Assembly: GCA_043778225.1 (NCBI GenBank)
Contig: JAYWGM010000044.1
Span: 29,044 to 93,043 of the forward strand
Direction: 5' to 3'
Origin: Deinococcales bacterium
GTDB taxonomy: Bacteria; Deinococcota; Deinococci; Deinococcales; JAAFIG01
Length of the DNA: 64,000 nt
Below are positions 1 through 64,000 of the stretch, piece by piece; position 1 is the first letter of the stretch; every line of letters starts with the position of its first letter. The notes beneath the pieces were generated by a model that had not been told where the DNA came from, did no database searches, and was given only the letters and a program-made list of their open reading frames with translations. The position numbers were made by a program, and so were the translations under genes.

Positions 1-1110
1 GGGCTTGTCCAGAACTTGAATCATTTGCAAGCACATCAACATAGTAAAAGTTAGATGCTCCCTCCCAATTTGTGCCAGTACGAACACTATAAGTGTTGAC
101 ATACAAAGGGACTAAGATATTGTTGACCCCAATTTCGTGGCTATCAAGAGTCTCGATTAAAAAGTAAATATCTGGTCCGGTATAATCCCACCAAGCTCCC
201 CAATCACAACTAGGTTTGCGAAATGAAAAACTGCCACTTGCGTCGGTATAACCAGCCGTTATTGGTGTCGAACCCATCCATCCATTATCGTCCCAAACAG
301 AAACTTTGGTAAAAGGCAAAGGCAAGGTTTTGCCGTTGTAAGAAACAGTCGCCACCATTGTTGCCCAATCACCTAAGCCACACCAACCTTGTGGTCTTGC
401 ATTGGCTTTGGCTCGAGCCGCAGTGCTTGGTGGTTGCAGTTCTTCTGGTCTGGGTTTTCCACTGCCCGTATCCGGCAAATAGCTAATGGCAGTGTTAAAA
501 GGTTCGGTTTTAGTGCCATCTGGTTTTGTAAATTGCAAATTCTCGAGTCTCGAGTCCAAACGCACACCATCTAAATCTTTAACATCATCTATGGTTTGGG
601 CAGCACTGAGGGCTGCATATTCTTCTGGGGTGCTTATTTTTGGTAAGTTCTCGAGGTGCTTTTCTAGGGTCTCGAGTCCAGATTCGGCTTGTGGATATGC
701 ACCTGCACTGGCAGCAGCAGTGTTATTGCTTGCCACATTAAAACCAAGCATATCGGCGGCTGGTTCTTGCCACTGGCTGCCTGTGGCATTAGCGGTGATG
801 TTGTAGTAGCCACTGCGTTTTGGTGTACCGCGCAACTCGAGGCTTTTGGTTTGTCCTGCTCCAATGGTGACTTGAATTGGTTCTTGACTGATACCAAGGT
901 TTTTTGGGGCGGCAATCGCCACATTAACATTGCTGTCTTTTGGGCTGTAAATCTCGAGCGTAACGCTAAATTCTTGACCTTTACGAAAAGCAGTTTGAGC
1001 AGTGGTGATTTGTAAGGTTGGTTCTGTAGAAATTTCGAGCGGTGCTTGGTTACAACTCGAGAGAAAAAGCATACACGCGCCGACTAGACTAGGAATGACG
1101 GAACTCCCAT
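1..1110 (-). pseudogene. Large lipoprotein (>360 aa, runs off the window start) with an apparently frameshifted signal peptide
   Basis: Hand translation gives an unbroken minus-strand frame from about 1108 to the window edge (...LVGACMLFLSSCNQAPLEIS...VSVWDDNGWMGSTPITAGYTDASGSFSF...PDIYF...) with lipobox LSSC. The GGAGG-preceded ATG at 1110 is out of frame and stops after 8 codons. Not in the supplied ORF track. Confidence 0.6.
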
Positions 1111-1260
1111 AGTATCCTCCAGCAAAACCCGAACTGTTCGCTGCGAATTAAAATTTTCGCATATCAAGACTGTAGCACAATCAATGCAAAATCAGGTCAA
1201 AACAGCCTTTTTATTCTGCTGGTCAGGGAAATCATGGCTTATAAGGCGGCTAGGGGTGAC

Positions 1261-2073
1261 TCAAACTCGCTTGCCCAACATCCGTGGATACGCCACAGCC
1301 ACAGTCAAAACAATCACCAAATACCGCAAATATGCACCCAAGCCCGAGCGCTTAATTTCGTCGGGCAACAAAATACTCGAGACAAAATAGAGTACAAATG
1401 CCAGCAGCACCCCAGCAAGCACAAATAAACCTTGTTGCCATCCGACTCGAGGTACGCTAAAGTCGCGGCTACCCAAAAAACCCACCATCACTGCTATGCC
1501 TCTCGAGTAGCTTTCGGGCAAAAAAATACACGCCACTCCAGCCACAATAACTAAAGTCAGGCTGATTTGCCAAGTGAGTTCTGGAATATAAAAACGACTG
1601 GCAATCCAAGCCAGTAATCCACCAATCGCTAACCCAAGCAGCACATCCTCGAGAAAATGCACCCCAAGCGATAAGCGCGAAAAGCCAATCAAAAGAATCA
1701 AAATCGGGGTCAGAATTCGCAGCCATACATACGGCTGTGTGATGCCCAAATAGCCCCAAACAAAAGCTGCATTTTGGCTGTGACCACTGGGTAAACCGGG
1801 GCTACCGATGGTTTCTTGAGCCGCCGCACTGGTCAGGCTTGGCTCGAGGTCGTAAGGGCGTGGCAGCCCAAAGGTAAGTTTCAGTAGGGTGTTGACCGCC
1901 GCACTGAGTCCAAAATAAATACCAATTTGTCGCCCAATTTTTGGAAAGCGTAAAAATAAAGCACTGAGAATCACAATATAGGCAATTTCTGAGCCAAGCT
2001 CGGTAATCGGTAGCCAAAGCCAGTCGAGTCTACCTTCAAAGCGTAAATACCTAATCAACTCGAGGTTTTCCAT
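1261..2073 (-). CDS. PAP2-family membrane phosphatase
   Basis: PAP2 motifs KLTFGLPRP, PSGH and SRLSLGVHF; multiple TM segments. Start moved to ATG 2073, 7 nt after -10 TAGATT. Confidence 0.9.
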   Translation of the reverse strand: MENLELIRYLRFEGRLDWLWLPITELGSEIAYIVILSALFLRFPKIGRQIGIYFGLSAAVNTLLKLTFGLPRPYDLEPSLTSAAAQETIGSPGLPSGHSQNAAFVWGYLGITQPYVWLRILTPILILLIGFSRLSLGVHFLEDVLLGLAIGGLLAWIASRFYIPELTWQISLTLVIVAGVACIFLPESYSRGIAVMVGFLGSRDFSVPRVGWQQGLFVLAGVLLAFVLYFVSSILLPDEIKRSGLGAYLRYLVIVLTVAVAYPRMLGKRV

Positions 2074-2124
2074 GGTTGCCAATCTACCTAAATTTCTTGT
2101 TGTGATGCGGTAATGTATTTCTAC

Positions 2125-2158
2125 TTGACAAATTGTTGTATATATGCAACAATTTGTC
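2125..2158 (+). promoter_or_regulatory. Sigma-70-type promoter overlapped by a 32-bp palindromic operator
   Basis: TTGACA (2125-2130), 17 bp, AACAAT (2148-2153), 7 nt, ATG 2161. Inverted repeat GACAAATTGTTG-N8-CAACAATTTGTC at 2127-2158. Confidence 0.8.
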
Positions 2159-2160
2159 CA

Positions 2161-2433
2161 ATGAAGGCGACAAAAGATAAGGACTCCAGCCCAGCCATTT
2201 ATAACCGCCTAACGGTGCTGAGGGCTGAACGCAACTTGTCGCGCCAAGACCTTGCCGAGGCGGTTGGCATTAATTTTCAGACCATTGGCTACCTCGAGCG
2301 TGGCGATTACAACCCAAGTCTAGAATTGGCGTTTAAGCTCTCCGAATTTTTTAATTTGCCGATCGAAGCGATTTTCTCGAGAACCCCATTTAAGCCCTTG
2401 TCAGAATCGGTGTACAAAAAGGAACACTCATGA
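2161..2433 (+). CDS. Xre/Cro-family HTH transcriptional regulator
   Basis: NRLTVLRAERNLSRQDLAEAVGINFQTIGYLERGDYNPSLELAFKL is a typical Xre HTH; leaderless start 2161. Confidence 0.92.
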   Translation: MKATKDKDSSPAIYNRLTVLRAERNLSRQDLAEAVGINFQTIGYLERGDYNPSLELAFKLSEFFNLPIEAIFSRTPFKPLSESVYKKEHS

Positions 2434-2894
2434 CCATGAAACCTGAACCGCTCAATTTTAAGTTGGCTCGAGTCACCCCAAAATGGGCGTTTAAGCAACA
2501 ATCAAGGCGCTTCTTGGTGATTGCATTTTTTGCTGTGCCATTTGTGGCTGGCACATTGGCTGGCTACCTAAATTCGCTTTGGAGTTTATTACTAGCACCA
2601 TTTGCGCTTGTACCGATTTTGTGTTTTCTGTGGTTGGTTGGCGCAACTGGCGCTCGAGCCGACAGCCCCGACGAATACCTAGACGAGCGTGAGATTGCCA
2701 TTCGCAACGAAGTTTATTTGAATGCTTTTCGGATTCTTGGGGCAATTATCGTGCTTGGATTTGCGGTCTTTACCTTTTTGCCAGACCTCTCGGTCAGCCC
2801 AAAAACAATTTTTGCGGTGCTTTTTCCAATTGCCTTACTGCTTCCAACTTTTACCTTAGCTTGGACTCAACCCGACCCTCTCGAGGAGGCATGA
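2430..2894 (+). CDS. Membrane protein with a DERE motif (DUF2178-like)
   Basis: About four hydrophobic segments and LDEREIAIRN; ATGA overlap with the Xre gene. Confidence 0.7.
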   Translation: MTMKPEPLNFKLARVTPKWAFKQQSRRFLVIAFFAVPFVAGTLAGYLNSLWSLLLAPFALVPILCFLWLVGATGARADSPDEYLDEREIAIRNEVYLNAFRILGAIIVLGFAVFTFLPDLSVSPKTIFAVLFPIALLLPTFTLAWTQPDPLEEA

Positions 2895-3379
2895 GTATGA
2901 CCCCACCAATTAAAAACCCATTTCCAATGCCTATTCGTGCCTTGCGAATTCAGAAAAACCGTCGGGTTCTCACGGTTCTGAGTCATTCCTTTCTGTTCTC
3001 AGCTATCATTTTTGCGCTTCTGGGACAAAATATTTGGGCATTTATTTGGCTTTTGTACAGCATGGTCTTTAGTGTGGTTCTACATTTTGCCACTCGTAAC
3101 ATTGCCAATGCCATGAACATCATCACCGATGAACGCGAACGCAGTTTGCGCGATCATGCCCACCGAATAGCTTACTGGGTGATGTCTGGAATTCTAGGCG
3201 GCATTGTTGGACTGGTCGCAGGAATTGGGGTCACTCGAGAAGCCAATACGGTACTGCTCAAGTTTGGTGACTTTACACGCCTAGATGTCCTGGTGTACTT
3301 ACTGGCTTTCTGGACATTCTTTTTGGGATTGCCCACCGCTATTATTGCTTGGCTCGAGCCAGACTCAGTAGATGATTAG
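2891..3379 (+). CDS. Membrane protein with a DERE motif (DUF2178-like), probable paralogue of the upstream gene
   Basis: TDERERSLRDHAHRIAY; C-terminus AWLEPD resembles upstream AWTQPD; GGAGG RBS and ATGA overlap at 2891. Confidence 0.7.
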   Translation: MSMTPPIKNPFPMPIRALRIQKNRRVLTVLSHSFLFSAIIFALLGQNIWAFIWLLYSMVFSVVLHFATRNIANAMNIITDERERSLRDHAHRIAYWVMSGILGGIVGLVAGIGVTREANTVLLKFGDFTRLDVLVYLLAFWTFFLGLPTAIIAWLEPDSVDD

Positions 3380-3435
3380 GAACTGACTACGGCTTTGTAT
3401 TTGAACCACTCGAGATTCGTTTATTAAGGAGTTGT

Positions 3436-4860
3436 ATGAAAAAATTATTTGGCGCTATGGTCGTTGGGGCTGGTTTATTCATCAGTATGTCCAGTGTTTC
3501 AGGGCAAGTCAACTCGGCGTTTGAAAAAGTAAATTGTCCGACTGGTATTAACGCAACAACTTGTGGCTTTGTCAGTGTGCCAGAGAATCGGGCTAAACCC
3601 GAAAAGAAAATTAAGCTTTTTGTGACAATCTCAAAAGCAAAAACCGAAAAGCAAGAACCCTTGTTTTTTCTGTCAGGCGGACCCGGAGAACATGGCGCTC
3701 AGTACGCTGTACTTGCTCAGTTATTTACCACTCGAGATTTTATTGCTTTTGATCAACGTGGTGTTGGACGGTCTCTCCCTGCTTTGAATTGCGATACCAC
3801 TGCGGCTGGCTCAGAAACTTTAGCAGCAAGTGCTGATGCAACCCTAAAAATCCTGACAATTTGTGGTGAGAACTGGAAAACCCAAGGTATTGATTTAACT
3901 GCTTATCATGCGACTGAAAGTGCTGCCGATGTCAATGATATTCGATTGGCTTTGGGGTACGAAAAAATCAGTTTATTTGGCGTTTCTTATGGGACTCGTT
4001 TAGCTCAAGAAGTGATGCGAACCTTTGGTTCAACCTTAAAAAGCGTTCTCATAGACAGTGTTATCCCACCACAAATTGATCGCAGTGCAGACACCATTTA
4101 CAGCATTGATGAATCGTTAAAAAAAGTCTTTGCAACTTGTAAAGCCGATGGTTTTTGCAGTGGCAAATACCCGAATCTCGAGACGGAATACCAAAACCTG
4201 TACCTCGCCTTAAATGCCAAACCCTTAGAAGTCACTTTAGCCAAGGAAACGTTTTTTATGGATGGTGACACAATGCAGAACTTAATTTTTACCTCACTGT
4301 ACAGCCCTGATGGGATTGCTGAATTACCTCAGCTTTTATTTAACTTAAAAGCTGGTCAGGGCAACGCCTTACAAGGAAAATTTGTCGAACAGTTTTTCAA
4401 TTCAGTCAGTGCAGGAATCTCTTTTGGTGCGTTTTTTACCCACGAATGCCGTGGTGAATTTGCCTTCTCGAGCCTCGCTCAACTTCGTCTTACTTATGCC
4501 GCCCTACCGCAATGGGCAAATACGTTCAAAACAAATGTTGGTATGTCGAGTGAACGCGGTTTTAGTCTGTGTCAGAACCTTGGTTTGACCACGCCGAGCG
4601 GACTCGAGAATATGGCTGTTACCAGCAATGTTCGCACCCTACTGATGGCTGGCGAATTTGACCCCGTAACACCTGTTCGTTACCTTCCCATCGCCAGTGC
4701 TGGCTTAAAAAATAGTGTCAGTGTGGCAATAAAAGGTGGAGCGCACGCTGTTTCACTGGCTACCCAGTGTGGTCTGTCAATCATGTTGAAATTTTTTGCA
4801 AACCTAGAGATAGCGCTAGATGTCATGTGTGCCAATCAGGGTAAAATTCGTTTTCTATAA
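3436..4860 (+). CDS. Secreted alpha/beta hydrolase (TAP-like tripeptidyl peptidase family)
   Basis: Signal peptide, GGPG oxyanion motif, DQRGVGRS, GVSYG nucleophile elbow, DPVTP and C-terminal His; AAGGAG RBS. Confidence 0.88.
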   Translation: MKKLFGAMVVGAGLFISMSSVSGQVNSAFEKVNCPTGINATTCGFVSVPENRAKPEKKIKLFVTISKAKTEKQEPLFFLSGGPGEHGAQYAVLAQLFTTRDFIAFDQRGVGRSLPALNCDTTAAGSETLAASADATLKILTICGENWKTQGIDLTAYHATESAADVNDIRLALGYEKISLFGVSYGTRLAQEVMRTFGSTLKSVLIDSVIPPQIDRSADTIYSIDESLKKVFATCKADGFCSGKYPNLETEYQNLYLALNAKPLEVTLAKETFFMDGDTMQNLIFTSLYSPDGIAELPQLLFNLKAGQGNALQGKFVEQFFNSVSAGISFGAFFTHECRGEFAFSSLAQLRLTYAALPQWANTFKTNVGMSSERGFSLCQNLGLTTPSGLENMAVTSNVRTLLMAGEFDPVTPVRYLPIASAGLKNSVSVAIKGGAHAVSLATQCGLSIMLKFFANLEIALDVMCANQGKIRFL

Positions 4861-4862
4861 GT

Positions 4863-5098
4863 TTTGTCAGGCTTTTGCGCCAAGGCAAATTGTTTCGGGT
4901 TCAACTTTTGCCCAGTCAACTCGAACCAGAATTACCCAGCCTTTGAGCCTCAATACTCGAGTGGATGCCAACGGCAAAGGCTAGGCAACCGTTACGCCCG
5001 ACGAAACAATCCCCGATGACCTAGCGAGTATCAATACCACTGGAAAGGATACAATCTTTGACCGAGCGGTGGTGCTTCTAAAAGGATACCTGCCCTGA
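4863..5098 (+). pseudogene. Decayed remnant resembling an S41 (tail-specific) peptidase
   Basis: Two out-of-frame fragments: FVRLLRQGKLFRVQLLPSQLEPELPSL* (like the end of a PDZ domain) and NTRVDANGKG*ATVTPDETIPDDLASINTTGKDTIFDRAVVLLKGYLP* (like an S41 C-terminus). Pattern recognition only. Confidence 0.4.
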
Positions 5099-5123
5099 CA
5101 AAAGCACGGTAATGTAGACTCCT

Positions 5124-5528
5124 ATGTCTATTGAACGTACATTTGCGATGGTTAAACCCGATGGCGTGCGCCGTGGTCTTGTTGGAGAAATCATCTCGCG
5201 GCTCGAGAAAAAGGGCTTTAAGATTGTTCAGCTTAAAATGCTGACCCCAACAAGGGGCATGGTCGAAGAACACTATGCCGAACATAATGGCAAGGGCTTT
5301 TTTGCTGGCTTGGTGGATTTTTTAAGTGGTGGCGCAGTGGTGGCACTCGAACTCGAGGGTGAAAATGTGATTGCCGAATGGCGGCGCATGATGGGCGCAA
5401 CCCGTCCGTGGGAAAGCGCCCCCGGCACGATTCGTTTTGAATTTGCAACCACAGTAGACGAAAATGTCGCCCATGGCTCGGACAGTTTAGAGAGCGCCAC
5501 TCGAGAACTGGCAATCTGGTTTAAGTAA
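5124..5528 (+). CDS. ndk: Nucleoside diphosphate kinase
   Basis: ERTFAMVKPDGVRRGLVGEII, PGTIR and NVAHGSDS active-site His. Confidence 0.98.
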   Translation: MSIERTFAMVKPDGVRRGLVGEIISRLEKKGFKIVQLKMLTPTRGMVEEHYAEHNGKGFFAGLVDFLSGGAVVALELEGENVIAEWRRMMGATRPWESAPGTIRFEFATTVDENVAHGSDSLESATRELAIWFK

Positions 5529-5541
5529 GGGGAAAAAGGGA

Positions 5542-5576
5542 AAAAGGTCAAAGGGTTAAACCACTTTTGACCTTTT
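5542..5576. terminator. Probable bidirectional terminator between convergent ndk and E2
   Basis: Inverted repeat AAAAGGTCAAA...TTTGACCTTTT between two converging stop codons. Confidence 0.55.
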
Positions 5577-5586
5577 GACCTGGTTT

Positions 5587-7017
5587 TTAGATCGCTTCTA
5601 AGAGCAGTAAATCTGGGTTCTCGAGCAAACGGGTGAGGTGTTTAACAAACCTTGCGGCTTCTGCGCCATCGATTAAACGGTGGTCAAACGAGAGGCTGAG
5701 GTACATCATTTTGCCAATCACAATCTGACCGTCTTTAACAATTGGGCGGTCTACGATGGTGTGAACCCCAAGAATTGCGGCATCTGGGGCATTGATAATC
5801 GGAAAAGACAACAAGCTACCAGCACTACCGATGTTGGTCACGGCAAAACTCGAGCCACTGATGTCATCGGGTGATAATTTGCCTTCACGGGCTTTACCAG
5901 CCAATTCGGTGATGCTTTTAGCAATCTCGAGGATGCTTTTGCTGTCCACATTTTTAACGACTGGCACAATCAGACCAGCTTCGGTATCCACGGCGCAACC
6001 TAAGTTAAAGTATTGCTTATGTACCACTTCGCCCGTAGCTTCATCGTAGCTGCTGTTGACATTTGGGAAGACTTTCAGGGCGCTGGCAACCGCCTTAAAA
6101 ATAAAAGGCAAGTAGGTAATTTTTACACCAGCTTTTTCGGCAGTTGGTTTCAAGCGTTCGCGCAACTCGACCAAAGCGGTTAAATTAGCTTCGTCTACGG
6201 TTAAGGTACGAACCGTGTACAAGTGACTGGCAATCATGGCGTTGCTAATCACACGGCGCATTCCACGCAAGGGCGTGCGGGTCTCGAGATGCTCCAAACC
6301 CTTTGGGGTGCGGTACTGTGGTGGTGGCACAGTCATACCTCCACCACTGGCAATGACTGGCGGCGCGACCACAACTGGGGCTGTCGGCACAAGGGTTGTT
6401 CCAGCGTAAGTGCTGGCACTTAGGGTCTCGACATAATCTTTAACATCCTCGACTCCAACTCGCCCATTTGGACCTGTACCGGGGACTTCCATAATTTCCA
6501 CGCCCGCTTCTCGAGCCAACTTACGAGCGGCTGGCACAGCCAAGGGGCGACCAAATTTGTTCATGCCTGTGGTTTTGACACTACTCGAGGCTACCGACTT
6601 GGCAGTATTGGCAAAGTCCAGAGCCACGGCTTTGGTTGGCATTCCATAACTGCTGTTGGTGGCACTTTCGGTGGCGCTTTGTGAATCGTCGCCGAGGCTG
6701 ACGCTTTTAACGGGAGCGCTGGCGGGGACATCGGTCGAATCAGCCACGCTGGTTTGGGCGGGGCTAACAGCAGCGCTCGAGCCATCGTTAATAATCGCAA
6801 TGACTTTTTTGACCTCAACCACGCTGCCTTCTTTTGCCACGATTTTCTCGAGAATCCCCGAGTATGGGGCTGGAATTTCGGTGGTCACTTTATCGGTCAT
6901 GACCTCGGCGATCATCTGCCCTTCGGTAATCGTATCGCCTTCTTTAACCAACCATTTGAGGATTTCGGCTTCAACAATCGATTCTGCCATCACGGGCATT
7001 GTCATTTCTTTTGACAT
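5587..7017 (-). CDS. 2-oxo-acid dehydrogenase E2 (dihydrolipoamide acyltransferase)
   Basis: Lipoyl domain (TDKVTTEIPAP), peripheral-subunit-binding domain (GTGPNGRV), catalytic DHRLIDGA; start ATG 7017 after AAGGAG. Confidence 0.96.
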   Translation of the reverse strand: MSKEMTMPVMAESIVEAEILKWLVKEGDTITEGQMIAEVMTDKVTTEIPAPYSGILEKIVAKEGSVVEVKKVIAIINDGSSAAVSPAQTSVADSTDVPASAPVKSVSLGDDSQSATESATNSSYGMPTKAVALDFANTAKSVASSSVKTTGMNKFGRPLAVPAARKLAREAGVEIMEVPGTGPNGRVGVEDVKDYVETLSASTYAGTTLVPTAPVVVAPPVIASGGGMTVPPPQYRTPKGLEHLETRTPLRGMRRVISNAMIASHLYTVRTLTVDEANLTALVELRERLKPTAEKAGVKITYLPFIFKAVASALKVFPNVNSSYDEATGEVVHKQYFNLGCAVDTEAGLIVPVVKNVDSKSILEIAKSITELAGKAREGKLSPDDISGSSFAVTNIGSAGSLLSFPIINAPDAAILGVHTIVDRPIVKDGQIVIGKMMYLSLSFDHRLIDGAEAARFVKHLTRLLENPDLLLLEAI

Positions 7018-7050
7018 GGGATTCTCCTTGGGTTGGGAACACAACCACAA

Positions 7051-7075
7051 GGGCGACCACAAGGGTCGCCCCTAC
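7051..7075 (-). repeat. GTAG-type REP hairpin
   Basis: Minus strand GTAG-GGGCGACC-CTTGT-GGTCGCCC just after the E1-beta stop. Confidence 0.8.
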
Positions 7076-7078
7076 GGC

Positions 7079-8077
7079 TTAGGCGCTTAAAACCTTTTTG
7101 ATCGCAGCCGCAATATGGTGAGCTTCGGGTCTCGAGAGATGATTGAGGCTGTTAAATGGGCTTGGCATGGTGTCAAAACTGGTCACCCGTTCGATTGGCG
7201 CTTCGAGTTCGTAAAAGGCTTTTTCCATAATTTGGGTGGCAATTTCTGCGCCAATCCCCGCCGTTTTGGTGGCTTCGTGAACAATAATCACCCGACCCGT
7301 TTTTGAGACACTCTCGAGAATTGTGGCAATGTCGAGCGGCACAATCGTGCGAAGGTCTATGATTTCGCATTGAATCCCCGCTTGGGCAGCGGCTTCGGCA
7401 GCTGTTTCGATATTCTGGATCATGCCACCGTAACCGATGATTGTTACATCTTTGCCTTCTCGAGCAATTCGGGCTTGACCGAGTGGAATGTTGTAATAAC
7501 CCGTTGGGACATCCATGCGAATTTTTGGGTCGCGGTAACGGACAATTGTCTCAAAGAAAAATACTGGGTCGTCATCCTCAATGGCGCTGATTAAAAGCCC
7601 TTTGGCATCGTATGGGTTGCTGGGGTAAGCAATTTTAATACCGGGCGCATGAGCCAAATAGGCTTCGGGCGAATCAGCGTGTTGCTCGAGTAAACCCGTA
7701 CCACCACCAACAGGAAAACGCACTACCATTGGCACACTGTAACGCCCTCGGCTGCGGTAACGGTAACGCGAGACATGGCTAAAAATTTGGTCAAAGGCGG
7801 GCATCATAAAGCCACCAAACTGCAACTCGACCACAGGGCGCATTCCGACTGCACCAGCCCCAATGGCTGTGCCAATAATCCCCGATTCTGTCAGTGGGCT
7901 GTCAAAAACGCGGTCTTCGCCGTGCTTTTTTTGTAAGCCAGTCGTGATGCGGTAGACACCGCCCAGATTGCCGACATCCTCGCCATAAATAATCACTTTG
8001 GGGTCACGCTCAAGCATCACATCCATGGCATCGGTGATGGCAGCCGCCATCGTCATTTGTTTTAGGTCTTGGCTCAT
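7079..8077 (-). CDS. 2-oxo-acid dehydrogenase E1 beta subunit
   Basis: GEDVGNLGGVYR, RVFDSPLTESGIIG, IDLRTIVPLD. Confidence 0.96.
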   Translation of the reverse strand: MSQDLKQMTMAAAITDAMDVMLERDPKVIIYGEDVGNLGGVYRITTGLQKKHGEDRVFDSPLTESGIIGTAIGAGAVGMRPVVELQFGGFMMPAFDQIFSHVSRYRYRSRGRYSVPMVVRFPVGGGTGLLEQHADSPEAYLAHAPGIKIAYPSNPYDAKGLLISAIEDDDPVFFFETIVRYRDPKIRMDVPTGYYNIPLGQARIAREGKDVTIIGYGGMIQNIETAAEAAAQAGIQCEIIDLRTIVPLDIATILESVSKTGRVIIVHEATKTAGIGAEIATQIMEKAFYELEAPIERVTSFDTMPSPFNSLNHLSRPEAHHIAAAIKKVLSA

Positions 8078-9222
8078 GCGTTCACCTCGAGAATGCGGCT
8101 GGCAAGAATGGCTTGTTGCTCAAGAATCTGTTGTGGTGGATTCACAAAAACATATTCGAGCAAGGCTTTGGGGTCTGGAGCAGCGTAGGCATCGGCGGCA
8201 TCCAAAGCGATTTGGAATTCGCTTTCGATTTCGGCTTTCATGGCAACTTCGCGGTCTTCGTTCCAACGTTTTTCGGCGGTTAAAAACTGGCGGACTCGAG
8301 CAATCGGGTCGCGGTTTTCTGCCCAGAATTTTGGTTCGGCAGTCTCATCGCGGTAGGCTTTCGGGTCGTCGCCCGTGGTGTGGGGACGAATGCGGTAGGT
8401 CATCTGTTCGATTAAGCTCGGTCCTTTGCCGTCTCGAGCATCCTGCACCGCTTTTTTAGCCACGGCATTGACCGCCAGAATATCGTTACCATCCACCAAG
8501 TAACCGGGGATTCCATAGCCTTCGGAGCGACGCATCAGGTAATCCACGCCCGACTGAACTTTGCGTGGCACGCTAATTGCCCAGCCGTTGTTCTCGATAA
8601 TAAAAACGGCTGGCGCGTTGCGAGCCGCCGCGAAATTGACCCCGATGTGAAAATCACCTTGGGATGTGCCGCCCTCGCCAATGTAGGTCATGGCGACCCC
8701 ACCTGTTTTTTGCATCTGTAAGCCCATCGCCACACCAGCTGCATGGACAATTTGCCCGGGGATGCTGATAATAATTGGCAGAATGTTCAAGTCGTCTGGG
8801 ATGCGCCAGCCTTCTGGATGTCCACGCCAATACATGATTGCATTTTGCAGACTCCAGCCATGCGTAATCATCGCGGCGGTGTTGCGGTACATTGGTGCAA
8901 GAAAATCAAGTTTTGGGTCAAGTGCCATCGCGCTGCCAATCTGACTGGCTTCTTGTCCGCCAAATTGAGCATAATTTCCAAGTTTCTGGCTTTTGTACAA
9001 AAGCATAAACTTATCGTCCAGATGCCGTAAGCGCGACATCTGACGGTACATCTCCTCGACGGTATCGAGGTCTGGAATCAAATCCTCACGCACGGGTCTG
9101 CCATCGGGTGCAAGAATCTGAAAAGGCGCGAGTTCTGAAGTGACTGGCATACTGCCCACGAACATGGCTTCGTTCGACTCAGGTGCAGTTGCTTTCTTGG
9201 TGGTACGGCGAGAAGTTGCCAT
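8074..9222 (-). CDS. 2-oxo-acid dehydrogenase E1 alpha subunit (pyruvate or branched-chain type not resolved)
   Basis: TPP motif GEGGTSQGDF...ENNGWAIS; TYRIRPHTTGDDP. Confidence 0.95.
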   Translation of the reverse strand: MATSRRTTKKATAPESNEAMFVGSMPVTSELAPFQILAPDGRPVREDLIPDLDTVEEMYRQMSRLRHLDDKFMLLYKSQKLGNYAQFGGQEASQIGSAMALDPKLDFLAPMYRNTAAMITHGWSLQNAIMYWRGHPEGWRIPDDLNILPIIISIPGQIVHAAGVAMGLQMQKTGGVAMTYIGEGGTSQGDFHIGVNFAAARNAPAVFIIENNGWAISVPRKVQSGVDYLMRRSEGYGIPGYLVDGNDILAVNAVAKKAVQDARDGKGPSLIEQMTYRIRPHTTGDDPKAYRDETAEPKFWAENRDPIARVRQFLTAEKRWNEDREVAMKAEIESEFQIALDAADAYAAPDPKALLEYVFVNPPQQILEQQAILASRILEVNA

Positions 9223-9469
9223 AAGAACTGCATATTAGTACGTTTGGCACTATTTGTGTTTTGCCAAAATCCAGCCCATAGACCAAAGCTCGAGAAACCA
9301 TTGGTTGTGTTCAGAACGTACTGATACCCAAGTCTCGAGTATGAATTAAAAATTGTACTGAGTACAAATTCGTTATTTCGTGCTGTTAATCAAGGCTCAA
9401 AAAAAACCAATCGGTCTTAAAAGAGCAAGGGTAAAGGGTAAAAGGGTAAAAGGTATTTCGGTTTCACTT

Positions 9470-10312
9470 TTAACCCTTTCTACTTTTTACCTTTTTACCC
9501 TGCCCTTTTGGTTGGCAATCGGGGCAAAAATGCGTTCCACGACCTGCTAAGGTGTACTTTTCTATTTCTGTGCCGCATCTCGAGCAAGGTTGCCCGTTGC
9601 GGTCATACGCATGATGCTCGAATTGAAAGTAGCCAGACTCGCCGCTTGGTTGTTGATAACTGTTGTCCGATAAAGTGCTGCCGCCCGCCGCAACTGCCTT
9701 GGTCATGACTTGGATAATTGCAGCGTGTAAGCGCTTGGCGGCGGCTGCCGATAACTTGGATTCTTCTGGATGAATTTTAGCCAACCATAGGCTTTCGTCG
9801 GCATAGATGTTGCCTACACCAGCCACAGGTTTTTGACTTAATAGTGCTGGTTTGACTCGAGCAACCTTTGCCATTGCCACTTGAAAATCTTTTAAGCCAA
9901 AACCAGCCTCGAGCGGTTCAGGACCCATGCTCGAGAGTGCTTTGATATGCCCCCAGTCGTTGCTTGGTACAACTTCCCAAAAACCAAAGCGCCTCGAGTC
10001 GACATAACTGACTTCAGAATCGTGCAGCACCAGCCTCAGCCGCTCAAAACGCGGTGGCTCGAGAAATGATTTATCTTGTGGCAACCTAAAGCCGCCAGTC
10101 ATTTTGAGGTGGACAATACAGTCTAAGCCGTCATCTAGCCTAAAAATAAGGTACTTACCCCGCCGCTCGAGTTTTAGGATTTGCTTGCCGAGCATCGCAG
10201 TGGTGTTGCGGTAACGGTTCGGGTCGGTATGCAGCACATCACGCACCACCCGCCCAAGCAGCACTGGCTCGAGCATACGGCGGGTGGTTTCGACTTCTGG
10301 GAGTTCGGGCAT
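9470..10312 (-). CDS. mutM: Formamidopyrimidine-DNA glycosylase
   Basis: N-terminal MPELPEVET, RRGKYL, GVGNIYADE and C4 zinc finger; leaderless start 10312. Confidence 0.97.
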   Translation of the reverse strand: MPELPEVETTRRMLEPVLLGRVVRDVLHTDPNRYRNTTAMLGKQILKLERRGKYLIFRLDDGLDCIVHLKMTGGFRLPQDKSFLEPPRFERLRLVLHDSEVSYVDSRRFGFWEVVPSNDWGHIKALSSMGPEPLEAGFGLKDFQVAMAKVARVKPALLSQKPVAGVGNIYADESLWLAKIHPEESKLSAAAAKRLHAAIIQVMTKAVAAGGSTLSDNSYQQPSGESGYFQFEHHAYDRNGQPCSRCGTEIEKYTLAGRGTHFCPDCQPKGQGKKVKSRKG

Positions 10313-10326
10313 TGCCCCAGTATGGC

Positions 10327-11202
10327 TTAAAACAAGGCGTTGCCGTTGTAGGTTGCACTCCAAACATCACAACTGGTTACAGTCAAAAGCAGCACATTAT
10401 TTTTTGTACCAGCCAAGTTGCTGACATCTTCGGTGCGAACTGTACCTGAATCCACGGCTCGAGGGCAGGTGTTGCCAAAGTGTAAATTAGTTACGGTCAG
10501 GTTAAACAAAGAAGTTTTCCCTTTGGCATCGCGGAAATTGACCGAACCAGCAACGTTGAGTGTACCCGCATCAAACTTAAAGGCATTGCCATCGTTATCT
10601 GGGGTGTAGGTTGTGTTGGCTTGATAACCAAACTGACTCTTATCGGTATCTGGTTGAAAAGTCAGGCGCTGGTCGGTGTTGACCGCATAGCCACCATTTT
10701 GGGCAAGGGTGACGGTGGCTGTCCAGAATGCCACAAAAGCAAACCCAGAAGTTTCGCCTGTTTCGGTGTTGGTAAAGATAAAATCATAACGGATATTGCC
10801 GTCGGTGGAAAAACCACTGTTGGGGTTTGTATCGTCGCTGTCGGTGCTGCGAAAAGAACCTTTGGCAGTAAACTTAAAGCCAGTGCCGATTGTCACGGTG
10901 CAGTCGTAGGTATAAGAAAAACTGGCTGGAACTTTATCGTTGTCGGCATCGGCTGGGGCTGGGTTCGGACCACACGTTCCCGAAATCGCTTGCGGACGTA
11001 AGCCCAAAGGATGGAGTGGACTCGAGGCATTGACCACCCTAGAGCCACCAGAACGCACGCTGTTGGCAAAGCCATTCATGGACAGTGGCACGATGGTTTT
11101 TAAGGCTCGGGCATCTTCAGCCGTCATTGAACTTTGTGGCAGGGCTGGACACGCCACCAGCAAAACCAAACTTAGGGGCAACAGCAATGTGTAATTTTTC
11201 AT
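10327..11202 (-). CDS. Lipoprotein of unknown function, beta-rich
   Basis: MKNYTLLLPLSLVLLVAC signal peptide and lipobox; AGGAGG RBS. Confidence 0.8.
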   Translation of the reverse strand: MKNYTLLLPLSLVLLVACPALPQSSMTAEDARALKTIVPLSMNGFANSVRSGGSRVVNASSPLHPLGLRPQAISGTCGPNPAPADADNDKVPASFSYTYDCTVTIGTGFKFTAKGSFRSTDSDDTNPNSGFSTDGNIRYDFIFTNTETGETSGFAFVAFWTATVTLAQNGGYAVNTDQRLTFQPDTDKSQFGYQANTTYTPDNDGNAFKFDAGTLNVAGSVNFRDAKGKTSLFNLTVTNLHFGNTCPRAVDSGTVRTEDVSNLAGTKNNVLLLTVTSCDVWSATYNGNALF

Positions 11203-11234
11203 AAAAAATCCTCCTACTCGAGCAGACTAAAGTT

Positions 11235-11251
11235 TGTTAATTCACTTAACA
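11235..11251. promoter_or_regulatory. Candidate operator between divergent genes
   Basis: TGTTAA-N5-TTAACA inverted repeat in a 78-bp divergent spacer. Confidence 0.45.
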
Positions 11252-11280
11252 GCACAATAGTTTCATATACACTGGTCAAC

Positions 11281-11958
11281 ATGAAAGCAATAAACTCGAC
11301 CAGCTATGCCCCGCTCGAGATTGATAACGTAAAAGCCGCTGCCTATCTTTGCGACCCACACAAAGCCGTGTTTTTATACCCATTTATTGGTTGTGAACGC
11401 AGTGCTGCCGAAGTGGCTCGAGCCTACAATGCCGATTTCAAAGCCTATTTATTTCAAATTGAACGAATGCAACAACTTGGTTTACTGCAACACACCCAAA
11501 CCAAAAGCCGCAAAGGCAGCCCAGTCAAATACTATCGTGCTGTTTCGGATAGCTTTTTTGTGCCATTCAAAGTCACCCAACTCGAGAATCTTGAAGCCAT
11601 GCTCGACGCATGGAGTCAGAGCTTACAACCAGTCTTCCTAAAAAGTTTTATACATGGTTTGTATAGCACCCAAGCCAATTGGGGGGTGCGAATTGCTCGA
11701 GAAAGCAACGGACAACTGAGCATCGCGGCAGCTAACCAAGCCGACCGTGCTTATAATATGCTCGAGCCAACTGCGCCAGCCATGCTCGAGGGTTGGTTTA
11801 CCGATTTACGTTTAGACCCTGAAGATGCCAAAGCCCTTCAGCACGAATTGGTAGCACTGTACTTACGTTACTTGGGACGCAATGGCGCACAACGCTACAT
11901 TATTCGAGTGGCGCTTGCACCGATGCAGGACAAAACCGAATTACCGCCAGCTTGGTGA
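11281..11958 (+). CDS. Putative winged-helix (ArsR-like) regulator
   Basis: AAAYLCDP...PFIGCERSAAEVA...GLL...RKGSPVKYYRAV pattern; leaderless start 7 nt after TACACT. Confidence 0.65.
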   Translation: MKAINSTSYAPLEIDNVKAAAYLCDPHKAVFLYPFIGCERSAAEVARAYNADFKAYLFQIERMQQLGLLQHTQTKSRKGSPVKYYRAVSDSFFVPFKVTQLENLEAMLDAWSQSLQPVFLKSFIHGLYSTQANWGVRIARESNGQLSIAAANQADRAYNMLEPTAPAMLEGWFTDLRLDPEDAKALQHELVALYLRYLGRNGAQRYIIRVALAPMQDKTELPPAW

Positions 11959-11972
11959 GTTACGATATGACC

Positions 11973-12881
11973 ATGCTGCAAAGATTTCTCGAGGGCGACC
12001 TCCGTGCCTTGGCTCGAGCCATTACGCTGGTTGAGTCCGCCGACCCAGGCGGCTTTGAATTACTATCGGCTTTGCGTTCACAAGCCTCGAGTAGCCATGT
12101 AATCGGCATGACTGGCGCTCCGGGCGCAGGCAAAAGCACCTTAACTGATGCGCTGATAAGTGCCTGCCGTGCATCTGGCGCTCGAGTGGCGGTATTGTGT
12201 ATTGACCCGAGCAGCCCCTTTAGCGGTGGAGCGATTCTGGGCGACCGCATCCGTATGGGGCGGCACTACCAAGACAACGGCGTGTTCGTTCGCAGTATGG
12301 CAACCCGTGGCGCACTGGGCGGATTGGCAAAAACAGCAGTCAGTGTCTTGGCATTACTCGAGGCATTTGGTTTTGATTATATTTTTCTCGAGACGGTTGG
12401 CGTTGGGCAATCCGAAGTGGATATTGCCAGTGTAGCTGACCATACGGTTGTGGTCTTGACTCCAGCCGGCGGAGATGCGATTCAGGCATTCAAGGCTGGA
12501 ATTATGGAAATTGCCGATGTCTTTGTGGTCAATAAAGCCGATTTACCGGGGGCGGAACGCCTTGTGCGCGAAATTCGGGCGGCTCAAGAACTTGGCACAC
12601 ACGACGAGAACACTTGGTTTGCGCCAATTTTACAAACCATTGGCAATGAACAAAAAGGGATTGCCGAATTGCTCGAGGCAATAAAAGCCCACCGAAATCA
12701 TCTGGGGGCAGCAGGTCTACATTTGCGGCGGCTTGAGCGAGCCAGATTTGAATTCAATGCCGCGATTCAAGACATCGCCCGAAACCAAGCTAAACATTTA
12801 GAAGCTGGTCTGCTCGAGCAAATCAGTTTGGGGGTTTTAACGGCTCGAGAAGCTGCTCTGGCGGTCTTAAAAATCATTTGA
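11973..12881 (+). CDS. meaB: Methylmalonyl-CoA mutase-associated GTPase
   Basis: GAPGAGKST, DPSSPFSGGAILGDRIRM, ETVGVGQSE, NKAD. Confidence 0.95.
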   Translation: MLQRFLEGDLRALARAITLVESADPGGFELLSALRSQASSSHVIGMTGAPGAGKSTLTDALISACRASGARVAVLCIDPSSPFSGGAILGDRIRMGRHYQDNGVFVRSMATRGALGGLAKTAVSVLALLEAFGFDYIFLETVGVGQSEVDIASVADHTVVVLTPAGGDAIQAFKAGIMEIADVFVVNKADLPGAERLVREIRAAQELGTHDENTWFAPILQTIGNEQKGIAELLEAIKAHRNHLGAAGLHLRRLERARFEFNAAIQDIARNQAKHLEAGLLEQISLGVLTAREAALAVLKII

Positions 12882-13377
12882 GTTTTAAGGGCAGCCCAGC
12901 CACCAATAAATACGCATGGCTCGAGGCGGCGGCGACTTTTTGATTGGCTCGTCCAAGCCAATCGCGGTAGGTACGCCCAAGCGCGTACTCTGGCACAACA
13001 CCACTGCCAACTTCGTTAGAAACCACAAGCAGCATATGTTCTCGAGTGGCTTGAAGCTCGAGTAGCAGCGCCAATTCCTCGAGCATGGTTTTTTCGGATT
13101 TATCTGCCAACAGCATATTGGAGACCCATAAACTCAGGCAATCGAGCAGCACCGTGTTATTGGTCTCGAGTAACGCTTTGGTAAGCTCGAGTGGGACTTC
13201 TTTGGTTTGCCAACCAAGGGCTTGTCGCTCGAATTTATGCCGCGCTATTCGCTCGGTCATTTCGGTATCGAAGGCTTGGGCAGTGGCAAGAAAAGTAACC
13301 GAAGTCTCGAATTTCTGGGCTTCTAAAAGCGCAAAACGACTTTTGCCACTCCGAGCGCCACCTGTGATAAAAATCAT
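12874..13377 (-). CDS. cobU: Adenosylcobinamide kinase/guanylyltransferase
   Basis: GGARSGKS, ERIARH, DCLSLW, VSNEVGSG. Confidence 0.96.
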   Translation of the reverse strand: MIFITGGARSGKSRFALLEAQKFETSVTFLATAQAFDTEMTERIARHKFERQALGWQTKEVPLELTKALLETNNTVLLDCLSLWVSNMLLADKSEKTMLEELALLLELQATREHMLLVVSNEVGSGVVPEYALGRTYRDWLGRANQKVAAASSHAYLLVAGLPLKLK

Positions 13378-14099
13378 CTTGGAATCACCACTGTACGCCC
13401 GTCTTGGGTGGTTAAACGCTCGAGTTTTGTTTGATAGACCCGCTCGAGTAAATTCACTTCTAGCACTTCTTCGGGGCGACCCATTGCCTCGAGTTGCCCT
13501 TGGTGCAGCAATGCCACACGGTCAGCCTGACCTGCCAAAATCAGGTCATGCACCACCATCACAACTGTTAAACCAGATTCACGCAGCAACGCCATCAGTT
13601 CGCCTTGGTGCGCCAAATCCAAATGATTTGTGGGTTCGTCCAGCAGCAGCACTTCTGGGTTTTGCGCCAAGGCTCGAGCCAATGCGACGCGCTGGGCTTC
13701 TCCGCCCGATAAATCCTCAACTTTTCGTTTGGCAAATTGTAAAGTGTTGGTGCGCTGCAAGGCTGCTTCTACCAAAGTTTTGTCCTTGGGCGTAGCATTT
13801 GCCAATAATCCCTGATGCGGTAAGCGCCCTAACGCCACAACCTCGAGAACCGTAAACTCAAGTGGTAAACCCTCGGACTGCGCGAGGTATGCCACACGTT
13901 TAGCTCTGGGTTCAGGCACGAGTACCGAACCAGTTTTTGGGCGTAACAAACCCGCTAAAATTTTTAATAACGTGGTTTTCCCTGCTCCATTTGGACCAAT
14001 TAACGCCAGAATCTCGTTGTCTTGTACCTCGAGACTGATATTTTGTAGCACATTTTTTTTGCCATAAGCAAAGCCAACTTCTCGAGCCGCTAGTTTCAT
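13374..14099 (-). CDS. Cobalamin ABC transporter ATP-binding subunit (BtuD-like)
   Basis: GPNGAGKT, LSGGE, LLDEPTNHLD; ATGA-coupled to the permease; under the B12 riboswitch. Confidence 0.9.
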   Translation of the reverse strand: MKLAAREVGFAYGKKNVLQNISLEVQDNEILALIGPNGAGKTTLLKILAGLLRPKTGSVLVPEPRAKRVAYLAQSEGLPLEFTVLEVVALGRLPHQGLLANATPKDKTLVEAALQRTNTLQFAKRKVEDLSGGEAQRVALARALAQNPEVLLLDEPTNHLDLAHQGELMALLRESGLTVVMVVHDLILAGQADRVALLHQGQLEAMGRPEEVLEVNLLERVYQTKLERLTTQDGRTVVIPR

Positions 14100-15133
14100 T
14101 TTTGTCCTTGACGCATTAGCCATAAAAAAAACGGTCCACCCAGCAATGTGGTGACAATCCCCACGGGTAATTCCTGTGGGCGAATCAGGGTCCGAGCGCC
14201 AAGGTCAGAAAGCAGCAACAGACTCGAGCCAGCCAGTGCCGAAGCAACAATCAGCGGACGGTGTGCCGCGCCGCACAATCGGCGCATGACGTGCGGCGCA
14301 ACCAAGCCAACAAAGCCAATAATTCCAGCAAAACTGACGGCGGCGGCAGTCATCAGGCTTGCAGCAATAATTACGGCAATTTTAAGCCATAACACCCGAA
14401 TTCCAAGCGTTTGTGCTGTATCCTCGCCAAGTTGTAAGGCATCTAAGGGTTTAGCCAGCAGCAATAACACCACAAAACCAAGCACTGCTACTGGTAGCAC
14501 CACCAGCACTTCTGACCAACCCGCCAATGCCAGATTACCCAGTGTCCAAGAAAAAACCGCCCGTAATCTATCGGCATCAAACAGTTGAATAAAAGTTGTC
14601 ATGGCAGTAATCATGCTGCCAATCACCACGCCCGATAAAATTAAACTGTTGCGGCTGCCTTTTGCCGAACTCGAGAGCAAAACAGTTAATGTGACCGCCA
14701 GCATCGCCCCACAAAAAGCAAATAACGGCACAAGCCCACTGCCAGCTGCCCTTGCCGAGAATATGGCGGGCGCAAAGGCGGGCGCGGCACTCGAGGATAA
14801 AAAAATTGCCACGGTTGCCCCAAAGGCTGCGCCACTGGCAACGCCTACCAAATATGGGTCTGCCAGTGGATTTTGAAATACCCCCTGCATTGCCACGCCA
14901 CTGGCTGCCAGTGCCGCCCCGACCAGAATTGCAAAAGCCACCCGTGGTAGGCGTAAATTCCAAACAATCGCCTCTAGCCCCTCGAGTTGCTGCCCCGAAA
15001 TGCCTTTGAGAATCGCATTCCAAGTTTGAATCGGTGTAATCTCGAGCGTGCCATTAGAAACCGCTAACAAAGCTGCCAGCGCCAAAAAAGCAAAGGCAGC
15101 CAGAATCACCAGATTGGCTTTAGAATTGAACAT
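14096..15133 (-). CDS. Cobalamin ABC transporter permease (FecCD/BtuC family)
   Basis: LRLPRV, FQNPLADP, GIIGFVGLVAPH, ELPVGIVT. Confidence 0.93.
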   Translation of the reverse strand: MFNSKANLVILAAFAFLALAALLAVSNGTLEITPIQTWNAILKGISGQQLEGLEAIVWNLRLPRVAFAILVGAALAASGVAMQGVFQNPLADPYLVGVASGAAFGATVAIFLSSSAAPAFAPAIFSARAAGSGLVPLFAFCGAMLAVTLTVLLSSSAKGSRNSLILSGVVIGSMITAMTTFIQLFDADRLRAVFSWTLGNLALAGWSEVLVVLPVAVLGFVVLLLLAKPLDALQLGEDTAQTLGIRVLWLKIAVIIAASLMTAAAVSFAGIIGFVGLVAPHVMRRLCGAAHRPLIVASALAGSSLLLLSDLGARTLIRPQELPVGIVTTLLGGPFFLWLMRQGQK

Positions 15134-15989
15134 CGGGGTGAAGGAAGCGCACCAAGATTTTCAGGGCTGTTGGTAAACGTGGACCTGGGCGCACAATCGC
15201 ATCGTTTTCTTCGCCACTTGGGTCATAGACACGTTTATTGGCAACGGCGGCAATGTTCGCCCAACCCGGGCGAAGCAGCAAATCCTCGAGTTTTGCCCCA
15301 ATAATCACACTTGGATTGCTGTTGACCACAATTTCTGGGCTGATTTTTGGAAACGCGCCAAGACTGGCGGGTAAAATGTTGATTCCACCGGCTCGAGCCA
15401 ACATTTCGCCAATAAAACTGCTTGGACCTGCGGCATATGGGGTTGGGTCAACTTCAAAATAAGCGCTAACTCGAGGACGTTTTGCAATTTTAGCCGTAAT
15501 GCTGTTAATTTCGCTTCGCATACTGGTAATTAAGCGCAAAGAATTGGCTTCGCGGTTGACCAAACGCCCAAGCACACCAATTTTCTCAAAGGTCTCGACA
15601 TAGGTCTGAGCCGCGCCGCCATAGACTGTAATCCCGAGTTTCTCGAGGTTCTGTACCAGTTTGCTGCTGCTGCTTTCGTCGGTCAGTACCAAATCAGGTT
15701 TTAAGGCAGCAATCGCCTCGAGATTTGGCACAAAACCATTCCCGACTTTAGCAATTTTATCGGTCTCGAGCTTTGGATAATTGCTGTACTCATCTATCCC
15801 GACCAGCTTAGCCCCAGCCCCGAGCGCAAACAGCGTTTCGGTGTGGCTAGGCAGCATCGCAATAATTCGTTTGGGTTCGCTCTTCAGGGTGATGGTTCGC
15901 CCAAGGTCATCCTTAACCGTCTGGGGATAAGACGCAGCCAGCCCATGAGAAAGTAAAACAACCAGTAAAACAACAAATAATTTTTTCAT
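15120..15989 (-). CDS. Cobalamin ABC transporter substrate-binding protein (BtuF-like)
   Basis: Signal peptide, DDLGR, PSHTETLFALG, RPGPR; directly downstream of the B12 riboswitch. Confidence 0.92.
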   Translation of the reverse strand: MKKLFVVLLVVLLSHGLAASYPQTVKDDLGRTITLKSEPKRIIAMLPSHTETLFALGAGAKLVGIDEYSNYPKLETDKIAKVGNGFVPNLEAIAALKPDLVLTDESSSSKLVQNLEKLGITVYGGAAQTYVETFEKIGVLGRLVNREANSLRLITSMRSEINSITAKIAKRPRVSAYFEVDPTPYAAGPSSFIGEMLARAGGINILPASLGAFPKISPEIVVNSNPSVIIGAKLEDLLLRPGWANIAAVANKRVYDPSGEENDAIVRPGPRLPTALKILVRFLHPDVQF

Positions 15990-16002
15990 AGAAAAACCTC
16001 AA

Positions 16003-16042
16003 AAACAAGAAAGACGCTCATGTCAAAAACCGACACGAACGC
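16003..16042 (-). terminator. Intrinsic terminator in the btuF leader (likely riboswitch expression platform)
   Basis: Minus strand CGTTCGTGTC-loop-GACATGAGCG followed by TCTTTCTTGTTTTT. Confidence 0.6.
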
Positions 16043-16116
16043 ACACTAGAAAAACACAAACACCATACACACATCGCCCCCTTTCACTCGAGAGGTGAAC
16101 CCCTTTTTTGGGTTCT

Positions 16117-16245
16117 GGCTTGGCAGGCATTCGGGCTTGCTTAGTTCGTTTGAGCGAACCAAAGGCTTACCGTTGCGGAACAGCGTCGGAATTGCACCGA
16201 CTTCCCCATTTTTATCTCGAGATTACACACCTCGAGAACCAAGCA
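16117..16245 (-). ncRNA. Cobalamin riboswitch
   Basis: Minus strand GGTT...AAATGGGGAAGTCGGTGCAATTCCGACGCTGTTCCGCAACGGTAA...AAGCCCGAATGCCTGCC (B12 box), upstream of btuF; -10 TAGACT at 16251-16256. Confidence 0.95.
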
Positions 16246-16266
16246 CCAGCAGTCTACACCAAAAAT

Positions 16267-16380
16267 CTTGACCCGTTGCATTCACGGTACGGCATGACCC
16301 GTTGCATTCACGGTACAACTTGACCTGTTGCGTTCACGGTACAGCTTGACCCGTTGCGTTCACGGTACATCTTGACCCCT
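16267..16380. repeat. 26-bp tandem repeat, about 4.4 copies
   Basis: CTTGACCCGTTGCRTTCACGGTACNN units start at 16267, 16293, 16319 and 16345, with a partial unit at 16371. Confidence 0.95.
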
Positions 16381-16402
16381 TGTGCAGGATTACACTAAGT
16401 CC

Positions 16403-17500
16403 ATGAATGCCTCCCTTGCTGCCCTCGAGAAAGCCCAGACTGGCGCACGCCTCGAGAATTCAGAACTCCTTGCCCTCTATGATGCTCCCCTGCCAGAACT
16501 CTCGAGTGTGGCACATCAGTTACGGCTCAAGCGCACCCAAGCTGATACCGTCACCTATTTAATTGACCGCAACATCAATTACACCAATATCTGCAATGTC
16601 GGTTGTAATTTTTGTGCCTTTTACCGCACACCGCGCCAAGGTGATGCTTATACCCTGACCTTTGAACAAATCAGCGCCAAAGTTGCCGAACTTGAGGCGA
16701 TTGGCGGGACGCGGATTCTGCTCCAAGGTGGAGTCAATCCAGCCCTGCCATTTACTTGGTATCTCGAGATGCTGAGCTACTTAAAAACGCATCACCCAAC
16801 TATTAAATTAGATGCCTTTAGCCCCGAAGAAATCCTTGGACTCGAGAAAATTACTGGGTTAGGGGCGCTCGAGATTATTACCCAAATGAAAGCGGCTGGC
16901 TTAGACGGTTTACCCGGGGCTGGTGGCGAAATTCTCGAGGACGAAGTGCGCTTAGAAGCCGCCCCAGCCCGAATTCCCAGTGCCGATTGGTTTAGGATTC
17001 TTGATGTTGCTCAGAGTTTAGGGCTGTACACGATTTCCACCATGGTGATTGGTTTTGGCGAAACAATGCAGCACCGCGTCAATCATTTACTCAAAATCCG
17101 TACCCAGCAAGACAAAGCCCTGCTCGAGTACGGCACTGGTTTTAGTGGCTTTGCAATGTGGACGCTGCAAACCGAACACACTCGGTTGCACGGTAAAGCC
17201 CCTGGCGCTGGCGCTCACGAGTACCTAAAAAACTTAGCAGTCTCGAGAATTGCGCTGGATAACATCGTTAATATCCAAGTCAGCTGGCCCACCCTTGGCT
17301 TTAAGGTCGGACAAGTCGGACTTTTTTATGGCGCAAACGATTTTGGTAGCACAATGATGGAGGAAAACGTCGTTTCGCAAGCCGGTGGGCATGACCGTGT
17401 GCGGGTCACCGAAAAAGAAATCATCAGGCATATTTCGGATGCTGGATTCAAAGCTGCCCAACGTAACTCGAGATTCGAGATTCTAAAGTACGCCGCTTAA
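16403..17500 (+). CDS. mqnC: Cyclic dehypoxanthine futalosine synthase (radical SAM)
   Basis: DRNINYTNICNVGCNFCAFYR, PGAGGEIL, GANDFGSTMMEENVVS; leaderless start 16403. Confidence 0.92.
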   Translation: MNASLAALEKAQTGARLENSELLALYDAPLPELSSVAHQLRLKRTQADTVTYLIDRNINYTNICNVGCNFCAFYRTPRQGDAYTLTFEQISAKVAELEAIGGTRILLQGGVNPALPFTWYLEMLSYLKTHHPTIKLDAFSPEEILGLEKITGLGALEIITQMKAAGLDGLPGAGGEILEDEVRLEAAPARIPSADWFRILDVAQSLGLYTISTMVIGFGETMQHRVNHLLKIRTQQDKALLEYGTGFSGFAMWTLQTEHTRLHGKAPGAGAHEYLKNLAVSRIALDNIVNIQVSWPTLGFKVGQVGLFYGANDFGSTMMEENVVSQAGGHDRVRVTEKEIIRHISDAGFKAAQRNSRFEILKYAA

Positions 17501-18696
17501 TCTGCCTTCAAACGCTGCAATGAAGCCCGTAAGCTCAGGACTGCCAGCACCCCTAAACCACCCAGCACCGCAATCCCACCTCGAGAACCGAGGGTTGCCA
17601 TCAGCCAACCAGCAAACAACGACCCCGGCGGTGACATCCCTGCAAAAACCAAAGAATAGACACTCATCACTCGAGCGCGAAGTTCATCCGGGGTGTGCAG
17701 TTGTACAGCCGAATTTGCCGACACCGTAAATAAATTCATGCCACTGCCTGCAAAAAATAAGCTCAGCCCAGCCCACCAGATGTTTGGCGCGACCGCCAAA
17801 CTAAGCATCGCTAAAGTGAGTTGTAACGCTCCCCAAAGCATAAAATTTTTAGAAGCTCGAGCCGCCTGAAAAACTGCGCCAGAGACCGCCCCAACCCCAA
17901 AAGCCGCACTCAGTAAGCCAAACCCACCTTCCTCGAGATTCAAAGAAAAGCGAGCAAAGGTTGGAATGATGACCTGGAAATTAATGACGGTTAAAGAAAG
18001 CAGCATCAGCAATAAAATCGGTGTGCCAACACTTTTGTTGTTTCGCACGTACTGCAAGCCAATTTTAATATCCTCGAGCAAGTGACTGGTTTTAGGCGCG
18101 GGTTGTGGGATTTGAATTCGCCAAATCGCGTACAATACCCCAAGAAATGACAAAGCATTAAATAAAAAGATACTGGTCAAACCAAGTGGCGCAACCACTC
18201 CAAATAATGCCCCACCTAAAACCCGAGTGGTGTTAAACGCCAAAGTGTTGAGGGCAATCGCGTTTGCCATAAATTCTCGAGGCACAAGATTTGGCACTAA
18301 ACTTTGCCGTGCGACCATATCCACCACATTTGCCAGCCCAGCACAAAACGCTAAACTTGCGACCAGAACAAACGACTCGAGTTTCAGACTCAGCACCAAG
18401 GTAAAACCAATTGCCACAGACATCAGCATGATTTGTGAACACAATAAAGCTGTTCTTCTCGAGACTCGGTCAAGCACCGCACCAGCAAAAAGCGAAAAAA
18501 CCAAACTCGGAGTCCACTGAATGGCGGTTAAAATACCAAGCTGCGAAGTGGCTAAAGCTGGCTGATTTGGGTACAAAACCGTGACCACCAACCAAGAAAT
18601 GGCACTGGCTTGCAACCACGAACCGATTAAAGAAAAGACTTGTGCAAACCAAAAACGGCGATAGGCAACCACTTGAAACGCCGCGAAGATATGCAC
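17497..18696 (-). CDS. MFS transporter
   Basis: About 12 TM segments, GAVLDRVSRR motif A, PDELRARVMS. Confidence 0.9.
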   Translation of the reverse strand: MHIFAAFQVVAYRRFWFAQVFSLIGSWLQASAISWLVVTVLYPNQPALATSQLGILTAIQWTPSLVFSLFAGAVLDRVSRRTALLCSQIMLMSVAIGFTLVLSLKLESFVLVASLAFCAGLANVVDMVARQSLVPNLVPREFMANAIALNTLAFNTTRVLGGALFGVVAPLGLTSIFLFNALSFLGVLYAIWRIQIPQPAPKTSHLLEDIKIGLQYVRNNKSVGTPILLLMLLSLTVINFQVIIPTFARFSLNLEEGGFGLLSAAFGVGAVSGAVFQAARASKNFMLWGALQLTLAMLSLAVAPNIWWAGLSLFFAGSGMNLFTVSANSAVQLHTPDELRARVMSVYSLVFAGMSPPGSLFAGWLMATLGSRGGIAVLGGLGVLAVLSLRASLQRLKAD

Positions 18697-18732
18697 AAGT
18701 TATAGCATAATCCTTTTTACTCGAGACTTATT

Positions 18733-20577
18733 TTAGACAGCAATAAAATCCCTAAAAGTTGGAATTAAACGCTTAAATTCGGCTCGCACACCCTGCCCAT
18801 CGCCTCGAGCCGAAGCTGAGAACAAGGCTTCTAACTGAGCATCAAGGTTAATGGGCAGCGAAGCCTCTTTTGCTACAAAAATTTTACTGTGCTTAGAAGA
18901 AGATGTTCCTTCCTCGGCAGTCAGCAACTCCTCGAAGAGCTTCTCGCCCGGACGCACTCCGCTAAAAACAATTTCGATGTCCTTACCGACCTCAAAACCA
19001 GAAAGCCGAATCACATCCTTGGCAAGGTCAACAATTTTGACGGGTTCGCCCATATCCAGCACATAAACCGCGCCGTTATCTGCTAGTCCACCCGCTTGCA
19101 GGACCAATTGCGAAGCCTCGGGAATGGTCATAAAATACCGCGTCATGTCTGGGTGGGTAATCGTGACTGGACCACCGACTTTAATTTGTTCTTGAAAGAG
19201 TGGAATCACGCTGCCCCTCGAGCCAAGCACATTGCCAAAACGCACAGAAACAAAATCCTGATTGGGCGTAGCCTTAGCTGCGCCACGCTGCACCAAGAAC
19301 TCTGCTACCCGCTTAGAAGCACCCATGACCGAAGTTGGATTAACCGCCTTATCGGTAGAAACATTAACCAAACGCTGCACTGCAAACTCGAGACACAAAT
19401 CCACGATATTGGATGTGCCTTGGATGTTATTAAACACCGCTTCCCACGGATTTTCTTCCATCAGTGGCACGTGCTTATGGGCAGCGGCATGAAACACCAC
19501 TTCTGGCTTAAAACGTTCAAAGGCACGGCGCAGTGTGGCAAAATCGCGCACATCAGCAATCACCGCATGGGTCTCGAGTTCAGGATACGTCCGCCGCAAT
19601 TCTTGCTGAATTAAATACACACTGTTCTCACCACGCCCAAGCAGAATCACTCGAGTTGGCGCAAACCGTGCCACTTGGCGCACAATCTCTGAGCCAATAC
19701 TGCCGCCAGCCCCCGTGACCAAAATAGTTCGTGCCTCGAGATACCCAGCAATTTCAGTCGTTTCGAGCTTGACCGAATCTCGGCGCAGCAAATCCTCGAG
19801 TGATACAGGACGAATTTGTGAAATACCAACCTTACCCGACAGAATCTCGAACACACCCGGAATGATGCGGTACGGAATCTGCGCTTCTCGAGCCAAATCC
19901 ACCACCCGACGTACCACCCGACCAGGCGCACTCGGAATTGCAATCAGCACTTCGTTCGCACCAGTTTCAAGCACCACCCGAGGCAAGGCATCCACCACGC
20001 CAAGAAGTGGTAAACCAACAAAACTCTGCCCGGCTTTAGCGCGTTCATCATCCAGAAAACCAATCGGTTGCAAACCAGAAGCTGGATGACGAATCATTTC
20101 TCGAGCAATAATCGTACCAGCCTCACCAGCCCCAACAATCAACACTCGTTTACCAGTCCCAGCCTCGAGACCACTGACAGATTGCCGTTCAAACAAAACT
20201 CGAGCCAATAAACGCAACCCACCCAAAGCCAAAGCCGCCAGCACCCCTTCGATTAGTGGCACACTGCGCGGCACAAGAGTCCAACCAGAAAGCACAAAAT
20301 TAAGCAAGTACACAGGAACAGTCCACAATGCCAAAACTGCACCCAAACGATACAAATCACGCACCCCAACCTTATGCCAAGATTGCCGATGCAGACCAAA
20401 AAAATAAAGCAAACCAGCCTTTGGAATCACACCAAAAACCACATACCAAGCAATCACCCGCTTATGCTCGAGCAGTGGCAAATCTATCCGCACAAAAAAA
20501 GCCAGCAGCCCAACAAAAGACCATGCCAGTAAATCCAGAACAAACTTTTCCTTTGTTGGACGCGACAACTTATTCAT
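18733..20577 (-). CDS. Membrane-anchored UDP-GlcNAc 4,6-dehydratase (PglF/CapD family)
   Basis: N-terminal TMs, GAGGSIGSE, HAAAHKHVP, STDKAVNP, RFGNVLGSRGS. Confidence 0.95.
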   Translation of the reverse strand: MNKLSRPTKEKFVLDLLAWSFVGLLAFFVRIDLPLLEHKRVIAWYVVFGVIPKAGLLYFFGLHRQSWHKVGVRDLYRLGAVLALWTVPVYLLNFVLSGWTLVPRSVPLIEGVLAALALGGLRLLARVLFERQSVSGLEAGTGKRVLIVGAGEAGTIIAREMIRHPASGLQPIGFLDDERAKAGQSFVGLPLLGVVDALPRVVLETGANEVLIAIPSAPGRVVRRVVDLAREAQIPYRIIPGVFEILSGKVGISQIRPVSLEDLLRRDSVKLETTEIAGYLEARTILVTGAGGSIGSEIVRQVARFAPTRVILLGRGENSVYLIQQELRRTYPELETHAVIADVRDFATLRRAFERFKPEVVFHAAAHKHVPLMEENPWEAVFNNIQGTSNIVDLCLEFAVQRLVNVSTDKAVNPTSVMGASKRVAEFLVQRGAAKATPNQDFVSVRFGNVLGSRGSVIPLFQEQIKVGGPVTITHPDMTRYFMTIPEASQLVLQAGGLADNGAVYVLDMGEPVKIVDLAKDVIRLSGFEVGKDIEIVFSGVRPGEKLFEELLTAEEGTSSSKHSKIFVAKEASLPINLDAQLEALFSASARGDGQGVRAEFKRLIPTFRDFIAV

Positions 20578-20612
20578 AAAAGATAGGATACCACCAAAAA
20601 ATAAAAAAAGAC

Positions 20613-22145
20613 TTATGGCACTTTAGCAAGCCACGCCGCAAAAGCCTTCTGCTCGAGACTAAAGACCACCCCAAGTTGCACCACAGGTAACTCGAGACCC
20701 GCCGCGTACTGGTTTTGCTCGATTTGCAAAAGTGCATCTTCGGGCGTACCAGACGTTTTAATTTCAAAAATAATCTGATGAGTTAAAGTCTCGAGCAGAA
20801 TATCAATCCGCCCTAAACTTGTCTGAACCTGACTCTGGGTTCTAAAACCAGTAGCTAAAAGCATGATATGCAGCAAACTATGCGGATAGGCTTCTTCACG
20901 CCGAAAAATTTCATAAGGAATGCCAGCCAGCACTTGATTGACAGCTGCAAAAAAACCATCCCAATCTAAGCGCTCAAGAGCGAGTTGCAAAATATTGGCA
21001 AAACCACTGATTTGACTTGGTACAATGAGACTATAAAATCCCAGTAGGCTTCTCGAAAACGCAAAACGTACTTCAAAATTAGGAAAGGTTAAATCATACC
21101 GTACTCCAGAAAAATTCGAGTAAAGTTTTTCGATGGTTAAATAACCAGTTTGAAACATTAAGGAAATCGGATCTATATCATCCAAAGCAGTTGCAACTAA
21201 CGGCGTATCATCTATTTTCTTTGGCTCAAATTCAAGAGGATTCAGTTGTTTGGCTTTAATCAACTCAAGTAATAAGGTTGGCGTACCCGTTTCGTACCAA
21301 TACGACTTAAACTGCTGCTGCTCGAGAAAGAGTAGAAAACTAAACGGACAATACAAACGATTTATTCCGTCCCAAGAATAGCCATTGTACCAATGCTTAA
21401 TGCTCTGCCAGAGCGTCTCGAGATTAAGATTAAATTTTGAAGCCAAAGCAGTTAAATACATTGAAAAACCAGCTTCGATTTCCTCCCTCGAGTACCCACA
21501 GATACTGGCATACTTGGTACTCAGGCTAATATCCTGCAAATTATTCAAATCCGAAAACAAACTGAGCTTACCAATTTTAGAAACACCCGTTAAAAATACC
21601 AACTCGAGATACGGATTCATCGGCTTTAAGACCCCATACAGGCTTTTTAAGATTGCCTGATGCGCGTTACGTTTATCTGGCTCGAGAAGATAATCGGTAA
21701 TCGGTTTATCGTACTCATCTATTAACACCACGACTTTAGCTTGTTTGGAAAGTTTATAAATCAACTCTTCAAAAGCCGAACGAACCGTATCCTGCTCGAG
21801 CAGCAAACCATACTCAGCCGCCGATTGCTGCAAGCTGTACAACAAAGAAACCTCGAGACTCCGCGCTGAGAAATCCAACCTGGAAAAATCAAGTCGAATA
21901 ACTGGATGCACCGCAAAATCATGCTGACCCTCGAGCCACAAGCCCACAAATAAATCCTTACGCCCATCAAAAATTGCTTTTAGTGTAGACACCAATAAAG
22001 ACTTACCAAACCGCCGAGGACGCGACAAAAAAAAGTACCCACCGGACTCGAGCAACGGCGCGATAAAATGGGTTTTATCCACATAAACATGACCCCGTTC
22101 ACGCAGCGTCGGAAAATCCTGAATGCCAATTGGCAGGGTGTTCAT
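20613..22145 (-). CDS. AAA-ATPase-like protein with C-terminal PD-(D/E)XK nuclease domain
   Basis: LPIGIQDF, RPRRFGKS, LIDEYDKP, WYNGY; C-terminal GRIDI...FEIK. Confidence 0.92.
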   Translation of the reverse strand: MNTLPIGIQDFPTLRERGHVYVDKTHFIAPLLESGGYFFLSRPRRFGKSLLVSTLKAIFDGRKDLFVGLWLEGQHDFAVHPVIRLDFSRLDFSARSLEVSLLYSLQQSAAEYGLLLEQDTVRSAFEELIYKLSKQAKVVVLIDEYDKPITDYLLEPDKRNAHQAILKSLYGVLKPMNPYLELVFLTGVSKIGKLSLFSDLNNLQDISLSTKYASICGYSREEIEAGFSMYLTALASKFNLNLETLWQSIKHWYNGYSWDGINRLYCPFSFLLFLEQQQFKSYWYETGTPTLLLELIKAKQLNPLEFEPKKIDDTPLVATALDDIDPISLMFQTGYLTIEKLYSNFSGVRYDLTFPNFEVRFAFSRSLLGFYSLIVPSQISGFANILQLALERLDWDGFFAAVNQVLAGIPYEIFRREEAYPHSLLHIMLLATGFRTQSQVQTSLGRIDILLETLTHQIIFEIKTSGTPEDALLQIEQNQYAAGLELPVVQLGVVFSLEQKAFAAWLAKVP

Positions 22146-22283
22146 GCCTTAACTATAGCACTGCCCTCGAGATTATTTTTTGAAACTCGAGCTTACTGCA
22201 ACTGCTCGGTAATATCAATTTGTATTGGAAATAATTTTACGACGTAACCCAACTCTTCTGTACAAATATGCTAAAATGCGCCC

Positions 22284-22610
22284 GTGCGGGGTTTTGATGA
22301 ATCTACCAAAGAAATTCTTGACTGGGAACTCGAAGCTATCCATACCGCGCTGATAAACAAAGAGATAGACATTCACCCGCACGCCCTAAAAGCTGCTCGA
22401 GACGAAAATATACCACCAAGAGAACTATTAGCAGCCATTCTGGTAGGACGACCAAGCGAAAAAGATTTACCCAATAATCCCTATCAGCGTTTCGTTGGAA
22501 TTAATTTTGAACACCAAACAGATGACCAACGATTTATACGAGTCAAAGTAACATGGGTGGGCAATTATTTAGTCATCACAGCCCATACAATTCGGAGACC
22601 ACATGAATAA
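22284..22610 (+). CDS. DUF4258-like putative toxin
   Basis: IHPHALKAA...ILVG...VITAH pattern; leaderless GTG 6 nt after TAAAAT; overlaps the next small gene. Confidence 0.6.
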   Translation: MRGFDESTKEILDWELEAIHTALINKEIDIHPHALKAARDENIPPRELLAAILVGRPSEKDLPNNPYQRFVGINFEHQTDDQRFIRVKVTWVGNYLVITAHTIRRPHE

Positions 22611-22854
22611 TGTACTCGAGACCAACCAAACACACCCAATTCCTTATATTCAAACCATGGACTACCACTACCAAAGCCCAGAGGGTCGAACAATACTGGT
22701 TAAAAATGTGCCAATAAAAACCCATATTGACCAGTACGGCACAAGTCATCAGGTTTTCTCGAGCGACGTAGCCCAAGTATTATATGACCTAATCGGACTG
22801 GCTCTAGCCAACAATTCGCAAAACCAAGAAACGGTTGAATACCTCAATACCTAA
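22603..22854 (+). CDS. Putative antitoxin, YgiT/MqsA N-terminal-like but lacking Cys
   Basis: ILVKNVP motif; GGAG RBS; follows the DUF4258-like gene. Confidence 0.5.
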   Translation: MNNVLETNQTHPIPYIQTMDYHYQSPEGRTILVKNVPIKTHIDQYGTSHQVFSSDVAQVLYDLIGLALANNSQNQETVEYLNT

Positions 22855-24443
22855 GCAGTTTTGAGCGCATCTGGACTTGGTTCAGGTTGCTTTAAGCCAG
22901 CTGCTGCCATCCAAAATGCCAAATGCACAGGCGCATAGAAAAATAAATAATCCACCGAGTTAATCACAAAAATAGCCGCTAAAAGAGCCAATGCCCCTGC
23001 GTCTCGAGACCGCCATGCTTTTAGAATCACCCAGCCCCATAGCCAAAGCATGGCGAGCAGCCCAACCAACCCAGATTCACCCGCCGTTTGCAACCAGAGG
23101 TTGTGAGCATGGGTCAAGGTGTCCTTGGTCAGCCCGTAACCAGTGGCTCGAGCATCGAGCTTAACCTTCATAGCAGCAGATAAATCGCCAGTGCCAATAA
23201 GAAAAGTACGCGGGTTCTCGAGCCACGCCTTGGTAGCAAGTCGCCAAATCTCGAGCCGACCTCGAGCGGAGTCTTGGTCCGCAATGTTTAGGGAACGAAT
23301 ACCAGATTGTTGAGTGACGCTCGGAACTGCGGCTGGTGTGGTTTGGATATTTTTGAATTGTAAAAAAGCAACACCTGCAAAACAAAAAAGCAGGATAAGA
23401 GGTAGAGTTTTATAAAAACGTGAACGAGCCAAAAAGAGGATGAATAAGCCTATTGTAAATGCAGCAAGCGCCCCTCGAGAACCAGAAAGAAAAACAGAAA
23501 GTAGTGCTGGTATTGCCATCACAAAACCTCCGAAATAAGCAGGTGTTAAAGCTGCCAAAAGTAATGCAACAACAGTCATTTGTGCGCCAAAAGCATTTTC
23601 ATTAAATACTAACCCGTTGGAACGAGTCATATCTGTTAGAACTTCCAGAGGCATGGGTTGGGTCAATAGGATAACTCGAGAATTGCGTGTTTGCAGTTCT
23701 GGATTGTTCCAATTCCAAGTGCCATAACCACCAATTCCCAGAACTGCCGCACCCCTAGCTAAAAGGTTGACTTCTATTGTGCATAACGTCCATTGAACAT
23801 TCACATTACAAATTTGGTCACTACGCCCATTTGGAAGAGCCGCATGAATAAACCCAATATTGAGCTTAAAAGGCTTTTTGGAGCGAATTTCTAATTGGTA
23901 ACGAACTTTTCCAGAGCCTTGCCACGTTGTATTTTGCAATGCCCAAGCATTACTCTTTTCTGTTATTACAAATTCTGTTATGCGTTCAATTTGTTTTTGG
24001 GTAGCTAGTACGGGTTCGTTAATCCAAAATAATTCACCTCCAAAAAAATTGAAAGCCATCTTTGGAATAAAAAGAACTCCAAAGACAATAACACTACCTA
24101 TAAAAATTCCTATGGTGATGACTCTAGGATTAAAACTATTTAACCATTGAGCCAAAAAATAAAAAATTAGGACAGCCAAACTCTCTAAAATACTCTGATT
24201 CAGATTTAAGGAATTGACAGAGCTTAAAATTTTAGTAAAACAAAGACCCACAATAATCCAAAAGAATAATTTTTGTGTATGAATAGTTTTCAAACCATCA
24301 AAAAATAATGATGCAATACCAAAAGCACTTAAAAATATAACCAAACTAACTTCGGGTTGAATCGCTAGAGCCACATACCCAAGTCCAGCCAACCCAGGCA
24401 ATAAATTAATACGAATAAAGTCTGGTATCTTAACTACTTGCAC
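22851..24443 (-). CDS. O-antigen ligase / O-oligosaccharyltransferase (Wzy_C family) with a large soluble insert
   Basis: SGSRGAL, GRLEIW, HAHNLWL motifs; many TM segments. Confidence 0.88.
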   Translation of the reverse strand: MQVVKIPDFIRINLLPGLAGLGYVALAIQPEVSLVIFLSAFGIASLFFDGLKTIHTQKLFFWIIVGLCFTKILSSVNSLNLNQSILESLAVLIFYFLAQWLNSFNPRVITIGIFIGSVIVFGVLFIPKMAFNFFGGELFWINEPVLATQKQIERITEFVITEKSNAWALQNTTWQGSGKVRYQLEIRSKKPFKLNIGFIHAALPNGRSDQICNVNVQWTLCTIEVNLLARGAAVLGIGGYGTWNWNNPELQTRNSRVILLTQPMPLEVLTDMTRSNGLVFNENAFGAQMTVVALLLAALTPAYFGGFVMAIPALLSVFLSGSRGALAAFTIGLFILFLARSRFYKTLPLILLFCFAGVAFLQFKNIQTTPAAVPSVTQQSGIRSLNIADQDSARGRLEIWRLATKAWLENPRTFLIGTGDLSAAMKVKLDARATGYGLTKDTLTHAHNLWLQTAGESGLVGLLAMLWLWGWVILKAWRSRDAGALALLAAIFVINSVDYLFFYAPVHLAFWMAAAGLKQPEPSPDALKTA

Positions 24444-25623
24444 GATCCATCACTGTAATAACGGCATCAGCAACTGCTCGAATATCTGTGGACAAAAGCG
24501 TAGGGTGAACCAAAAACATCAAACTGGTCTCACCAAGTACCTTAGCAACAGGTAATCGTTCTATAGGCGCTAGTCCAGCATTTGCAAAAGCCTTCTCGAG
24601 ATAAATTTCTGAGCAAGACCCTGAGAAACATGGCACACCTAATGCGGTAATCTCATTCATAATTCGGTCTCGAGTCCAACCTGCTTTGAGTTGCTTTTGT
24701 TTTACGAAAACGTAATATTTATAGTACGAATGAAAAATATCATCGGGTACTCGAGTCACCCGTAAAGCTGGCATACTCGAGAACGCCTCGGTCAGAATAG
24801 CTGCATTTGCTCGGCGCTGCTCAATCCAGTTTGGTAGTTTTCGCAATTGAATCCGTCCAATTGCGGCTTGCACCTCGAGCATACGCCAGTTTGTACCAAA
24901 GGATTCGTGTAACCATCTAAATCCGGGCGCGTGTTGACGATTATAAACAGCATCAAAGCTCTTACCATGGTCTTTATATGCCCATGCCTTCGCCCATACT
25001 TCTGGGTCATTCAACGCTAACAGACCACCTTCACCACCTGTACTCATAATTTTATCTTGACAAAAAGAAAACGCTCCAGCATGACCAATGCTACCAACAG
25101 GCTTACCTTTGTAAAATGCACCATGTGCCTGAGCGCAATCTTCAATCACAATTAGGTTATGTTTAGCCGCCAATTCCATAATTGCATCCATATCGCATGG
25201 ATAACCCGCCAAATGTACAGCAATAATGGCTCTCGAGCGCGGCGTAATGACCTTAGCAATGGTTTGTGCAGTAATGTTTTGTGAAACTGGGTCAACATCC
25301 GCCATGATTGGAACAGCACCACGCATAACCGCAGCACTTGCGGAGGCAATAAAAGTACGTGGTGTGGTAATCACCTCGTCCCCTGCACCAATACCAAAAG
25401 CATAGAGCGCCAACTCGAGGGCAGCCGTACCATTGTGCAATGCAATGGCGTGCTTGACATCCAAATACTCGGCATACTCACGTTCAAATTCTCGAGATTC
25501 CGTACCAGTCCAGTAATTGACCTTACCTGATTGTAAGACCTCGAGAACCGCAGCAGTTTCATCGGGTTCAAAAACGGGCCAAGGTGCGCTTGAATATGTG
25601 GTTTTGGTCAGTGTCTGAGTCAT
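24430..25623 (-). CDS. DegT/DnrJ/EryC1/StrS sugar aminotransferase (PglE-like role)
   Basis: NGTAALE, EDCAQAHG, SFCQDKIMSTGGEGG. Confidence 0.94.
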   Translation of the reverse strand: MTQTLTKTTYSSAPWPVFEPDETAAVLEVLQSGKVNYWTGTESREFEREYAEYLDVKHAIALHNGTAALELALYAFGIGAGDEVITTPRTFIASASAAVMRGAVPIMADVDPVSQNITAQTIAKVITPRSRAIIAVHLAGYPCDMDAIMELAAKHNLIVIEDCAQAHGAFYKGKPVGSIGHAGAFSFCQDKIMSTGGEGGLLALNDPEVWAKAWAYKDHGKSFDAVYNRQHAPGFRWLHESFGTNWRMLEVQAAIGRIQLRKLPNWIEQRRANAAILTEAFSSMPALRVTRVPDDIFHSYYKYYVFVKQKQLKAGWTRDRIMNEITALGVPCFSGSCSEIYLEKAFANAGLAPIERLPVAKVLGETSLMFLVHPTLLSTDIRAVADAVITVMDRASS

Positions 25624-25640
25624 AATTACCGCTCATTATA

Positions 25641-26249
25641 TCAAGCAGATGTGAGACGTTTTGCTGGAATGCCTACAAAAGTCCCATTCGAGTCTAGGTT
25701 TTCTACACATACGCTACCTGCTCCAAGAGTTGACCATGCACCAATATGCTTATTTGGAATAACTACCGAACCAGCCCCAATAAATACGCCAGTCTCGAGA
25801 GTGACACCACCTGTCAAAGTAGCATTTGGGGCAACATGACAGTAATCTGCAATTTTGCAATCGTGGTCTATAGAAGCCGAAGAATTCACAATACAATGCT
25901 GACCAATGACTGCATCAGCTTGGATAACTGCTCCTGCAAAAACTACTGTACCCGCCTGGAGTATTGCGCGGCTCGAGAGAATTGCTTTAGGGTGAATAAC
26001 TGTTGCCCAAGAAAAGTGACTAGATAACGCTAAGTCTAACTTTTGCCGTACTAAATTTGACCCAATAGCAATAGTAACATGAACATCTTTTGGTGGCTCG
26101 AGATTACTCGGCTTTCCTAAATGCGGTAAGCCGAACAAAGCAGCATCTAAATTATCATCCGCAAAACCAAGCACTTGCCAGCCAGCCAGTTGTGCAGTGT
26201 CTGCTACAACTTTTGCATGACCCCCTGCACCAATAATCACTAATTTCAT
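25641..26249 (-). CDS. PglD/NeuD-family sugar N-acetyltransferase
   Basis: GAGGHAKVV, IDHDC and hexapeptide repeats. Confidence 0.93.
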   Translation of the reverse strand: MKLVIIGAGGHAKVVADTAQLAGWQVLGFADDNLDAALFGLPHLGKPSNLEPPKDVHVTIAIGSNLVRQKLDLALSSHFSWATVIHPKAILSSRAILQAGTVVFAGAVIQADAVIGQHCIVNSSASIDHDCKIADYCHVAPNATLTGGVTLETGVFIGAGSVVIPNKHIGAWSTLGAGSVCVENLDSNGTFVGIPAKRLTSA

Positions 26250-28030
26250 TGATTTGGCTCTATCTGCCCTGTGAATACTGGCATTGTTGCATCACCTATA
26301 GCACTAATCCCATCACGTTTTATGACTTTTATAACAGTCTTCCACAAAATCTGTATGTCTAAAATAAGCGTTTGATTGTTTACATACCAAACATCTAATT
26401 TGAATTTTTCTTCCCAAGAAATAGAATTACGTCCGTTCACTTGCGCCCAGCCAGTTATGCCTGGTTTAACTTCATGCCGCCTAGCCTGCTCTGAAGTATA
26501 TCGCTCGAGGTATTCCATCAGCAATGGGCGTGGACCAACTAAGCTCATGTCACCGCGCAAAACATTCCATAATCCTGGTAGTTCATCTAGGCTTGTTGCC
26601 CGAAGCCATTTGCCAAATGGAGTGAGGCGGTCAGCATCTGGTAATAAGTTACCACTACCATCTCGAGCATCGGTCATGGTGCGGAACTTATACATCTCAA
26701 ATGGTTTACCGTTTAGCCCTGGGCGTTTTTGACTAAACAAAATAGGTGTACCTAATCGTTGCCGAACCAACCAAGCTACAATCACAAGTACAGGTGCAAG
26801 CAAAACCAAAGCCCCAGAAACAGCAATTATATCAAAACAACGTTTTAGCCAACGCGCACGCTGCTGCTGTATGCCAATTCGCTCGGTATACAACGAAGTA
26901 TATAATTGATGTAACCCTTGCCAAATTTCCTCTGGCTTAAAATCTTTTTCGGCACGATTTTTACCCGCTTGACCCATAGCAATTGCCATTTCAGGATTCT
27001 CGAGAAGGGTGCATATGGCTCGAGTCAGTGCTTTAATATCTCCCACAGGTACAATCAAACCTGTTACAGAATCAATCACCGAATCTACCGCACCAGTCGC
27101 ATTGGTGGTTATCACTGGCTTTCCTGCTGCGGCTGCCTCAAGTGGCACATTAGGAAAACCCTCTCGGTATGTTGGTAGTATTAGCATATCAAGCACCTGG
27201 TAATAGGAACTCGGATCAGCCACAAATCCTAATTTTACAATCTGAGGATTTGACTCAATTTGATTTCGATTATTCTCCAAAACAGGGTCGCCAACCTCAT
27301 AATCACCTAAAATTACTAAGTAAGTATTTGGGAATTTTTCAAGAACATTCTGAAAACTATCAACTAGCTCCCTAATACCTTTATCTCGAGTTAATCGCCC
27401 AACAAAACCAAGTACAGGTGCATCCAAAGGAATGTTGAACTGTTCTCGAATTTGCCTTGCAGCTTTGACTCGAGCCGGCGTTGATTCATACCGAGAAATT
27501 TCTATTCCGTTAATACTCCCAGACCCTAAGACAATAATTTTATCTTCTTTAGCTAGACTCAATTCAACAACTCTTTTCTTGAGGCTATGGCTAACACAAA
27601 CAATTTTATGGGCAACTAAACAAGCCAACCACTCGGACAACCATAAAATTGTACGCTTAAAGCCAGTCACTGTTTCCAACCGCAATCCCGCAATTGTGTA
27701 CACTCGAGCAGGCGTTCTTGCCAGAAAACTGGCTATCCCAGTAATCAAACCTGCTTTTGGAGTAAGGACTTGCGAAACATCTGGTTTAAGCTCCCTAATC
27801 TTCAAATAATTATTCCATAAAGAAAAAATATCAGATTTAAGACTAATCTCACGTTGCATTTTAATCGTAGAAAACCGACTAAATCCCCTATTCAATAGTT
27901 TTTCTTCAGATTCGTTATCGCCAGAAAGAATATCAACTTCTATTTTCTTATCAAAAAGAAATCTATCCAAGCCAATGAAAAAAGCCCAAGCGCTGACCGA
28001 AGCTGTTGTCGCATACAAAAATCTCTTCAT
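26246..28030 (-). CDS. Fused GT4 glycosyltransferase and PglC-type phosphoglycosyl transferase
   Basis: N-terminal TPKAG, FVGRLTRDKG, REGFPNVPLEAAA; C-terminal KRCFD, KFRTM, SLDELP, VGPRP, PGITGWAQ. Confidence 0.92.
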   Translation of the reverse strand: MKRFLYATTASVSAWAFFIGLDRFLFDKKIEVDILSGDNESEEKLLNRGFSRFSTIKMQREISLKSDIFSLWNNYLKIRELKPDVSQVLTPKAGLITGIASFLARTPARVYTIAGLRLETVTGFKRTILWLSEWLACLVAHKIVCVSHSLKKRVVELSLAKEDKIIVLGSGSINGIEISRYESTPARVKAARQIREQFNIPLDAPVLGFVGRLTRDKGIRELVDSFQNVLEKFPNTYLVILGDYEVGDPVLENNRNQIESNPQIVKLGFVADPSSYYQVLDMLILPTYREGFPNVPLEAAAAGKPVITTNATGAVDSVIDSVTGLIVPVGDIKALTRAICTLLENPEMAIAMGQAGKNRAEKDFKPEEIWQGLHQLYTSLYTERIGIQQQRARWLKRCFDIIAVSGALVLLAPVLVIVAWLVRQRLGTPILFSQKRPGLNGKPFEMYKFRTMTDARDGSGNLLPDADRLTPFGKWLRATSLDELPGLWNVLRGDMSLVGPRPLLMEYLERYTSEQARRHEVKPGITGWAQVNGRNSISWEEKFKLDVWYVNNQTLILDIQILWKTVIKVIKRDGISAIGDATMPVFTGQIEPNQ

Positions 28031-28941
28031 GAATTTCTTCTTTCAAAATCGAATACCTTATTCATTATAGAATCAAATTCTAAAATTTGCATATACTTTC
28101 TAATTTCAGAATTATCCAATACTGACCGCTTAACCTCACTTGAACGAGGCTCGAGAAACTCTATTTTGCTTTTCGACTCTACATTTTGCAAAATTAATTC
28201 AGCCAATCTAAGTGTTGGTACTGCTTGTGCCGAAGAGATATTAATTGTTTTTTCAGTAATAACATTTTGCACACATAGCAGATTCGCCATTGCAACATTA
28301 TCAACATCAATATAATCTCGAAAACAACCTTCATCCCCCAATACTTCTCGTCCAAAAATTGTCAGAGGCTGATTTGCTTTTGCTTTCTCGAGCAAAATAG
28401 ATAGAAGCAACCCTTCCCCTTTTTTTGGCTGATTTTTGCCAATAATGTTTGAGTACCTAAGAATATTATACTGAAATCCGTATGTTAGACTAAATGTATG
28501 TAGGTACTGCTCAAATGCCAATTTGCTAGTTGCATAGGGGCTAATTGGACGCACTGCCCAACTTGGGTGTGCAAGTTGGGGGTCTGGTACTTCTCCATAA
28601 ATTGCGCCACCTGAACTCGAAAAGATAAATTTCTCCAAGCCAACTTTTGCAGCTTCCACAACTAAATTTACAGAACCCAGAAGATTTACAGAAATATCTC
28701 GGAGTGGGTCTTGTTCTTTGAGTAAAGCTGCTGTGTGGATAATAACTTGTGGTTTTAATAAATTGAGTACATTAAAAACACTTTTTTGATCAGCTAAATC
28801 CAGGTAGAAAACAGTCTCTTGATTTACTAATTTATAATTTGATGTTGTTCCATAAAATTTCAGATTGTGTAATTTTAATTGATTAACTATACTTTGACCA
28901 ACAAAACCATTTATGCCAGTAATAAGGATTCTTCTATTCAT
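28027..28941 (-). CDS. NAD-dependent epimerase/dehydratase (GalE-like)
   Basis: GINGFVG, SSSGGAIYG, YATSK. Confidence 0.9.
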   Translation of the reverse strand: MNRRILITGINGFVGQSIVNQLKLHNLKFYGTTSNYKLVNQETVFYLDLADQKSVFNVLNLLKPQVIIHTAALLKEQDPLRDISVNLLGSVNLVVEAAKVGLEKFIFSSSGGAIYGEVPDPQLAHPSWAVRPISPYATSKLAFEQYLHTFSLTYGFQYNILRYSNIIGKNQPKKGEGLLLSILLEKAKANQPLTIFGREVLGDEGCFRDYIDVDNVAMANLLCVQNVITEKTINISSAQAVPTLRLAELILQNVESKSKIEFLEPRSSEVKRSVLDNSEIRKYMQILEFDSIMNKVFDFERRNS

Positions 28942-29040
28942 AGTTATACTCCAAGATTACTTATGAAAAATATGGATTTATCGAAAAAAGTAGGAAAATA
29001 ATGGCTTAATAATAGAGTGAAGAATCCTACCAAGAACTTA

Positions 29041-29796
29041 TTAAACTCGTTTAGATAGAAAAATACATTTGGCAGACCAAACGATAAAGGCGGCGAAATT
29101 TGCCAAGGAGAAGTGTAGCAAAAACTCCCTAAGTCTGTATCCTGCAACCTCAGCATAACTTTGTCTACTCCCTCGGCTCATGCCAGATCCAACGCGATAG
29201 CCCAATGTTATTTCAGAGCAGTTCCTAAATACTATACTCGGGTCGCGTCTCATTCTAACCCATAGATCGTAATCCTCACTTTTGAATCCATTTGCGTAAC
29301 CTTTAAACTTCAAAATATCCGACTTTTTTATACAAACCGAAGGATGACAAAATGGATTGGAAAACGGTAGCATTTTGCGTATTGCTTCGTTGTCACAGGG
29401 TGGCTTTAAGACTCTGAGATGATTCCCTGCTAAATCAATTTCTTGAACCCAAGATCCACAAACTGATGGATAATTATTGTCTCTTATAAAATCATACATC
29501 ACGCGAAGTCTATTTGGATAAGAAATATCGTCTCCATCCATCCGCACTAAGTATTCACAGTCAATATTCTGTAAGCCCAAATCCAACGAAAACGAAAGTC
29601 GTTCAAGGGGAGTAAATACAAAATTCACATTTCTCAATCGATATTTTTCCAGAAGAGATATATCTATTAAAGTACCATTAACAACAACTACGATACTAAA
29701 ATCATTAAACTCTTGAAGTAATATACTCTCTAAAGCCTGTTCAAATAATAAGTCGTAACGATTTATTGCAATTAAAACTCCAAAAAAAACTTTCAT
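29041..29796 (-). CDS. GT2 glycosyltransferase
   Basis: RMDGDD, HPSV, EDYDLW; start ATG 29796 after AGGTGA. Confidence 0.9.
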   Translation of the reverse strand: MKVFFGVLIAINRYDLLFEQALESILLQEFNDFSIVVVVNGTLIDISLLEKYRLRNVNFVFTPLERLSFSLDLGLQNIDCEYLVRMDGDDISYPNRLRVMYDFIRDNNYPSVCGSWVQEIDLAGNHLRVLKPPCDNEAIRKMLPFSNPFCHPSVCIKKSDILKFKGYANGFKSEDYDLWVRMRRDPSIVFRNCSEITLGYRVGSGMSRGSRQSYAEVAGYRLREFLLHFSLANFAAFIVWSAKCIFLSKRV

Positions 29797-29817
29797 ATCA
29801 ATCACCTGTGAAAAAAC

Positions 29818-30783
29818 CTAAGATGCTCTCACCAAAAAAGGTAGTGAGAAGACTATAAAAAAACAAACTAATGACCCTAAGTAAACTATTATTTTGGATT
29901 TTCTTTCAATTGAACCAATGAAATTGGTAACAGAATAAGTGAAAAGAACCGGTATGATAATCCATGAAATTATTAAAAATCTATCGGAATAAGGAATGAA
30001 ATTTAGAAAATGTCCGACCCCATTTGTGAAAAAATAGATTTTCCATAGAAAAAAATTGAAAGAATTAGTAGCTATTTTTTTATGATTATTTGAAAACCAA
30101 AAAAGTAGTAGGGGTAGTGCAGAATAAACTATAAAATCAAATCGTGGTCCGATTCGATAAATAACCTCACTGGTTTCGTTGACATAATTTAGATATTTAT
30201 CACCTAGATTTAATGCAGAGAAGAGTGACGCGTACAATGGAGAAAAAGCTGAAAAAAATGAACAACCTGTCCAGAATAGAATTGTCCATCTGATCGAAAG
30301 TCCTGAGAAAAATAAGAAAATAAAAGGAATAATCGAAGAAATATGAAAACTGACACTAATTGCAGCGAGTATACTAAAAGCAACAAATTTGCGATTGAAA
30401 AAATAGTAATATGCAATAAAACCAATTGCAATTGCAATGCCTTGGCGCATCACATTAATATTTAGCGCATAAAATGAAGGAAAAATACTAAGTAATAGTA
30501 AAAAAAACCAACTATTTTTATTAAAAATTAAAAAAGAAAATCGAAGAAAAAATCCTTGAATTGCAAAACTTATGATAAACAAAAACATAATGGAGTTTTC
30601 TGAGATTGTTCTAATGGCAAGAGAAAATACGGAGAACCCAATTTCAATTCCAACCGCACTATAATCATCAAGTCCCGAGAAATTTTGAAACATCCTAATG
30701 TAGGTTTCTGTATCTGAGCCGACTGAATCCGCTCGTAAGCCAAAACCGAGTATTAGAATCAAAATAATAGTTATAGAAGTCAT
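29818..30783 (-). CDS. EpsG-family polysaccharide polymerase (Wzy)
   Basis: GSDTETY, EIGF, MRQGIA, FHISS; highly hydrophobic; AT-rich. Confidence 0.85.
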   Translation of the reverse strand: MTSITIILILILGFGLRADSVGSDTETYIRMFQNFSGLDDYSAVGIEIGFSVFSLAIRTISENSIMFLFIISFAIQGFFLRFSFLIFNKNSWFFLLLLSIFPSFYALNINVMRQGIAIAIGFIAYYYFFNRKFVAFSILAAISVSFHISSIIPFIFLFFSGLSIRWTILFWTGCSFFSAFSPLYASLFSALNLGDKYLNYVNETSEVIYRIGPRFDFIVYSALPLLLFWFSNNHKKIATNSFNFFLWKIYFFTNGVGHFLNFIPYSDRFLIISWIIIPVLFTYSVTNFIGSIERKSKIIVYLGSLVCFFIVFSLPFLVRAS

Positions 30784-30837
30784 ATGTATTTTTCTTAATT
30801 TTAAATTATACTTTTCATAGTTTCCATTGTCGTAAAA

Positions 30838-32121
30838 CTAGAGTATCTTTGTATTTTTATATCTAGAGTTATATATATTTGATAATTTTTTGTTAAACTG
30901 CAACAAATCAATGAAAACTAAAAATAGCAACTCGAACATTTTATACTGTTCAAAAACAGTTCCCGAATCTATTTTTTTATCCAGTAGTTCAATAAACTTA
31001 CGCAGTGTTATTTTAATGGAGAGGGATTCGGCTTTTGCGCGCGACTTTTTACAGATTTCAAAATACTCTAAATCTGAAAGTTTCAAGACATTTAATAGTT
31101 TTTCTTTAATTGAAAACTCTTTTTGCCCTGTGGCTTTTTCTTGAAACGAAATACCAGAGATTTCGTGGATATAACCGTAAGTTATTGGTAAATCCGCACC
31201 ATCAATCATAGCTAATGCCGGTATACCAAGAGCAGCAGCCTCTACAAGTGCAGTTCCACTACCAACAAATATACAACTGTCCCGAATCAAAGTCTTTATA
31301 GTATCGTAACGCACCGCCCCTTTAAATTGGACTGTATTGGAAATACCAAGTTCCACAACACGTTTTTCTAGTGTAGATCGCAAAGGACCATCTCCGTAAA
31401 TGACATAGTTGACATTTATTCCCATTGATAATACTTCTTGTACAATATCTAACATAAAAAAATGGTATGTCTTAAAGTCTACAAGCCTTCCTACTGTTAC
31501 AATTTTGAGCTTTTTCACATTTCTATCGGGCAAAAAATCCCAATTTGCCAAGTCAACTCCAATTGGGAAAATGTTATTTGATTTTTCAAAATGATATACT
31601 CTCCGATATACTTCTTCACAATACTCATTATAATAAATAATGTTTCTAGTATCTAAAGATTTTTTAAATAAATTATTCATCCAAAAACTTAATCTTAATC
31701 TGGGTGATACATCGTACATAAACTCGCCAATATGATAAATTCCGCAAGTTAATATCGCATTTTGAAAAAACTTTTTGACTAAGTTCGCATAAATCAGCGT
31801 TATTGAGTCTGTTGCGTGTATATGATCATATTCTTGATCAAAAAATACGCGCAGCTTTTTTCTGTTAATAGAAAAAACACTAAAAAAGATAGGCAATTTA
31901 GATATTTTTAGAGCGCCTATGTCTAAAAATTGATCTAAAAAAACTATTTTAGCAATCCCACTTATTTCACTGACGATCTCGGGTGAAAAATTCCTAGTTA
32001 AAACTACAACCGTAACTTTATCGCCTATCCCAACGAACTGTTGGGATATTCTAAGTACAAAGGTTTCAATTCCCCCATAGGATAAAGTGTTGACGAGAAT
32101 TAAGTGATTTTTATTTTGCAT
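30838..32121 (-). CDS. GT4-family glycosyltransferase
   Basis: GGIETF, TVGRLVDFK, GTALVEAAALGIP. Confidence 0.85.
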   Translation of the reverse strand: MQNKNHLILVNTLSYGGIETFVLRISQQFVGIGDKVTVVVLTRNFSPEIVSEISGIAKIVFLDQFLDIGALKISKLPIFFSVFSINRKKLRVFFDQEYDHIHATDSITLIYANLVKKFFQNAILTCGIYHIGEFMYDVSPRLRLSFWMNNLFKKSLDTRNIIYYNEYCEEVYRRVYHFEKSNNIFPIGVDLANWDFLPDRNVKKLKIVTVGRLVDFKTYHFFMLDIVQEVLSMGINVNYVIYGDGPLRSTLEKRVVELGISNTVQFKGAVRYDTIKTLIRDSCIFVGSGTALVEAAALGIPALAMIDGADLPITYGYIHEISGISFQEKATGQKEFSIKEKLLNVLKLSDLEYFEICKKSRAKAESLSIKITLRKFIELLDKKIDSGTVFEQYKMFELLFLVFIDLLQFNKKLSNIYNSRYKNTKIL

Positions 32122-32342
32122 AATATTTTTTCGCTAATAGGTGTAATATTGAATAAGGTTTATAAATCTTTATACATTACTCGAAGCACAGCATCTAAAT
32201 TTCCAACTTTAGTTGAATCTTGTAATTTTCAAATCAAAACTGAGTCATTAACGGCGGGAGTTCACCCGAATTATTTTTTAACTTTATCTGAAATTGGTAT
32301 TTACTGCTTGAAATAGTATTATGTATCTCCTGATATTACAGT

Positions 32343-33629
32343 CTAACCCAGATATGTGTCGGCACTTTTGTTTTGAATCCAATAATAAAAATACCCTCCA
32401 TTAAAAATTAAAAATAAAAAATTTGAGAAAGCATATCCAACAGAAACACCCTGTAAGCCAAAAAGCTGGATACTGGACACTGTTATAATACTAAGTAGAG
32501 CCACTTGCACTATTTCTGCTAGAACGAAGATTCTTACTCTACCTTGTGCCAAATATATAAATCCAAAAATTTGACTTGAATACTTTAACAAATCACCTAA
32601 TAACTGCCAGCTTAAAAATTCCTTAGTTCTTAAAAAATCATTAGAAAAGAATATGGAAACGAGAGTGTCCTGAAAAATGACGGCTGCGATGATAACTGCT
32701 AAATAGATGGGTATTGTAATTTTGACAATTTTCCGAACTAGTCTGTATACATCATTTTTTGATTTTGCTTCGACAATCTTTGTGTAGTAGTAGCCACTTA
32801 AGCCTGCTGAAAACACTTGGAAAAAACCCTCAGAAATACGTGTAGCGCTAATCCAGAATCCTAAAATAGACCAATCATATTGAAGTTGTAATTGTGAACG
32901 CAGCACTACATTAAAAACAGGAACAGTAATTGCTGCGACAAAAAACATCAACGAATACTGTAGTAACTCTCTTGATCTTTCAATAAAAAAAATCCTTTTA
33001 AGACGAAAAATTATAAATCCAAGAACTCGAATTCGACCCAGGAGTTTTAAAAGAAAATAACTAGAATAAATAAATGCACCAAGTATCTGAATGCTTAATG
33101 CTGAAATGATTATTTCATTAAAACTAAGAGCATACTGAGAAAGAGCGAAACCAAGAATAATTGTTATAGCGGTGAGGTAAAAACTTAGCCGTACTTGACG
33201 GTTTGCATTAATTATTGCAGATTGAAAGTTGAATCCGATGAAAAACATTTGTAAAACCGCTATCAATACTATGATTTCACGATAGCTATCATCACCAAAA
33301 ATCTGAACCGATATGCTCTTTTGAAAAAAAACTGAGACAAAAGCAATTACTACGCTCACAAAGATAGCTATAATACTTGCCACCTGCATATATTCTAATT
33401 GCTTGGAAGGTTCATTTTTATATTGTGCATAAAATTTAGTTAAACCTGCATGCACTCCACCTCCAGAGATTAGTAGCATCAATGAGGTAAAACTGATTGC
33501 TTGCCCACTTATACCAACACCACTCACACCTGTATAGATAGCCAATATCTTTGTGACAACAAAAGACCCAACTAAGCGAAATCCACTGGTAAGTATAATA
33601 TAGAGTCCCGAGCGAATGATACTTAGCAC
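32343..33629 (-). CDS. Wzx flippase (WzxE-like)
   Basis: About 12 TMs; KILAIYTG..G..GQ and WQLLGDLLK patterns of WzxE-type translocases; adjacent to wecE. Confidence 0.85.
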   Translation of the reverse strand: MLSIIRSGLYIILTSGFRLVGSFVVTKILAIYTGVSGVGISGQAISFTSLMLLISGGGVHAGLTKFYAQYKNEPSKQLEYMQVASIIAIFVSVVIAFVSVFFQKSISVQIFGDDSYREIIVLIAVLQMFFIGFNFQSAIINANRQVRLSFYLTAITIILGFALSQYALSFNEIIISALSIQILGAFIYSSYFLLKLLGRIRVLGFIIFRLKRIFFIERSRELLQYSLMFFVAAITVPVFNVVLRSQLQLQYDWSILGFWISATRISEGFFQVFSAGLSGYYYTKIVEAKSKNDVYRLVRKIVKITIPIYLAVIIAAVIFQDTLVSIFFSNDFLRTKEFLSWQLLGDLLKYSSQIFGFIYLAQGRVRIFVLAEIVQVALLSIITVSSIQLFGLQGVSVGYAFSNFLFLIFNGGYFYYWIQNKSADTYLG

Positions 33630-33630
33630 T

Positions 33631-34764
33631 TTAATTTTCGACGCAAAATTGCTTTAGCAATCTGCAAATAAGAAACAAATCTTCTTCTTGAAGCTCATAG
33701 AATAAGGGTAATCTCACAAGACAGTTAGTATACCTATTTGAATTTTCCAATTCAGATACTTTACCAAATTGAGAGAAGTACGGACTTGAGTTTAATGACA
33801 AATAATGAAAAACAGCTTGGACACCGTTTAATTTAAGATATGAAATAAGACGTGTTCGAGTTTCAATATCTCTACAAACTAGGTAATACATATGTGCATT
33901 ATTGGTAGCGTAATTCGGCACTTCACATATCCTAAAAATATTTTCATGGTTTACTTCATCCTTCAAGAACGTATCATAAAAATTCCAAATCCATAGTCTT
34001 CGCTCTTGTATTTCCTTTAGCACCTCGAGTTGAGCATATAAATATGCCGCAATAATGTCTGATGGTAAAAACGATGATCCAAGATCAACCCAACCATATT
34101 TGTCAACCTCTCCTCTGAAAAAAGACGATCTATTGGTACCCTTTTCTCTTATTATTTCCGCCTTAAGAACATCATTAAAATCATTTAGGGCAAGTAAACC
34201 ACCTTCGCCTGATATAACATTTTTCGTTTCATGAAACGAAAAAGTAGCAAACCGTCCAATGGTTCCAAGTGGAATACCTTTGTAATATGAATCAATGGCT
34301 TGAGCTGCATCTTCAATAATTGGAATGTCATATTGTTTTGCAATTGCAGTAATCGCATCCATATCACAAGCAATACCTGCATAATGAACCACAACGATAG
34401 CTTTTGTTTTAGGGGTAATCAGTCTTTTGATTTCTTCGGGGTCAATATTTGGCGAATCCTTACAACTATCAGCAAACATCAACTTTGCTCCACGTAAAGC
34501 GAAAGCATTGGCAGTAGAAACAAACGTAAATGCAGGAAGTATAACTTCATCATCTTGTTGGATATTTAACAATAAAGCACACATCTCGAGGGCATCAGTA
34601 CACGAAGTTGTTAGAAGTGCTTTTTTAATTCCATATTTTTCTTCAAAAAATGAATGGCATTTCTTAGTGAAAATACCATCACCCGATATTTTTCCAGATG
34701 CAACAGACTGAGCTATGTAGACGAGTTCGCGTCCGTGTAAATAAGGTTTATTGAAAGGAATCAT
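33631..34764 (-). CDS. wecE: dTDP-4-amino-4,6-dideoxygalactose transaminase
   Basis: MIPFNKP, LLTTSCTDALEM, SFHETKN, EKGTNRSSFFRGEVDKYGW. Confidence 0.93.
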   Translation of the reverse strand: MIPFNKPYLHGRELVYIAQSVASGKISGDGIFTKKCHSFFEEKYGIKKALLTTSCTDALEMCALLLNIQQDDEVILPAFTFVSTANAFALRGAKLMFADSCKDSPNIDPEEIKRLITPKTKAIVVVHYAGIACDMDAITAIAKQYDIPIIEDAAQAIDSYYKGIPLGTIGRFATFSFHETKNVISGEGGLLALNDFNDVLKAEIIREKGTNRSSFFRGEVDKYGWVDLGSSFLPSDIIAAYLYAQLEVLKEIQERRLWIWNFYDTFLKDEVNHENIFRICEVPNYATNNAHMYYLVCRDIETRTRLISYLKLNGVQAVFHYLSLNSSPYFSQFGKVSELENSNRYTNCLVRLPLFYELQEEDLFLICRLLKQFCVEN

Positions 34765-34766
34765 AA

Positions 34767-35483
34767 TTAAAACCACCTATGGAATGTATAAAGACTTTTC
34801 TGCAATTCAAAACCATTTCTGGCTAGACTTTTCTGCACTGAGACATTTTGAAGCTGTGTCGAATAAATTATTGTTTTATAACTATTTTGCAATGCCCAAT
34901 TCTCCATTTCTGTAATTAATTGAGTAAAAATACCACGACCCTGGAACTCTGGTGCAATAGCTAATAATGGTACATCAACTTCTGAAGCCTCTTTATCTAA
35001 TTGACCACTGATAAAGCCTATTATTGAACCCTGCTTTTTCAGTCTAACACCAAAGAAAGGTAATTCTTTTGTTCTGTTCATCGCCCAATCTACATAAACC
35101 TCATTACTGGAGTCTGAAGATAGACGCGAATCGGCATGGTAATGACCCATGTAGTTAGCAAATGCGGCAGTTGCAACATCTCTAATTTCATCAACATCCG
35201 CAAAATTGCATGGTATCACTTCAAATTCGGGAGACGAGAAAACCAGTGGGATTTTGGTTAAACTCTTTTTATAGTATAAGAGGGTGTCACAAATAAAACA
35301 TCCATTCTCTTCTAGTTGCTGGGCTAGATTAATATGCTGAGTCGAACACCTTAAAATCAATAGTTCGGTTGATAATGCTAAGGCATTTTGAAAAACAGTG
35401 GAAATTTCGGAGGACTCTTCGAGATATACTTTCGCTACCTTAATGCCGAATCGCTTTGTATCTATTTCAGAAATAGTAACCAC
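34767..35483 (-). CDS. WecD-like dTDP-fucosamine acetyltransferase (GNAT)
   Basis: HYHADSRL..VYVDW, FQGRGI, STQLQN, C-terminal FHRWF; adjacent to wecE. Confidence 0.78.
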   Translation of the reverse strand: MVTISEIDTKRFGIKVAKVYLEESSEISTVFQNALALSTELLILRCSTQHINLAQQLEENGCFICDTLLYYKKSLTKIPLVFSSPEFEVIPCNFADVDEIRDVATAAFANYMGHYHADSRLSSDSSNEVYVDWAMNRTKELPFFGVRLKKQGSIIGFISGQLDKEASEVDVPLLAIAPEFQGRGIFTQLITEMENWALQNSYKTIIYSTQLQNVSVQKSLARNGFELQKSLYTFHRWF

Positions 35484-35856
35484 AATGAATCCTTTGTAAA
35501 AATCAGTTATCTAAAGAACTTCGGTACACAACAAGTCAAGTATATTTTTTTGATCTATTAGGATCAACGGTGTGGGTTTTTTAATTTTTTGTATCGATGG
35601 TATGCTTGGTTTTCACAGAAGTGGACTTTATTTTCGCCCTATGGGATACCATTCAGAAAAACTGCTTTAAAAAACTTCCTAATTACAATAATTTGAACTT
35701 CAATTATTACTTCTAAAATCTCAAATTTAAGAGTAGTTCTCTGGTTTTGCTTATATGGTTCAGACTGGAATTATCAGTGCATTTTTGAAAGTATCATCTC
35801 AAATAGCAATTAGACACATCAAACAACAGCAGGTAGTATCCTTATTTACTCGAGTA

Positions 35857-36339
35857 TTAAAGCTCAATTCGCTTTGGGAAATTTAGTGCAATGCTACTTT
35901 GCTCTATTCGCCCATTTTCGTTATAAAAACTAAGGTCGCCTTTGAGCGTACAAAACCAGACTTCACTTGCTCCTGCCTCGAGATACCATTTGGTTTTCTG
36001 ACGCATTTCTTTTTTGCTGTTGCTTGGGCTGACTACTTCCACATAGATGGGTGGGGCAGTTAAAAACGGGGTTTGCTCAAAATGGGCTTGTAGGAATTCT
36101 CGAGTTGCCCAAATAACATTGGCAACTCGAACCCCGTTGCTGGTTTGAATACTGGCTTCGGAAATACAACGCCCATGGGCTAGTTGCTGATTAAGTAGAG
36201 TGGTAATTTCAGTTTGGTAGAAACCATGCCAATTGTTTGCTGGACTCATTTCAATAATCCCCTTGCCATTCAATTCTATTTTGAAGGGTAGGTGCTGCAA
36301 ACTTGGGTGCTGGATTACTTCTTGCCACGTCATGAGCAT
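35857..36339 (-). CDS. Uma2-family endonuclease-like protein, possibly inactive
   Basis: LPFKIELN..G.IEMSPA, VEVVSPSN, YLEAGASEVW. Confidence 0.85.
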   Translation of the reverse strand: MLMTWQEVIQHPSLQHLPFKIELNGKGIIEMSPANNWHGFYQTEITTLLNQQLAHGRCISEASIQTSNGVRVANVIWATREFLQAHFEQTPFLTAPPIYVEVVSPSNSKKEMRQKTKWYLEAGASEVWFCTLKGDLSFYNENGRIEQSSIALNFPKRIEL

Positions 36340-36449
36340 CATTTAATCCTAATTGTCTGAGTTCTGTGTGAAAATTCGTACAGTGCTTCTAAACTCCTCG
36401 ACTTGAACTATCCAAAAAATTCTGGATGATTTGCAGTATTCTTTTGTTC

Positions 36450-37739
36450 ATGTTTCAAAAACTCGAGCAATTCTTGTTGTTTGGCAATACAGGTATTTTG
36501 GAAGCCAAACATTTCAGGGCTGCAAATCTTGGTGCATATGCCTACACCCATTTACCAGACAACCACATTGCTAAGGCAGAATTACGAATTGACCATCTTG
36601 GTTTTAGCTCGAGACACACCCGATTTCGTCAGCAACTACTACCTTTGGTATCTGCGTGGCAGGAAAAGGGGATAGAAATTGCTTTCTTAAAGGGTTTTCG
36701 CTTTGCTGAATTTGAATATACTCATCCTTCAGAACGTTTTTACGGCGATGTGGATGTTTTAATCGAACCAGAAAATGCCTCAGCCATGAAAGCCATTGCC
36801 CAAGAACTAGGCTGGGTTGTGCTGTATGACTCACCTGATTTTGATTCGACCACATCCCATGCAGCAGTTCTAAAATCCCCTGATGGTCTGGTTTCCCTCG
36901 AGTTACACGGTGTTGTTCTGCAAAGCACTAATGTGTTTTCACAAAATCTTGCTAAGGCATTCTGGGATAGCAGCAGTACCATTACTTGGGAGGGCTTACA
37001 AATTCGGCAATTAACCCCTGTGGATGCTGTACTTTGTATGTACCTCAACCGTGCTTGGGGTGATTATTACGGGCGTAAATTCCATGACATTCTCGATGTT
37101 CGGGTGATGATTCAAAAATATGGTTTGACTCGAGAAGAACTTCTAACCCGCGCTCGAGAACTCAGGCTCGAGCTTGCATTGCGTGTTGCAATGCGAACCT
37201 GCGACCCTTGGAATAACATTTTGAGACTTGGACGCAGGTCTAAACTCGAGGTGTGGTGGGATGCGCTTTGTGCATTTCCAAATTGGCGGGCTTTTGCTTG
37301 GGATTTATTCTGGTTACGGCTTAAAAAAGCCCCTGTGTTATTAACAGATGTACTCGAGGGTTGGCAATTGGTGCGGTTAGCTAAGAAGCATTTGGCAAAA
37401 GAAACCGATTTGAACCTCATTCTCGAGCAGTTTACGCCAAGCCCAAGTCCTTCTTTGCAGCCTATTGAAATTCGTAGCTTGCGTCTCGAGCGTGGTGTGC
37501 GTTGGGCGTTGCGCTTAACCAACCAACACATTAATGCTTGTGTGCCGCGTTCTTTGGCATTATTCCATGCCTTGCGCCGTGAGGGTCTCGAGGTCAGCTT
37601 TGTGTCTGGCGTGCGACGCAACGGTGCAAAACTCGAGGGTCATGCGTGGCTCGAGTTGAATGGCAAACCCCTGGCTGGGTTGGGCGATGAAAATGCACCC
37701 AACCAATTCAAGGAGAATTTTCGTTTTCCTAAATCTTGA
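36450..37739 (+). CDS. Fusion of an NTP_transf_5-type nucleotidyltransferase and a lasso-B2 (transglutaminase-like) peptidase domain
   Basis: N-terminal FLKG...ERFYGDVDVLI and ELH; C-terminal ACVPRSLAL...SGV...EGHAWLE; leaderless start 7 nt after TATTCT. Confidence 0.82.
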   Translation: MFQKLEQFLLFGNTGILEAKHFRAANLGAYAYTHLPDNHIAKAELRIDHLGFSSRHTRFRQQLLPLVSAWQEKGIEIAFLKGFRFAEFEYTHPSERFYGDVDVLIEPENASAMKAIAQELGWVVLYDSPDFDSTTSHAAVLKSPDGLVSLELHGVVLQSTNVFSQNLAKAFWDSSSTITWEGLQIRQLTPVDAVLCMYLNRAWGDYYGRKFHDILDVRVMIQKYGLTREELLTRARELRLELALRVAMRTCDPWNNILRLGRRSKLEVWWDALCAFPNWRAFAWDLFWLRLKKAPVLLTDVLEGWQLVRLAKKHLAKETDLNLILEQFTPSPSPSLQPIEIRSLRLERGVRWALRLTNQHINACVPRSLALFHALRREGLEVSFVSGVRRNGAKLEGHAWLELNGKPLAGLGDENAPNQFKENFRFPKS

Positions 37740-38793
37740 CCGTGCTGCGGTCGCCCAAAAAGAACTGCACTGTATTTTTGCGGTCTGCTTCACCGAGAAC
37801 CCGCACTTCTTCGCCGAGGATGCTCGAGTCTACGCGCCGTGCGATTCCCTCGAGTCTTGCGCCCTGCATCAGGATGCTGTACTCGAGTTCGCAGTTTTTA
37901 ACGACAGCGTTTTGTCCGATGCTGGTGTATGGTCCAACATAAGCATTTTCGATGGTTGCACCAGCCGCAATGCTGATTGGTCCGCGCAATCTTGAGTTTT
38001 TGATGCTTGCGCCAGCCGCAATTTGGACTTCGCCGACAATTTCAGAATTTTCAACCTCACCTAAAATCTGGCGCTCAATTCTCGAGAGGACAAGACGGTT
38101 GGCATCGAGCAGGTCAGCCGCGTTTCCTGTGTCTTTCCAGTATCCACGTACCTCCTCGGCATTAACCACATAGCCAGCCTCGAGCAAGTTTTGAATCGCC
38201 TCGGTAATTTCAAGTTCGCCCCGAGCCGAGGGTTTTAAGTTAGCAATAATCTCATGGATTTTGGGCGTGAAGAGGTACACGCCAACCAGTGCAAGGTCAG
38301 AAATAAATTCCTTGGGTTTCTCGACCAAGCGCACAATTTTACCAGTTGCATCGCGGACTGCAACACCGAAACTACTTGGGTTTGGCACTTTGGTCAGTAA
38401 AATACAGGCTTCGACTCCACCGGCATTGAATTTCTCGAGCATATGCCCAATGCCACCATCGAGCAAATTATCGCCGAGGTACATGATGAACGGGTCACTG
38501 CCAAGGTACGGCTGGGCGATTTTGACGGCGTGCGCCAAACCACCAGGATGATCTTGGGGAATATACGTTATTTTAGCGCCAAGTCTCAAGCCGTCGCCCA
38601 AGTGAGCTTTGACTTCCTCGCCAGTTTCGGGGCTAATGATAATGCCAATATCAGTCACGCCAGCCCGAACAATGTCCTCGACACAATAATCAATATTGGC
38701 TTTATTGGCAATTGGTACGAGTTGCTTGGCTCGAGTATGGGTCAGTGGGCGTAGGCGTGTGCCTTTGCCGCCGGATAGAATTAGACCTTTCAT
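37729..38793 (-). CDS. rfbA: Glucose-1-phosphate thymidylyltransferase, long form
   Basis: GGKGTRLRPLTHT.AKQLVP, PSARGELEIT, WKDTG and C-terminal hexapeptide domain. Confidence 0.93.
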   Translation of the reverse strand: MKGLILSGGKGTRLRPLTHTRAKQLVPIANKANIDYCVEDIVRAGVTDIGIIISPETGEEVKAHLGDGLRLGAKITYIPQDHPGGLAHAVKIAQPYLGSDPFIMYLGDNLLDGGIGHMLEKFNAGGVEACILLTKVPNPSSFGVAVRDATGKIVRLVEKPKEFISDLALVGVYLFTPKIHEIIANLKPSARGELEITEAIQNLLEAGYVVNAEEVRGYWKDTGNAADLLDANRLVLSRIERQILGEVENSEIVGEVQIAAGASIKNSRLRGPISIAAGATIENAYVGPYTSIGQNAVVKNCELEYSILMQGARLEGIARRVDSSILGEEVRVLGEADRKNTVQFFLGDRSTVKI

Positions 38794-39011
38794 GCAACTC
38801 CTTTATACATCTCTTCGGAATCAAAACGTTTTGGTAGGGGCAAAGTTTCGTGATGTTCGTTCATATCTTCAACCAGCATTTCCAGAACTTCCTCACCCAT
38901 TTTGACTGCCTCGAGATACGTTTCACCATGCGTATAACAATCAAATTCGGGTAAGTGAACCACAAATACTTGGTCTTCATCTGACCAGCGAATGTGCATC
39001 GAATAATTCAC
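38790..39011 (-). CDS. hicB: HicB antitoxin, short, no DNA-binding domain
   Basis: WSDEDQVFVVHLPEF..THGETYLEA...PLP. Confidence 0.9.
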   Translation of the reverse strand: MNYSMHIRWSDEDQVFVVHLPEFDCYTHGETYLEAVKMGEEVLEMLVEDMNEHHETLPLPKRFDSEEMYKGVA

Positions 39012-39220
39012 GATTGCCTCCTGAGTGCTAAAAGTAGCGCAATTTTACGACGAACATCATCCTCGAGATACTTTCTTGCATCTGCTCCGTCATTTCCAGA
39101 TATGGTGACACGAATTGGTGTGTCTGGAAAGTACCATACAGTATGGCTACCTTTGGCTTGCCGCTCGAGAAAACCTGCATCTCGGAGTTGTTTTTTGAGT
39201 TCTCGGATTTTAGGCGGCAC
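39008..39220 (-). CDS. hicA: HicA mRNA interferase toxin
   Basis: KIRELKKQLRDAGF...KGSH catalytic His motif. Confidence 0.9.
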   Translation of the reverse strand: MPPKIRELKKQLRDAGFLERQAKGSHTVWYFPDTPIRVTISGNDGADARKYLEDDVRRKIALLLALRRQS

Positions 39221-40230
39221 TAGCCCTCGAGCCGCTTGGCATACTGCCGATTGTAATACGCTTGAAAACTAGCCGATTCGCGGACGGGTTGCCAGTAATC
39301 TGGGTTATCCAAGTACCATTTGGCAGCAGCCGCTACAGCTTCTTTGGGTTCATACATGGCTTTCCAGCCTAAGTTCTCGAGTTTTTTGACACTCACACTA
39401 TAGCGCCTGTCATGCCCAGCACGGTCAGTAACATGACGAATTAGGCTGCGGGGCTTGCCAACAGTCTCGAGTAACACCTCGAGCATTGTCATGTTGGTTA
39501 TTTCTTGTCCAGCTCCAACATTGTAAATCTCACCGATAGTACCCTGCTCGAGAACTGCTAGGATTCCGGTACAGTGGTCAGAGACATGGGTGTAATCTCG
39601 CATTTGCAGCCCATCGCCATAAACTGGTAGCGGCAAGTCAAGCATCGCGTTTGTAGCGAATAATGGCACGACCTTCTCGAGGAATTGGTACGCACCAACA
39701 TTGTTGCTGCCCCTTGTAATCGTTGTTTCTAAGCCGTAGGTCACAAAATACGATTGCACCAGTAAATCGGCGGCGGCTTTACTGGCACTGTATGGGCTGC
39801 GCGGCACAAGCATATCCGACTCGAGACTGTGATGATCGCCTTCGATTGTGCCATAAACCTCATCGGTGCTGATGTGATGAAAACGAATGTTCTTCTCACG
39901 AGCTACCTCGAGCAGCACGTGCGTACCTCGAACATTGGTTTGGGTAAACACAAACGGATTGAGAATGCTCTGGTCTACATGGGTTTCGGCGGCAAAATTC
40001 ACAATTAAATCAATCTGGTGCATTTCGACAAGATGCCGCACCAACTCGAGATTACCGATGTCCCCAACAACAATGGGAACGTCGATGCCCGCTAAGTTCT
40101 CGAGCCGACCCGCATAGGTCAGTTTATCCAAGACCACGATTTTATCATAGCCACGCTCGAGAAGAAGCCGCACAAAATTCGCGCCAATAAAACCGCAACC
40201 GCCAGTCACCAGAATGCTCGAGAAAGCCAT
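39220..40230 (-). CDS. rfbB: dTDP-glucose 4,6-dehydratase
   Basis: GGCGFIG, DKLTYAG, AAETHVD, STDEVYG, YSASK, GHDRRY. Confidence 0.96.
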   Translation of the reverse strand: MAFSSILVTGGCGFIGANFVRLLLERGYDKIVVLDKLTYAGRLENLAGIDVPIVVGDIGNLELVRHLVEMHQIDLIVNFAAETHVDQSILNPFVFTQTNVRGTHVLLEVAREKNIRFHHISTDEVYGTIEGDHHSLESDMLVPRSPYSASKAAADLLVQSYFVTYGLETTITRGSNNVGAYQFLEKVVPLFATNAMLDLPLPVYGDGLQMRDYTHVSDHCTGILAVLEQGTIGEIYNVGAGQEITNMTMLEVLLETVGKPRSLIRHVTDRAGHDRRYSVSVKKLENLGWKAMYEPKEAVAAAAKWYLDNPDYWQPVRESASFQAYYNRQYAKRLEG

Positions 40231-40246
40231 AGGACACCAGTATAGC

Positions 40247-40972
40247 CTAGAATTTAGCTTTGATTTCTAGCCACTTTGAATTGTCTAAGCTTACATCGGG
40301 TGGAATATGGACTTTTGCACCAATTCGAGTTCCAGCTTGGACGTGCGGGTTACGGCGGCTTGCTAACTCGAGAATACTCTTTCGCTCAGTCACAAGATGC
40401 AGCACATCGGCATTGATGCTCGAGAGGTGAACCAGCAGCAACTCGAGTTCAGTGGCTATCACATCGGTGTAATCTGCACTGGTGAATTGGTCGGCAAAGG
40501 CAACTGGGTACTTCCAGACTGCATCCTTAAAACTGGTGCGAACAATTAAACTGTTTGGGGCAACTCGAGCCGCTTCTTCGCCCAAGGCTTTGGTCAGGCT
40601 GTAATAATTACTTGGATTTGGCGCGTCGGTTTCAGAGTACATTCCACGCTCGCCATCGAAGACATAATCGGTGCTGATGTGTACCAGACGCGCTTTGGCT
40701 TGGGCGGCGGCTCGAGCCACATTCCTCGAGCCAAGCACATTGACCGCGTAACAGGCTGCATGGTCTATTTCGGCTTTGGCAACATCGGTATAAGCTGCCA
40801 TATGCAGCACAATATCTGGCTGGGCATCGGCAATGGCTCGAGAAATTGTGTCAAAATCGGTAATGCTGGCTTCTTTACTCGAGGGGGCAATCAGGTTAAA
40901 ACCATGTCGCTCGAGCCTCGGCAATAAATCAGTACCCATTCGACCAGCGCCACCAGTCACAAAAATCTTCAT
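40247..40972 (-). CDS. rfbD: dTDP-4-dehydrorhamnose reductase
   Basis: AAYTDV..AE, ISTDYVFDG, YSLTK; leaderless start 40972. Confidence 0.9.
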   Translation of the reverse strand: MKIFVTGGAGRMGTDLLPRLERHGFNLIAPSSKEASITDFDTISRAIADAQPDIVLHMAAYTDVAKAEIDHAACYAVNVLGSRNVARAAAQAKARLVHISTDYVFDGERGMYSETDAPNPSNYYSLTKALGEEAARVAPNSLIVRTSFKDAVWKYPVAFADQFTSADYTDVIATELELLLVHLSSINADVLHLVTERKSILELASRRNPHVQAGTRIGAKVHIPPDVSLDNSKWLEIKAKF

Positions 40973-40997
40973 GGACATAGTTTACCAAGTCTCGAGA

Positions 40998-41128
40998 CTC
41001 GAGGTACGAATCGCCCTACGTCTCGAGGTACGAATCGCCCTACGACTCGAGGTACGAATCGCCCTACGTCTCGAGGTACGAATCGCCCTACGTCTCGAGG
41101 TACGAATCGCCCTACGTCTCGAGGTACG
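40998..41128. repeat. 24-bp tandem repeat, about 5.5 copies, each beginning with CTCGAG
   Basis: CTCGAGGTACGAATCGCCCTACGW units start at 40998, 41022, 41046, 41070 and 41094, with a partial unit at 41118. Confidence 0.97.
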
Positions 41129-41173
41129 TTTGTACGCTTGACTCGAGCCAAACCCCATGACACGATAAACGAG

Positions 41174-41290
41174 CTTCATCAAGAGCAACGTGAGCGTCCT
41201 GGCGCACTGACCGTTGCAGCAACCAAGTTCGAGGATTTTCTCGAGCAGCAAGGTGCTTCTGCCAGCCGAGTTCGACTCGGAGCGATGAGG
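41174..41290 (+). ncRNA. SAM-I riboswitch
   Basis: CTTCATCAAGAG...GAG..CTGGC...TGACC...GCAACC...GGTGC...GATGAGG upstream of metK; promoter TTGACT (41138), 17 bp, CACGAT. Confidence 0.92.
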
Positions 41291-41374
41291 AAGGGACTTC
41301 CCTTCCAGAAAGGGGAATGTTCGGTACTCACGTTTTTTCGTTTTCAATCGCTTTTTTTCTGGAGGCAATAATTT

Positions 41375-42541
41375 ATGCAGCACCGTTTAGTCAGTTCTGA
41401 ATCCGTGACCGAAGGACACCCTGATAAACTCGCCGACCGCATTTCCGATTCGATTCTTGATGCGTTTTTAAGCCAAGACCCGAAATCTCGAGTGGCTTGC
41501 GAAACCCTTGTGACCAAAGGTTTGGTGTTGGTGGCTGGTGAAATTACCAGCAGCGCCGAATATGTGGATGTACAAAGCACAGTACGCCGTGCGATTACCG
41601 AAGTGGGTTATACCAGCGCCGAACTCGGCTTTGATGCCGAACACGTGGCGGTGCTGAACACGATTACAGGTCAGAGCCAAGAGATTGCAGGTGGTGTCAA
41701 TGTTTCGACCGAATGGCGGGCGGGCGACCGCGACCCACGCAATGAACGCGGTGCTGGCGACCAAGGCTTGATGTTTGGCTACGCGACCAACGAAACACCA
41801 GAATTGATGCCGACCCCGATTTGGCTGGCGCACCGTATTTCGAGAAAACTGGCAGAAGTTCGTAAAAATGGCGCGTTAGCTTATCTGCGCCCAGATGGAA
41901 AATCCCAAGTGACGCTGGTTTATGACGGCGCAAAACCGATTGGACTCGAGACGGCTGTGATTAGCACCCAACACGCCCCCGATGTGACGCAAGAACAAAT
42001 TCGGGCTGATATGATTGAACACGTTATCACCCCAGTCATTCCAGATTGGCTCGACTCGAGTAACGTCAATTACCTTATAAACCCATCCGGCAGCTTTATT
42101 TTTGGGGGACCTGGGGCGGACACTGGCTTAACTGGGCGCAAAATCATTGTCGACACTTACGGCGGCGCAATTCCCCATGGTGGTGGGGCGTTTAGTGGCA
42201 AAGACCCGACCAAAGTAGACCGCAGCGCCGCCTATTATGCACGCTATATGGCAAAAAACTTGGTAGCGGCTGGACTGGCGGCTCGAGTCATGGTCGAAGT
42301 GGCATATGCAATTGGCAAAGCCCACCCCGTATCCTTGCGGGTCGAGAGTTTTGGGACTGGCAAAATTTCTGACCAATCCTTGAGTGCTTTGGCTCGAGAA
42401 CACTTTGACCCGCGTCCATTGGCAATTATCGAAGAATTGAATCTCGAGAATCCAATTTATGTACCGACCTCGAGTTATGGGCATTTTGGGCAGGCGCATT
42501 TGCCTTGGGAACAGACGAGTCGTGCTGCAAAACTCGGATAA
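41375..42541 (+). CDS. metK: S-adenosylmethionine synthetase
   Basis: [33 protein letters not shown]. Confidence 0.99.
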
Positions 42542-42563
42542 TTATAAAATACATTGTCTCATA

Positions 42564-42589
42564 GGGAGGACACGGGGGTCCTCCCCTAC
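42564..42589 (-). repeat. GTAG-type REP hairpin
   Basis: Minus strand GTAG-GGGAGGAC-CCCCGT-GTCCTCCC between metK and metF. Confidence 0.75.
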
Positions 42590-42606
42590 AATCTTGGGGG
42601 AAAGAA

Positions 42607-43443
42607 ATGCAATTACGCGAACGACTTGGACAGGTTTTTACGATTACCGCCGAACTTGACCCACCACGCGGTTCAGATGCCAGCAAATTACTCGAGGAAG
42701 CCGCAAAAGCACAGGCATTGGTTGATGCGGTTAATATCTCCGATAGCCCACAAGCCAATTTACGGATGAATCCGTTGGTGGCAGCCCATTTGGTGCAAAG
42801 TAAACTCGGACTCGAGGTCATCGCCCATTTTACTTGCCGTGACCGCAATGTGCTGGGTCTTCAATCCGAATTGCTGGGCGCAGCCGCGCTGGGTGTAAAA
42901 AACATTCTTTGCTTGCGTGGCGACCCACCTGAAAAAGGCGACCATCCAACTGCCAGAGGTGTATTTGAAGTGGATGCTGTGGGCTTAACCCGCATTGTGA
43001 GCGGCTTAAATGCAGGAAAATCTTTTGCAGGGCGCGACCTCGAGCCGAGCGACTTTGCGATTGCTGTGGCAGCCAACCCAAGCGCTGCCGACCTCAGCCT
43101 CGAGAAAGCACGGTTTTTAGAGAAAGTTAACGCAGGGGCGCATTTTGCCCAGACTCAACCTGTATTTGACCTTAGCACAGTAGAGCGATTCCAAGACATT
43201 GTACAACCCAGCATTCCCGTGCTGTACGGCGTGCTGCCCGTACTCAGTCTCGAGATGGCAGAACGGGTCAGTAAGTGGACAAGCATCCCACAAGCCTTAC
43301 TGACAGCCCTCGAGAACGGCGGACGCAGTGCTGGCATTGCGTGGGCGCGAAAAGTCGTTTTGGATTTACGCAATTCAGGAGTTGCAGGAGCGCATATTTA
43401 CCCGCTTGGGCGCAGCAAAGTGCTAAGTGAAGTCTTGCAATAA
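42607..43443 (+). CDS. metF: Methylenetetrahydrofolate reductase
   Basis: ELDPPRG, HFTCRDRN, LRGDPP, QTQPVF. Confidence 0.9.
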   Translation: MQLRERLGQVFTITAELDPPRGSDASKLLEEAAKAQALVDAVNISDSPQANLRMNPLVAAHLVQSKLGLEVIAHFTCRDRNVLGLQSELLGAAALGVKNILCLRGDPPEKGDHPTARGVFEVDAVGLTRIVSGLNAGKSFAGRDLEPSDFAIAVAANPSAADLSLEKARFLEKVNAGAHFAQTQPVFDLSTVERFQDIVQPSIPVLYGVLPVLSLEMAERVSKWTSIPQALLTALENGGRSAGIAWARKVVLDLRNSGVAGAHIYPLGRSKVLSEVLQ

Positions 43444-43589
43444 AGCCCTCAAGACAACGTGCTGATGCTCGAGCCAAGCAGCTTTTTTGAAAACCAAGCA
43501 TGGATAAGAATCTTCTATTGGCTTTAATGCCCTAGACTTGTTCTTAAAACCCTTGACGCAACAACCCAGATACGGCAAAATAATACCCA

Positions 43590-43818
43590 GCGTTGAATCG
43601 CAAAAGTACCACGGAGTTCAGTCTCGAGCGAGTTGCGGATGGTGAAAGCGCAACGACCAAGAACCGTGCGAAAGGCAGCGAGGAGCTTAGTTGTACAAAG
43701 TGTCTCGAGTTACACCACAGACAGTGGTCTCGAGGAACTGGGGTGGAACCGCGCAGAGAATGCTGATTTCCTTCAGCTTGCGTCCCCAGATGGCAAACTA
43801 AAAGCCATCTGGCTTTTT
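43590..43818 (+). ncRNA. Glycyl T-box riboswitch with antiterminator and terminator
   Basis: GGTGAAA apical loop; specifier GGC (43674-43676); T-box AACTGGGGTGGAACCGCG (43736-43753), whose TGGA matches the U discriminator of tRNA-Gly; terminator CCAGATGGC...GCCATCTGG-CTTTTT. Confidence 0.93.
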
Positions 43819-43839
43819 GCATTGTCAAAAGGAGGCTTC

Positions 43840-45354
43840 ATGCCCGCACAAACAATGGAAGAACTGGTCAGTTTATGTAAACGCCGAGGCTTTATTTTCC
43901 CCGGCTCGGACATTTACGGCGGTCTGCAAGGCACATACGATTTTGGTCCGCTTGGTGTGGAACTCAAAAATAACCTCAAAGCCGCATGGTGGCGTTCAAT
44001 GATTTACGAACGCGATGATGTCGAAGGACTTGACTCGAGCATTCTGACTCATAAATTGGTACTGCGCCATTCGGGACACGAAGCCACGTTTTCCGACCCG
44101 CTCGTGGACAACCGCGAAAGCAAAAAACGTTACCGCTTAGATCATTTGTTAAAAGAACAAAGCCCAGAAGTTCTCGAGGGAATTGCAACCGCCCTTGGTC
44201 TCGAGAATAATCTTTCGGCTTTGGTCGCTGGGCTGCTGGCTCATGCCGATGCTGGCACGGTCTTAACAACTGCTAAAGTCATCGAACCAGGCGAGAAGAA
44301 ACCAAGTGCTTGGACTCAACCACGACTCTTTAACATGATGTTCAAAACCACGGTTGGACCAGTGGTAGACGAAGAAAATTATGCGTACCTCCGCCCGGAA
44401 ACTGCCCAAGGTATTTTTGTGAATTTTAAGAATGTGGTGGACAGCACCTCGAGAAAACTCCCTTTTGGCATTGCCCAAATTGGCAAGTCCTTCCGCAATG
44501 AAATTACACCACGCAACTTTATTTTCCGCGTCCGTGAATTTGAACAAATGGAACTCGAGTTTTTCTGCGTACCCGGCACAGACGAAGCATGGCATGACAA
44601 ATGGCTCGAGGCTCGGATTGAATGGTGGCTCAGTGTGGGCTTATCTCGAGACCGCATTCAGATTTTTGACGTGCCAAAAGAGGATTTATCGCATTACAGC
44701 AAACGCACTTACGACCTGATGTACCAATACCCAAGCCTTGGCTTTGAAGAAATCGAGGGCATAGCCAACCGCACCGATTTTGACTTGGGTTCGCATACCA
44801 AAAACCAAGAATCATTTGGGATTTATGCCAAAGTCGAACCGAACACCGACAGCACCGAAAAACTCAGCATTGCTCACCCAGAAACACAAAAACCGATTAT
44901 TCCATTTGTGATTGAACCATCGGCAGGAGTAGACCGAGGTGTGCTGGCAGTGCTAACCGAAGCATATACCAAAGAAACGCTCGAGAATGGCGAAGAACGC
45001 ATTGTGCTAAAACTCCGACCGCACCTTGCACCAATAAAAGTGGCAGTTATTCCACTTGCCAAGAACCGCGAGGAAATTACAAGCGTGGCTCGAGGCTTAA
45101 AAGACAAACTGCAAAAGCTCGGGCTAGGGCGAGTGTTGTACGAAGATACTGGCAACATTGGCAAGGCGTACCGCCGACACGACGAAGTAGGCACACCGTA
45201 CTGTATTACTGTTGACTTTGATACCATCGGGCAAGGTAAAGACGGCGACTCGAGCCTGATGGATACCGTTACCATTCGAGACCGTGACACAATGGCACAA
45301 CAGCGATTAAAAATGAGTGACCTCGAGCAATTCTTGCGTGAGAAATTACGGTGA
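43840..45354 (+). CDS. glyQS: Glycine--tRNA ligase, dimeric type
   Basis: [32 protein letters not shown]; start 43840 after AAGGAGG. The longer ORF in the track runs through the T-box. Confidence 0.97.
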
Positions 45355-45399
45355 TAAGGTTTGGGTGGCTATTACCTTTTTTATCGTGGTTCAAGAACA

Positions 45400-45545
45400 A
45401 ATTCCTGATTCAAGAATGACATATCATTACGATGACAGGGTGAGGCAAGCCCCACCCCTACGGCTGTATAAGAGCTTCTAACCGTAGGGGCTGGGCTTGC
45501 CTAGCCCACTGGGAAAAAGTTTTATTCAAAATCAAATCAGGAATT
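45400..45545. mobile_element. Candidate MITE/REPIN-like element: REP doublet inside 11-bp terminal inverted repeats
   Basis: AATTCCTGATT (45400-45410) and AATCAGGAATT (45535-45545) flank two oppositely oriented GTAG REPs (45438-45461 and 45484-45507). Confidence 0.55.
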
Positions 45546-45592
45546 AGCTAAAGTCCACAAGTACATTCTCGAAGTCAAGCTAGACCAAATCT

Positions 45593-45880
45593 TTAATAGA
45601 TGGCTTCCCGTACAACGTTAGGATTTTTAACTGCAATTCGCAGCAGAATTCCTGCTGCCCCACTTGGTTGACGCTTGCCTTGTTCCCAACTTTCCAAGGT
45701 TCTTGGGCTAACCCCAAGCAACTGGGCAAAATCAGCGCGTTTCAAATTGAGTTGCTTACGAACTTCTCGAACATCAGGAATTTCACGATGCGAAAATCGA
45801 GCTGCGACCCGTTCACCCGCCGCGATTTCTGCGGCTTGCTCGAGGCTTCTTAGAACACTTTCAAAATCAGCTTTTTCCAC
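45593..45880 (-). CDS. HigA-like HTH antitoxin/regulator
   Basis: DVREVRKQLNL..ADFAQLLGVSPRTLESWEQGKRQPSGAA. Confidence 0.85.
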   Translation of the reverse strand: MEKADFESVLRSLEQAAEIAAGERVAARFSHREIPDVREVRKQLNLKRADFAQLLGVSPRTLESWEQGKRQPSGAAGILLRIAVKNPNVVREAIY

Positions 45881-45889
45881 GATGAACCT

Positions 45890-46633
45890 TTATGTTCTTG
45901 CCTCAATACGTTGACATACTCGTTGCACAATAACCAAATGCTCAGGCAATAACTTGCTTTGGTAGAGTGTAGCGCTTCTAGCATACAAAACTAGTGTCGC
46001 TTCAGCTCGAGCCATAACACTTTCAGAATGAAAACCAAGAGCTTTCCAGAACGCATTTTTCCAAATTTCATCGGGTTCAGCATCTCTCACTGAACTCCAA
46101 AAAATATTCTCTGAATTGGTCAACACACCATTTGCTAAAGCGGCGGCATTGGCTAAATTAGGCAATAAGTCTGTGATGGCATATAAAATTTTCTCAAGAT
46201 TCTGCTGTTGCAAGCCACCAAGAATTTTTTGGATTATCTCAGCATTTTGTGCCAGTACCCAACTTATGCCAACATCGGCAGCCGCTTGTACTGTTTTCCA
46301 CGTAAAATCTCGAGCGCGTTGCTGCAAGTTTGCATACCAGTTTTCGGGGTCAAAAATAATTTTTGCCTCCCTTGTCGCACCTATATTCAGCAAAGCCTTC
46401 CATGGATCAGAGAGCATCAATTCACGGTTTGTTGTGTCCAAAAAATTGATGTTCACCAAGCGATTCTCAAAGTAAAACATTTTGTCAGGTGGACGTTCGC
46501 CGCGTACTATAATATGAATATCTAAATCACTAAACTCATTCATCTGCCTTCGAGCAGCACTACCAATTAAAACAATGCTCAGAGTGTTGGGATTTTGCTT
46601 TAATGGTGCAACAACTTTTTCTACAGTATCCAT
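45890..46633 (-). CDS. Nucleotidyltransferase-domain protein (kanamycin-NTase-like layout)
   Basis: N-terminal IGSAAR....FSDLD motif followed by a helical C-terminal region. Confidence 0.75.
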   Translation of the reverse strand: MDTVEKVVAPLKQNPNTLSIVLIGSAARRQMNEFSDLDIHIIVRGERPPDKMFYFENRLVNINFLDTTNRELMLSDPWKALLNIGATREAKIIFDPENWYANLQQRARDFTWKTVQAAADVGISWVLAQNAEIIQKILGGLQQQNLEKILYAITDLLPNLANAAALANGVLTNSENIFWSSVRDAEPDEIWKNAFWKALGFHSESVMARAEATLVLYARSATLYQSKLLPEHLVIVQRVCQRIEART

Positions 46634-46753
46634 ACCTCAGTTTATAGTTTTTTGGTATTGCATGACACAGGTAAAATAGCTTAACGAGAATCTAGAAATT
46701 AGCCGCAAACTGATTGGTAATAAGGCTGACTTCCTGTACGTCTCCCATCCCGC

Positions 46754-46895
46754 TTCTCGAGCCTCACGCCTAAGCCTTTTGCTGTGGCTGTTTGCATTTG
46801 CTTCTCGAGCCACGCACTTGACCCAATCATCAAATCTGCGTAACCTGAACCCATGACTTTGCATTTACCCCCGCATCTCGAGCAACGCCTCGAGT
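46754..46895 (+). repeat. Direct repeat copy A, containing the promoter and start of the antitoxin gene
   Basis: Closely matches 48231-48350; partial copy at 47481-47502; contains TTGACC (46818), 17 bp, TAACCT, 6 nt, ATG. Confidence 0.9.
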
Positions 46896-47071
46896 ATTTA
46901 TCGCAGCAACTCGGCAAATCCGAGCAGGTTGTCCTTGAAGAAATGCTTGAAACCGCCTTGCCTAAAGTCGTGCCTAAGTACAAGCGGGCTTCTATAGGCA
47001 TGGGCAATTCGGGTCTTGGGAATTTATCGGAACGGGTGGATGAATTGCTGTTCACTCGAGATGAACCATGA
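46853..47071 (+). CDS. CopG/RHH-type antitoxin (VapB-like)
   Basis: TLHLPPHLEQRLEYLSQQLGKS and SIGMGNSGLGNLSERVDELL; ATGA-coupled to a PIN toxin. Confidence 0.85.
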   Translation: MTLHLPPHLEQRLEYLSQQLGKSEQVVLEEMLETALPKVVPKYKRASIGMGNSGLGNLSERVDELLFTRDEP

Positions 47072-47478
47072 TTTTGTGCGACACCAGTGCTTTAATTGCT
47101 TTTTTAGACCAGAGCGACAAGTACCATTTGGCAGTCAAAGCCTTTGACCAAGAACGCCTGATTGTTCCGACAACTGTTCTTTGCGAAGTGGATTACATGG
47201 TGGTCAAGTACCTTGGCGAAGCTGTCGCTAAGCAATTTTTTCTTGAATTGATGGAAGAATGGGAAGTGCTGGTTTTTGATACCACCGATTTAACTCGAGT
47301 GAATCAGATTCGTGGTTTTTACAAGTCTTTGCCGCTTGGTTTTGTGGATGCCAGCCTGATTGCACTTGCCGAACGCTACAAAATTCGGCAAATTTTAACT
47401 TTGGATCGTCGCCATTTTTTAGCTGTGCAACCTATTGGCTTAGAATTTCTGGAATTACTGCCGCATGATTTGACTTAA
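47068..47478 (+). CDS. vapC: VapC PIN-domain toxin
   Basis: DTSAL, VLCEVDY, LGFVDAS, TLDRRHF. Confidence 0.92.
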   Translation: MILCDTSALIAFLDQSDKYHLAVKAFDQERLIVPTTVLCEVDYMVVKYLGEAVAKQFFLELMEEWEVLVFDTTDLTRVNQIRGFYKSLPLGFVDASLIALAERYKIRQILTLDRRHFLAVQPIGLEFLELLPHDLT

Positions 47479-47527
47479 ACAGCCTCATGCCTAAGCCTTT
47501 GCTTGTAATTCGCATCTCGATTTTTCC

Positions 47528-47947
47528 TCATTCCAGCACTCGCACAATGCCTTTGGCTGCTTCGATTAGCTTTTCATCAAATGCTAAAAAATGCACAAAT
47601 CGTTGTTCTCGAGAAACCCATGCGGCTGTGGCTAATTGAATTGCATCCGCTCCTCGTAAGCCTCGAGAACGCACCAGCATCGCGGCTTCTTTGGTGATGT
47701 GTTCGGTTACGTCCACGCAGTTAAACGTGTCCCAATCCTCGAGTAGTTGCTTGAAAATCTTGGGTTCATCAGTTGTCGAAAGCTCGTTTTTTAGCGTTCG
47801 GTAATAAAAAGCACTGACGGCTTCGGCAAGTGTTATTTGTGAAACAATGATGTCATTGGCGGCAGCTACTGCTTTTTCTACGGTACTCGAGTGTATTTCT
47901 TGCACGTACAGTTTGACCAATGCGCTTGTGTCGAGGAACAAAATCAC
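47528..47947 (-). CDS. vapC: VapC PIN-domain toxin, second family
   Basis: FLDTSALVKLY, LRGADAIQLA, FDEKL. Confidence 0.92.
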   Translation of the reverse strand: MILFLDTSALVKLYVQEIHSSTVEKAVAAANDIIVSQITLAEAVSAFYYRTLKNELSTTDEPKIFKQLLEDWDTFNCVDVTEHITKEAAMLVRSRGLRGADAIQLATAAWVSREQRFVHFLAFDEKLIEAAKGIVRVLE

Positions 47948-48186
47948 AGGCTGCTTTCTCGAGCTTCGCGCAATTCGCTAACAGTGTCGGATAGGCTTTT
48001 GGCATGGTTTGGCAGTTGAATTCTTGGTGTTAAACCCTTGGCTTTTTGTCCGTTACCAAAGCGAATTGTGGGTGCTGGTGTTGCGCTAACTTTCTCCTCG
48101 AGTTGGTCAAACCATAGTTTTAGTTTACGCCGTTCTCGAGCGCTGAGGCTTTCTATTTCGCGTTCTATTACCTCGAGATTGCTCAT
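47944..48186 (-). CDS. Putative antitoxin
   Basis: Small charged protein, GTGA-coupled to the PIN toxin; C-terminal KSLSDTVSELR; leaderless start after TACAAT. Confidence 0.75.
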   Translation of the reverse strand: MSNLEVIEREIESLSARERRKLKLWFDQLEEKVSATPAPTIRFGNGQKAKGLTPRIQLPNHAKSLSDTVSELREARESSL

Positions 48187-48230
48187 GGGCGAATTGTAGC
48201 AAATTTCTGCTTACACCGCAAAAAAACCAT

Positions 48231-48350
48231 TTCTCGAGCCTCACGCTAAGCCTTTTGCTGGGGCTGTGTGCATTTGCTTCTCGAGTCACGCACTTGACCC
48301 AAACATCAAATCTTTGTATTTACCACCACATCTCGAGCAACGCATCGAGT
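48231..48350 (+). repeat. Direct repeat copy C, with the -10 box and ATG deleted (antitoxin remnant)
   Basis: Matches 46754-46895 except for a 21-bp deletion and substitutions; still encodes LYLPPHLEQRIE. Confidence 0.88.
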
Positions 48351-48441
48351 TGCCCACGCTCCGCTTGTTGCACGGGGTCTGCGGGCTGGGTGTCGCGGGT
48401 AATACTCGAATGTTATGGTCTAAAAATGTGAGCGTTGTGGG

Positions 48442-49419
48442 TCAAATGAGGTACATCGTGCCAGTCTTGGTTTCAAAAGCCCGAATGTTCTGCAAAGTTG
48501 TGGCGGCAATTTGCTCGAGCGCTTCGTGCGTAAAAAAAGCCTGATGCCCAGTAATTAAAACGTTTGGCAAGGTTAAAAGTCGCATAAAAACATCATCTTG
48601 AATAACTTGGTTGGATAAATTCTCGAAAAACAAATCGGCTTCTTCTTCGTAGACATCTAAAGCCAACGCACCCAACTGACCAGTCTTTAGGGCTTCGAGC
48701 GCGGCGGGGGTATCTATCAGTGCGCCTCTCGAGGTGTTGACCAACATTGCACCGCGTTTCATCTGGGCGAGGCGGGCGGCACTAACCAAATGATGGGTTT
48801 GGGGGGTCAGGGGGCAATGCAAAGAAATCACATCCGACTCGGCGAAAACTTGCTCAAGTGGCAGGTACTCGAGAAAGTCAAGGCTTGGGTTTGGGAATAA
48901 ATCAAATGCCAGAATCCGACAACCAAAAGCGTGCAGCAACTTGGCAAAAATTGCCCCGATTTGACCTGTGCCAATCACGCCAATGGTTTTTCCGTGGACA
49001 TCAAAACCGAGTAAACCATCCAAAGAAAAATTGCCATCGCGGACACGGTTATAGGCTCGGTGAATTTGGCGGTTTAGGGTCAGCAATAGCGCCAGCGCGT
49101 GTTCTGCCACAGCATGGGGCGAATACGCGGGGACTCGAGCCACCACTAAACCAAGGTGCTTGGCGGCTTTTAAGTCCACTTGATTAAAGCCAGCACAGCG
49201 CAGCGCAATCAGTTTTATGCCAAGTTGCGCCAGAAGCTCGAGCGTTGGCTTGCTCAAATCATCGTTGACAAAAGCGCAGACCACTTGGCAACCTTCGGCA
49301 AGTTTGGCAGTGCGAATATCTAAGCGTGGCTCGAGAAATAAAAGCTCGTACTGCCCAGCGTTCGCCGCCGCTAAAAAGGTCTGGTCGTAGGGCTTGGTGT
49401 TAAAAATCGCAATTCGCAT
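48442..49419 (-). CDS. ldhA: D-lactate dehydrogenase (D-2-hydroxyacid dehydrogenase)
   Basis: [38 protein letters not shown]. Confidence 0.9.
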
Positions 49420-49434
49420 AGGGCGCAGTCTACG

Positions 49435-50067
49435 CTAACCAAGGCTACTCAGGACTTCTTCAAAAACCTCGCTTGGTTGCGCCCCAGAAAGTGCCAAGCG
49501 CTGATTAAAAATAAAAAATGGCACACCAGAAATGCCAAGCCGTTGCGCCTCGAGTTGGCTGTCTTGGACTTCCTGCCGAAAACGCGCTCCATAGAGCATT
49601 GCCCGTACAAAACTCGGGTCTAAACCGACCTGCACGGCAATTTGCTCGAGTACCAAATTATCGGTGATGTCTTGAGCTTGGCTAAAATAAGCCTTGTACA
49701 ACGCCAACGCCATTGGTTTACCAAGCCCGAACTCCGAGGCGAACAGCACCAGCCGGTGTGCCGAGGCGGTGTTTGGCGCAACGGGCATGGTCTCAAAATC
49801 AAAACTAATCCCCTCGTTTTGACCCGCTTGGATTACCGTCGCAAAAGCTGCCCGTCGCGCCTCGAGACCACCAAATTTTTGTGTGCTAAAGATTTCCCAC
49901 GCCATACCGCGTTCAGGCATGGTGGGTTGCAATTGAAACGGATGCCACACCCATTCTAGCTCGAGGTCTGGACGGGCTTTGAAAACACGCGTCAGCCGTG
50001 TATCGCCAATAAAACAAAATGGGCAAGCAATATCAGAAAAAACATCGACCCGAATAAGTTTGCTCAT
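49435..50067 (-). CDS. DsbA-family oxidoreductase (FrnE-like)
   Basis: SDIACPFCFIG, GISGVPFF, SGAQP. Confidence 0.92.
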   Translation of the reverse strand: MSKLIRVDVFSDIACPFCFIGDTRLTRVFKARPDLELEWVWHPFQLQPTMPERGMAWEIFSTQKFGGLEARRAAFATVIQAGQNEGISFDFETMPVAPNTASAHRLVLFASEFGLGKPMALALYKAYFSQAQDITDNLVLEQIAVQVGLDPSFVRAMLYGARFRQEVQDSQLEAQRLGISGVPFFIFNQRLALSGAQPSEVFEEVLSSLG

Positions 50068-50696
50068 GCGCTAATCACTGGTGCAGCTTTACGATGTGTG
50101 CCAGTCTCGAGGGTTTTGAGCATAAAAGCCGCCACTTCTGAGCGCCCAATTCGCATTCCGTCGTTGATGCCGACCATACCAACTTTTAGCTGACCACTGG
50201 ATGGCGCATTGGTCAGCATTGGGACGCGCACAATTGTCCAGTCGAGGCTCGAGGCACGAACTAACCGAACGTGTTCGGCAGCATCTAACTGGACTTCTTT
50301 CGCCAAAAACCTAAGCATAAAACTAATCAAATTGTTGATTGCTTTGGGTTGGTCGCCCGGCTGGGCAACACCCGCACCCGTCAGGGTAATCAGGCGTTGG
50401 ACTCCCGTTTTTTGCATCGCAGCAATGATGTTTTTGGCAGCAACCGTCATAATATCTTTTGCGCCGCCCGGCACTGCGCCCAGTGTTGAGAGTACCGCGT
50501 CCTGTCCAGCCACAGCTTTTTCGATACCAGAAAGATCGTTGATGTTGCCCTGAATCACCCGTAAATTTGGATGCTTGATTGCTAATTTATTTGGGTCACG
50601 TAAGTATGCCGTAACTTGATGCCCAGCCTCAAGGGCTTGGTGAACCAAGGGTAAACCAGTCCGCCCCGAAGAACCAAAAATAGTTATTTTCATCAT
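50064..50696 (-). CDS. NAD(P)H-binding oxidoreductase (flavin/biliverdin reductase B-like)
   Basis: GSSGRTG, LDWTIVR. Confidence 0.88.
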   Translation of the reverse strand: MMKITIFGSSGRTGLPLVHQALEAGHQVTAYLRDPNKLAIKHPNLRVIQGNINDLSGIEKAVAGQDAVLSTLGAVPGGAKDIMTVAAKNIIAAMQKTGVQRLITLTGAGVAQPGDQPKAINNLISFMLRFLAKEVQLDAAEHVRLVRASSLDWTIVRVPMLTNAPSSGQLKVGMVGINDGMRIGRSEVAAFMLKTLETGTHRKAAPVISA

Positions 50697-50761
50697 CTGC
50701 TAGATTAAACACGTTTTTATTCATTCTGTGAAGTAGTTACGAAAAAGTGATAAAGTTACCC

Positions 50762-51124
50762 ATGCTAAACAAAAATGTAACTCACACATCCGACCTCGAG
50801 TACCAAGAGCGCATCAGCCGTCAACCCGAATGCACGGTCGAGCGCACCCTCGAGGTGATTGGCGGCAAATGGACGACCCTGATTTTACGAGATTTACTGA
50901 GCGGCACAAAACGATTTGGTCAATTGCGTGCCAGCCTTGGCAATATCCCGCCCAAAACCCTGACCGAACGCCTGCGCGACCTTGAGGCACACGGCGCACT
51001 CGAGCGAGTGCAATTTCCCGAGATTCCACCGCGAGTCGAGTACACCCTGACCAAGAAGGGGCTTGCCCTCGGCGCAATTATTAGCGCAATGGCACAGTGG
51101 GGTACAGATTGGACTTCAACCTAG
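50762..51124 (+). CDS. HxlR-family regulator
   Basis: CTVERTLEVIGGKW, PPRVEYTLT; divergent from the oxidoreductase genes. Confidence 0.93.
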   Translation: MLNKNVTHTSDLEYQERISRQPECTVERTLEVIGGKWTTLILRDLLSGTKRFGQLRASLGNIPPKTLTERLRDLEAHGALERVQFPEIPPRVEYTLTKKGLALGAIISAMAQWGTDWTST

Positions 51125-51744
51125 CCAATTCGCAACTCGGGACTCGGAACACGCCCTAAATCCTCGAGTATCCCCAAAGCCACGACCTCGGGCATGATTG
51201 CATTGCGCGGCACAGGTAAGCCAAGCCTATCCCAAAAAGGAGTCTTGACCGCCGGCGGCAGCACCACCGTAACAGGGCGCTGTAAGGCAATATCGGCATC
51301 TTTGGCATAGGCGCTTAAAGCTGCTTTGGCACTGGCATAGGCTTCGAACCCTTTGGCTTTGACCAATTCTGGACGCGCTCCAATGGCATAGACTCGAGCC
51401 GTCGGGCTTAACAAATGCCCAAGGTACTGGCAGACATACTCAAAGCCCAACAGATTTGCACCCCAGATTTTCTCGAGGACATCTGGGGCTAAATCTGTGC
51501 CAACCGCCACATCTCCGATGGCATAAATCAAGGTTTGGATACCACCTTTGCCCCCGATTTCCTGCGCCACTGCCATGACCTCGAGTTGATGTGTGACATC
51601 GGCGGGGACGGCATAGACCCCGAGTTCTCGCGCCAGAGCAAAAAGTTTTTGGCTGTCTCGAGCCACCAAAATTTGTGGTTGTGGCATGACCCGCGCCAAT
51701 GCTTGCCCGATGCCGCCTGTTGCCCCAAGAATAACGGTGTTCAT
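51121..51744 (-). CDS. Short-chain dehydrogenase/reductase
   Basis: GATGGIG, YASAK. Confidence 0.85.
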   Translation of the reverse strand: MNTVILGATGGIGQALARVMPQPQILVARDSQKLFALARELGVYAVPADVTHQLEVMAVAQEIGGKGGIQTLIYAIGDVAVGTDLAPDVLEKIWGANLLGFEYVCQYLGHLLSPTARVYAIGARPELVKAKGFEAYASAKAALSAYAKDADIALQRPVTVVLPPAVKTPFWDRLGLPVPRNAIMPEVVALGILEDLGRVPSPELRIG

Positions 51745-51795
51745 TGGTCTATTGTCGCGGATATAAGCCTAAAATTTTGTCGTCTACCGCCAGAT

Positions 51796-52599
51796 TTACG
51801 CTCCAACTGCGCCATATTGTTTGCGTCCGGCTCGCCACATGATTTGAAACAGCCCAAAAGTAATCGCTAACCAGACCAGTTGCACCAGCAAAACCCGCCC
51901 AACTTCTGCCCACTCGAGCTTACCCGTTAAAATCTGGGCTGGATAATAAACAATGTACGGAAATGGCAAATACTCGAGAATTGGGCGCAGCCAAGCAGGG
52001 TAAAACTCAAGCGGCGCAAAACTGCCAGAAAGCATAATGGACAGCACAAAATAGAGTTCATCCAATGCCGTGGCATTCTCGAGCCAAAAACAGCACAACC
52101 CAATGCAGTAGGCAATTAAAAAACGAATCGCAAAAGCCAGACTGATGGCAAGCAAAAAAACCAGCAGATGCCCAAGGCTCGAGACCAGTTTTGTACCAGG
52201 AATCAGCAGCACACCAATAATTGCCACCACAATTAAAAACGGTCCACGCACAAAGCGCTCGGTAAAATGCTGCATAAAGTATTCCCAAAACGGATTGATG
52301 GGGCGAAGTAACTTATTCGAGAACGTACCCTGACGAATCGCAAAATCCATTTCCCAAGCCACCCAAGCCACCACCAACTGCCCTGAAAGCCAGGCTGCCA
52401 AAAAGTAGGCTGCAAAGTCTTGGCTCGAGAAACCATTCAGGCTGCCGCCCTCGGCTTGGGCTTTACCAATCCAGACCGCCATCATGATTAAAGGAATTGT
52501 GCCGGATAACATCCAAATCAGAATTTCGGCACGATAAATCGTCATGTGCGATAACCAAGCTGCAAATAAGGCTCTGAATTTACGCCAGACTTGGTTCAT
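51796..52599 (-). CDS. ABC-2 type permease (DUF990-like)
   Basis: About six TMs, IRQG.FS.KLLRP, LSGSFAPL, C-terminal YGAVGA. Confidence 0.88.
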   Translation of the reverse strand: MNQVWRKFRALFAAWLSHMTIYRAEILIWMLSGTIPLIMMAVWIGKAQAEGGSLNGFSSQDFAAYFLAAWLSGQLVVAWVAWEMDFAIRQGTFSNKLLRPINPFWEYFMQHFTERFVRGPFLIVVAIIGVLLIPGTKLVSSLGHLLVFLLAISLAFAIRFLIAYCIGLCCFWLENATALDELYFVLSIMLSGSFAPLEFYPAWLRPILEYLPFPYIVYYPAQILTGKLEWAEVGRVLLVQLVWLAITFGLFQIMWRAGRKQYGAVGA

Positions 52600-52652
52600 G
52601 GTCTGTCCCTATTGACGAGGTTCATGGTCTGTCCCTATTGACGAGGTTCATG
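52593..52652. repeat. 26-bp tandem repeat, about 2.3 copies, at the ATPase/permease junction
   Basis: GGTTCATGGTCTGTCCCTATTGACGA twice, then GGTTCATG. Confidence 0.95.
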
Positions 52653-53622
52653 ATTTTACTCCACTAAACAACTGCCCAATAATTTCTTCAATCGGTGGGT
52701 CTTCGATCGTGATGTCGGCAATCGGTAACTCCGCGAGTAACTGGGCAGCCCGACTCGAGACCTCGCTTCGCGCCACGCTCAGTTCGGCATTCAGACCTTC
52801 TAAACTCAAAACCGTGCCATAGCGCTCGAGGTCATGGCGTTGGGTCGCTTGCTCGAGTTGTAGCTTAATAATTTTGGCAGGGCGGGCGGTCTCGAGGAGC
52901 GCCGATAAATCGCCATCAAAAATAATTTTGCCTTTGTCCACCACAATAATTCGTTTGCAGAGCGCCGTTACATCCGCCATATAGTGGCTGGTCAGAATCA
53001 CCGTGGCGTTAAAGCGTTGGTTGTACTCGGCAATAAATTCGCGGATTTTGACCTGCATATTGACATCCAAGCCAATCGTTGGTTCGTCCAAAAATAAGAC
53101 TTTGGGCTTGTGCAAAAGCGCCGCCGCCAATTCGCATTTCATCCGTTCACCAAGCGATAATTTTCTGACCTGTTTTTTGAGTACGTCCTCGAGACCAAGT
53201 AAATCGGTAAATTCCTGCATTGTGGCTTTGTAGTCGGTGTCGGTAATTTCATAAATCGCTTGATTAACCAAAAAGCTATCCAGTGCAGGTAAATCCCACA
53301 TCAGTTGCTGTTTTTGTCCCATGATTAAGGTCATGCTTTTCAAAAAATTGGTTTTGCGTTCAAATGGCACAAAGCCAGCCACTCGAGCCAAACCGCCAGA
53401 CGGGTATAACAAGCCCGAAAGCATTTTTAGGGTGGTGGTTTTGCCCGCCCCGTTTGCCCCTAAAAAGCCAACCATCTCGCCCGTCTGAATTGTAAAATTT
53501 ACGCCATCCACGGCTTTGACCAGTTTATTTTGGCGCTTAAAAAAACTCTTTAAGCTGCCAGCCAAGCCGGGTTCTTTTTCGGCAACCGTATAGTGTTTCT
53601 GTAGATTCTCGACTTCAATCAT
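52648..53622 (-). CDS. ABC transporter ATP-binding protein
   Basis: GANGAGKT, LSLGERMKCE, FLDEPT. Confidence 0.95.
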   Translation of the reverse strand: MIEVENLQKHYTVAEKEPGLAGSLKSFFKRQNKLVKAVDGVNFTIQTGEMVGFLGANGAGKTTTLKMLSGLLYPSGGLARVAGFVPFERKTNFLKSMTLIMGQKQQLMWDLPALDSFLVNQAIYEITDTDYKATMQEFTDLLGLEDVLKKQVRKLSLGERMKCELAAALLHKPKVLFLDEPTIGLDVNMQVKIREFIAEYNQRFNATVILTSHYMADVTALCKRIIVVDKGKIIFDGDLSALLETARPAKIIKLQLEQATQRHDLERYGTVLSLEGLNAELSVARSEVSSRAAQLLAELPIADITIEDPPIEEIIGQLFSGVKS

Positions 53623-53644
53623 GCGCCAATTAGCTTACCGCATC

Positions 53645-53673
53645 TTGACACGGGCTTGGCAGTTTGATACCGT
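53645..53673 (+). promoter_or_regulatory. tRNA operon promoter
   Basis: TTGACA, 17 bp, TACCGT. Confidence 0.7.
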
Positions 53674-53703
53674 TGCAACTCGGGCGCAAGCTCGACTGGT
53701 TTC

Positions 53704-53780
53704 GCCGCTCTAGCTCAATCCGGTAGAGCACCCGATTTGTAATCGGAAGGTTGTCGGTTCAATTCCGATGGGCGGCTCCA
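53704..53780 (+). tRNA. tRNA-Thr(TGT)
   Basis: Cloverleaf, anticodon loop TTTGTAA, GGTTCAATTCC T-arm, encoded CCA. Confidence 0.97.
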
Positions 53781-53819
53781 AAACTCGAGGGCTTTAACCT
53801 CCTTGAGTCTGTGGTGCGC

Positions 53820-53907
<88 letters not shown>

Positions 53908-53909
53908 GT

Positions 53910-53938
53910 CCGGAGGCGTAATTGCCTCCGGGTTTTTT
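53910..53938 (+). terminator. Intrinsic terminator after the tRNAs
   Basis: CCGGAGGC-GTAATT-GCCTCCGG followed by GTTTTTT. Confidence 0.9.
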
Positions 53939-54028
53939 ATGGATCGAGTTTTGGAGCCGCCCATAAAAGAGTATACAGCGCTAAAAGCGTGACTCGAGGA
54001 CATACGCAAAACTGGTACACTGCCCACC

Positions 54029-55843
54029 ATGTCGGACTTAAAAACACGCTTAAAACTTGCCCTTGAAGAAATTGTTCCCCCCGAAACCGAAGTGATTATT
54101 CAGGACACCCCCGAAGGTAAAGCGGGCGATTATGGTTCGCCTGTGGCATTTTTACTGGCAAAAGTTTTGAAGCAAAATCCAGCCCAAATCGCCAAGGATT
54201 TAGCCGCCAAAGTGCAATTGCCAGTTGGGGTGACTCGAGCCGAAGCGGTTGGTCCTTACCTTAATTTCTTTGTTGACTCGAGCGCCTTTATTCAAAATGT
54301 CATCTCGAGTGTTTATGCCCCCGAAAGCAAAAATCAAAAAGTGATTATCGAACACAGCAGCGTCAATCCAAATAAAGAATGGCACGTTGGACATATCCGT
54401 GGAGCGCTGATTGGCGATGCCTTGGGCAGAATTTACCGTGCGGCTGGCTATCAGGTCGAAATCCAAAATTATATCGACGATACAGGCAGACAAGCCGCCG
54501 AGAGTCAATTTGCAATTAAGCATTATGGTGCAGTTTGGGATGGCACACAAAAGTACGACCACTGGCTAGGCGAGTTGTATGTGCGCCTCCATAAAGACTT
54601 TGATTTTAAGAAAAAAACGCCAGAAGCGCTAAGCCTCGAGCCAGCCATTGGCGATGTGATTCATGCCCTCGAGCGCGGCGAACTGCGCCACGAAATCCAA
54701 ACAGTCGTTAAATCACAACTCGAGACCGCCTATAGCCTCGGCATTGAATACGACCTTTTAACGTGGGAATCGGATGTGGTTCACGCCGGACTGGTCGAAC
54801 GGGCGCTGGAAATTTTTGCTGACCGACTCGAGCAACCGACCCAAGGCAAATACGCTGGCGCAAAGGGCATCGATTTAAGTCCGTTTGTACCCAACCTCGA
54901 AGAACCGTTTAAGGTTTTGGTGCGCGGCAATGGCACATATGTCTACGAAACCAAAGACATTGCTTATCACTACTGGAAATTTGGGCTTTTTGAAGGACTC
55001 GAGTTTACCAATTTTGCCAAGCAACCAAGCGGCAAAATTTTGTACAGCACGGCTGGAACAGGTGAACTTCACCCAGACGGACAAAGTTTTGCTCATGCCA
55101 ACCAAGTGATAAACGTGATTGATGCAAGACAAGGTTTAGCCCAAATTGTGGTCAAGGCTGGCTTGTCCTTAATTAGCGATGGCACATTTGCCAAATACCA
55201 TCATCATCTTGCCAACGAAACCGTGCTACTCGAGGGACAAACCATGTCGGGTCGCAAAGGCATTACCGTTAGTGCCGATGAAGTGATTGCCGAAGCTAAG
55301 GCTCGGGCGCTCGAGACGATGAGTCCAAATCATCCAAACCCAGAGGTTGTTGCGCCACAAATTGGATTGGGTGCATTAAAATTTGCATTCTTAAAAGCCA
55401 CACCCGAACGGCAAATAGACTTTCGTTGGGATGCGGCATTGGCGCTGCAAGGGGATACCGCCGTGGTTGTGCAGTACGCTCATGCCCGTGCTAGAAAAAT
55501 CGCTCGAGAATACGTGGTTAAGGGCTTAACTGGTACACCCGACTTCTCGAGCCTAGGCGAACTCGAGCTTGGAGTTCTGAAAACTGTGGCGAAATACCCA
55601 GAAGTTCTAGCACTTTGCACCCGTGATAAATCTGCCCATCCAATGTGTGCGTATGCTCTCGAGTTAGCAGCAGCATTTAATGGCTATTACAATCACAAAG
55701 ATGCAAAGGGGAAACCAGACACCAGTGTTCTACAAGCCCCAGAAGGCTTACGCGAAGCGCGGTTAGCCGTGGTGACAAAAGTCGCTGACGCAATTCAAGA
55801 AGCGTTGGCGGTACTTGGCATAAATTCCCCAGATGAGATGTGA
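54029..55843 (+). CDS. argS: Arginine--tRNA ligase
   Basis: EHSSVNPNKEWHVGH (HIGH), MSGRKG, QYAHAR; leaderless start. Confidence 0.97.
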   Translation: MSDLKTRLKLALEEIVPPETEVIIQDTPEGKAGDYGSPVAFLLAKVLKQNPAQIAKDLAAKVQLPVGVTRAEAVGPYLNFFVDSSAFIQNVISSVYAPESKNQKVIIEHSSVNPNKEWHVGHIRGALIGDALGRIYRAAGYQVEIQNYIDDTGRQAAESQFAIKHYGAVWDGTQKYDHWLGELYVRLHKDFDFKKKTPEALSLEPAIGDVIHALERGELRHEIQTVVKSQLETAYSLGIEYDLLTWESDVVHAGLVERALEIFADRLEQPTQGKYAGAKGIDLSPFVPNLEEPFKVLVRGNGTYVYETKDIAYHYWKFGLFEGLEFTNFAKQPSGKILYSTAGTGELHPDGQSFAHANQVINVIDARQGLAQIVVKAGLSLISDGTFAKYHHHLANETVLLEGQTMSGRKGITVSADEVIAEAKARALETMSPNHPNPEVVAPQIGLGALKFAFLKATPERQIDFRWDAALALQGDTAVVVQYAHARARKIAREYVVKGLTGTPDFSSLGELELGVLKTVAKYPEVLALCTRDKSAHPMCAYALELAAAFNGYYNHKDAKGKPDTSVLQAPEGLREARLAVVTKVADAIQEALAVLGINSPDEM

Positions 55844-55854
55844 TATGAAATTAT

Positions 55855-58851
55855 TTATCGTCCTTTTTTTACGTCGCGTTCATTCTTGCGCCTGTCCTGC
55901 CGACTGAGTTTTTGCACCTTGGTTTGGCTCGAGCGAATAAATGGATTTGAACCACTCGAGAAGCCACTGGTTGGTTCAGTCGCTTCTGCGCCAGCACTAT
56001 CAGCTTGCAAGTTTTGTGGAGCGGGTTCAAAGTTCACTTGGACTCGGAAAATAAATTTGGTGACTTCGGCTTTAATCGCATCGGTCATTTCCGCAAATAA
56101 CTTGGTGGCTTCAAATTTGTATTCCACAAATGGGTCTTTTTGTCCGTACTGACGGTTAAAGATGCCACTTCGCAGCACATCCATGCTGTGCAAATGCTCT
56201 TTCCAGAATTGGTCTACGATTTGCAGCACCACATAGCGCTCGAGTCCACGCAGAATTTGTGGGGTCAGTTCTTTTTCTCGAGCCTCATAGGCTTCGGCAG
56301 CGACATCGAGCAATTTGTCGGTCAAGGCATCGCGGCGTTCGGTTCGCAAACTTTCAAAGTCAAAAGTTTCAAAGGCTGGAACGCTGTCCACCAAAGTTGC
56401 CCGCATTGCCTCGAGGTCCCAATCATCGGAATCCTTGGTAAAGTGCAGCGCCGCTTGGGTGTTGATAAAGTCAACAATCATGCCTTCGGTCAGTTCGTTG
56501 ACTCCTTCGTCTTTGCCAAGCAGCACTTCGCGGCGTTGGGCATAGACCACTTCGCGCTGCTTGCTCATGACATCATCGAAAGCCAGCAGTTGCTTACGAA
56601 TCGAAAAGTTGCGGTCTTCGACTCGTTTTTGGGCAGTCTCGATTGAGCGTGTGACCATCCCCGCTTCAATCGGTTGGGTGTCGTCCATACCGAGTTTATC
56701 GAGCATATTGACGACCGTTTCGTTGGCAAAAAGGCGCATCAGGTCATCTTCAAAGGATAAATAGAATTTACTCGAGCCGGGGTCGCCTTGCCTTCCAGCC
56801 CGCCCGCGCAACTGATTGTCTATGCGCCGTGCTTCGTGGCGTTCTGTGCCGATAATATGCAGTCCACCAGCTTGCTTAACCTTGACCGAATCGGCTAGGA
56901 AGTCGTCTCGAGTTTTGATGATGTGCTGGATGTCGTCTTCGCCAACGGTTGGTTTATCCGAAACGTGTTTTATTGCGCCTTGGATGTCGTTGCGTAAACA
57001 GGCTGCCACAAACAATTCAATGCCGTCGTCATAACGACTAAAGCCTTTTTTCTCGAGGTGGGCATAAGCCGCAAATTCGGCGTTGCCACCGAGTTGAATA
57101 TCTGTGCCACGCCCAGCCATGTTGGTCGAAATCGTGATTGTGCCACCGCGTCCCGCCTGAGCGATAATATCGGCTTCTCGAGCGTGTTGTTTGGCGTTCA
57201 GGACGTTATGCTTTACGCCTTTTCGTAAAAATGCCAGCACCGCTACTTCTTTCTCGAGTTGATCAAAATAAACCAGAGCATTTTTTGGTAGTTTTGCCCG
57301 CACCCCCTCGAGTTTATCGGAAGTTAGTGCGCCGGGGTTAGAAAGGAGTTTCTGCATTTCTTCAATGAGCGCAGCACTACCTTTTGCCAGTTGCGCCTGC
57401 AATGCTCCAGCACTTTTCTCGAGAAACTGCACATAGCGGTTTGGCTCGGAAAGTAGTTTGCTTAAAAATTCGGATTTTTCGATACTGACCGTACCAACCA
57501 AGACTGGCTGCCCGATTTTATGGCGCTCAATTAGTTCTTCAACCACTGCCTTAAATTTGCCCAACTCGGTGCGGTAAACCAAATCCTGAGCGTCTTTTCG
57601 GACCATCGGCAAATTGGTTGGTATCACCAAAACATCGGCGTTGTAGAGTTCGATAAACTCTTTTTCTTCGGTTTTGGCTGTACCGGTCATACCGCCAATT
57701 TTGTTGTAGAGCTTAAAAAAATTCTGGTAAGTGATGGTCGCCAGCGTTTGGTTTTCGCCAGCAATTTTGACGTTTTCTTTGGCTTCTATTGCCTGGTGTA
57801 AACCTTCGCCGTAACGACGACCGGGCATCAAGCGCCCCGTGAATTCGTCCACAATCACGACTTCGCCTTCTTCAACGATGTAATCCACATCTTTTTTATA
57901 ATGCTCGGTGGCGCGGATGGCTTGCATCAGCATATGACCAAGTTCCATGTTCTCGGTGGTGAATAAGCCGTCTATGCTCAGTAGTTTTTCGGCTTTATTG
58001 ATACCAGCCTCGGTCAAGTGAACATTGCGCCCTTTTTCGTCTACGGTAAAATCGCCAGTTGGTTCGGTGCGGTTTTTATCGCCCGGCACAACCGCTTCGC
58101 CTTTCTCGAGCATCCCCGCAATTTTGGTCATCAGGTAATAATTGGTGGTGCTTTTTTCTGAAGCCCCAGAAATAATTAAGGGCGTGCGGGCTTCATCAAT
58201 TAAAATACTGTCCACTTCGTCGATGATGCAAAAGTTGAGTGGCGTTTCGGCACGCAACACCAAATTTTCTGGGGCTGGCGACATATTATCGCGCAAGTAA
58301 TCAAAGCCCAACTCGGAGTTGGTGACGTAAGTGATGTCGCAGCCGTAAGCATCTTTGCGCTCGGACGGGTGCATGGCGCTTTGAATCAAACCAACGCTCA
58401 AACCCAAAGTCTTAAAAACCAGACCCATTTGCTCTGCGCCGACTTTGACTAAGTAATCGTTCGCCGTGACCAAATGTGCGCCTTTGCCCGAAATAGCATT
58501 TAAGGTTAAAGCCAAGGTTGCCGCCAAGGTTTTGCCTTCGCCTGTTTTCATTTCAGCAATTCGCCCAGCGTGCAATGCTGCGCCGCCAACCAACTGGACA
58601 TCGTAATGGCGTTTGCCAAGGGTGCGCTTGCTGGCTTCTCGAGTCAGAGCAAAGGCTTCGACCATCAGTTTATCGAGGCTTTCGCCGTCCTTAAAACGCA
58701 ATTTGAGTTTACCAAATTCTTCTGCCAAATGCTCGGTAGCAAGCTTTTCCATTTCTGGCTCAAGCAAATTTACTTTTGAAACCACATCTTTTTGCAGTTT
58801 TGCCACATCTTTGGCGTTATTATCGAATAATTTATTAATAATTCCTAACAT
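55855..58851 (-). CDS. secA: Preprotein translocase SecA
   Basis: MKTGEGKT, DEVDSILIDEARTPLIISG, TNMAGRGTDI, QLRGRAGRQGDPG. Confidence 0.99.
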   Translation of the reverse strand: MLGIINKLFDNNAKDVAKLQKDVVSKVNLLEPEMEKLATEHLAEEFGKLKLRFKDGESLDKLMVEAFALTREASKRTLGKRHYDVQLVGGAALHAGRIAEMKTGEGKTLAATLALTLNAISGKGAHLVTANDYLVKVGAEQMGLVFKTLGLSVGLIQSAMHPSERKDAYGCDITYVTNSELGFDYLRDNMSPAPENLVLRAETPLNFCIIDEVDSILIDEARTPLIISGASEKSTTNYYLMTKIAGMLEKGEAVVPGDKNRTEPTGDFTVDEKGRNVHLTEAGINKAEKLLSIDGLFTTENMELGHMLMQAIRATEHYKKDVDYIVEEGEVVIVDEFTGRLMPGRRYGEGLHQAIEAKENVKIAGENQTLATITYQNFFKLYNKIGGMTGTAKTEEKEFIELYNADVLVIPTNLPMVRKDAQDLVYRTELGKFKAVVEELIERHKIGQPVLVGTVSIEKSEFLSKLLSEPNRYVQFLEKSAGALQAQLAKGSAALIEEMQKLLSNPGALTSDKLEGVRAKLPKNALVYFDQLEKEVAVLAFLRKGVKHNVLNAKQHAREADIIAQAGRGGTITISTNMAGRGTDIQLGGNAEFAAYAHLEKKGFSRYDDGIELFVAACLRNDIQGAIKHVSDKPTVGEDDIQHIIKTRDDFLADSVKVKQAGGLHIIGTERHEARRIDNQLRGRAGRQGDPGSSKFYLSFEDDLMRLFANETVVNMLDKLGMDDTQPIEAGMVTRSIETAQKRVEDRNFSIRKQLLAFDDVMSKQREVVYAQRREVLLGKDEGVNELTEGMIVDFINTQAALHFTKDSDDWDLEAMRATLVDSVPAFETFDFESLRTERRDALTDKLLDVAAEAYEAREKELTPQILRGLERYVVLQIVDQFWKEHLHSMDVLRSGIFNRQYGQKDPFVEYKFEATKLFAEMTDAIKAEVTKFIFRVQVNFEPAPQNLQADSAGAEATEPTSGFSSGSNPFIRSSQTKVQKLSRQDRRKNERDVKKGR

Positions 58852-58960
58852 GAATAGTCTCCAAGTGCCTGAGAAGGCAAGCCGAAGGAGTATAGCATCG
58901 TCAGATGAACAAAAGAATAACGAACTGCACCTTGAGCAAATCAGCCAGATTGCCTAGGGC

Positions 58961-58989
58961 TTGACAGTCGGTAGACTCACGCATATACT
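58961..58989 (+). promoter_or_regulatory. tRNA-Lys promoter
   Basis: TTGACA, 17 bp, TATACT. Confidence 0.85.
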
Positions 58990-59030
58990 CTGTCGGCTGT
59001 ACTCGGGGTTTGCCTTGAAAAACAGTTTGT

Positions 59031-59106
59031 GGCTCGTTAGCTCAGCCGGTAGAGCAACTGACTTTTAATCAGTGGGTCGGGGGATCGTGCCCCTCACGGG
59101 CCACCA
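59031..59106 (+). tRNA. tRNA-Lys(TTT) with an atypical T-loop
   Basis: Acceptor stem GGCTCGT/ACGGGCC, anticodon loop CTTTTAA, encoded CCA; T-loop ATCGTGC. Confidence 0.92.
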
Positions 59107-59107
59107 C

Positions 59108-59141
59108 AAAAAAGCCCCGCTTTTGACGGGGTTTTTTATTT
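59108..59141 (+). terminator. Intrinsic terminator
   Basis: AAAAAGCCCCG-CTTTTGA-CGGGGTTTTTT. Confidence 0.85.
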
Positions 59142-59165
59142 TCCTATCTGTGTAGAATGCAGCGC

Positions 59166-60260
59166 ATGAAGTACCGAATTTTAGTTATTTTTATTTTACT
59201 GCTTAGCGCCTTGGCACAAGCCCAAAATCCTCGAGTCACCCTCTGGACAGGTTTTGACCAACTCATTCTCAAATATGCAGCGCTAACCAATACGGTGGCG
59301 GTTTCTGGCGCAAATCTAGAGCTTAGGTTAGCCGATAATCAAAAAACAGGGCTGCTCGAGACTGGGCAGATTGCAGGACGTTTTGATACCGTGGTGCTGT
59401 CGTGGAATGCGGTTACACCCGACAAAACCAGCTTACAAATCGAGGCTCGAGCCAAGGTGGCTGGGGTCTGGACAAAATACTATAAAATCGCTTTATGGAC
59501 AACCGATACCAGCCTCGAGAAGCAGAGTTTTAGCGCCCAAGCCGACCAATTTGGGCAAGTTGAAACCGATACCCTAAAACTGAAAGCCTTTGCCGAAGCA
59601 CTGCAAATCAAAGTTATTTTCTCGAGCATAAAAACTGGAATCAGCCCAAGTCTGTTTGGTTTAGCCGCCGTGATGTCCGATTCAACCCAGCACCAAAACG
59701 TGCTGCCAAAAAGTTTGGATAAAACCGCGTGGGGCTTAGATTTACCTGTGCCAGCACGCTCACAAATGATTTACCCCAATGGCGGCTCAGTTTGGTGTAG
59801 CCCCACCAGCACCACGATGCTGCTCGAGTATTGGAGTGCCAAACTGGGGCGCAAACTATCAGATTCCGTACCGACGGCGGCTCGAGCCGTTTGGGATACG
59901 ACCTACGATGGTGCGGGCAATTGGTCTTTTAACATGGCGTATGCTGGTTCAAAGGGTCTACGCGCCTATGTGCATCGGCTCAGCAGCCTGGCGCAAGCCC
60001 AAAAATACATTGCCCAAGGCATTCCGTTGGCGCTCAGCATCGCTTGGAAACTGGGGGCTTTGGATGGTGCAGCTTTGCCCTCGAGCAATGGGCATTTGGT
60101 GGTGCTGCGCGGTTTTACCGCCACAGGCGACCCAATCATCAACGACCCTGCGGCAGCTACGGATGCAGCCGTGCGACGGGTCTATAAACGCGCCCAACTC
60201 GAGAAAATCTGGATTGAGGCTTCGGGTGGTATCGTCTATCTTATCGAGGCAGCCAAATGA
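59166..60260 (+). CDS. Secreted peptidase C39-like protein
   Basis: Signal peptide, SQM...WCSPTS (Cys), GHLVV (His), NDPA (Asp); leaderless start 59166. Confidence 0.88.
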   Translation: MKYRILVIFILLLSALAQAQNPRVTLWTGFDQLILKYAALTNTVAVSGANLELRLADNQKTGLLETGQIAGRFDTVVLSWNAVTPDKTSLQIEARAKVAGVWTKYYKIALWTTDTSLEKQSFSAQADQFGQVETDTLKLKAFAEALQIKVIFSSIKTGISPSLFGLAAVMSDSTQHQNVLPKSLDKTAWGLDLPVPARSQMIYPNGGSVWCSPTSTTMLLEYWSAKLGRKLSDSVPTAARAVWDTTYDGAGNWSFNMAYAGSKGLRAYVHRLSSLAQAQKYIAQGIPLALSIAWKLGALDGAALPSSNGHLVVLRGFTATGDPIINDPAAATDAAVRRVYKRAQLEKIWIEASGGIVYLIEAAK

Positions 60261-60793
60261 ACAACCTAAAAGCCATCAATTGCCCCCAAGATATTCCAGC
60301 CCAGTACCAGAACACGCCAATTGCCCGCTTGCTGCATTTTCATAATCTGGGTGCAGATGTAGAGCGCTGCGACAAAGCCGAGATTCTAATCGGGATGTGC
60401 ATGGATAACCGTAAAGTGCTGCGAACCCCAGATAATTTTGCCTATGTGCTGCGAACCACGGGGGCAAATTTGCGCCACAACGAATTTCGAGTGACCTACG
60501 CACTTTCGATTGGTGGGGTGCGCCATATTGCTTTGATTGCCCACACCAACTGCGGCATGGTTGGGCTGAGCCGTAAATTACCGGCTTTTGTTCAGGGAAT
60601 GATTGAAGTCGGTTGGAACGAAACCGAGGCTCGAGAATATTTTTTTCAGTATGCACCATTTTTTGAAATCGAAAACGAAGCCGATTTTGTGCGCCTCGAA
60701 GCGGCTCGGCTGCGTGCCAAATACCCGAATGTAATGATTGTCCCTTTGATGTATCAACTCGAGGATAACCGTTTGTATATCGTTGAGGAATAA
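60257..60793 (+). CDS. Beta-class carbonic anhydrase
   Basis: Zinc-ligand motifs CMDNR and HTNCG. Confidence 0.88.
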   Translation: MNNLKAINCPQDIPAQYQNTPIARLLHFHNLGADVERCDKAEILIGMCMDNRKVLRTPDNFAYVLRTTGANLRHNEFRVTYALSIGGVRHIALIAHTNCGMVGLSRKLPAFVQGMIEVGWNETEAREYFFQYAPFFEIENEADFVRLEAARLRAKYPNVMIVPLMYQLEDNRLYIVEE

Positions 60794-60849
60794 TTGGCTC
60801 AAGCCTCGAGTCCCATTGTTGGGTCAAAGTCTTTGTTAGACTCCGCCTC

Positions 60850-61803
60850 GTGAATGTTCTCGAGTTGCTGCGCCAGAATGTACTTTCGCCAATGGTATTG
60901 GCTTTTTTACTTGGTTTGTTGGCTGTTTTGGTGCGCTCGGATTTGCGTTTTCCGAGCAATTTTTCTTCGATGGTCAGCTTATATTTGCTGTTTGCAATCG
61001 GCTTAAAAGGTGGCGCAGAATTATCGGTCACGCCGTTCTCGAGTATTGTTTTACCAATACTGGCAACTTTAGCGATTGGCGGATTGACTCCGCTGATTGC
61101 TTTTTTTGTTTTACGACAGCGCTTTGACCGCCTCAATGCGGCGGCTATCGCAGCCCACTATGGCAGTGTCTCGGTCGTGACTTTTACGGCTGCCCTGACT
61201 TTTGCCCAAAGCCAATACCCAAACCTTGAAGGTTTTTTACCAGCCTTGGTGGCACTGCTCGAGATTCCGGGGATTGCGATTGCAATTGCTTTGGCAAAAA
61301 ACGCCAAGCCCAGCGCCGCGCTTTGGCATGAGCTTCTGACCGGCAAAAGTCTTTTTATTGTGCTGGGTGGCTTAGCCATCGGTTTACTGGCGGGTCAGTT
61401 GGGACTTGAGCGGGTCAAACCGTTTTTTGTTGAGCCTTTTCAGGGCGTACTGGCATTGTTTTTACTCGAGATGGGGATTGTGGCTGGGCAGCGTTTGCGC
61501 GACCTCAAAAATGTAGGTTTTTTTTTGGTGGCTTTTGGGGTGCTGATTCCAGTCTTGCACGGTGCTATTGGTGTATTGCTGGGGTACGCTTCTGGTCTGA
61601 GCCAAGGCGGTGCATTTGTGCTTGGGGTCATGGCAGCCAGCGCCAGTTACATTGCTGCGCCGGCGGCGGTACGTGCCGCGCTACCCGAAGCCAACCCAGC
61701 CTATTATCTTGGGGCAAGCCTCGGGATTACTTTTCCATTTAATTTAACTTTGGGCATTCCGATTTATGCAGTTTTTGCGGCGTGGCTTTACTCAAGCTCG
61801 TAA
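60850..61803 (+). CDS. sbtA: SbtA-family sodium-dependent bicarbonate transporter
   Basis: YLLFAIGLKGG, AAHYGSVS..TF, ASASYIAAP, LGITFPFN. Confidence 0.9.
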   Translation: MNVLELLRQNVLSPMVLAFLLGLLAVLVRSDLRFPSNFSSMVSLYLLFAIGLKGGAELSVTPFSSIVLPILATLAIGGLTPLIAFFVLRQRFDRLNAAAIAAHYGSVSVVTFTAALTFAQSQYPNLEGFLPALVALLEIPGIAIAIALAKNAKPSAALWHELLTGKSLFIVLGGLAIGLLAGQLGLERVKPFFVEPFQGVLALFLLEMGIVAGQRLRDLKNVGFFLVAFGVLIPVLHGAIGVLLGYASGLSQGGAFVLGVMAASASYIAAPAAVRAALPEANPAYYLGASLGITFPFNLTLGIPIYAVFAAWLYSSS

Positions 61804-62682
61804 AGCTGGCACAAGCCACGGAATCACAAACCAAGCTGCCATCATGGCTGTACCAACATACGGTAGGGCATAAATGACCGGTGCATGGGCTTGCTGAAAA
61901 TTGCCATTGCGAATTCCACGCAACACCCCGGGCAGAATAATCACCAAAAGCATCACAAAACCAAAACCAAAGACCCACCATGGGGCAATTTGCTGCACCA
62001 ACAACGCATATGCCCCCGCCAGAACCGAAAGCGTCAGCAGGGCTTGCATTAAAACCTGCGCTCGAGGCTTACCGAGTAAACCCGCCGTGTTTTTTAAGCC
62101 AGCTTCTTGGTCGCCCTCAAAGTCGCGCACTTGATTAAAGACTTGCCCATAAGCGCTGGCAGCCGTCATCGAAAGAAGCGGTGCAATATAGGCGGTGTTC
62201 AGGCTATCGGCAAAAGCAAAATAACCACATAATAACTGTAAACTCGAGAGCATGATCATGTGGCTGACGACATCAAGCACCGCAATACCCTTAAAACGCC
62301 AGGGGCGATAGGAGTACAAAAACCCCAGCACAATACAAATCCCACCCAGCACCGTAACGGTCAAGCCCAAAGGCAAAAATAACAAAAAGGCAATGCCAGC
62401 CACCACAAACGAAGCCAAATTGGCTTGCTGGCTCGAGATTAAACCTGCCGTGACCGGATTTCGCCCAACTTTTTTCGGGTCTCGAGCATCGTCTGGGGCA
62501 TCTTCGACATCGTTGTACATAAAGGCAAAACCAACCGCTAACCAATTGGCAAGCAGCACCAAAAGCATCTTCCAGTTGAGGTTTCCACCCGCCGCCGCCA
62601 CACCAAGGCAAGTGGTAAACACCACAGAACCCGCGTAATCGTTAAAACGCAATAAGCGCCAAATGCCAATCAATTGTTTCAC
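61792..62682 (-). CDS. UbiA-family prenyltransferase
   Basis: NDVEDAPDD and NQVRDFEGD Asp-rich motifs; YSYRPWRFK. Confidence 0.88.
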   Translation of the reverse strand: MKQLIGIWRLLRFNDYAGSVVFTTCLGVAAAGGNLNWKMLLVLLANWLAVGFAFMYNDVEDAPDDARDPKKVGRNPVTAGLISSQQANLASFVVAGIAFLLFLPLGLTVTVLGGICIVLGFLYSYRPWRFKGIAVLDVVSHMIMLSSLQLLCGYFAFADSLNTAYIAPLLSMTAASAYGQVFNQVRDFEGDQEAGLKNTAGLLGKPRAQVLMQALLTLSVLAGAYALLVQQIAPWWVFGFGFVMLLVIILPGVLRGIRNGNFQQAHAPVIYALPYVGTAMMAAWFVIPWLVPALRA

Positions 62683-62778
62683 GTCAAAAATCCCCTTGAT
62701 GTCTTGTCCCGTACAGACAAGGATACCGCGTTAGGACACGTTTCGACTAGGGGGTGAATTTTTTTGTAGACTAGGCTC

Positions 62779-63840
62779 ATGACTTTTGATGAGATGCTGA
62801 CCCAATGTGTAAAAAGCGGCGCTTCGGATATTCATTTGCATTCTGGTATGCCACCGCACGTGCGAACCAACGGACATATGAAACCCCTGATGCCTACACC
62901 CTTGACGGCACAACTGATGGAAAGCCTCGTCACCACAATGCTCAGCGAAAAGCAACGCGCCAAGTTTAGCGAAAAAAACCAAGTCGATTTTGCTCATAGT
63001 ATTGCAGGTGTGGCTCGTTTTCGGGTCAATATGTTTCGCCAGCGCGGCAGTGTCAGCTTGGTTTTGCGGGTCATCAGCAACGACAACAGTCACCTTGCAA
63101 ACGTTAAATTACCATTTAATACGATTAGCGACCTCGCCCAACAAAAGCGCGGCATTATTTTAGTGACCGGTCCGACTGGTTCGGGTAAAAGCACCACTTT
63201 GGCAGCCATTTTAGACCAGATTAACCGTACTCGAGCCGAAATGATTGTGACCATCGAAGACCCCATCGAAATGCTGCACAGCAACCACCAGAGCGTCGTG
63301 GTACAACGCGAAGTTGGACAGGACGCGCCAAGTTTTGCCGAAGCCTTGGTGGCAGCCATGCGCCAAGACCCAGATGTGATCATGATTGGCGAAATCCGCG
63401 ACTTTGCGACTGCCCAAGCTGCCATCAGCGCGGCTCAAACCGGACATTTGGTGCTGAGTACCCTGCACACCATGGACACGATTCGCACCGTCAATCGGAT
63501 TCTCGAGCTTTTCCCACAAGAAGAACGTGGCATTGCGCGGGTTTTATTTGCCGATTCGATTATTGCTGTGGTCTCGCAGCGTTTACTGCCCAAAGCCGAT
63601 GGTCAAGGGCGGGTGGCGGCGGTCGAGATTATGCGCGGCACACTGTACATCAAAGACATTATTAAAGACGAAGGCGCACTCAGTAAACTCAAAGAAGCCC
63701 TTTATGATGGGCGCGAAAACGGCATGATTCCATTTGATGAACACCTGACCGAACTGCACCGCGACGGCTTGATTGACTTTAACACGGGCTACTCGGCAGC
63801 CACCAGTCCACATGAATTTAAGATGAAAGCAGGGGCTTAG
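62779..63840 (+). CDS. pilT: Type IV pilus retraction ATPase (PilT/PilU family)
   Basis: ASDIHL, GPTGSGKST, TIEDPIE, MRQDPD, TGHLVLSTLHT. Confidence 0.88.
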   Translation: MTFDEMLTQCVKSGASDIHLHSGMPPHVRTNGHMKPLMPTPLTAQLMESLVTTMLSEKQRAKFSEKNQVDFAHSIAGVARFRVNMFRQRGSVSLVLRVISNDNSHLANVKLPFNTISDLAQQKRGIILVTGPTGSGKSTTLAAILDQINRTRAEMIVTIEDPIEMLHSNHQSVVVQREVGQDAPSFAEALVAAMRQDPDVIMIGEIRDFATAQAAISAAQTGHLVLSTLHTMDTIRTVNRILELFPQEERGIARVLFADSIIAVVSQRLLPKADGQGRVAAVEIMRGTLYIKDIIKDEGALSKLKEALYDGRENGMIPFDEHLTELHRDGLIDFNTGYSAATSPHEFKMKAGA

Positions 63841-64000
63841 GAACTTTCAAGAGTCTATATACGCGACTGACCAACACAATTTGGTATCAGGTGTTTTATT
63901 ACCCGTCTTTCCGCTACCCCTATATCGTACTGAGGAATTAAATTTATGCCAAGCTAAGGGATGAACCCAGAATACATCAGTCAATCCATAGAACACCTTG

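Follow-up and report, generated by a model that had tools for sequence, protein, structure and literature searches.

The window, by which we mean the whole 64,000-nucleotide stretch of a Deinococcales contig analysed here, carried 365 copies of the hexamer CTCGAG distributed over positions 1-64,000 (5.7 per kb overall and 6.4 per kb once a polysaccharide-synthesis island was excluded). One hundred dinucleotide-preserving shuffles gave an expectation of 8.24 ± 2.69 copies with a maximum of 14, and none of them attained the observed number. For the first 1.1 kb, the first-pass annotation of this DNA had given 8 copies, a number that our recount reproduced exactly; for 36,401-40,420 it had given 37, where the high density was recovered but the recount gave 36. 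The resident sugar-nucleotide genes adjoining the island (36,426-40,978) contained 6.6-12.3 copies per kb. A cobalamin riboswitch (16,105-16,258, minus strand) harboured two copies, at 16,216 and 16,231, in agreement with the proposal that the motif also occurs in RNA elements, although this did not extend to the three tRNAs of the window, including the two genes at 53,704-53,902 (plus strand), all of which were devoid of it. Genome-wide, 68 tRNAs hold 6 copies in 5,286 nt (1.1 per kb), the motif being about 5 times rarer in structural RNAs than the genome average. The window also includes secA (55,855-58,851, minus strand), used below in the comparison of orthologs, and the PilT-family gene noticed previously, a competence/pilus gene encoding a PilT-like T2SSE ATPase (62,779-63,840, plus strand).

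The island itself (28,393-35,848, minus strand, GC 33.4%) encodes glycosyltransferases, EpsG, a flippase-like protein, an aminotransferase and a GNAT protein, and has 2 CTCGAG in 7.46 kb. The longest CTCGAG-free gap of the genome lies here (28,387-34,024, 5,637 bases). A set of 29 palindromes avoided in the genome (see below) is represented by 8 copies in the island and by 6 in the remaining 56.5 kb. The island is imported DNA, and such recently arrived DNA has not been converted to the motif yet.

In the source genome (G000, draft contigs, 89% complete), we counted 24,877 CTCGAG in 4,029,277 bases and 107 contigs, i.e., 6.17 per kb or about one per 160 bases. With a zero-order observed/expected ratio of 26.7, CTCGAG was the top-ranking hexamer by a wide margin, and only 12 of 1,962 2-kb windows across the genome had 0 or 1 copy. 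As first suggested from the window, CTCGAG belongs with HIP1 among the highly iterated palindromes. The bare hexamer is the word, since the frequency of any flanking base never exceeded 0.31 genome-wide. GAGCTC, of equal base composition, was present in only 24 copies. Under a maximal-order Markov model the observed/expected ratio dropped to 1.16, which is no refutation because the pentamers on which such a model is conditioned, CTCGA and TCGAG, are each 7.3-fold enriched solely owing to the hexamer. The spacing was near-geometric at short range (mean 160.6, CV 1.0, with a shortfall below 25 bases) and thus close to random, with no visible spacing requirement.

A trivial explanation would be that this excess is a by-product of codon or amino-acid usage, of base composition, or of an assembly or library artefact. 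We analysed 3,583 ORFs of at least 90 amino acids obtained with our own crude ORF caller (89.7% of the genome coding). The 22,261 coding copies were distributed in the three frames as 13,090, 4,497 and 4,674, with 2,637 further copies in intergenic DNA, as the first-pass annotation had claimed for the window. The preponderance of frame 0, which reads Leu-Glu and accounts for 59% of coding sites, speaks for a by-product, and about 1 site per kb may plausibly be codon-driven in GC-rich relatives. However, the density was the same within genes (6.18 per kb) and between them (6.19 per kb); synonymous-codon shuffles within genes (n = 10) left a mean of 2,384 copies, i.e., 11% of those observed, and codon-order shuffles (n = 5) left 1,018. 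The motif dictates codon choice and alters proteins. CTC made up 88% of the Leu codons preceding GAG but 3-35% of those preceding eight other codons, and CGA made up 89% of the Arg codons in the xCT_Gxx context and 13-20% elsewhere. Leu-Glu pairs were encoded by CTCGAG in 69% of cases, and the synonymously accessible contexts were occupied at 69%, 56% and 42% in frames 0, 1 and 2 (about 2% expected), corresponding to log-odds shifts toward the motif of 4.6, 3.9 and 3.6. The Leu-Glu pair was itself in excess (observed/expected 2.33, against 0.97 for Glu-Leu, 0.71 for Val-Glu and 0.52 for Met-Glu), with ratios of 2.2-2.7 in relatives of the family versus 1.0-1.3 in other families. Codon or amino-acid bias was therefore insufficient, as previously argued.

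The enrichment was recovered in all 19 genomes of the family, separately assembled and with GC contents of 43-60%, at 4-7 copies per kb (12,028-35,442 copies per genome), so that it is neither confined to one contig nor an assembly artefact. Together with the shuffles, the scarcity of GAGCTC and the lack of flanking context, this refuted the by-product explanation, to which we assign a negligible probability. In the close clade, 17 loci had a mean of 5.3 CTCGAG per kb and 0 GAGCTC. Within the order, the status of CTCGAG ranged from hyper-accumulation via intermediate enrichment to avoidance. We found no published report of hyper-abundant CTCGAG in this Deinococcales family in our literature searches.

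The comparison of orthologs informed on the turnover of the motif. At conserved Leu-Glu sites, a relative from the same genus had the motif in 76% of the cases where the source genome has it and in 60% of those where it does not. CTCGAG was shared at orthologous positions 2 to 3.7 times more often than other hexamers; sharing with the source genome was 60% in G003 (controls, 26-27%), 55% in G006 (20-21%) and 21% in G013 (10%). Most of this excess over control words is due to the high equilibrium occupancy. When only one genome had the motif, the ortholog was one base off in 86 of 416 cases (21%) versus 44% for control hexamers. In secA, motif columns have come and gone between relatives, in part accompanied by amino-acid changes. 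Occupancy was nearly independent between species, with one-base-off states depleted, suggesting that a fixation bias is still acting in each lineage. These observations point to a sequence-specific bias operating at the DNA level in favour of the exact hexamer throughout resident DNA. This bias forces about 42-69% of the codon contexts that can form CTCGAG by synonymous change, as well as many amino-acid pairs, into the motif. The comparison of orthologs is best read as reflecting an active genome-wide process, as initially proposed. Sequence data do not distinguish between fixation biases driven by uptake, by biased repair or by weak selection.

In Elhai's model for HIP1, a methyltransferase, here one recognizing CTCGAG, would mark DNA strands, and mismatch or very-short-patch-type repair would fix changes that create the site and revert those that destroy it. 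The short life of one-off states is in line with this model, as is the finding that one-off variants retaining the inner TCGA had a mean observed/expected ratio of about 1.05 and those breaking it about 0.7, a pattern resembling the outer-position bias described for HIP1 (PMC4390886). On the other hand, CTTGAG (observed/expected 1.40) and CTCAAG (1.41), the precursors expected from deamination of a methylated C3, were not depleted. The three transition neighbours were about equally common, so that there is no m5C hot spot, and Vsr (PF03852) was not found in the source genome (89% complete). Thus, no Vsr-type short-patch signature was retained. Deinococcota are not known to possess methyl-directed mismatch repair.

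The source genome has more than 20 DNA methyltransferase genes, and m6A methyltransferases for CTCGAG, for which no cognate nuclease is listed, are active in three cultured Deinococcota, Meiothermus ruber, M. chliarophilus and Marinithermus hydrothermalis (PMC4752239), both of which would suit biased repair. The methyltransferase complements nevertheless varied widely among the family genomes, PF01555 being present in 16 of 19, PF00145 in 17, PF02086 in 15, PF07669 in 17 and PF02384 in 17, and we found no ortholog common to all 19 in these five Pfam families, whose specificities are not readable from sequence. The closed genome G013 lacked PF01555 and PF07669; none of its methyltransferases exceeded 36% identity with those of the source genome (89% complete), and no pair of at least 40% identity was found between the two in the C5, D12, N6_N4, Eco57I and N6_Mtase families. 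For the idea of a CTCGAG methyltransferase coupled to biased repair, already put forward in the first-pass annotation, no conserved enzyme emerged from the families searched, and we consider it unlikely.

The XhoI nuclease (PF04555) was detected in none of the 19 family genomes and in 6 of the 121 genomes of the order, and orthologs of its partner methyltransferase were likewise found in 0 of the 19. XhoI-family nucleases accompanied by a 340-aa N6_N4 methyltransferase were present in 5 of 23 genomes of a neighbouring family (f4), and one broken copy in another (f2). A type II restriction target was rejected given the lack of this nuclease and the hyper-abundance of the site.

Alternatively, each site could be under weak direct selection, as a nucleoid-protein site, a palindromic Chi-like stop of degradation or a "self" mark read by its density and protecting against a defence nuclease; the first of these was also a candidate of the first-pass annotation. 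Selection in very large populations could produce the per-site log-odds shifts of about 3.6-4.6, and both the elevated sharing at orthologous positions and the lack of the motif in imported DNA would fit. On the other hand, one site among 25,000 should matter little, yet the force overrides amino-acid choice; the spacing is near-geometric; no candidate binding protein is known; and RecC (PF04257) and the RecB/AddAB-type PDDEXK_1 domain (PF12705) were not found in the source genome (89% complete), so that the classical Chi reader is missing and a Chi-type signal with a RecBCD or AddAB reader was rejected. We rate weak selection as improbable to the same degree as biased repair.

The reading that we favour, with somewhat less than even confidence, is that DNA exchange would be the engine and CTCGAG a "self" tag in transformation or recombination, as the first-pass annotation had also suggested. 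Conspecific fragments bearing CTCGAG, possibly m6A-methylated, would be better taken up, survive better or recombine better during natural transformation, so that motif-bearing alleles would displace motif-less ones by molecular drive, and the targets of the numerous restriction systems that circulate in the group would be purged simultaneously. This model is supported by the presence of the transformation genes ComEC, DprA and PilT-like ATPase in the source genome, by the varied methyltransferase sets, and by the avoidance of palindromes, 29 of the 64 palindromic hexamers having a genomic observed/expected ratio below 0.05 versus 1.6% of the non-palindromic ones. It is further supported by the CTCGAG m6A methyltransferases of cultured Deinococcota and by reports on HIP1, whose methylation is described as boosting transformation more than 100-fold in Synechococcus (10.1101/2024.09.10.611283) and which has been proposed as an uptake sequence (PMC13756078).

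Several observations run against DNA exchange. At 6 per kb, the motif exceeds the density of known uptake sequences, which occur about once per kb, several-fold, and six bases confer little specificity. Thermus and Deinococcus are reported to take up DNA irrespective of its sequence. The near-random spacing gives no sign of a spacing requirement. If methylation is needed, the failure to find a family-wide methyltransferase among the five families would also tell against this model, and in neighbouring families the XhoI-partner type was not associated with more CTCGAG (in f4, about 1.5 per kb with it and 1.9 without, using rounded genome sizes). A more specific proposal, which we regard as rather doubtful but somewhat less so than the repair and selection alternatives, is that CTCGAG and the near-total avoidance of most other hexamer palindromes together form a genome-wide "barcode" governing gene flow in the family. 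The single tolerated palindrome would mark conspecific DNA as self for its uptake, survival or recombination, and would spread by a protein-rewriting molecular drive without a dedicated, vertically conserved methyltransferase. If true, highly iterated palindromes would have arisen a second time, independently and by a distinct mechanism, and CTCGAG would offer a tractable route into the 30-year-old HIP1 question.

Compared with known systems, CTCGAG is closest to HIP1 (GCGATCGC) and the alternate HIPs of cyanobacteria, which are described as short GC-containing palindromes over-represented tens of times (PMC4390886, PMC5861425). Like CTCGAG, they are reported in genes and spacers throughout lineages, are not explained by codon preference and exceed control words in conservation; their function is debated, recent work linking HIP1 to methylation and transformation. 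CTCGAG differs in being a hexamer of another sequence instead of an octamer, in its Deinococcales host, in its density (about 6 per kb, versus roughly 1 per kb given for HIP1 in PMC4390886) and in visibly remodelling the proteome through the 2.3-fold excess of Leu-Glu. HIP-carrying genomes are reported to have a conserved cognate orphan methyltransferase (Elhai, 2015, PMC4390886), whereas none was found for CTCGAG in the families searched, and HIP1 spacing is reported to show kilobase-scale periodicity (Xu et al., 2018, PMC5861425). XhoI/PaeR7I systems and orphan CTCGAG methyltransferases (PMC4752239; MamA of M. smegmatis, PMC7526240) share the identical recognition word, and XhoI-family nucleases occur in the same order, but restriction targets are normally avoided and CTCGAG is here the commonest hexamer.

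As with the DUS of Neisseria and the USS of Pasteurellaceae, the word is genome-wide, coding and non-coding, and scarce in imported DNA, and competence genes are present; these uptake sequences are propagated by a drive associated with natural transformation. In contrast to CTCGAG, which is palindromic, spans 6 nt, lacks flanking context and occurs at 6.2 per kb, they are 9-12 nt long, non-palindromic and found about once per kb. In Escherichia coli, Vsr/Dcm very-short-patch repair enriches CCWGG, an example of how biased repair can make a methyltransferase target commoner and its one-off precursor rarer; in our case Vsr was not found, the precursors were not depleted and the effect is far larger.

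Highly iterated palindromes had previously been described in cyanobacteria only. The present case involves an unrelated phylum, a different word, a density about six times higher and a measurable effect on proteins. The order-wide range of the trait provides a natural comparative system to find the responsible genes and to separate the methylation, repair and transformation models. In practice, the motif and the palindrome avoidance flag imported DNA in these genomes, and XhoI digestion would reduce this DNA, if unmethylated, to fragments of about 160 bp.

The window contained 365 copies of CTCGAG where 8.24 ± 2.69 were expected, and none of 100 dinucleotide-preserving shuffles reached 365. 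The first-pass annotation had counted, by eye, 8 copies in the first 1.1 kb, which our recount reproduced, and 37 in 36,401-40,420, where the high density stood but not the exact figure (36 on recount). The source genome G000 (GCA_043778225.1; 4.03 Mb in 107 contigs, 48.7% GC, 89% complete) carried 24,877 copies, corresponding to 6.17 per kb and to 26.7 times the zero-order expectation, and the hexamers ranked next after CTCGAG were only one-base extensions of CTCGAG itself. No base was preferred at any flanking position, indicating that the unit is the bare hexamer. A maximal-order Markov model returned an observed/expected ratio of 1.16, a value that we dropped as a test of enrichment because the model is conditioned on CTCGA and TCGAG, two pentamers whose 7.3-fold enrichment comes solely from the hexamer and which thus hold the same signal.

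This enrichment is not codon bias. Using our own ORF-based gene calls (3,583 ORFs, 89.7% coding), we recovered 22,261 coding sites (6.18 per kb) distributed over the three frames (13,090, 4,497, and 4,674), together with 2,637 intergenic sites at the same density (6.19 per kb). Shuffling synonymous codons within genes left 2,384 of the coding copies and shuffling codon order left 1,018. The earlier claims that the motif occupies all three codon frames as well as intergenic DNA, and that codon bias does not explain it, were thus borne out. Codon choice in G000 depended on the neighboring codon: when GAG followed, Leu was written CTC in 88% of cases, a share that fell to 3-35% ahead of eight other codons; Arg was written CGA in 89% of cases in the xCT_Gxx context (13-20% elsewhere), and Ser was written TCG in 82% of cases in the xxC_AGx context (11-17% elsewhere). 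Positions at which the hexamer is synonymously reachable held it in 69, 56, and 42% of cases (frames 0, 1, and 2), where about 2% would be expected. The corresponding log-odds shifts (4.6, 3.9, and 3.6) were alike across frames, which fits a force reading DNA rather than protein.

Protein sequences have also been altered by the accumulation of CTCGAG. The dipeptide Leu-Glu had an observed/expected ratio of 2.33 in G000, compared with 0.97 for Glu-Leu, 0.71 for Val-Glu, and 0.52 for Met-Glu. By a rough measure based on long ORFs of sampled loci, the Leu-Glu ratio was 2.2-2.7 in relatives of the same family and 1.0-1.3 in the other families of the order. In an alignment of 23 SecA-coding sequences, from which partial and redundant loci were excluded, the secA motif columns derived from Val-Glu, Ile-Glu, Leu-Lys, or unrelated codons.

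Whole-genome pattern counts in 121 genomes of the order placed the trait in the window's own family, where all 19 genomes carried 12,028-35,442 copies (about 4.3-7 per kb) at GC contents of 43-60%, whereas the same-composition control word GAGCTC occurred 0-568 times per genome. One other family (f3) avoids CTCGAG (40-942 copies in 2.8-4.8 Mb). The order's other families carried about 1 per kb, a level that codon usage plausibly accounts for at their GC content of 65-69%, and several lineages of the order showed intermediate densities of 2-3 per kb. The records of the close clade are labeled as uncultured Deinococcales or Deinococcota MAGs, and the next relatives as Trueperaceae MAGs. The 17 loci of the close clade averaged 5.28 copies per kb with GAGCTC absent, and 52 more distant loci averaged 1.79 (range 0.34-5.83), many of these loci coming from the genomes already counted and therefore not being independent. 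Four distant MAG loci (L189, L199, L225, and L196, labeled Deinococcales, Truepera, or Trueperaceae), whose SecA is 64-66% identical, carried 2.8-5.8 CTCGAG per kb and 0-2 GAGCTC in 4-9 kb. With such CTCGAG-rich distant MAGs, the trait may not be confined to the family, or may have had more than one origin. The literature searched, including that on Deinococcus-Thermus, Meiothermus, and iterated palindromes, returned no report of CTCGAG enrichment.

Only secA and a few other genes of the window could be aligned to relatives by synteny, and we therefore compared gene-wise orthologues (165 pairs between G000 and stretches of ten relatives, at least 55% identity and at least 70% coverage). Positions of CTCGAG were common to the pairs 2 to 3.7 times as often as positions of other hexamers: sharing with G000 reached 60% in G003 (controls 26-27%), 55% in G006 (20-21%), 46% in G011 (12-13%), and 21% in the closed genome G013 (10%). 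At conserved Leu-Glu positions, a relative of the same genus carried CTCGAG in 76% of cases when G000 had the motif and still in 60% when it did not (50 vs. 37% in genus g3; 81 vs. 67% in genus g5). This high occupancy even where G000 lacks the motif indicates a near-independent equilibrium in each lineage, not frozen inheritance. When only one genome had the motif, its orthologue was one base off in 86 of 416 cases (21%) in genus g1, against 44% for controls, a comparison in which the windows overlap, so that its P-values overstate the difference; the deficit had the same direction in g3 and g5. One-base-off states of CTCGAG are thus short-lived. Taken with the near-independent occupancy, this shows that a DNA-level fixation bias toward the exact hexamer continues to act throughout the family, in agreement with the active genome-wide process proposed by the first-pass annotation. 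Two sequencing runs of one study (X1 and X2), from which the window may originate and which are stored as contigs, contained main contigs identical to the window, so that no SNP spectrum could be read from them. For 36001-56000 of the window, both runs also held short contigs of co-occurring relatives, 85-95% alike and located on conserved genes; in X2, these contigs were covered more deeply than the organism of the window.

Other palindromes are broadly avoided in G000. An observed/expected ratio below 0.05 was found for 29 of the 64 palindromic hexamers (median 0.08) and for 65 of the 4,032 non-palindromic ones; GACGTC, AGGCCT, and GGGCCC each occurred once, CTGCAG 13 times, and GGCC 131 times in 4 Mb. 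Pooling the 63 palindromes other than CTCGAG gave 0.32 in G000, 0.33-0.60 in family relatives, and, from small samples, 0.57-1.19 in the order's other families. The genome's longest stretch without CTCGAG (5,637 bases, window 28,387-34,024) falls in a polysaccharide-synthesis island of 7.46 kb and low GC content (33%; 28393-35848), which contained 8 copies of the 29 avoided palindromes, whereas the remaining 56.5 kb of the window contained 6. The absence of both signatures, CTCGAG abundance and palindrome avoidance, fits recently imported DNA. Besides the fixation bias, the data show an amelioration of imported DNA. The resident sugar-nucleotide genes adjoining the island carried 6.6-12.3 copies per kb. 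A gene for a Uma2-family putative endonuclease (35,857-36,342) bounds the island, and an AAA-ATPase/PD-(D/E)XK gene (20,613-22,145) lies within the wider cluster.

We consider methylation-directed repair improbable as the engine of this bias. Active Type II m6A methyltransferases recognizing CTCGAG are listed for three Deinococcota, Meiothermus ruber, M. chliarophilus, and Marinithermus hydrothermalis, in S3 Table of PMC4752239, with their cognate nuclease unnamed in that table; the main text of that survey takes up CTCGAG solely in connection with replication origins of Nocardia. G000 encodes 5 C5, 3-5 N6_N4, 3 D12, and about 8 gamma-class DNA methyltransferases, several with a neighboring nuclease; neither Vsr nor an XhoI nuclease was found in this 89% complete genome. 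Of the order's 121 genomes, 6 carried an XhoI-family nuclease, none of them among the 19 of the family. These nucleases are paired with an N6_N4 methyltransferase of 340 aa, whose gene is convergent with the nuclease gene in family f4 (loci L105, L106, and L107); the copy in G031 (family f2) is interrupted by TGA and TAG stop codons. Orthologues of the partner enzyme occurred in 13 of 23 f4 genomes, in 11 of 16 genomes of the f5 genus g9, and in one f2 genome (G027, 63% identity), but in none of the 19 family genomes, and its presence was not accompanied by more CTCGAG.

None of the methyltransferase Pfam families searched was present in all 19 family genomes. PF01555 and PF07669 were absent from G013, whose one C5 enzyme, encoded by a gene without CTCGAG, does not exceed 36% identity to the C5 enzymes of G000, G006, and G011, and whose D12 and N6_Mtase proteins reach no more than 30% identity with any protein of G000. 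Four G000 candidates had orthologues in just 2-4 other family genomes. Among the enzymes rejected as engine were an orphan-looking C5 enzyme (contig C2, 28343-29272; orthologues in 4 other family genomes), a Type ISP-like methyltransferase of 1,072 aa (close orthologues in 3 genomes), and a 650-aa Eco57I+TaqI_C enzyme (orthologues in 2 genomes), as well as the ~500-aa N6_Mtase proteins (five clusters, no close G000 homologue in any) and the single Eco57I-type enzyme of the motif-rich f4 genome G025 (21-23% identical to G000 enzymes). In G003, the orthologue of the 650-aa enzyme (L121, G003:C4:28861-30789) has an in-frame TAA, yet the genome keeps 23,235 CTCGAG; wider homologues of this enzyme bore generic names only. 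PDB matches of the candidates covered catalytic domains only, and CTCGAG density in methyltransferase genes, mostly 3-7 per kb, was non-discriminating as an age clock. Lacking a family-wide orthologue, a single vertically inherited methyltransferase of the searched families is unlikely to be the engine; non-orthologous enzymes of the same specificity, other families, or an enzyme in the missing 11% of G000 may instead be responsible.

Weak direct selection for a chromosomal function of CTCGAG would be another source of the bias, one that we also judge unlikely; no Chi reader was found in G000, neither RecC nor a RecB/AddAB-type nuclease domain. We tentatively favor, at somewhat less than even odds, an exchange-linked drive, in which motif-bearing conspecific DNA would be favored in uptake, survival, or recombination and CTCGAG would spread in consequence. 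It is suggested by the competence genes (G000 encodes ComEC, DprA, and a PilT-like ATPase), by the avoidance of palindromes at large together with variable restriction-modification sets, and by recent work on the cyanobacterial highly iterated palindrome HIP1. The exchange drive, methylation-directed repair, and weak selection are inseparable on sequence data alone. A 380-aa D12-class methyltransferase (G000:C89:21497-24828) is located ~1.5 kb downstream of dprA, with a likely orthologue in G007 judging from size and score only.

The spacing of CTCGAG in G000 was near-geometric (mean 160.6, CV 1.0), with too few intervals below 25 bases. No pairs were 6 bases apart, a distance that would create the avoided GAGCTC, and 123 pairs were 7 bases apart, a local excess over the 30-53 at distances 8-11. 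A primer-pattern search for 16S found no rRNA gene in the G000 assembly. CTCGAG was present in 6 of its 68 tRNA genes, and four of them (Ser, Cys, Glu, and Met), each with the motif, lie within 3 kb (G000:C19:9937-12769).
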